Assembly (NCBI GenBank): GCA_043822305.1
Contig: JBDRBU010000054.1
Location: 1 to 17,086, forward strand
Source: Candidatus Firestoneibacteriota bacterium
GTDB taxonomy: Bacteria; Oederibacteriota; D2-FULL-39-29; JBDRBU01
Direction of reading: 5' to 3'
DNA length: 17,086 nucleotides
The notes under the pieces are model-generated. The model was not told where the DNA came from, did no database searches, and saw nothing but the letters and a program-made list of their open reading frames with translations. Made by a program: the position numbers and the translations under genes. Positions 1 to 17,086 of the stretch are shown piece after piece. Numbering within the stretch: position 1 is the stretch's first letter; every line of letters begins with the position of its first letter.

Positions 1-1
1 A

Positions 2-403
2 TTATCAGGCATTGATCAAGAAAATTTAATTCATTTCTTATCTGCTTTAGGTTGTACAATTTTAATCGATCAAGTGATGTTTACCTATTTTAAAAATGAT
101 TATTTAGAATTTCAAAAAATGACTCTTTATCCAAAAATGAAAGTTGGGTGGATAAATGCTAATCCCTGGATGGTTTTTCATCAGAATGTAAGATTAAAGA
201 GGAGTTTGTATAGAGGCCAGGTTATAAAGGAATTTACAGAATTTTCAAAATTCTTTGTTCAAGACTTAAAAGAATTTTTTAATCAAAACGTATTTGAAAC
301 TGCAAATTGGAGTGCAGTAGAAAAAGCAATATTAAATGATTGTGGTGGAGAAGAGTATGGAGAAATATTTAGGTGTGAACTTTTAAACCAAAAAAATCTA
401 TGA
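2..403 (+). CDS. Hypothetical protein, 5'-partial (frame is open from the window start)
   Basis: Frame reads LSGIDQENLIHFLSALGCTILIDQVMFTYFK... with no stop from position 2; its stop overlaps the next ATG (ATGA at 400-403). Confidence 0.7.
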   Translation, partial: LSGIDQENLIHFLSALGCTILIDQVMFTYFKNDYLEFQKMTLYPKMKVGWINANPWMVFHQNVRLKRSLYRGQVIKEFTEFSKFFVQDLKEFFNQNVFETANWSAVEKAILNDCGGEEYGEIFRCELLNQKNL

Positions 404-867
404 CAATACACATACATCATGAGGATAATAAATGTCAAAAATGTTCTGCATTATTTATTCCTTTCAAAAAAGATTTTAAATGTCCTAAATGTGGGGAGTC
501 AACAAATGAATTTTTTGATTTTATTCCAGAACTCATTAGCTCAATGAAAATCCATAAAGCGATGTATGGTTCATATATGCCACCCGCCTGGTATACGGGT
601 TCTTTAGTAGAACACATACAAAATATTATCTTTGAGTTGTTCGACACTATGGAACAGCAAGTTTCGCCAAATCCAAGCGAATTTATAGTCAACTGGCTAA
701 ACAAAATTGAATGGGGAGATCAAAAATATTTAGGAAAACATATTGAAGATATCGCGTTGGCTACTTACCAAATTTATGAAAGTGATGGAAAGTTTAAAGA
801 TATTGAATACGAGAATACAAAAGAAGAAACAAAATCAAAAGGATTCTTTAAAAATTTTCTTCCATAG
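400..867 (+). CDS. Hypothetical protein with N-terminal zinc ribbon
   Basis: CQKC...CPKCG motifs; translationally coupled to the upstream ORF; followed by a hairpin. Confidence 0.75.
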   Translation: MTIHIHHEDNKCQKCSALFIPFKKDFKCPKCGESTNEFFDFIPELISSMKIHKAMYGSYMPPAWYTGSLVEHIQNIIFELFDTMEQQVSPNPSEFIVNWLNKIEWGDQKYLGKHIEDIALATYQIYESDGKFKDIEYENTKEETKSKGFFKNFLP

Positions 868-872
868 ACAAC

Positions 873-902
873 AAAAATATCTCTCAAAAAAAGATATTTT
901 TT
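873..902 (+). terminator. Probable intrinsic terminator
   Basis: AAAAATATCT (873-882) / AGATATTTTT (892-901) inverted repeat 5 nt after the stop codon. Confidence 0.5.
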
Positions 903-912
903 ATTAAATTTT

Positions 913-947
913 TTACCCGAGAGTTTTTCTTGGGTTTTTGATATTAT
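913..947 (+). promoter_or_regulatory. Conserved hairpin + extended -10 module, copy 1
   Basis: TTACCCGAGAGTTTTTCTTGGGTTTTTGATATTAT; near-identical to 9500-9534; lies upstream of ORF 974. Confidence 0.75.
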
Positions 948-973
948 AAATCTATAAAATAAAAAATTAAGAT

Positions 974-1516
974 ATGGGAGAGAATAAAATAGATAAAAAG
1001 AAATTAATTGAAAAATGGGCTGTCCGTTGCTTTTTAATAAACACAGGCGTTAATCCAACAGAGTCATTATTTATGCCTTATCCAGAAGAACCAGCAGATA
1101 TAATCTACGAGAATCAGGAGTTTCAAGTGACGACCGCACCCGCTGAAGTAGAAGCAGTGGTCGGACGGCTTGATAGAGAGGAAGTGGTGAAAATCGGTAA
1201 TACCGAGGGAGAATGGGTGAAGTTCGGTCCGATAAGAGTTAAGTCGTGGGGTAGTAGTTGTAACATAGAAGAAAGTTTTGATCTCTTCATTATCAAACCC
1301 ATTGAAAATAAGCTTGACCATTACGGACGGAAATCAACGCCAATAGCGTTAAAAGACATTAATCTTTTGATATTTTGTTATAATTCTATTGTTTCTCCTT
1401 GGAACGAGGAATTATTTGATGAGTTTAAAAAGAGCAAATCAGATTACTTTAAAAAGACGGGCTTCAAGAGTATTTATCTACTTGACCAAAAAACCAACAT
1501 AAAGATTTATCCTTAA
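974..1516 (+). CDS. Hypothetical protein, possible PD-(D/E)XK-fold nuclease
   Basis: 180-aa ORF containing EEPADIIYENQEFQVT (PD...Q/E-x-T-like motif); preceded by the repeated promoter module. Confidence 0.6.
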   Translation: MGENKIDKKKLIEKWAVRCFLINTGVNPTESLFMPYPEEPADIIYENQEFQVTTAPAEVEAVVGRLDREEVVKIGNTEGEWVKFGPIRVKSWGSSCNIEESFDLFIIKPIENKLDHYGRKSTPIALKDINLLIFCYNSIVSPWNEELFDEFKKSKSDYFKKTGFKSIYLLDQKTNIKIYP

Positions 1517-1570
1517 TTCTTTACCCTTTTTTATTTAAGCCAATAACTAAGTTATTTGTTTGAAGAAGTT

Positions 1571-1597
1571 AAAAAGCCACCATTTGGGTAGTTTTTT
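1571..1597. terminator. Bidirectional terminator-like hairpin
   Basis: AAAAAGCCACC-ATTTG-GGTAGTTTTTT between the ORF 974 stop and the minus-strand tail stop at 1600. Confidence 0.55.
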
Positions 1598-1599
1598 GA

Positions 1600-1680
1600 T
1601 TAAAAGGCAAAGTTCAATGATTTCATTTCTTCTTTAATCATATTCCAATTAATAGTTCTAAACGCGTCCTGTGAGGGGAG
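1600..1680 (-). mobile_element. Candidate att site S1 with orphan recombinase-like C-terminal tail (LPSQDAFRTINWNMIKEEMKSLNFAF*)
   Basis: Plus strand 1655-1679 GTTCTAAACGCGTCC-TGTGAGGGGA; homologous to S2-S5; the minus frame ends in TAA followed by a terminator. Confidence 0.6.
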
Positions 1681-1810
1681 AAGGGCCAGTAAAGTGTCCA
1701 AAGTGTGGCAATACACAATTGTACAACCATATGAAGATGATCTTATGATTGTGAATTGTCCTCGTTGTAAAGAAGGGAAGCTGATATCAAAAAGAGAATG
1801 GATTTCTTAA
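1677..1810 (+). pseudogene. 5'-truncated, frameshifted zinc-ribbon gene fragment
   Basis: GEGPVKCPKCGNTQ, then a frame change, then VQPYEDDLMIVNCPRCKEGKLISKREWIS*; it begins at the GGGGAG end of site S1. Confidence 0.55.
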
Positions 1811-1963
1811 AATCCTCGCGTGCGCGCGCGTAAAAGCGTAGGGAAACCCCTAATCCAGCCATAAAACGTAATAATTATTAGAAGAGGATGGTTTTCTTAA
1901 TCCTCACGCGCATACGCGTAAAAGTGTTCAGAAACTCTTAATCCAATCATAAAAAGTAATAAT
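1792..1963. repeat. Imperfect tandem duplication, two units of about 82-84 bp with CG-rich core
   Basis: 1792-1875 AAGAGAATGGATTTCTTAAAATCCTCGCGTGCGCGCGCGTAAAAG...CATAAAACGTAATAAT versus 1882-1963 AAGAGGATGGTTTTCTTAATCCTCACGCGCATACGCGTAAAAG...CATAAAAAGTAATAAT. Confidence 0.85.
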
Positions 1964-1971
1964 CAAAGAAT

Positions 1972-2292
1972 ATGATATGTGCTTATTGTAGAGAAGAGAT
2001 AAAAAATAATCGTATATCAGCTGCGAGTAGGTATTTTTGTTCTCAGATTTATTATTTACGTTTCCTTAAGGAGGAAATGCCAAATTTGGGTGGGATTTGG
2101 ATTTCAGACGAAGATATAAAGAAAGCAGAACAACTTCAAGGGCAAGAGCAAGATGATTTTTGTTCTCAAAAGATTTTTTCTATTTTAGATAATTTTAATT
2201 CAACTCCACTTATGTCTAAATTACTTGATGGTGAAAAACCCAATGGTTCTGAAAACAACAATGACTCTAACGGTGACGTAAATAAACAGTGA
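1972..2292 (+). CDS. Hypothetical protein with degenerate CxxC...YFCS metal-binding motif
   Basis: MICAYC...RYFCSQ resembles a TRASH/YHS-type motif; followed by a terminator-like hairpin. Confidence 0.5.
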   Translation: MICAYCREEIKNNRISAASRYFCSQIYYLRFLKEEMPNLGGIWISDEDIKKAEQLQGQEQDDFCSQKIFSILDNFNSTPLMSKLLDGEKPNGSENNNDSNGDVNKQ

Positions 2293-2339
2293 GTGGGATA
2301 ATGAGATACAATGAGACACCTTCAAAATAGATAAAAAAG

Positions 2340-2362
2340 ATGCTTATAAATGAAGCATTTTT
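2340..2362 (+). terminator. Possible intrinsic terminator
   Basis: ATGCTT-ATAAATG-AAGCAT followed by a T run, with an A run upstream. Confidence 0.4.
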
Positions 2363-2505
2363 AGCTATATAATTTGGGCTTGCGACTAATTGTAAGTATA
2401 ATAGAGTTACATGAAGAAAATGATTTTTATAAGACTAATGGAAAAAGATTAGAATGAATAAAGAAGAATCTAATAAATTTCTTAACAAGGTAAAAATTAA
2501 ATAGA

Positions 2506-5007
2506 ATGGAAAATAATCGTTTAACTTATATCAGTTTATTCAGCGGGGGCGGTATTGGATGTTTTGGTTTTAACCAAGAGGGTTTTGATTGTATAGCTAC
2601 AAATGAAATTATAGAAAAAAGACTTAACATACAAAAATATAATAAGATTTGCAAATATAAATCTGGTTATATAGGTGGAGACATAAAAGAAGATTATATA
2701 AAAAAAGCTATTTTTTTAGAAATCAAAAAGTGGAAAAACAAAGAGAGATTAAGTGAGGTGGATGTTCTTGTAGCTACTCCCCCTTGTCAAGGAATATCTA
2801 TCGCTAATCATAAAAAGAAAAATGAAAAAGATAGAAACTCTTTAATAGTAGAATCCATAAAGTTAACTAAAGAAGTTAATCCCAAATTTTTTGTTTTTGA
2901 AAATGTAAAATCTTTTTTAAATACAATTTGTATCGATATTGATAACAAAGATAAACCAATAAAAGAAGTTATAGAAAGAAATTTGGCCGGTAATTATAAT
3001 ATTTTGTATAAGGTTATAAATTTTAGAGATTATGGGAATAATTCCAGTAGAACCAGAACATTAGTTATAGGTGCAAGAAAAGACATCAAGGAGGTGAATC
3101 CTTACGATGTTTTTCCTGAAAAAAAGAGTGGAAAAATCTTAAAAGAAACAATTGGAGAATTGCCACGACTTGAAATAATGGGCGAGATTAGTAAGAATGA
3201 TTTTTATCATAGTTTTAGGCCATATAAGAAATATATGATGGATTGGATAAAAGACTTGAAAGAGGGAGAGTCTGCTTTCGGTAATAAAGATCCAAATAAA
3301 AGGCCTCATCGAATAGTAAACGGAGAGAAAATTAATAATAAAAATAAAAATGGAGATAAGTATACGAGGTGCTTTTGGAACAAGATAGGGCCTTGTATAC
3401 ATACGAGGAATGATGTTTTGGCTAGTCAATCGACAATACATCCTAGCGACAATAGGGTTTTTAGTATTAGAGAATTAATGAAATTAATGACAATACCAGA
3501 TAATTTTAAATGGGTTGATTTAGATCTTGATACCATAAATTCTTTAAACTTAAATGAAAAAAGAAAATTGTTATCCGTAAACGAGTTGAATATACGTCAA
3601 TCAATAGGAGAAGCAGTCCCAACTGTTATTTTTACTCAAATCGCAAAAAAAATTAAAAAAATAACAAATAAAAATTTTTTAGACGCTAAAAAAACTAAAG
3701 AAATAATAGAAAAAAATAATCTAAAAGATGCTAGTAAACTAAAAGATTATATAAAAATCAATTTAGATAATTACTTTTTGCCAGACTTGTTTAAAATATC
3801 GGAGTTGGCTAATTCCCAAAGGATAAGTAATTCTGCTTTTTATACAAAGCAAAATATTTGTTTTTCTCTACTCAAAGAATTGCCTGACTTTAAAGAAAAA
3901 AAATATATAAGAATTTTAGAACCATCCGTGGGGGTAGGTAATTTTTTGCCGCTTATAATCAAAAAATACGAGCATGTCGAAGAAGTAGATATAGATGTAA
4001 TTGACTTAGATAAAAGTGCTCTCGATGTTCTGAAAATACTAATTAAGAAAATAAGAGTTCCTAAAAACTTCAAGATAAATTTTATAAATTCCGATTTTTT
4101 AATGACAAACTTTAATAGCAGATACGATTTAATTATTGGGAATCCGCCTTTCGGAAAAGTTAAGAATAATCCAAAACTATTAGAGAAATATAAATTAGAT
4201 AAATTTAACAAAAAGACGAACAACATCTGTTCTTTTTTCTTGGAAAAGGCCATTAAAAATGGGGATTGGGTCGCATTAATATTACCTAAAAGTATTTTAT
4301 CTGCGCCAGAATTTGATGATACTAGAAAACTTTTATCCGATTACGCATTCAAGACATTAATAGACTATGGGGAAAAAGGTTTCAAAGAGGTAAAAATAGA
4401 AACCATATCTATTATCTTAAATACGAAAAGAGTTAAAGTAGATAATATAATCAAAATCGAATCTTATATTACTAATAGTATATATTTTAAAGAACAAAAA
4501 TATATATTTTCTAACAACTTTCCAGTTTGGCTAATTTATAGGAATAATTTTTTTGATGACATTTGTAGAAAATTAAAGTTCGGCTTATTCAATGTTTTTA
4601 GAGACAGAAAAATCACGAAGAAGCATACAAAAAATAAAGGTAAAATTAGAGTTTTAAAATCAAGGAATATTGCCAATAATCATATTTTGGATATTAAAAA
4701 TTACGATACATATATAGATAGTCTAGAAAATTTACAAGTTTCTAAATTCATAAACAAAGAAAATGTAGTTTTAGTGCCTAATTTAACATATAATCCAAGG
4801 GCTTGTTTTTTAGCAAAAAAATCTATAACAGATGGTTCGGTCGCAATTTTAACTCCCAAAGTAGATGAATTAATATCAAAAGAAGATTTAGAATATTATA
4901 ATAGTAAAGAATTCAAGGACTTTTATTTGCTTTCGAGAAATTTAGGCACAAGATCTTTAAATATTGATAAAAATTCCGTTTATTTTTTCGGTGTTTTAAA
5001 AAGATGA
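2506..5007 (+). CDS. Bifunctional DNA methyltransferase: N-terminal C5-cytosine MTase fused to C-terminal N6-adenine (gamma-class) MTase, M.HpyAV/Hin4II-like
   Basis: C5 motifs: LFSGGG (I), PPCQ (IV), ENV (VI), SRTR (VIII), IGEAVP (X). Amino-MTase motifs: FYT, LEPSVGVGNFL (I), IIGNPPF (IV). Confidence 0.93.
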   Translation: MENNRLTYISLFSGGGIGCFGFNQEGFDCIATNEIIEKRLNIQKYNKICKYKSGYIGGDIKEDYIKKAIFLEIKKWKNKERLSEVDVLVATPPCQGISIANHKKKNEKDRNSLIVESIKLTKEVNPKFFVFENVKSFLNTICIDIDNKDKPIKEVIERNLAGNYNILYKVINFRDYGNNSSRTRTLVIGARKDIKEVNPYDVFPEKKSGKILKETIGELPRLEIMGEISKNDFYHSFRPYKKYMMDWIKDLKEGESAFGNKDPNKRPHRIVNGEKINNKNKNGDKYTRCFWNKIGPCIHTRNDVLASQSTIHPSDNRVFSIRELMKLMTIPDNFKWVDLDLDTINSLNLNEKRKLLSVNELNIRQSIGEAVPTVIFTQIAKKIKKITNKNFLDAKKTKEIIEKNNLKDASKLKDYIKINLDNYFLPDLFKISELANSQRISNSAFYTKQNICFSLLKELPDFKEKKYIRILEPSVGVGNFLPLIIKKYEHVEEVDIDVIDLDKSALDVLKILIKKIRVPKNFKINFINSDFLMTNFNSRYDLIIGNPPFGKVKNNPKLLEKYKLDKFNKKTNNICSFFLEKAIKNGDWVALILPKSILSAPEFDDTRKLLSDYAFKTLIDYGEKGFKEVKIETISIILNTKRVKVDNIIKIESYITNSIYFKEQKYIFSNNFPVWLIYRNNFFDDICRKLKFGLFNVFRDRKITKKHTKNKGKIRVLKSRNIANNHILDIKNYDTYIDSLENLQVSKFINKENVVLVPNLTYNPRACFLAKKSITDGSVAILTPKVDELISKEDLEYYNSKEFKDFYLLSRNLGTRSLNIDKNSVYFFGVLKR

Positions 5008-5567
5008 TTATGATAGGAATCATAATAACAGAAGAAATGCGCCAACAAGCTAAAATTGAGACTAAAAAAAGAGACTCATTTATTAAGCATCATTTTGAAG
5101 TAAACCATCTTAGTAAAAATGAAAGAGATGAAATAGGATTTTTAGGAGAATTCGCTTGTTGCATTTTATTTGGCATCGATTGGAAAAAAAACATAAGAGA
5201 TAATTATCTTACAATTGACAATTTCGATTTAATAATTAAAAAATTTAGAGTAGATGTAAAATGCGAAACGGTGCCATATAATTATGCACAAAAAATACTA
5301 ACGAGATCTATCAAAGACGATGAACTTTATGGCAGACGCCTAATAAACGAGGGACAATTCAACATTCTTAATAAATATGACATTGTTATTTTTAGTTTAT
5401 TTATTAGGGATAGGATAGATATATGGTATCCAATCGGATATTTAGAAACAAAAATAATTTTAACTAATTATCAACCTACTTTTCAGAGGTCCGATGGAGG
5501 TAGCTATCCTTTTTCTGGTTCTCCTGTACCTACATCTATTCTAAAACCAATTAATAATCTTTTATGA
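5004..5567 (+). CDS. Putative PD-(D/E)XK endonuclease within the R-M operon
   Basis: GFLGEFA helix followed by FD...VDVK catalytic-like motif; ATGA overlaps with both neighbouring genes. Confidence 0.65.
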   Translation: MIMIGIIITEEMRQQAKIETKKRDSFIKHHFEVNHLSKNERDEIGFLGEFACCILFGIDWKKNIRDNYLTIDNFDLIIKKFRVDVKCETVPYNYAQKILTRSIKDDELYGRRLINEGQFNILNKYDIVIFSLFIRDRIDIWYPIGYLETKIILTNYQPTFQRSDGGSYPFSGSPVPTSILKPINNLL

Positions 5568-6754
5568 ATAATGAAAAAATTAAAGAATATTTAGAAAAAG
5601 TTAATTTAGACATTAGACAAACGAAAGATGCCAGATTTATGGATCAAAAGGTGACGCCTGATGTTCTTTGTATTATTGCTGATTGTATAACGAACTATAT
5701 TGAATCTATTGAAAACGAAAATAGAGAATTTACAACTAAAGATATTTGGAGTTATCAATATTCTAACGATAACGTAAAAGCTATTTTCAATAAGCCCGAT
5801 GTTTTAGATAGAAGTGCTAAAAGCGAATACGACAAATTTTTTCAACAACCGTTAAAGGCGTTAGCCTATTCTAATGTTTTATTTTGTGAGAAAAGAGGAA
5901 ATAAAAATTATTTTAAGGTTAAAAATAAAAATCTTTTAAAATATATATCTATCAAAGAAAGAAACGCATTAGAGTTTTTATTGTTATATCTTGAGAAAGT
6001 ATTAAGAGATAGTGATATTTGGAAATATTTCGAAGATTTTTTTAAAAACAATGATAAGCAACACTTTAACGAGTTGAAGAAAAATTATGAAGATTTTATT
6101 TTAGAAAACACTTCTATAAAAGGCAGAGTGGAAATTCGTAGAATTTTTACGAAAGTCTTAAATCCATTAGCTTATATTGGTGAACTACACGGGACCGAGA
6201 GAGGATTTTTTTCTAGATTTCCTATTGATTATTCTAGCTTAATGTATAATCGCAGAAATTGGCGTGATATAGCAAAAGTAAAAAATGAAACAAGGGATCA
6301 ATACGAAGCAAGAGCTCAAAATCAAGTGTTTGCTTACACTAATTATTCTATACAAAAAGCTAAGAATATAATTAGGAGTTTATATCATTCTAATAGTGAA
6401 GTTCATGATGAATTTGCTAACGACAAAGCTAATCAGGTGCATCATATTTTTATGGCCTCTGATTATCCAGAAATCGCTTTTTATTTAGAAAACTTAATAT
6501 TACTTACTGCAAATCAACACCTAACTCACGCACATACAGACAATAATACAAGAACGATTGATAAAGACTATCAATTAATTTGTCTTGTATCAAAAAGTGA
6601 ATCAATCGAGCAATCGCTAGCCAAAAATGAGCCGATCTATTCGAAAGAGGACTTTTTATTTGTATTAGAAAGTGGCCTAAAAGTAAAACTTAGTAATTCC
6701 ATTAACTTTCAAGAAATAAGGGACGAGCTGATGACAATATATAATAAAAACTAA
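5564..6754 (+). CDS. HNH-type Type IIS restriction endonuclease, HpyAV/Hin4II-like
   Basis: QVHHIF...ENLILLTANQH HNH motif near residue 290-320 of 396 aa; operonic with the fused m5C/m6A MTase. The family call comes from architecture, not a database search. Confidence 0.8.
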   Translation: MNNEKIKEYLEKVNLDIRQTKDARFMDQKVTPDVLCIIADCITNYIESIENENREFTTKDIWSYQYSNDNVKAIFNKPDVLDRSAKSEYDKFFQQPLKALAYSNVLFCEKRGNKNYFKVKNKNLLKYISIKERNALEFLLLYLEKVLRDSDIWKYFEDFFKNNDKQHFNELKKNYEDFILENTSIKGRVEIRRIFTKVLNPLAYIGELHGTERGFFSRFPIDYSSLMYNRRNWRDIAKVKNETRDQYEARAQNQVFAYTNYSIQKAKNIIRSLYHSNSEVHDEFANDKANQVHHIFMASDYPEIAFYLENLILLTANQHLTHAHTDNNTRTIDKDYQLICLVSKSESIEQSLAKNEPIYSKEDFLFVLESGLKVKLSNSINFQEIRDELMTIYNKN

Positions 6755-6756
6755 TT

Positions 6757-6849
6757 ATGAAAGCTATAATCTTAGCCAGAGTTTCACAAGAAGCTAAAAG
6801 GATTAAAAATATGAAAGCTGTAATACTCTTAAGAGTTTTAATAAAATAA
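6757..6849 (+). pseudogene. Two tandem serine-recombinase N-terminal stubs (MKAIILARVS...MKAVILLRVL*)
   Basis: 30-codon ORF; MKAIILARVS matches the serine-recombinase catalytic strand (Y/L-A-R-V-S); a second degenerate copy starts in frame at 6811. Confidence 0.6.
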
Positions 6850-6858
6850 AAAATTAAT

Positions 6859-6924
6859 ATGTCGCTATCAAAAGAATCAATTAAAGAATTTAAGAAAATC
6901 TATAAAAAAAATATAAGAATTTGA
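6859..6924 (+). pseudogene. Truncated paralogue of the small helical protein family (MSLSKESIKEFKKIYKKNIRI*)
   Basis: EFKKIYKK and DNA GAATTTAAGAAAATcTATAAAAAA are shared with ORF 10166/10181. Confidence 0.6.
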
Positions 6925-6955
6925 AAACAAGGCGAACTCGGTTTCGTCCTATATT

Positions 6956-7141
6956 ATGGTTCAAGTTCCAAAAAACAGAATTTTAAATCTTCAGCGGATA
7001 CTTAAAGAAGAATATGGTAAAAAGCTTTCGTTCGCTGAAGCCACGGAGGCCGCTAATAATCTTGTCGGATTTTTTGATTTATTGGCGGAAATAGATACAA
7101 GAGATAAAGGGAAGGGCAAAATAAAAAAGCAAAAGAGATAA
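6956..7141 (+). CDS. Small helical hypothetical protein (paralogue of 10166-10351)
   Basis: KEEYGKKLSFAEATEAANNLVGFFDLLAEIDTR aligns with KKEAGEEISDREAYEKGNNLVNFFRLLYKIDRR. Confidence 0.75.
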   Translation: MVQVPKNRILNLQRILKEEYGKKLSFAEATEAANNLVGFFDLLAEIDTRDKGKGKIKKQKR

Positions 7142-7149
7142 TTTTAATT

Positions 7150-8085
7150 ATGAGATGTCATTATGTTCCCCAATTTTATTTAAGGAATTTTGCAATACAT
7201 AGTAAGCCAAAACATGTTTATGCATACAGGCGCAAGTATGATCCTTTCGAAACAAAGATTAGTACGGTGGCAGCCAAAAACGATCTCTATATTTTTAAAG
7301 ATAAGAATACTGGTAAAAAGAATGACGAGATCGAAAAAATGTTCGCTTGGATTGAAAGTTCATCAGCACCAATAATAAACCGAATTATTAGTCAAGATTC
7401 TTTTAGTATCTCATCATTATCAAATCAGGAACAGATTGTTCTAGCAAATTTTATTGCTTTTTTACATACACGAAATTTATCCTTTCGAGAGCAACAAAAA
7501 AATCTTTATTCGGCAGGAATTAAAATTAATCTAAAAATAAAAGCAGAAGACGAAAAAGTTTTTAAGCAGGATATTAAAGATGCTCAAATTAAAATTGAAA
7601 GTGACAAAGAAATTGAAGACTTGCGACAGAGTATTCTGGATTTTGATAAGCATTTTAAAATAGGATATGACAAGAGTAGTAATGATTTTTTTCTAAAACA
7701 GTCACTTTTGCTCTCTTTAAAATTAAGCCCAATTATTTTTAATAAGGAATGGCATCTTTTGGAGTCAGATAGTGGCAGGGTCTTCATAACTTCGGATAAT
7801 CCTGTATCCCTAATACGTCCAGAAAATCTTCCACCATTTTATGGAGTAGGGTTTATAAATGGGCATATAGCGGTGCCTCTTTCTCCTTATAAATGCCTCC
7901 TATTAAAAAATGGCAAGGATGGTGCAGAAAAATTAAAGATTGATAGGAATACCGTGAATTTTTTTAATAGACATGTTATGTTTTTTGCACATAAATTTGT
8001 CTACTCCAGTTTACTTTCCAAAGACACTCAAGATGATTTTAATAAGACCAAAGAAGGTGCAAGCGAACAAGTGATTATAAATTAA
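7150..8085 (+). CDS. DUF4238 domain-containing protein
   Basis: N-terminal HYVPQFYLRNF and internal FITSDNPV signature motifs. Confidence 0.88.
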   Translation: MRCHYVPQFYLRNFAIHSKPKHVYAYRRKYDPFETKISTVAAKNDLYIFKDKNTGKKNDEIEKMFAWIESSSAPIINRIISQDSFSISSLSNQEQIVLANFIAFLHTRNLSFREQQKNLYSAGIKINLKIKAEDEKVFKQDIKDAQIKIESDKEIEDLRQSILDFDKHFKIGYDKSSNDFFLKQSLLLSLKLSPIIFNKEWHLLESDSGRVFITSDNPVSLIRPENLPPFYGVGFINGHIAVPLSPYKCLLLKNGKDGAEKLKIDRNTVNFFNRHVMFFAHKFVYSSLLSKDTQDDFNKTKEGASEQVIIN

Positions 8086-8117
8086 AATTTATTTTTATTA
8101 GCAGAAGCAAAACAAAT

Positions 8118-8918
8118 AAGCCTATAACTGGCCAATTTTTATTCTCCAAACAACAATCCTTGATATTCTTTTTGGTATTTAATATCCTCTTCAATAATTT
8201 TATTCCATAGTTCACTTGCTCCCGGGCTGTCCTTCATCATCGCATTATAAACTTCGGTGTCCTGAGTGTATATCCTAAATAATCTCTGCTCAATCTCAGT
8301 CTTAAGTAAGCCTTCTTCTATTGGGTAATATTTCATTACTAAATTCCATGCTTGGGCTTCTATCATATAAGCATAGTTTTCCGAATCAAAAAGTTGTGCC
8401 TGAAATTCTTCAAATGTTTGGACAGGATTTTGGGAATGCCAGTAATTATGTGCAACCTCGTGATAAAAGATAGGTATCCATAATTCCGTTTTTAAATTTA
8501 CTGAAGGATCGACATAAATACCTTTGGTTTTAACTCCATGGTACATAATAGTTTTTCCTTCCAACTCTTGAGAGATTTGATAAAGTTTGAATTTACCTTC
8601 CTGGTTTTGTTTTACAAAGAAATCATGGACTTCTTTTAACTCTTTTGGCGCTTCTTCTTTTATCGAATCTATCATATTCGCTGCCTTAGTTAACTCCTCT
8701 AAAGTTCTTTGCACATTCTGCACTTGAATTCTTTCTTTTTCCTTTTGGTTATAGGAGTAGCCAAAAATAAGAATGCCTCCTATCGTAAGAAGCACAAAAC
8801 AAATTAAAAGAATTTTTTTAGTCAATTTTATATAATTAAGTCTATTTTTATTATTACTAATTTTATTATAAGTTAGTTTGACTAAATTAAAAAAGCCTAT
8901 AACTGGCCAATTTTTATT
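8118..8918. repeat. Perfect 26-bp direct repeat at 8118-8143 and 8893-8918 flanking one gene
   Basis: AAGCCTATAACTGGCCAATTTTTATT occurs at both positions. Confidence 0.92.
8139..8825 (-). CDS. Membrane-anchored/secreted protein with HEXXH (zincin-like) motif
   Basis: Hydrophobic N-terminus (ILLICFVLLTIGGILIFGY), FYHEVAH and a downstream E (SENYAY); TTG start. Confidence 0.75.
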   Translation of the reverse strand: MTKKILLICFVLLTIGGILIFGYSYNQKEKERIQVQNVQRTLEELTKAANMIDSIKEEAPKELKEVHDFFVKQNQEGKFKLYQISQELEGKTIMYHGVKTKGIYVDPSVNLKTELWIPIFYHEVAHNYWHSQNPVQTFEEFQAQLFDSENYAYMIEAQAWNLVMKYYPIEEGLLKTEIEQRLFRIYTQDTEVYNAMMKDSPGASELWNKIIEEDIKYQKEYQGLLFGE

Positions 8919-8972
8919 TAAGATATAGTGAATAGTGGTATGGTAGGGATAAGGTATAATAAATCTATTAAC

Positions 8973-8981
8973 TGTGGATAA
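8973..8981 (-). promoter_or_regulatory. Perfect DnaA box (TTATCCACA)
   Basis: TGTGGATAA on the plus strand; single copy, between two GGTATAAT motifs (8953-8960 and 8999-9006). Confidence 0.45.
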
Positions 8982-8993
8982 CTTTTTTATTAG

Positions 8994-9170
8994 TTATTGG
9001 TATAATAAAAACAGGGTAATAGCCCTGTCTTCCGTGCCTTAGATAATATCTAAGGCCTTCTTTTTATTCTCAATTATCTTATTGAGAATAATCAAGAGTT
9101 TCCGTAGAATTATTTTTCTGTCGTTATCTAACAGATCATTCTCCTGCGGGCTCTTAAAATTTTCTGCCAT
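8994..9170 (-). CDS. Possible 58-aa ORF (MAENFKSPQENDLLDNDRKIILRKLLIILNKIIENKKEGLRYYLRHGRQGYYPVLLYQ)
   Basis: ATG at 9170, TAA at 8994; not in the supplied ORF track; overlaps the palindrome cluster, so it may be spurious or a remnant. Confidence 0.25.
8998..9065 (+). ncRNA. Candidate small structured RNA (extended -10, two hairpins, U tract)
   Basis: TGGTATAAT (8998-9006), ACAGGG-TAATAG-CCCTGT (9011-9028), GCCTTAGATA-A-TATCTAAGGC (9036-9056), CTTCTTTTT. Confidence 0.35.
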
Positions 9171-9410
9171 ATTATTTACTTTGTCATTTATATAGAGTTT
9201 ATTTTAGGAAACTCTATTTAATAACAGAGATCTCGACTTTTTTTTGATCTCTTGGTCCTAATTAGGACCTCCTACAAATTCCTGTTTGAACCAAGATAAG
9301 CCGAAAATATGGGTTTGGAAAGAAAAAGGCTATTGACCCTGTTCGACTTCATTTTATTATTTTGTTAAAAACGAGTCAAAACGATAGAATAGTAATTCCT
9401 CAAGTTTTAA

Positions 9411-9494
9411 TTATAATAGACCTCGTTTTAATATTTTGAGTTTTACTTTAACTTCATTTCAATTAATATTTCTAAATATATTCAATAATAGGAA
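9411..9494 (-). mobile_element. Candidate att site S2, degenerate (FLLLNIFRNIN*NEVKVKLK...)
   Basis: CAATTAATATTTCTAAATATATTC aligns with S1 CAATTAATAGTTCTAAACGCGTCC; peptide FRNIN*N versus FRTINWN; directly abuts promoter module copy 2. Confidence 0.5.
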
Positions 9495-9499
9495 CTCGT

Positions 9500-9534
9500 T
9501 TACCCGAGAGTTTTTCTCGGGTTTTTGGTATAAT
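9500..9534 (+). promoter_or_regulatory. Conserved hairpin + extended -10 module, copy 2
   Basis: ACCCGAGA-GTTTT-TCTCGGGT (9502-9522) then TGGTATAAT; ATG lies 6 nt after TATAAT. Confidence 0.8.
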
Positions 9535-9540
9535 AAACAT

Positions 9541-10044
9541 ATGAAAGAAAAAAATATTCTCGTAAGTCGTGCAATTAGTCGCGCGAATACAGGGCTTTAT
9601 TTTTTGAGAGAATGTCTGAGTAGGATACATAAGGGTGGAACAGATGCGGCCTTTTCTCGATCTATATATATTTTATTTTCTTTTAACTTCGAATTAATTT
9701 TAAAATCTAGAATAATTTTAAATCGGAGCGCTACAAATAAGAGAGATTTACTTAAGGGTATCAAGCACCATAATCTTGAAAAATTAGCCGAAGAGCTTCC
9801 AATCCAAGCATTAAAAGATATAGATATAAAAGATATTAAAATAAAGAAAGATACGGGTTTTATCGAATATAAAATAGAGACAGTTAATGGGCAAGAAATA
9901 ATCGTTCAAGATTTAATTGACGTTAGATATGATTTTATAAAAGACAATCTTCGCAATCAAGATGCCAAAGAATCAATGAGAATGAATAGCGAAATAGATA
10001 TTTTGTTAGAGATGGTTAAAAAAATAATGACTCTTAATAGTTAG
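9541..10044 (+). CDS. HEPN-like protein (167 aa; start re-assigned from 9436 to 9541)
   Basis: FELILKS...HHNLEKL...DVRY pattern typical of HEPN-fold proteins; the upstream extension only translates the promoter module. Confidence 0.65.
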   Translation: MKEKNILVSRAISRANTGLYFLRECLSRIHKGGTDAAFSRSIYILFSFNFELILKSRIILNRSATNKRDLLKGIKHHNLEKLAEELPIQALKDIDIKDIKIKKDTGFIEYKIETVNGQEIIVQDLIDVRYDFIKDNLRNQDAKESMRMNSEIDILLEMVKKIMTLNS

Positions 10045-10090
10045 ACCGAGACGCGTCAGTGGGGAAGTACAAAACAGTCTAAATCTCCCC

Positions 10091-10147
10091 TTAAAATATT
10101 GGTTCCAAGCCGAACAAGCAAGTTCTAACATCGTCCCATAGCGTCAG
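10091..10147 (-). mobile_element. Candidate att site S3 with tail LTLWDDVRTCLFGLEPIF*
   Basis: Plus strand 10122-10136 GTTCTAACATCGTCC is the exact reverse complement of 11644-11658; a GGGGA/TCCCC hairpin (10061-10090) follows the tail stop. Confidence 0.65.
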
Positions 10148-10165
10148 AGAAGTCGATTTTTTTTA

Positions 10166-10351
10166 ATGGATTATAAAAATATGATTTCAGAAAAAGCATT
10201 AGACGAATTTAAGAAAATTTATAAAAAAGAGGCCGGGGAGGAAATTTCTGACAGAGAAGCTTATGAAAAAGGAAATAATTTAGTTAATTTTTTTAGATTG
10301 CTTTATAAAATCGATAGAAGGAACAAGATTAAAAAAAAGAGTTTTAAGTAA
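10166..10351 (+). CDS. Small helical hypothetical protein (likely start 10181, MISEKALDEFKK...)
   Basis: Paralogous to 6956-7141 and 6859-6924; lies immediately after site S3. Confidence 0.75.
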   Translation: MDYKNMISEKALDEFKKIYKKEAGEEISDREAYEKGNNLVNFFRLLYKIDRRNKIKKKSFK

Positions 10352-10991
10352 TCCACTCAATATCATAACTATCAGAAAAATCATCGTGACCAAGTGTTGC
10401 CTTTTCATTTACCGCTAAGTTAAATAGCCTAATAAGCTCATTCTCTGCCTGATTCAACCTGAACCCTTTCCAATATGTACCCGTAAGAAGCTCAAGGTGG
10501 TTATTCAAATATGTATCTAAACAAACCTTACCATCTCCAGTTATCACGAAGAATTGATGTCTTTTGAGTGTAAACTTAATTTCGTTCGATTCTAACAACC
10601 AATGTAACTCATTAACTTTATACTTATTCTCCAAAGACGCTTTTCCTCCTAAAATAAATCCAATTGCATGTTTCTTTCCATCTTTATAGCGATTGAGTTC
10701 TTTTTCTATACTATTTTCTATAAAATCTTTAAAGTCATCGACTATTTGAAACTGGCTTTTTCCTTTCCACCTGTCTAAAGCCTCATACTCCGAGCAATAA
10801 ACTCTCCAGTCTTTATTATCAATTCTGTTAATCCCATGATTAAGTATCATGTAAGGGATTTGTTGAAATTTATATATTTTATTATGAGTATCCTCAAACT
10901 TAACTGAACCACTACTACTGATAATTTTGTATCTCTTATCAGCACAAACACACATTCCATTTTTACATATAGCTGTAAGGATTAAAGTCAT
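10344..10991 (-). CDS. Ntn-hydrolase / proteasome beta-subunit-like protein
   Basis: M-T N-terminal nucleophile, TLILTAICKNGMCVCADKR (ADxR), a KI motif near residue 38 and a GDG motif; 3 bp downstream of the HEPN-like gene. Confidence 0.65.
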   Translation of the reverse strand: MTLILTAICKNGMCVCADKRYKIISSSGSVKFEDTHNKIYKFQQIPYMILNHGINRIDNKDWRVYCSEYEALDRWKGKSQFQIVDDFKDFIENSIEKELNRYKDGKKHAIGFILGGKASLENKYKVNELHWLLESNEIKFTLKRHQFFVITGDGKVCLDTYLNNHLELLTGTYWKGFRLNQAENELIRLFNLAVNEKATLGHDDFSDSYDIEWIT

Positions 10992-10994
10992 TGT

Positions 10995-11582
10995 TTATAT
11001 TCTACTTTTTACTTTATTACTCCCTTGGAGAGAATTTATTTTTTCGTTAAGCTTCTTATAAGAAATGTCTTTTGCTTTTTTTAAAAAATCAATTATTTCA
11101 TCCGTATAGTGTATGTGCACGAAAAGAGCCATATCTTTTTTTCTAGCTATTAATCCAAACCTAACAGATTCGCTATCTTTAAAACAACAAACTTTTTCCT
11201 CATTAAAAATCAATCTGTAGTCATGAAGAGTGCCATTATTTACTTCTTTAATTTCTTTAATTCCAAAATAGTCTTTTATTCCATTTTCTTCTATCAGCCT
11301 GCTAATACTGTGACCAAAGAATTTTAATTTTTTTATAGTCATCGCTTCAATATCTTCTTCTGTGTCAATATCCGTAGTCTCTACAAAATCAGCTGCTATA
11401 ATGACCTTTAAAAATAATTCTAAGGAGGTAGTTGCTAAGAGACAAAAAGCATATAAGTCTCTTTCAGGCTTATTTTCTTTATAAAGATTTTCGATAGTTT
11501 CAAAATATCTGCTTGCCATAGTCCATAGAACGAATATATTCTCTGTAAGAAAGGTTCTTTTTTTCTCATTTTCCTTTTTCAT
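10995..11582 (-). CDS. HEPN-like protein (distant paralogue of 9541-10044)
   Basis: LELFLKV...FGHSISRL...SVRF pattern; preceded by the same promoter module at the same spacing. Confidence 0.65.
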   Translation of the reverse strand: MKKENEKKRTFLTENIFVLWTMASRYFETIENLYKENKPERDLYAFCLLATTSLELFLKVIIAADFVETTDIDTEEDIEAMTIKKLKFFGHSISRLIEENGIKDYFGIKEIKEVNNGTLHDYRLIFNEEKVCCFKDSESVRFGLIARKKDMALFVHIHYTDEIIDFLKKAKDISYKKLNEKINSLQGSNKVKSRI

Positions 11583-11588
11583 AGCTTT

Positions 11589-11623
11589 ATTATACCAAAA
11601 ACCCGAGATAGATTCTCAGGCAA
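11589..11623 (-). promoter_or_regulatory. Conserved hairpin + extended -10 module, copy 3
   Basis: Minus strand TTGCCTGAGAATCTATCTCGGGTTTTTGGTATAAT, then 6 nt, then ATG at 11582. Confidence 0.8.
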
Positions 11624-11632
11624 GATAGGTAT

Positions 11633-11674
11633 TTCCCCTGGCTGGACGATGTTAGAACCTGTTTTATAAATTAA
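11633..11674 (+). mobile_element. Candidate att site S4 with tail FPWLDDVRTCFIN*
   Basis: Minus strand GTTCTAACATCGTCC-AGCCAGGGGA, 10 nt upstream of promoter module copy 3; the tail is followed by a terminator. Confidence 0.65.
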
Positions 11675-11680
11675 AAACTA

Positions 11681-11711
11681 AAAACAGCGTGCAATAATAC
11701 ACGCTGCTTTT
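11681..11711. terminator. Bidirectional intrinsic terminator
   Basis: CAGCGTG-CAATAATA-CACGCTG with flanking A and T runs, between the S4 tail and the cohesin-like gene stop. Confidence 0.7.
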
Positions 11712-11730
11712 ATATTCTACTTAGTTAAGT

Positions 11731-12483
11731 CTATTTCCTTTTTTTCTTTATAAAATAATAAACAACATATCCAATACCAATAATAAAGATCAATATTGGC
11801 CAAAAGTAACCAGAAGCAAATAATAAGAAGCTGGCCGTCTCAGTATTAGCAAGAGAAGCTTGCTGATCTTCTGCTGATGGTTCGTTATTAACATCAACTA
11901 TCTCTTGAGCTGGAGTTTCAATTTGCTGAACTTCTGGCTGTGTTATTTGTTGGGTTGTTTCAGGTGTTGGAGTTGGTGTTGGAGTTGGTGTTGGTGTAGA
12001 AACTGGTGTCGGTGTAGGTATCGAAACAGCATTAATCGTATAATTTCCGCTTATTGAAGCTGAGCCGACTGATGCTCCCTCGCCTATTATATCAACTCCT
12101 GTAGCACTAATAGAGGCTGTACCAGCACTTCCTGCCTTAACTGATAATGTTAGTAATGTCTTATCTGATATAGTGCAATTTGGTATGCCAATTAAGAAAT
12201 AGGGATTCGAACAGGTCGGCGAAGATTGTGCCATAACGTCACTTGCCACGGTTATACTTTGGCAAGATAAATTATTAAAAACTAATGTCCCCTCAACTGC
12301 ACAAATCTTGTTTCCCGATGCATTAAATCCTACAGATATACTAAAAGTGTTCCCAACTGTTTTGATTAAACTTGCCGGGGAAACATATAAAGAAGACCCT
12401 ATAGCGTTTGCTGTACCGACAAAACTAATAACCGATAAAAAAATAATTGCTGATAATATAATTTTTGTTTTAATATTTTTCAT
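11731..12483 (-). CDS. Cohesin-like domain surface protein with Pro/Thr linker and C-terminal TM anchor (likely start 12483)
   Basis: Signal peptide; SLYVSPAS...VGNTFSISV...AVEGTLVF beta-sandwich pattern; (PT)n repeat; hydrophobic C-terminus followed by KKKRK. Confidence 0.7.
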   Translation of the reverse strand: MKNIKTKIILSAIIFLSVISFVGTANAIGSSLYVSPASLIKTVGNTFSISVGFNASGNKICAVEGTLVFNNLSCQSITVASDVMAQSSPTCSNPYFLIGIPNCTISDKTLLTLSVKAGSAGTASISATGVDIIGEGASVGSASISGNYTINAVSIPTPTPVSTPTPTPTPTPTPETTQQITQPEVQQIETPAQEIVDVNNEPSAEDQQASLANTETASFLLFASGYFWPILIFIIGIGYVVYYFIKKKRK

Positions 12484-12500
12484 ATTTATATTTATATTTT

Positions 12501-13262
12501 TTATAATCCCCATTTTGACATTAATAAAGAGAAATCATATTTATCAACTTTTCCATCGCCATTAAAATCGCAAACATTTATTCCTGTCTTACCCCAATTA
12601 GCCATTATCAAAGAAAAATCATATTTATCAACCTTACTATCGCCATTAGCATCGCCTGTTTTAGTTATTATTGACGTAACTAGTGGTGTTATAGATGGAG
12701 CTCCTCCTCCACCACCGCCACCTCCTCCTCCACCACCAGTTGAATCGGCGACACAAGTATTCCCACTCTGATGGTATCCGCTATTACAACTCATCCAAGT
12801 ACAATCTCCCCAAATGCTACCATTCCAAACTTGGCTTCCTGTCCCATTTGTTATGTCACAAGATTGAACAGTCATAAAGTATATATCTTTATTTATTGTT
12901 GTGCCTGCTTGAAAACCATCTGTATATTTTATTTCGTTTCCTCCAGTTAATGAATTTGCGGCATCAGATAAAAGATATTTAAATAAAATGTCGCCATCAC
13001 AACTTAATATTAATAATTTTATCTTCATCGAATCAGCATATCCATAAATTCCACTCTCTGACATTGTAACTTCACCAATTAATGAACTACCACAAAAGGC
13101 TTCTATTTTTGTTCCACTCGATAGTGGTTGGCCATCTATTGTTGCTGTACCCCAAAAAGCCATCGGAAAAGATGGAAAAGCATTACTAGCTAAAGATAAA
13201 GTTGGTAATAACCAAAATCCCAATACAAGAAGTGATAATTTTATTATTTTTAATTTCATCAT
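12501..13262 (-). CDS. Secreted dockerin type I domain protein
   Basis: Signal peptide; Cys-rich segment; poly-Gly linker; duplicated Ca-binding repeats GDANGDSKVDKYDFSLIM and CDFNGDGKVDKYDFSLLM. Confidence 0.85.
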   Translation of the reverse strand: MMKLKIIKLSLLVLGFWLLPTLSLASNAFPSFPMAFWGTATIDGQPLSSGTKIEAFCGSSLIGEVTMSESGIYGYADSMKIKLLILSCDGDILFKYLLSDAANSLTGGNEIKYTDGFQAGTTINKDIYFMTVQSCDITNGTGSQVWNGSIWGDCTWMSCNSGYHQSGNTCVADSTGGGGGGGGGGGGAPSITPLVTSIITKTGDANGDSKVDKYDFSLIMANWGKTGINVCDFNGDGKVDKYDFSLLMSKWGL

Positions 13263-13325
13263 CGAAAAAAATATCGAATAAATTTAGTTGGCAATCTCCA
13301 GGTTATGAATAAATAAACTAACCTA

Positions 13326-16300
13326 TTATGAAGGATTAACAAAATACAATCCATTAACCGGTAAGCCGCTGGTTAAAGCATTGCTTACATTGACTATGCC
13401 ATCGTTCCAGAGAGTAGAATTGATCTTCAATGCAAATGAATCACCATCATTCTCGAAGTCAGTTAAAGTACATTCTACGTAATAGTTTCTGGTTGTTCCA
13501 GCAGGAATGGTATCAGTAATTTGAACTGCAGAAGTAGCACCAACAGTCAATACTTCAGCACCGCTTGATATACCGACTAAAGCGTCAGTGTCTGCTCTGT
13601 AGACGGTTATTGTGTCGGTAGTGGTATCATTGTCATTTTGAGAACCAAGAACTGTGAAGGTGATTGAATCACCAGTTGTGAAGATCACATCTCCCTTAGC
13701 GTCAGCAGTGATATTGAAGTCCAAAACTCTCATTGTTCCAGCAACCAAAGTTCCAGAAGGAGTACCAGTAGACAAAGCAAATGTAGGCTTAGTCTTAGCA
13801 AGAGTCATCTCGTTAAAGTTTATAGCAGTTTCTGGGTTTGGAGAGCCAGCAACTGATGTTACGGTAGCGCCAGAAGATGCTCCGACAGCTTTAATCCCAG
13901 CCGCAGATAAATTGGCTGCACCAGTAATATCGGTAAGATAGAATCTTGGAGTGTGGTTAGAGGTTGCACCTTCAGATATACCGTTTAGATCAACCTTAAG
14001 AGTTAATGTTACGCTGCCATCTTTAGGAACTTGAACACCGGATATGTAGAATGTGTGGGCTACATCAGCACCTGAACTATCTCCTGTTAAATAACCAGGA
14101 GCACTAACTTCAGTTGAGCCATTGTATAAATGAATAGCTTCAATGTCGGGAACATTATTAATTCCGTCTGTCTGTAAATAAATATTTAAGGCTTCTAAGT
14201 TTATAGCTTCATTGGTAGCAGTGAATCTAATCTTATTAAATACAACACCATCAACTCCGCTGGCTCCGACAGCTACGTTAGCAGCAACTGGAGTGTCAGA
14301 AGCGACAGCTACGGCTAAAGTGCCGGCACTCACCAAGGTAATCACACCACTGTTAGCGGTATCTGTACCAGTACCGTAAATAGTAATGTAGGAAGATAAA
14401 CCTGTTCCAATAACATCTGTGGTTCCAGTAAGATCAGCTATACCAGTAGCAATTCCTACATTACTTCCGACTAAAATATTACCCTTCAAAGTTAAAACTT
14501 TTTGGGTTGCTTTAGGAATAATTACTGAAAGACCAGCAAACTGAACAGTGGTAATAGAACCTGAATCGGTAAACGCAGATATAACAGTACCAACTTGAGT
14601 GGCACCATCGTAAAGCTTTAAAGAACCGATATAGTAATCTGTAGCTCCACTATAAGTTAATTCAGTATCAGAACCAGTAGTGAACTTAATAGAACTGACT
14701 CTTATGTCTTCATCAGCTCCACCGGTCAATACTACTTTAGCTAATTCAGCGTTAGCAGTATTAATAATTTGGGTTGTGGAATCAAGAGATAAAAATGAAA
14801 CGGTTAAGGTCCCTGGCAATAAAGCAGTCATGTTCTGTCCAAGAGCGTCAACTCCAGGATCAGCGACAACTGCACCAGAAGAAACACCAGTAGCATATAT
14901 GTCTGCATCGATTGCTATTGAAGCAGTATAAGTATCCCATCTATTTGCACTTACTGTGTCTGAAGGAATATCAGAAGTAACTTTTAATGTTTTAATAACA
15001 TCCTTAGCTAAAGTTAAGTTAATGCTAAAAGCAGCTGTTGAGGTTGGAGAAGAAACAGTTGAACCCAACTGTGTAGCTCCATCCCAAAGCTTAACATTTA
15101 CAAAATCAGCTGCCTGAGCAACATTACTTTGGTCTGCCGCATCATAGAGATTAACAACTACAGAAGAAAGAATTATGTCTTCTCTTGAAGCAGTAAAATC
15201 AACTGCTAAGAATTCGAAATCAGTTGTTCCAGGAGCAACAGCTTGAGTAGTAGGAGTACTTGAACTAGTAGCCATTGCTATAGTGCCAACAGAAGCATTA
15301 GCAGTGTGGTTTGTTACTTCACCTAATGTATCAACCGCGGAAATATTTATAATTTCACTAACTAAATTACCCTGAGATAAAATACCGTCAACCTTAACCT
15401 CATTCACATAAATACCAATAGTTGTATAACTGGCAGAATTAGGAATATCAGCTCTGACATGAATTACAACATGATTAGATTTAACAACATCAAATATTCC
15501 AGAATCAAGTCCAATAGAATCTGCACCAAAAGTGGCTGTAGTACCAACAAAGTTGGTAGCTGAATCAATTAGAATTTCTACTCCAGTTGCTTCGTCATAC
15601 CTATATAAAGCCAAGTTATTTATATCTGTTGTACCAGCACCAGTACCGCCTAAGCTTAATTTCAATCTGGAGACTCTTAAATTTTCTTCAGGACCAGCAG
15701 TAAAACGAAAGGCGGAAAGTAATTGTCCAGATGTTCCATTAACAAAAGACTTAGCTGAAGGATTAGTTGCTCCGTCTAAGGTAATAGTCATACCAGAGCT
15801 TTGGCTAATAACTCCAAAGTTTGCAGTGATATTAATATCTGCAGTTACATTGGTGTCAGTTCTTGGATTGACTGTTAATTCATCGCTCCAATTTACAAAA
15901 TGGTGACCGGAAGCTGGTACGGCAGTTACAGTTGTTCCATTTAAACCAGATGGTACTATTTGCGATGAAGTTCCAGTGATAGAACCATTAGCTCCTGCAG
16001 TATAAGTTAAAGTGTATTGAATGGGTAAAGAAAGATTTTGAGAGCCAATATAATTATCTGTCGTACTTGTCACAAAAATTCCATAACCTTTTAATTCCCT
16101 AAAATCATTTAAAGAATTAACATCAGACGCTATTTTAGAAAGCCAATTATTACTTATGGCTGGTGAGTCTAAACTTGTATTACCATTTGTGAAATCAATT
16201 ACCTGTCCAATTGAACCGGTTATAGAACTCAAAATATTGCTTGGATTATTAATATCGGCATTGGTTGAATTTTGAGGCAAAGCATAGCTTGGCGAAGCTA

Positions 16301-16703
16301 TACCAATAGCATTCCAACCAGAATGAAGAGTTCTTTGAAATAATCTTTGAGCAGGAGTTAAGTCAAAATTATAATTTAATCTTAAGGTTTGATCTTGTCC
16401 TGTTTTATTATTTATAAAATATGCGAAAAGAGGTTGAAATTCAGTCTGCCCAATTCCCTGCATTGTTTGCCATCCAGAAGGAGAAGTTGGATCTAATAAA
16501 TATATATCAAAATTATCTGATGTTTGTGCGACTGAAAATTCGTGGCTTGATAGAATTTTGGGAGTGGAGACTATATTCCATCCAGAAATCAGAGTTATTG
16601 TTTGATAGTCTACCACAGCCGCTTTTACACTTTGATTAACAGAAAAAAGTCCAACAAGTAAAAGTGTGGTTAAAATTACGTAAAGCTTTAGAGAATTTTT
16701 CAT
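13326..16703 (-). CDS. Large secreted S-layer/adhesin-like protein with an InlB-B/Flg_new-type repeat and tandem beta-sandwich repeats
   Basis: Signal peptide; GWNIVSTP/GWNAIG motifs; YTLTYTAGANGSITG...VTAVPASGHHFVNWSD repeat; recurring FTAxxEDIxLSS...KLYDGATQ units; Thr/Ser/Gly-rich. Confidence 0.8.
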   Translation of the reverse strand: MKNSLKLYVILTTLLLVGLFSVNQSVKAAVVDYQTITLISGWNIVSTPKILSSHEFSVAQTSDNFDIYLLDPTSPSGWQTMQGIGQTEFQPLFAYFINNKTGQDQTLRLNYNFDLTPAQRLFQRTLHSGWNAIGIASPSYALPQNSTNADINNPSNILSSITGSIGQVIDFTNGNTSLDSPAISNNWLSKIASDVNSLNDFRELKGYGIFVTSTTDNYIGSQNLSLPIQYTLTYTAGANGSITGTSSQIVPSGLNGTTVTAVPASGHHFVNWSDELTVNPRTDTNVTADINITANFGVISQSSGMTITLDGATNPSAKSFVNGTSGQLLSAFRFTAGPEENLRVSRLKLSLGGTGAGTTDINNLALYRYDEATGVEILIDSATNFVGTTATFGADSIGLDSGIFDVVKSNHVVIHVRADIPNSASYTTIGIYVNEVKVDGILSQGNLVSEIINISAVDTLGEVTNHTANASVGTIAMATSSSTPTTQAVAPGTTDFEFLAVDFTASREDIILSSVVVNLYDAADQSNVAQAADFVNVKLWDGATQLGSTVSSPTSTAAFSINLTLAKDVIKTLKVTSDIPSDTVSANRWDTYTASIAIDADIYATGVSSGAVVADPGVDALGQNMTALLPGTLTVSFLSLDSTTQIINTANAELAKVVLTGGADEDIRVSSIKFTTGSDTELTYSGATDYYIGSLKLYDGATQVGTVISAFTDSGSITTVQFAGLSVIIPKATQKVLTLKGNILVGSNVGIATGIADLTGTTDVIGTGLSSYITIYGTGTDTANSGVITLVSAGTLAVAVASDTPVAANVAVGASGVDGVVFNKIRFTATNEAINLEALNIYLQTDGINNVPDIEAIHLYNGSTEVSAPGYLTGDSSGADVAHTFYISGVQVPKDGSVTLTLKVDLNGISEGATSNHTPRFYLTDITGAANLSAAGIKAVGASSGATVTSVAGSPNPETAINFNEMTLAKTKPTFALSTGTPSGTLVAGTMRVLDFNITADAKGDVIFTTGDSITFTVLGSQNDNDTTTDTITVYRADTDALVGISSGAEVLTVGATSAVQITDTIPAGTTRNYYVECTLTDFENDGDSFALKINSTLWNDGIVNVSNALTSGLPVNGLYFVNPS

Positions 16704-16749
16704 TTGATTCTAATTATATTAAATTATAATAAATTATCTATCCGCTTTT

Positions 16750-16778
16750 ACTATCACTTAAAAAACAATAAATGTCAA
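16750..16778 (-). promoter_or_regulatory. Possible sigma70 promoter for the surface-protein cluster
   Basis: TTGACA (16778-16773), 17 nt spacer, GATAGT. Confidence 0.4.
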
Positions 16779-16800
16779 GGTAGAATAAGCTAAATTTATT

Positions 16801-16834
16801 AATAATAAAAACCACGAGAAAAACTCTCGGGCAA
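16801..16834 (-). repeat. Conserved hairpin module, copy 4 (-10 box degenerate)
   Basis: Minus strand TTGCCCGAGAGTTTTTCTCGTGGTTTTTATTATT. Confidence 0.75.
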
Positions 16835-16849
16835 CAATTATACAACTCA

Positions 16850-16870
16850 GCTCACCAGATAGGACTCGAA
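16850..16870 (-). mobile_element. Candidate att site S5: tRNA 3'-end-like fragment (T-loop + acceptor strand)
   Basis: Minus strand TTCGAGTCC-TATCTGGTGA-GC resembles a tRNA 3' half (tRNA-Asn-like TTCGAGTCC-N10-GCCA); no 5' tRNA half is present; 15 nt upstream of module copy 4. Confidence 0.5.
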
Positions 16871-16938
16871 TTCTTTTTTATTTCAGACCCTCGCTAAACT
16901 CCTTCTTCTTGCTTTATTCCTAGGAAATAATTGAGTAG

Positions 16939-17085
16939 TCACGAACACAGAAAAGGTTGGATTGTGGGGACAATCCATTCTTCTTCGGCATCAGGTCCTT
17001 CCGGAGAAGGAAGGATTTCGTTGAAAATAATACCAGTAGGATAAGTTTTCTTTGGTTGTGTTTCTTGGTTGTCGGATGTTGTATT
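16939..17085 (-). pseudogene. 3' end of a gene whose lamin-tail domain (LTD) is truncated
   Basis: ...YPTGIIFNEILPSPEGPDAEEEWI then VPTIQPFLCS*; the LTD opening motif (I-x-NE...EWIE) stops right after EWI. The gene runs off the window. Confidence 0.6.
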
Positions 17086-17086
17086 T

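Follow-up and report, generated by a model that had tools for sequence, protein, structure and literature searches.

Probable relic attachment sites of tRNA-associated large serine recombinases in a mosaic accessory region of a Candidatus Firestoneibacteriota bacterium

Results

Genomic organization of the locus

The sequence analyzed here (hereafter, the window) is a 17,086 nt stretch comprising positions 1-17,086 of contig JBDRBU010000054.1, from a 2.15 Mb, 96.8% complete assembly of a Candidatus Firestoneibacteriota bacterium (GCA_043822305.1). The contig is open at both ends and is organized in two convergent blocks, one on the plus strand (912-10351) and one on the minus strand (17086-10344). 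Its tetranucleotide correlation is 0.986 (13th lowest among 79 contigs) and its G+C content equals the median, which disfavors mis-binning. ARAGORN detected no tRNA or tmRNA genes in the window, and a search for known RNA families in Rfam returned a single sub-threshold match (E 0.39). A DNA search against 40 relatives found none sharing the synteny of the contig, with three short matches that were either at chance level or restricted to the sites described below.

The plus-strand block opens with a gene for a 180 aa protein (974..1516), which follows the first copy of a hairpin module and precedes a site designated S1. The multi-gene block after S1 (1972..8085, plus strand) includes a 106 aa Zn-finger-like ORF, a type II restriction-modification system composed of a fused m5C+N6A methylase (2506-5007), a restriction endonuclease (5564-6754) and an intervening 187 aa ORF, as well as a 61 aa ORF (6956-7141) and a DUF4238 protein (7150-8085). 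A single-gene cassette encoding a 167 aa protein (9541..10044, plus strand) lies between sites S2 and S3, and S3 is followed by a second 61 aa ORF (10166..10351, plus strand), a paralogue of the one at 6956-7141. On the minus strand, a two-gene cassette (10344..11582; 215 aa and 195 aa) lies downstream of site S4 and its module, and three surface-protein genes (11731..16703) encode products of 260 aa, 253 aa with a dockerin, and 1125 aa with an InlB B-repeat-like domain.

The 180, 167, 215 and 195 aa cassette proteins matched no Pfam, NCBIfam or PHROG family. The initial annotation had labeled genes in this region as nuclease-like and HEPN-like, and neither label is backed by a Pfam, NCBIfam, PHROG or PADLOC family; HEPN persists as a lead from the Atlas, where 10-11% of the members of one cluster carry the label (11% for the 167 aa gene), and the two HEPN-like candidates show no significant mutual similarity. 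A homologue of the 167 aa gene was found in one of 401 genomes of CPR bacteria, inside an operon and without a flanking site, and the 195 aa gene has no relative in metagenome contigs.

Five sites and an associated hairpin module

All five sites proposed in the initial annotation are present at the positions it had assigned. The best preserved is S4 (minus strand, 11612..11674, core 11659-11644), which together with S3 (plus strand, 10094..10153, core 10121-10136) fits a 33-nt motif, AAAcA GGTTCTAAC n TCGTCC AgCC nnc GGAGC. These two sites have the 15-mer GTTCTAACATCGTCC in common (10122 on the plus strand and 11658 on the minus strand, 15/15), which S1 (plus strand, 1600..1682, core 1655-1669) matches at 12 of 15 positions. 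S1 represents a second subtype, and its exact 15-mer also occurs in a Nealsonbacteria array (G041). S2 (plus strand, 9434..9493), weak by itself, appears to be a decayed S1-type site, resembling the left flank of S1 over ~40 nt with a local score of 38, versus 16.9 +/- 3.1 for shuffled sequences (0 of 2000 shuffles reach 38). S5 (minus strand, 16850..16870) is unlike S1-S4 in sequence. This 21-mer, TTCGAGTCCTATCTGGTGAGC, resembles a tRNA 3' end, comprising T-loop, T-stem 3' strand, acceptor 3' strand and G73 without a tRNA body upstream, and it agrees with the 3' end of CPR tRNA-Asn genes at 17 of 21 positions by manual count. In an unrelated metagenome contig, a twin of S5 (20/21) immediately precedes the hairpin module described below.

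When a profile derived from 121 sites of other genomes was searched across the whole assembly, it picked up no sites other than S4 (E 2.2e-9) and, less strongly, S3 (E 0.01), each on the window contig; S2 was missed. Relaxing the 15-mer to three mismatches produced 37 hits in the genome, 34 of them random-looking; the site motif and the hairpin module are both confined to the window contig in this genome. Among 99 genomes of the same phylum, the 16-mer with one mismatch had 23 hits versus 21 for a reversed control, placing the motif at background frequency at that stringency, and only 8 exact 16-mer matches stand out.

The hairpin module is present in four copies and consists of a terminator-like stem, a T-run, TGnTATAAT and an ATG 6 nt on. 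In copy 2 (plus strand, 9499..9543) the stem (9502-9522) and T-run are followed by TGGTATAAT, with a -10 element at 9529-9534 and, after 6 nt, the ATG of the 167 aa gene (9541). Copy 3 (minus strand, 11583..11623) repeats this arrangement, with its stem at 11621-11601, T-run, TGGTATAAT, -10 element at 11594-11589 and, after 6 nt, an ATG at 11582. Copy 1 (plus strand, 912..969; stem 915-935 and T-run) has a decayed -10/start region and no site upstream, and is 86% identical to copy 2 over 58 nt. Copy 4 (minus strand, 16805..16849; stem 16829-15) is preceded by the spacer TGAGTTGTATAATTG and has a promoter-like TTGACA-17-GATAGT sequence downstream (16778-16750). The module follows S2, S4 and S5 as initially described, at distances from site end to stem of 9, 13 and 18 nt rather than the 6-17 nt first given. 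All four stems were called terminator-like; the window has 21 such calls in total, versus 8.1 +/- 3.0 in shuffled sequence. Promoter calls in this AT-rich window (82, versus 76.3 +/- 9.9 expected) do not exceed chance. As a side observation, reading the module as the antisense of codons (YxQxP) of a large serine recombinase (LSR) gave a sole alignment, with E ~1.

The 22-nt module core of copy 2 occurs exactly in 116 distinct metagenome contexts. Of the metagenome copies of this stem, 114 are preceded by sufficient DNA for comparison; a site-profile hit lies upstream of 54 of them, versus 0 of 107 control segments, showing that the hairpin/promoter-like unit travels with the sites as had been proposed; 10 of the 114 have a same-strand tRNA gene upstream. 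The sequence T(G/T)nTAnAAT is found in 37 of 113 stem copies (with an ATG 4-8 nt later in 20 of these 37) and TTGAC in 44 of 113. Starting instead from the sites, a hairpin with T-run lies within 120 nt downstream of 45 of 115 external sites, versus upstream of 15. In metagenomes, both such sites and tRNA 3' ends are usually flanked on the right by this module.

The sites encode recombinase tails on the opposite strand

Read antisense, S1, S3 and S4 correspond to the C-terminal tails of LSRs. The relic in S1 ('DAFRT' subtype), LPSQDAFRTINWNMIKEEMKSLNFAF and a stop, matches residues 530-549 of a 564 aa LSR (P0004) at 12 of 20 positions (BLASTP, E 5e-7), that in S3 ('DDVRT' subtype), TSLTLWDDVRTCLFGLEPIF and a stop, matches residues 529-541 of P0021 at 10 of 13 (E 2e-5), and that in S4, ending in FPWLDDVRTCFIN and a stop, is identical to residues 533-539 of P0024 (7/7). 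LSR C-termini of the form ...LLR(G/L)LDDVRTC... in other genomes equal the antisense translation of the site. A tblastn search detected no LSR remnants in the window besides these three tails, and the assembly contains no PF07508 match and no P0043 homologue, the only candidate being a 190 aa resolvase on another contig; a gene with the Resolvase, Recombinase and Zn-ribbon domain make-up tested for is likewise absent from window and assembly. The initial annotation had attributed the sites to a serine recombinase present here only as stubs, and the results agree with it on both points.

This LSR family is very large, and its genes abut opposite-strand tRNA genes, often tRNA-Asn. It was found in 171 of 401 sampled CPR genomes, and at 25 of 30 LSR loci in CPR genomes the opposite-strand tRNA overlaps the LSR stop (tRNA-Asn in 7 of these 25). 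A survey of tails among the best 120 LSR homologues identified the strict pattern D[DEN]V[RK]T in 8, together with DAFRT, DNIRT or DHVRT variants, and many others of these 120 continue into antisense tRNA (...DSNLQP). None of 117 sites is traversed by an intact LSR ORF, the longest antisense ORF being 154 aa, so LSRs whose tails read DDVRT might represent elements already inserted in an old site and not free attP forms. The two ends of an element can be seen in one genomic island (L077/G043), where a 535 aa LSR ends in LLRR and a stop antisense to tRNA-Asn. Its tail counterpart is found at the opposite end of the island, in a diverged site (antisense LPQLNAIRTCLM) followed by the hairpin module, so that the LSR body and the tail are separated, with the body next to the tRNA.

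Site arrays anchored at tRNA-Asn genes

A motif scan covering one genome per species returned 51 stretches in 50 distinct contexts, mostly labeled Patescibacteria (CPR), with some Omnitrophota and a few others. A search of viral contigs gave four motif hits, none of them inside an LSR gene and just one (L087) a real site. Within an array, all sites point the same way, share the strand of the genes and are spaced at 0.5-2.5 kb (ORF-site-ORF). The consensus was derived from 113 sites. The 3' part of the site equals the T-stem/acceptor strand of tRNA-Asn in two loci (L034, L039) in which a real tRNA-Asn gene is followed by one cassette and then by a site. The tRNA-acceptor likeness first proposed for the sites can therefore be specified as mimicry of the tRNA-Asn T-stem and acceptor 3' strand. 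An intact tRNA stands at the array head in these two loci and in G043, G045 and G042, and is absent from the window contig. Units are bounded by repeats of the tRNA 3' end, as the tRNA-Asn strand in the 3' part of the site and, in S5, as a 21-nt tRNA 3' fragment. Agreement between the host tRNA-Asn and the acceptor-like portion of a site is not invariable, so that the crossover point is not fixed.

On its left side the motif may resemble the R''-L'' half of attC, a likeness that would point to a true integron remnant, with an attC cluster left behind without its integrase. A reverse complement of the core was found within 300 nt downstream in only 1 of 50 contexts, and pairing of the core with downstream DNA is no more stable than pairing with shuffled sequence (duplex energy -8.52 vs -8.45 kcal/mol, 90 sites), which argues against a foldable attC. 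The search for an integron integrase (TIGR02249) in five array-bearing genomes and the source genome reached at best 86 bits, against a 265-bit cut-off, with Xer-like hits far from the arrays. We rejected this reading as exceedingly improbable, in line with the earlier claim that the system is unrelated to IntI/attC.

Sites and hairpins could also serve mainly as host regulatory punctuation, providing terminator, promoter and leaderless start, with the recombinase and tRNA likeness being historical or incidental and the elements uninformative on how the region was assembled. Such a role would suit the promoter-like spacing of the module, the CPR sites that also divide ordinary genes (upstream of ftsZ; Ham1, NUDIX, GMP-synthase-like), always co-oriented, and a 222-kb metagenome contig with six exact 22-nt stems over ~100 kb, where all five of those listed have an upstream site. 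We nonetheless consider it very unlikely. The sites are conserved at the nucleotide level across phyla of very different G+C content (L003 and L028 being high G+C), they match LSR tails in antisense coding in two subtypes, their arrays are anchored at tRNA-Asn, and the motif is missing from the remainder of the source genome.

Two related genomes, G045 and G042, show a flank that is 85% identical up to tRNA-Asn and divergent beyond it, so that their gene content differs exactly there. After its tRNA-Asn, G042 carries an extra LSR-less, ars-like insert of 2.25 kb bounded by a direct repeat. This insert, present in one of the two genomes exactly at the tRNA-Asn end, is consistent with a working integron analogue, in which an LSR acting in trans would insert and excise individual cassettes without an LSR gene (each with module, gene and site) anywhere in an array, the window sites being live. 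Compact ORF-site-ORF arrays without a recombinase, such as the complete genome G041 with ~25 sites and no serine recombinase, fit the same scheme; the likeness of the sites to a tRNA half-site could make them secondary targets, and LSR ORFs continuing into antisense sites would suit integration into them. Weighing against it, no circular cassette, excision junction or cassette repeated at two array positions was seen, the source genome contains no LSR, and S2 and S3 are degenerate. Moreover, serine integrases of the phiC31/Bxb1 type normally require an attP x attB pair and act poorly on attR-type junctions. We therefore regard such a working analogue as unlikely. The proposition that site-plus-module junctions are live targets, at any of which an incoming serine recombinase inserts, excises or reshuffles recombinase-less cassettes, is somewhat less doubtful, and we entertain it tentatively.

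Discussion

The segments of the window are probably bounded by relic attachment-site junctions of LSR elements that integrate at tRNA 3' ends, here of the tRNA-Asn type. On sequence grounds, S1, S3 and S4 are best described as tail half-sites of two subtypes, S2 as a decayed one and S5 as a tRNA-type version. The attP of these elements probably sits inside the 3' end of the LSR gene itself, where its left half (AAACAGGTTCTAACnTCGTCCAGCCnnCGGAGC, tRNA-sense strand) both encodes the LSR tail antisense and mimics the T-stem/acceptor 3' strand of tRNA-Asn. Integration then brings the LSR body to abut the tRNA on the opposite strand, and the tail half-site stays behind at the distal boundary of the inserted DNA. 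A module of terminator-like hairpin and T-run usually lies on the right of these junctions, as it does on the right of real tRNA 3' ends, and is followed either by an extended -10 element and, 6 nt on, an ATG, or by a TTGAC -35. Serial insertion beside the tRNA, followed by loss of the recombinase gene, may have stacked the segments, with the module terminating transcription of the preceding unit and initiating a leaderless transcript of the next gene. The convergent order of the plus-strand (912-10351) and minus-strand (17086-10344) blocks could reflect inversion or separate acquisition. Since the assembly contains no LSR and the contig no tRNA, the sites in the window are orphan relics in the two convergent blocks of a mosaic accessory region, the history of which is read from other phyla; with no LSR in the assembly, they would now be inert unless a recombinase is supplied in trans.

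These results link a widespread intergenic repeat of the ultra-small CPR bacteria to a specific enzyme family, and place the same scars, together with a candidate portable expression unit, in the genome of another phylum. Should the junctions still act as recombination targets, they would constitute a second, independently evolved gene-cassette platform, a functional analogue of the integron that relies on a serine recombinase and a tRNA mimic and could pass from CPR bacteria to other phyla, that of this genome included. Its cassettes would arrive already equipped with terminator, promoter and leaderless start codon. The short attP/attB pairs mimicking tRNA-Asn and the compact terminator/promoter/leaderless-start module would suit genome engineering. 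We found no published description of this system in the full-text literature, a scope that leaves out most subscription journals.

Several known systems share elements of this organization. Like integrons, the CPR arrays consist of co-oriented one-gene cassettes ending in a conserved site, with the newest units beside a fixed anchor and the recombinase absent from the array; in the window, co-oriented cassettes with a 3'-end site are found within each convergent block. The enzyme here is a serine recombinase, whereas integrons use a tyrosine recombinase; in place of folded attC hairpins there are linear half-site relics, a tRNA gene serves as the anchor in the position of attI, and the cassettes carry a promoter-like module where integron cassettes rely on Pc.

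In SCC/SCCmec arrays, Ccr large serine recombinases insert serially at the 3' end of rlmH and leave repeated integration-site sequences, including recombinase-less pseudo-elements. Serial LSR insertion at the 3' end of a conserved gene, with repeated site sequences left behind, is thus common to both systems, but SCC/SCCmec elements target a protein gene, span tens of kb and have their attP outside the recombinase ORF. SSV-type archaeal integrases have their attP inside the integrase gene, and integration splits the gene, leaving a 3' piece at the far junction. The split recombinase gene with its 3' piece at the far junction is shared with the LSR elements, although the SSV-type enzymes come from archaeal viruses, are tyrosine integrases and have the greater part of their gene split, whereas the serine recombinases here exchange only ~15-30 codons at the C-terminus.

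The closest published analogue is the ssrA-specific islands of Dehalococcoides, tandem islands of ~12 kb at the tmRNA gene driven by a serine recombinase (McMurdie et al., 2011; PMC3146451). The core of the initial annotation, a serine-recombinase system with tRNA-like sites distinct from IntI/attC, stands, with a precedent in these tmRNA islands. They likewise lie in tandem downstream of a tRNA-like gene and are bounded by direct repeats of its 3' end, carry a ~540 aa large serine recombinase on the reverse strand adjoining attL, show a conserved motif just upstream of the repeat that does not match the target gene, and insert in the T-loop region (PMC3146451). In contrast, the target here is tRNA-Asn (and other tRNAs) rather than tmRNA, many units comprise one gene (0.5-2.5 kb) and no integration module where the Dehalococcoides islands span ~12 kb, and a terminator/promoter-like module stands at the junction; the conserved motif is here the recombinase's own coding tail, and the hosts are CPR bacteria and, in the case of the window, another phylum.

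Gene content of the window

The window is an entire contig (C54, 17,086 bp). The assembly comprises 2.15 Mb in 125 contigs (G+C 0.32, completeness 96.8%, contamination 2.0%), and the tetranucleotide make-up of the contig is in keeping with the bin (correlation 0.986, ranking 13th from the bottom among 79 contigs; G+C equal to the median). Segments in the window fall into two blocks that converge on each other, and within each block the segments and their putative recombination sites share one orientation. Plus-strand genes span 2-10351, apart from a single minus-strand gene at 8139-8825, in the order hairpin module, 974..1516, S1, 1972..8085 and further sequence, S2 with module, 9541..10044, S3, 10166..10351. 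Minus-strand genes run from 16703 back to 10344, in the order S5 with module, 16703..11731, S4 with module, 11582..10344.

Family searches identified a type II restriction-modification system on the plus strand, with a fused m5C/N6A methylase (2506-5007) and a restriction endonuclease (5564-6754), followed by a DUF4238 protein (7150-8085, plus strand), and three surface-type proteins with dockerin and InlB-B-repeat-like domains (11731-16703, minus strand). Searches of Pfam, NCBIfam, PHROGs and PADLOC assigned none of the small cassette genes to a family; the initial label HEPN-like is no more than a lead from the Atlas. A search for tRNA and tmRNA genes in the window came up empty, and Rfam returned no family at threshold.

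Several local features accompany these genes. The minus-strand gene at 8139-8825 (228 aa) has 35-nt direct repeats, 91% alike, on both sides (8109-8143 and 8884-8918), and looks as if it were a separate insertion within the plus-strand block. The adjoining 610 nt (8826-9435) are ORF-free and contain several hairpins, with AS-pc01 as the sole Rfam match (27 bits against a threshold of 79). Two 61-aa ORFs, paralogous to each other, and a partial third copy lie at 6858-7141 and 10166-10351, one paralogue immediately after S3 and the other before the DUF4238 gene; family searches with them gave no match. Within 1684-1963, a small, frame-broken Zn-ribbon ORF carries two CxxC pairs in different frames and is followed by a tandem duplication of ~88 bp (1811-1875 and 1899-1963, 78%), each copy with an alternating-CG hairpin.

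Putative recombination sites and their distribution

The five sites lie at 1655 (S1, plus), 9469 (S2, plus), 10122 (S3, plus), 11658 (S4, minus) and 16870 (S5, minus). The claim that they are real holds up: GTTCTAACATCGTCC is identical in S3 and S4 and matched at 12 of 15 positions by S1, and S2, weak alone, has a left flank of ~40 nt in common with S1, at a score reached by 0 of 2000 shuffles. S5 differs in sequence from the others, its 21-mer resembling a tRNA 3' end. It has the T-loop and T-stem of CPR (Patescibacteria) tRNA-Asn genes, agreeing at 17 of 21 positions by manual count, and a twin (20/21) in one comparison locus, L138, immediately upstream of the same hairpin module; S5 looks like a tRNA-side version of the site. 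The host's own tRNA-Asn 3' end differs from S4 and S5, and matches to the 15-mer at three mismatches elsewhere in the host genome look random.

None of 40 relatives searched showed synteny with the contig; a single stretch of 30 nt matching S4 came from a high-G+C member of the phylum. Prompted by this match, we scanned one genome per species for GGTTCTAACNTCGTCCAGCC, obtaining 51 stretches in 50 distinct contexts, mostly in records labeled as Patescibacteria/CPR lineages, with some Omnitrophota and a few others. Within these loci the motif forms co-oriented arrays with a spacing of 0.5-2.5 kb, the sites sharing the strand of the genes and lying right behind their stop codons; in five genomes the copies are grouped into one to three arrays, with 5-15 in each. 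The arrays hold small genes of accessory or house-cleaning type (Ham1, NUDIX, 2-thiouracil desulfurase, HD, HAD, MscL) and are set between core genes, obg and ftsZ among them. The consensus of 113 sites, AAAcA GGTTCTAAC n TCGTCC AgCC nnc GGAGC, loses conservation sharply at both edges. Across 99 genomes of the window's phylum the 16-mer with one mismatch occurred at background frequency (23 against 21 for the reversed control), but exact matches numbered eight, in five genomes, against ~0.5 expected from an estimated 6 Mb per genome and 4^15 possible words.

Two loci, L034 and L039, contain a real tRNA-Asn(GTT) gene upstream of the site and in its orientation, with one cassette in between. The 3' part of the site (TCCAGCC-nnC-GGAG-C) is the counterpart, in tRNA-Asn, of the 3' strands of T-stem and acceptor together with G73, and the likeness in L039 runs on into the flank. 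The acceptor-like part of sites is not always identical to the host tRNA. Gene-content breakpoints at the sites, proposed at the outset as a check, were seen in one pair of CPR relatives: two genomes, G045 and G042, have a common flank, 85% identical, that ends at tRNA-Asn, and past it their matches are confined to the sites and a single segment of 398 bp. Directly behind its tRNA-Asn, G042 carries an additional insert of 2.25 kb, bounded by a direct repeat starting CGGAGC and encoding ArsR-like and thioredoxin-like proteins, a permease and a rhodanese, with no recombinase. The tRNA-Asn genes heading arrays in L071 (~15925-16207, G042) and L130 (genome G041) carry a ~200-nt, intron-like insertion past the anticodon region, and ARAGORN does not call them.

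An attC reading of the sites was rejected. The left half of the motif may resemble the R''-L'' half of attC sites. The reverse complement of the core was found downstream in only 1 of 50 contexts, and over 90 sites the core duplex energy was -8.52 kcal/mol downstream, -8.51 upstream and -8.45 in shuffled sequence. No integron integrase scored above the curated cut-off in the five array-bearing genomes or the host genome. The system is not an integron, and the initial view of it as unrelated to IntI/attC stands, with a core lacking a complementary partner and no IntI found.

The hairpin module

The module, a terminator-like stem, T-run and promoter-like -10 before a gene start, occurs in four copies, at 912 and 9499 (plus) and 11623 and 16842 (minus), 79-89% alike over 27-58 nt, and in the host genome its stem (up to three mismatches) is confined to this contig. 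All four stems were called terminator-like; the window has 21 terminator-like calls altogether, and shuffled sequence gives 8.1 +/- 3.0. The number of consensus promoter calls in the AT-rich window did not exceed chance. Two copies contain TGGTATAAT, with the start codon exactly 6 nt later (ATG at 9541, plus, and 11582, minus).

Among 115 external sites, a hairpin with T-run lay within 120 nt downstream of 45 and upstream of 15; nine hairpins were of CCCGAG and 11 of TCGCC type. Exact copies of the window's 22-nt stem were present in 116 distinct metagenome contexts. Among copies with 110 nt of upstream DNA, 54 of 114 had a same-strand site-profile match upstream, against 0 of 107 control segments, in agreement with the claim that module and sites travel together. 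In ten contexts a tRNA gene lay on the same strand no more than 200 nt away (Asn 4, His 2, Gln 2, Lys 1, Glu 1), and many of the remainder showed, by eye, diverged site variants. By these counts, the module is what usually lies to the right of tRNA 3' ends and sites. Downstream of the stem, T(G/T)nTAnAAT was present in 37 of the 113 copies followed by 60 nt or more of sequence, with an ATG 4-8 nt on in 20 of the 37 (at exactly 6 in 15); nine such copies begin ATGAAAGA, and a further 44 of the 113 contain TTGAC. The module would end the upstream transcript and start a leaderless one.

By sequence comparison, unrelated cassette genes behind the module share near-identical first codons (ATGAAAGAAAAAA or MKEK), as at 9541-9555 (plus) and 11582-11568 (minus) and in L131, L165, L169, L187 and L204, and the shared unit therefore seems to extend into the first codons. 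The site-to-hairpin spacer (16832-16849; also L019, L194 and L202) recurs in TGAGTTGTGGAATTG-like or TCGTATTTTT-like form; the former may resemble, in antisense, the final codons of the large serine recombinase body in L077.

A family of large serine recombinases

Of the five array-bearing genomes, four had large serine recombinases (LSRs); the fifth, G041, which is complete and has ~25 sites, had none. The 535-aa LSR of genome G043 lies on the opposite strand and ends in SPTLLRR, its last codons antisense to the tRNA-Asn acceptor end. At the far end of this island, ~11 kb on, stands a diverged site (antisense LPQLNAIRTCLM) and then a CCCGAG hairpin module, beyond which lie older sites. When 8,000 candidates from a database search with this LSR were scored, 6,992 proteins had E <= 1e-20. 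Of the best 120 of these, many end at LLR(R/G/W) and many continue into antisense tRNA (GQDSNLQP); eight carry a D[DEN]V[RK]T tail, as LLR(G/L/R)LDDVRTC(L/I/F), and others the variants DAFRT, DNIRT or DHVRT. The antisense translation of the site is exactly LRGLDDVRTC.

The family occurred in 171 of 401 sampled CPR genomes, and in 25 of 30 LSR loci an opposite-strand tRNA gene overlaps the LSR stop: tRNA-Asn in seven, the remaining tRNAs being Lys, Trp, Glu, His, Gln, Ser, Arg, Asp, Gly and Phe. Across these 30 CPR loci (L092-L121), at least eleven tRNA types have a member of the family antisense to their 3' ends, and the tRNA T-arm, read in antisense, often codes for the C-terminal residues of the LSR (WDSNPRP). 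Serine integrases recombine at attP sites built of half-sites around a crossover core; the conserved 33 nt, with their sharp right edge at GGAGC, fit one attP half-site plus a putative crossover core.

Three window sites read likewise. In antisense, S4 ends in FPWLDDVRTCFIN and a stop, 7/7 to residues 533-539 of LSR P0024 (540 aa); S3 gives TSLTLWDDVRTCLFGLEPIF and a stop, 10/13 to residues 529-541 of P0021 (E 2e-5); and S1 gives LPSQDAFRTINWNMIKEEMK, 12/20 to residues 530-549 of P0004 (E 5e-7). By their translations, S1, S3 and S4 are apparent LSR tails, like sites elsewhere. Searches of the window by tblastn with ten LSRs gave no further convincing remnants. The assembly has no PF07508 match and no homologue of the LSR P0043, the sole resolvase noted being a 190-aa protein on contig C15; the initial annotation was thus right that a serine recombinase is absent except for stubs.

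Origin of the window and known systems

We conclude that the region is built from material that once passed through an LSR system, and that the window's sites are now orphan relics. In a stronger, integron-like form of this account, single LSR-less cassettes would be moved in trans. Compared with the CPR loci, the window extends the known occurrences beyond CPR and shows clearly a portable unit that would combine terminator, promoter and leaderless start.

Among the papers listed by full-text literature searches, none dealt with the system. Analogues include SCCmec arrays and the split integrases of SSV type. The closest description found is that of the Dehalococcoides ssrA islands, which are tandem and delimited by a 20-bp repeat taken from the tmRNA gene 3' end, encode a 540-aa serine recombinase on the reverse strand at attL, and have a conserved 15-bp motif upstream of the repeat, with insertion in the T-loop (PMC3146451).

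What the first reader, a model, noticed from the sequence alone, without database searches (positions are those of the whole stretch)
1600..11674. Four orphan 'D-x-x-R-T' peptide tails encoded antisense to the sites, as if swappable recombinase C-termini
Seen: read opposite to the tRNA-like strand, the sites give in-register peptides LPSQDAFRTINWNMIKEEMK (1680-1600), FLLLNIFRNIN*NEVKVKLK (9494-9411), LTLWDDVRTCLFGLEPIF (10147-10091) and FPWLDDVRTCFIN (11633-11674). Three end in a stop plus hairpin, with no recombinase body in frame upstream. From recollection (needs a search): CPR large serine recombinases often end in W/L-P-x-x-D-x-x-R-T or in the tRNA-derived ...DSN, meaning the att site lies inside the 3' end of the gene; S5 reads GAC-TCG-AAT (D-S-N) in the same register. 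Inference: each tail is a recombinase 3' end cut off by integration, so recombination would exchange the enzyme's C-terminus and terminator, a possible directionality or stability switch.
Basis: partly seen in the sequence, partly recalled or inferred. Interest (0 to 1): 0.78.

Follow-up and report, generated by a model that had tools for sequence, protein, structure and literature searches.

The report
Orphaned tails of serine recombinase genes
The short "peptide tails" are leftover end-pieces of a serine recombinase gene that runs through its own DNA attachment site, and they mark the joints between mobile gene cassettes in a contig that no longer carries the recombinase.

Summary
The four peptides read exactly as stated.

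**Site strength**
- S4 (11630-11674) is a full member of a widespread repeat family.
- S3 and S1 are partial or diverged members.
- S2 is only a decayed copy of S1.

**What the repeat is**
- I found 159 distinct copies of the same 30-nt motif in public genomes and metagenomes. Their median upstream open frame is 16 codons.
- In three of those copies the tail is the in-frame end of a longer ORF.
- A profile of those ORFs finds 29 proteins, all large serine recombinases (LSRs).
- Their C-termini diverge exactly at the motif border: 3 have DxxRT tails, 8 read a tRNA gene backwards, 16 stop within three codons, and 2 are other.

**Reading**
- The tail is the element-side half (P') of an attP site that lies inside the recombinase gene. 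It mimics the 3' end of tRNA-Asn with a 5-bp outward shift, as published for LSR attP versus attB.
The proposed "directionality or stability switch" is untested.
- Neither this window nor its genome holds such a recombinase, so nothing is being swapped here now.

The sites separate promoter-bearing cassettes, including a restriction-modification/DUF4238 block. The scan has reported the same phenomenon in at least eight other genomes.

The parts
11630..11674 (+). S4: a complete orphan tail (FPWLDDVRTCFIN, stop at 11672-11674). I read it as the P' half-site plus centre. The inferred crossover dinucleotide is TC at 11634-11635 (GA on the motif strand).
   Evidence: The weight matrix scores it 54.0 bits and the outside HMM gives E=4.5e-9. 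In the alignment it matches the recombinase gene end in L219 base for base from TCCCCTGG through GAACCT.
10088..10147 (-). S3: a partial orphan tail (LTLWDDVRTCLFGLEPIF, then stop). It keeps the distal 15 nt of the motif (10122-10136) but not the part next to the centre.
   Evidence: The outside HMM gives E=2e-4 and the weight matrix -5.2, above the 95% null maximum of -8.3.
1600..1683 (-). S1: a diverged orphan tail of the LPS-type (LPSQDAFRT...), 27 codons long, followed by a terminator-like hairpin at 1577-1591.
   Evidence: The weight matrix scores it 0.7, at or above the 99% null maximum. It aligns with the L188 and L115 LPSLDDVRT type. The peptide HMM is not significant.
9411..9494 (-). 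S2: a decayed copy of the S1-type tail. The core has been lost to G/C-to-A/T changes and there is an internal stop. It directly abuts a hairpin-promoter module.
   Evidence: It shares 50 nt at 74% identity with S1 (blastn E=2e-6). Its layout matches the motif-spacer-hairpin module of L120 and L123.
16850..16872 (-). S5: a fragment that looks like the 3' end of tRNA-Asn (host-side B'-like half-site). It is followed by the same spacer, hairpin and promoter block that follows the P' motif in other contigs.
   Evidence: ARAGORN finds no whole tRNA in the window.
9499..9534 (+). Hairpin (9502-9522) plus TGGTATAAT extended -10 (9529-9534) in front of gene 9541-10044. This is a cassette-start module.
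   Evidence: (D4, I1, I7). The same module follows the motif in L065, L067, L120 and L123.
11589..11623 (-). Hairpin (11621-11601) plus TATAAT (11594-11589) in front of gene 11582-10995. This is the cassette-start module directly after S4.
   Evidence: (I1, I2).
912..950 (+). A copy of the hairpin-promoter module with no recognisable tail motif beside it, in front of gene 974-1516.
   Evidence: (D4).
16805..16842 (-). A copy of the hairpin module directly after S5, in front of gene 16703-13326.
   Evidence: (I3, I7).
1684..9410 (+). Cassette block between S1 and S2. It holds a fused C5/N6 type II methyltransferase (2506-5007), a type II restriction enzyme (5564-6754), a DUF4238 protein (7150-8085) and unknown genes.
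   Evidence: Pfam. PADLOC gives MTase_II 1.4e-239, REase_II 1.6e-117 and DUF4238-Pers 1.8e-7.
11675..16849 (-). Putative recombinase-less cassette flanked by S5 (B'-like) and S4 (P'). It carries three surface-protein genes (dockerin, InlB B-repeat) and has higher G+C than its flanks.
   Evidence: That it is a cassette is an inference from its layout.

Best explanation
The tails are junction scars: copies of the element-side half (P') of the attP site of a family of large serine recombinases (LSRs) whose gene reads through its own attP.

How it works, as I read it:
- In the free or tandem form, the enzyme ends in ..W(L/G)(P/G)-WLD(D/E)VRT...
- On integration at the 3' end of a tRNA gene, the gene body is joined to the tRNA read backwards. 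It then ends in ..RDSNP.. or at an early stop.
- The old tail stays at the far end of the inserted DNA with no gene in front of it.
- The 30-nt motif mimics the last 25 nt of tRNA-Asn, but its GGTTC-type box lies 5 bp further from a shared GAGCCA centre. That is the published geometry of LSR attP versus attB half-sites, and it puts the crossover at a GA dinucleotide.

In this window, the sites separate cassettes that each begin with a hairpin and an extended -10 promoter. No recombinase is left, so the sites are relics, or substrates for an enzyme supplied from elsewhere.

Shown versus inferred:
- Shown: the sequence identity to recombinase gene ends, the orphan state, and the tRNA-antisense endings of relatives.
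- Inferred: the half-site roles, the crossover position, and the cassette history.
For: 1. Orphan state. 159 distinct motif sites came from public genomes and metagenomes. Their median upstream open frame is 16 codons. Conservation starts abruptly about 4 codons before the D.

2. Attachment to recombinase genes.
- In L184, L188 and L219 the tail ends a longer ORF.
- Those ORFs are homologous to one another.
- Their profile finds 29 proteins: 29/29 PF07508, 27/29 PF00239, 25/29 PF13408.

3. C-termini diverge at the motif border.
- The 29 split into 3 DxxRT, 8 tRNA-antisense-like, 16 that stop within 3 residues, and 2 other.
- Seven endings match antisense-frame translations of real tRNA genes and none match sense frames.
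- The endings WLRG* and WLLR* equal the antisense reading of the tRNA-Asn genes in L054 and L115.

4. tRNA association. 4 of 4 tRNA genes found in 160 loci lie upstream of the motif and are co-oriented with it.

5. Geometry.
- The distance from GGTTC to the end of GAGCCA is 30 nt in the motif and 25 nt in tRNA-Asn.
- Rutherford et al. 2013 place the zinc-ribbon-domain (ZD) motif 5 bp nearer the centre in attB than in attP (PMC3783163, passages read).

6. Coding ancestry. Long-form tails vary in a codon-structured way. Synonymous codon pairs are 72 of 303 in frame, against 17 of 310 and 12 of 298 in the other two frames.

7. Window sites. S4, S1 and S3 are the three best weight-matrix hits in the window, and S4 aligns to recombinase gene ends.
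Against: - No LSR lies in the window, the genome or within 2.5-3 kb of 156 of the 159 sites. No cognate enzyme can be named for these copies.
- Canonical LSRs recombine only attP with attB. Tandem arrays of short cassettes, for example six motif copies in 4.9 kb in L138, are not explained by simple repeated integration.
- The stretch after the centre (spacer, hairpin, promoter) is conserved between unrelated contigs. That does not fit a plain "host flank".
- I found no clear inverted symmetry between the P and P' arms. The best match was 10-11 of 26 positions.
- S1 fails the peptide HMM, and S2 has no core.
- Two searches of 5.8 billion proteins with the tails alone found no longer protein. 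A short query makes this weak evidence.
- All copies were ascertained with one DNA pattern, so the fixed positions overstate conservation.
Confidence: 0.8

Rival explanations
1. The tails are working parts of a switch. Recombination swaps the recombinase's C-terminus, and with it its stability or directionality, so the orphan tails are kept because the enzyme needs them.
For: - Relatives do carry different C-termini according to the junction.
- Long-form tails keep ..(I/V)Y(I/V)Px(L/I).. beyond the roughly 25-nt half-site, with synonymous changes. This points to selection on the peptide.
- 12 of 155 tails end in AA, mostly in one subfamily.
- There are precedents. Mx8 integrase gains a new 3' end on integration, which alters its specificity (PMC6070905, passage). 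In phage BPs, attP lies in the repressor gene, so integration removes a C-terminal degradation tag (PMC4557955, abstract).
Against: - There is no recombinase in this genome to be switched.
- Most tails stop 2-8 codons after RT and have variable residues.
- The AA endings come from related copies, so they are not independent.
- No experiment or structure bears on the tail.
Confidence: 0.2
2. The sites are displaced tRNA gene fragments left by tyrosine-integrase genomic islands. This is the classical signature of a tRNA gene plus a tRNA fragment.
For: - The motif looks like a tRNA 3' end and sits downstream of co-oriented tRNA genes in 4 of 4 cases.
- S5 is a true tRNA-Asn-like fragment.
Against: - The motif is not a copy of the tRNA. 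It is 5 nt longer between the GGTTC box and GAGCCA.
- It is identical to serine recombinase gene ends.
- 0 of 105 flanking ORFs and 0 of 17 window ORFs have a Phage_integrase domain.
Confidence: 0.05
3. The sites are integron attC sites, or a comparable folded single-strand recombination site, in a cassette array that lacks its integrase.
For: - The copies are on the same strand and 0.5-2.5 kb apart, with one or a few genes between them.
- The motif starts with a sequence resembling an inverse core site.
Against: - A complementary partner (the reverse complement of the first 8 nt, with at most 1 mismatch) lies within 200 nt downstream at only 4 of 34 sites.
- The cassettes carry their own promoters.
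- The motif continues in frame into serine recombinase genes.
Confidence: 0.02
4. The resemblance among the four window sites is chance in AT-rich DNA, or the tails are small independent genes.
For: - Exact 14-15-mers repeat elsewhere in the window.
- S1 and S2 fail the peptide HMM.
Against: - S4 scores 54 bits against a null maximum of 2.3. S1 and S3 exceed the 95% null maximum.
- The S1-S2 match has E=2e-6.
- The motif recurs in 6 of 99 genomes of the phylum, against 2 hits of the reversed control, and across phyla.
- There is no conserved start codon. Stops lie a median of 16 codons upstream.
Confidence: 0.03

Closest known systems
Large serine integrases and their attP/attB/attL/attR sites (Listeria A118/LI integrase model; Rutherford et al. 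2013, PMC3783163)
   Same: - The relatives that carry the tail have the same domain set (Resolvase, Recombinase, Zn ribbon).
- Half-sites are about 25-30 nt long.
- A box is shared by the element and host half-sites and is displaced by 5 bp.
- The junctions are hybrid.
   Different: - attP lies inside the recombinase's own 3' end.
- The target is the 3' end of tRNA genes. The Islander paper states that serine integrases are not known to target tRNA genes (PMC4383910, passages).
- Most copies stand in recombinase-less cassette arrays.
Myxococcus phage Mx8 IntP/IntX and SSV-type archaeal integrases (integrase genes that extend across attP)
   Same: attP lies within the integrase coding sequence, so integration gives the gene a new 3' end (Mx8; PMC6070905) or splits it (SSV; PMC8371274). 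The Islander paper names both as integrases that extend across attP (PMC4383910).
   Different: - Those are tyrosine recombinases. Here the enzyme is a serine recombinase.
- Only the last 7-30 codons are exchanged, so the enzyme is probably not inactivated as in the SSV type.
Integration-dependent immunity of mycobacteriophage BPs (PMC4557955, abstract read)
   Same: attP sits inside the 3' part of a gene, so integration shortens the product and removes a C-terminal degradation tag.
   Different: - The gene there is the repressor and the integrase is a tyrosine type.
- A degradation role for the tails here is only hinted at: 12 of 155 end in AA.
Staphylococcal SCC/pseudo-SCC composite islands (recalled; also named by earlier scan note e1-2051434; I read no paper on this)
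   Same: Large serine recombinases (Ccr), direct repeats at a fixed chromosomal site, and tandem stacks that include cassettes without a recombinase.
   Different: - The target there is the 3' end of a protein gene, not a tRNA.
- The repeats are not the recombinase's own gene end.
- This comparison rests on recollection.

Membership tests
P' half of a large-serine-recombinase attP (junction scar) | The same DNA occurs in frame as the 3' end of genes encoding Resolvase + Recombinase + Zn-ribbon proteins. | tested here: met
   L184, L188 and L219. The 29 homologues carry these domains, and P0001, P0002 and P0013 end in DxxRT. The feature is fully met for S4 and only over part of the motif for S3 and S1.
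P' half of a large-serine-recombinase attP (junction scar) | A cognate recombinase gene lies in the same element or genome. | tested here: not met
   No recombinase domain in 17 window ORFs. The genome holds only one 190-aa small resolvase, on another contig. tblastn with five family members finds no recombinase body in the genome.
P' half of a large-serine-recombinase attP (junction scar) | A host partner half-site carries the same distal box 5 bp nearer the centre (attB geometry). | tested here: met
   The span is 25 nt in tRNA-Asn and 30 nt in the motif. The rule comes from PMC3783163. Assigning the box to the zinc-ribbon domain is an inference.
P' half of a large-serine-recombinase attP (junction scar) | Recombination at a central dinucleotide has been demonstrated. 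| not testable with these tools
   The position (GA of GAGCCA) is inferred only from where recombinase bodies and orphan tails stop being conserved.
P' half of a large-serine-recombinase attP (junction scar) | A paired attL and attR flank an inserted element. | tested here: inconclusive
   S5 (B'-like) and S4 (P') flank 5.2 kb of higher G+C. However, S5 is not part of a whole tRNA, and the stretch after its centre recurs after P' motifs elsewhere.
Integron attC site | An inverse core and a complementary core 50-150 nt apart can pair. | tested here: not met
   A complement lies within 200 nt downstream at 4 of 34 sites and upstream at 0 of 34.
tRNA gene fragment left by a tyrosine-integrase island | The fragment is a copy of the tRNA 3' part and a tyrosine integrase lies in the island. 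| tested here: not met
   The motif is 5 nt longer than the tRNA end. Phage_integrase is found in 0 of 105 flanking ORFs and 0 of 17 window ORFs.
Integrase gene spanning attP (Mx8/SSV kind) | attP lies inside the integrase ORF and the enzyme is a tyrosine recombinase. | tested here: not met
   The first half is met in relatives. The enzyme is a serine recombinase, so the system works like that kind but is not a member.

The most novel reading that the evidence does not exclude
These loci are a gene-cassette collecting system built on tRNA-targeting large serine recombinases.
- Each cassette brings its own insulating hairpin, its own promoter and a P' half-site.
- Cassettes are stacked and exchanged, even across phyla, by an enzyme supplied in trans.
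- The enzyme's own C-terminus is rewritten at each integration or excision and reports the state of the element.
Probability: 0.3. Interest if true: 0.8.

Novelty: new variant of a known kind. Interest (0 to 1): 0.62.

Why it matters
**For genome engineering.** Large serine recombinases are prized tools because they need only two short sites.
- A family that targets tRNA gene ends, and whose attP can be read straight off the end of its own gene, would give ready-made enzyme/site pairs.
- It would also contradict the statement that serine integrases do not target tRNA genes (PMC4383910).

**For genome annotation.** This reading explains a class of start-less "mini-ORFs" and conserved intergenic repeats in candidate-phyla-radiation-type and other groundwater bacteria.

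**For biology.** The recombinase-less, promoter-bearing cassette stacks, here carrying a restriction-modification system and surface proteins, suggest an integron-like route of gene exchange run by a different enzyme.

**Prior print.** In the paper searches I ran I found no description of this arrangement. Those searches cover only the held library. This scan has reached the same reading in at least eight other genomes.

Tried and rejected
- **Rfam.** Scans of the window and of six related loci gave nothing relevant.
- **Integron attC.** Rejected.
- **LexA-type or sigma-factor sites and a tRNA fold.** Considered by eye and dropped. They do not explain the in-frame continuity with recombinase genes.
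- **Tail-only protein searches.** The 27-aa query was too short. A 44-aa frame and a 36-row tail alignment found no longer protein. The break came from contigs where the tail is still attached.
- **Pfam and NCBIfam on the attached C-terminal fragments.** No family found.
- **Viral contigs.** 0 matches to the motif pattern.
- **Extending the metagenome contigs of L184, L188 and L219.** Not possible, because the records are not held.
- **Inverted symmetry between the P and P' arms.** Not seen.
- **Paralogy of genes 9541-10044 and 10995-11582**, suspected from their shared promoter module. Not supported (E=1.6).
- **L180.** The motif there lies inside an rve transposase gene. One or two chance hits are expected at this pattern's specificity (my own estimate), so I treat it as one of them.
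- **Sequencing runs.**
  - One groundwater RNA-library run held a twentieth of the sampled words.
  - Its contigs covered mainly the shared hairpin/motif modules, plus one 186-nt identical piece.
  - Contigs cannot show transcription or excision, so nothing is concluded from them.
Full report
**Observation**

The window is a whole 17,086-nt contig (C54) of a 2.15-Mb, 125-contig genome. Translation confirms the four peptides exactly as written.
- S1, S3 and S4 share D-x-x-R-T.
- S2 reads N-I-F-R-N and has an internal stop.
- Upstream frames are short (46, 9 and 11 codons).
- None of 17 window ORFs has a recombinase domain.
- ARAGORN finds no tRNA gene in the window.
- Terminator-like hairpins follow the stops of S4 and S1. 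The one after S3 I saw only by eye.

**Is it more than chance?**

The exact 15-mer shared by S3 and S4 is not remarkable by itself, because other 14-15-mers also repeat in this window. The test that counts uses outside data.
- A 35-nt weight matrix from 151 copies found elsewhere ranks S4 (54.0 bits), S1 (0.7) and S3 (-5.2) first, second and third in the window. The next hit scores -22.5. The maxima of 300 shuffles had a 95th percentile of -8.3 and a largest value of 2.3.
- A peptide HMM built from outside tails gives S4 E=4.5e-9 and S3 E=2e-4. S1 is not significant.
- S2 is tied in only through S1: 50 nt at 74% identity, E=2e-6.

**The family**

The core motif recurs in 6 of 99 genomes of the same phylum, against two hits of a reversed control. 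With a longer degenerate pattern it turns up as follows:
- 33 stretches of species-representative genomes titled Patescibacteria/CPR groups, Omnitrophota, Desulfobacterota, Thermodesulfobacteriota and others.
- No viral contig.

I counted 159 distinct sites. The consensus over 151 of them is AAACAGGTTCTAACaTCGTCCAGCCAGGGGAGCcA. The last five letters lie outside the search pattern and are still conserved: 118, 112, 128, 73 and 91 of 151.

Read on the opposite strand, the motif gives (L/G)(P/R)(W/T)(L/V)D(D/E)VRT.. followed by a stop.
- Most tails stop 7-13 codons after the D.
- Conservation begins abruptly about four codons before the D.
- The median upstream open frame is 16 codons.

A longer form, ..DDVRTxIxxxxxx(I/V)Y(I/V)PxL.., varies mostly at third codon positions.
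- Synonymous codon pairs are 72 of 303 in the tail frame, against 17 of 310 and 12 of 298 in the other frames.
- This rests on eight gap-free rows that are related and therefore not independent.
- So the sequence has a coding history.

**The gene it comes from**

In three of the 159 sites (L184, L188, L219) the tail is the in-frame end of a longer ORF. Two of those ORFs run to the edge of the fetched DNA. Two more sites (L166, L168) keep 30-40 codons of the same ORF. One site (L180) lies inside an unrelated rve transposase gene and is probably a chance hit.

A profile of the three attached fragments finds 29 proteins of 378-559 aa. All 29 have the Recombinase domain, 27 have Resolvase and 25 have Zn_ribbon_recom. 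They are large serine recombinases.

Their sequences are alike up to a W(L/G)(P/G/R) and then fall into classes:
- 3 continue with a DxxRT tail.
- 8 continue with tRNA-antisense-like sequence.
- 16 stop within three residues.
- 2 are other.

Seven of the eight tRNA-like endings match antisense-frame translations of real tRNA genes, and none matches a sense frame. The short endings WLRG and WLLR are exactly what the tRNA-Asn genes of L054 and L115 give when read backwards.

**Mechanism (inference from these data and the published model)**

The tRNA-Asn 3' end and the motif share a GGTTC-type box and a terminal GAGCCA. The distance between them is 25 nt in the tRNA and 30 nt in the motif.

For Listeria LI integrase, the zinc-ribbon-domain motif lies at positions 16-24 of an attP half-site and is shifted 5 bp toward the centre in attB (PMC3783163, passages read). 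Applying that geometry gives these assignments:
- The motif is a P' half-site.
- The tRNA end is a B' half-site.
- The crossover falls on the GA of GAGCCA, which is where bodies and tails stop being alike.

Integration would then give two junctions:
- attR: the recombinase body reading into the tRNA.
- attL: an orphan tail next to what used to follow the tRNA.

In keeping with this, all 4 tRNA genes found in 160 loci lie upstream of the motif and are co-oriented with it. In L054 a single purT-like gene, with its own hairpin and promoter, lies between tRNA-Asn and the motif.

**This window**

On the plus strand, S1, S2 and S3 point the same way and divide the DNA into blocks:
- an unknown three-gene block;
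- a 7.7-kb block with a fused C5/N6 methyltransferase, a type II restriction enzyme and a DUF4238 protein;
- a one-gene block.

On the minus strand there are two sites.
- S5 (16850-16872) is a fragment like the 3' end of tRNA-Asn.
- S4 flanks, together with S5, 5.2 kb of higher G+C that carries three surface-protein genes.

Blocks start with a hairpin followed by TGGTATAAT, at 912, 9499, 11623 (reverse) and 16842 (reverse).
- Within this genome the hairpin occurs only on this contig: 3 of 3 copies at up to 2 mismatches.
- The same motif-spacer-hairpin-promoter block recurs in a Patescibacteria-titled contig and in metagenome contigs.
- The contig is therefore either horizontally acquired or wrongly binned.

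No large serine recombinase is present in the window or the genome.

**What stays unexplained**

- Canonical enzymes of this class join only attP with attB. Yet arrays such as L138 hold six motif copies in 4.9 kb with one gene between each.
- The stretch after the centre travels with the motif, as if the joints were attP-like sites between cassettes rather than host flanks.
- Exchange between attL and attR of different insertions, or movement of whole stacks, could produce this. I have no test of either.

**Known relatives of the idea**

- Integrase genes that extend across attP are known for Mx8 and for SSV-type archaeal integrases. Both are tyrosine recombinases (PMC6070905, PMC8371274 and PMC4383910, passages read).
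- Phage BPs places attP inside its repressor gene, so that integration removes a degradation tag (PMC4557955, abstract).
- The Islander paper states that serine integrases are not known to target tRNA genes.
- My searches of the held library found no description of the present arrangement.
- After I had reached this reading, a look-up showed that this scan has reported the same thing in at least eight other genomes, at tRNA-Asn, Gln, Gly, Glu and Met.

**Verdict**

- The proposed switch is untested.
- In this contig the sites are relics without their enzyme.

Noticed in passing
window 8109-8143 and 8884-8918: A 35-nt direct repeat (91% identical, with a 26-nt exact core) brackets the single minus-strand gene 8139-8825 (228 aa, no family). 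It looks like a separate small insertion or duplication inside the cassette block.
   Followed up: no
window 1811-1875 and 1899-1963: Two 65-nt G+C-rich repeats (78% identical, with a CGCG-rich hairpin-like core) stand in tandem just upstream of gene 1972-2292. Rfam gave nothing there.
   Followed up: no
window 1684-1810 (+): A small zinc-ribbon-like reading frame (CPKCG ... CPRC) is broken by a frameshift. It lies directly after S1 on the opposite strand to the tail.
   Followed up: no
window, whole contig; G000 other contigs: The hairpin CCCGAGAGTTTTTCTCGGG occurs only on this contig within the genome, yet it recurs in Patescibacteria-titled and metagenome contigs. The contig may be horizontally acquired or wrongly binned.
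   Followed up: partly
L138, L171, L143 (metagenome arrays): After the terminator that follows each motif lies a second fragment resembling a tRNA 3' end, in the opposite orientation (..CCCCGAATCGGACTCGAAC..). Cassette starts may therefore carry a second kind of site.
   Followed up: no
L062/L063 (Saccharibacteria-titled contig): A 2.5-kb unit (LolA-like, Lgt and LspA genes) is present twice in tandem with the motif at each border. This is either a duplication between motif copies or an assembly artefact.
   Followed up: no
L053 34-1431: A diversity-generating retroelement core (bAvd-like gene plus reverse transcriptase) lies 1.6 kb from a motif copy in a Paceibacterota-titled contig.
   Followed up: no
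L115 880-1030: A tRNA-Asn gene is followed after only 37 nt by a motif copy. The far side of that copy keeps a few codons of the recombinase end, with the W codon turned into a stop. This is an attP-like joint right beside a tRNA.
   Followed up: partly
window 2506-5007: A single 833-aa protein fuses a C5-cytosine methyltransferase with an Eco57I-type N6 methyltransferase. It matches one PADLOC type II methyltransferase model end to end (E=1.4e-239).
   Followed up: partly
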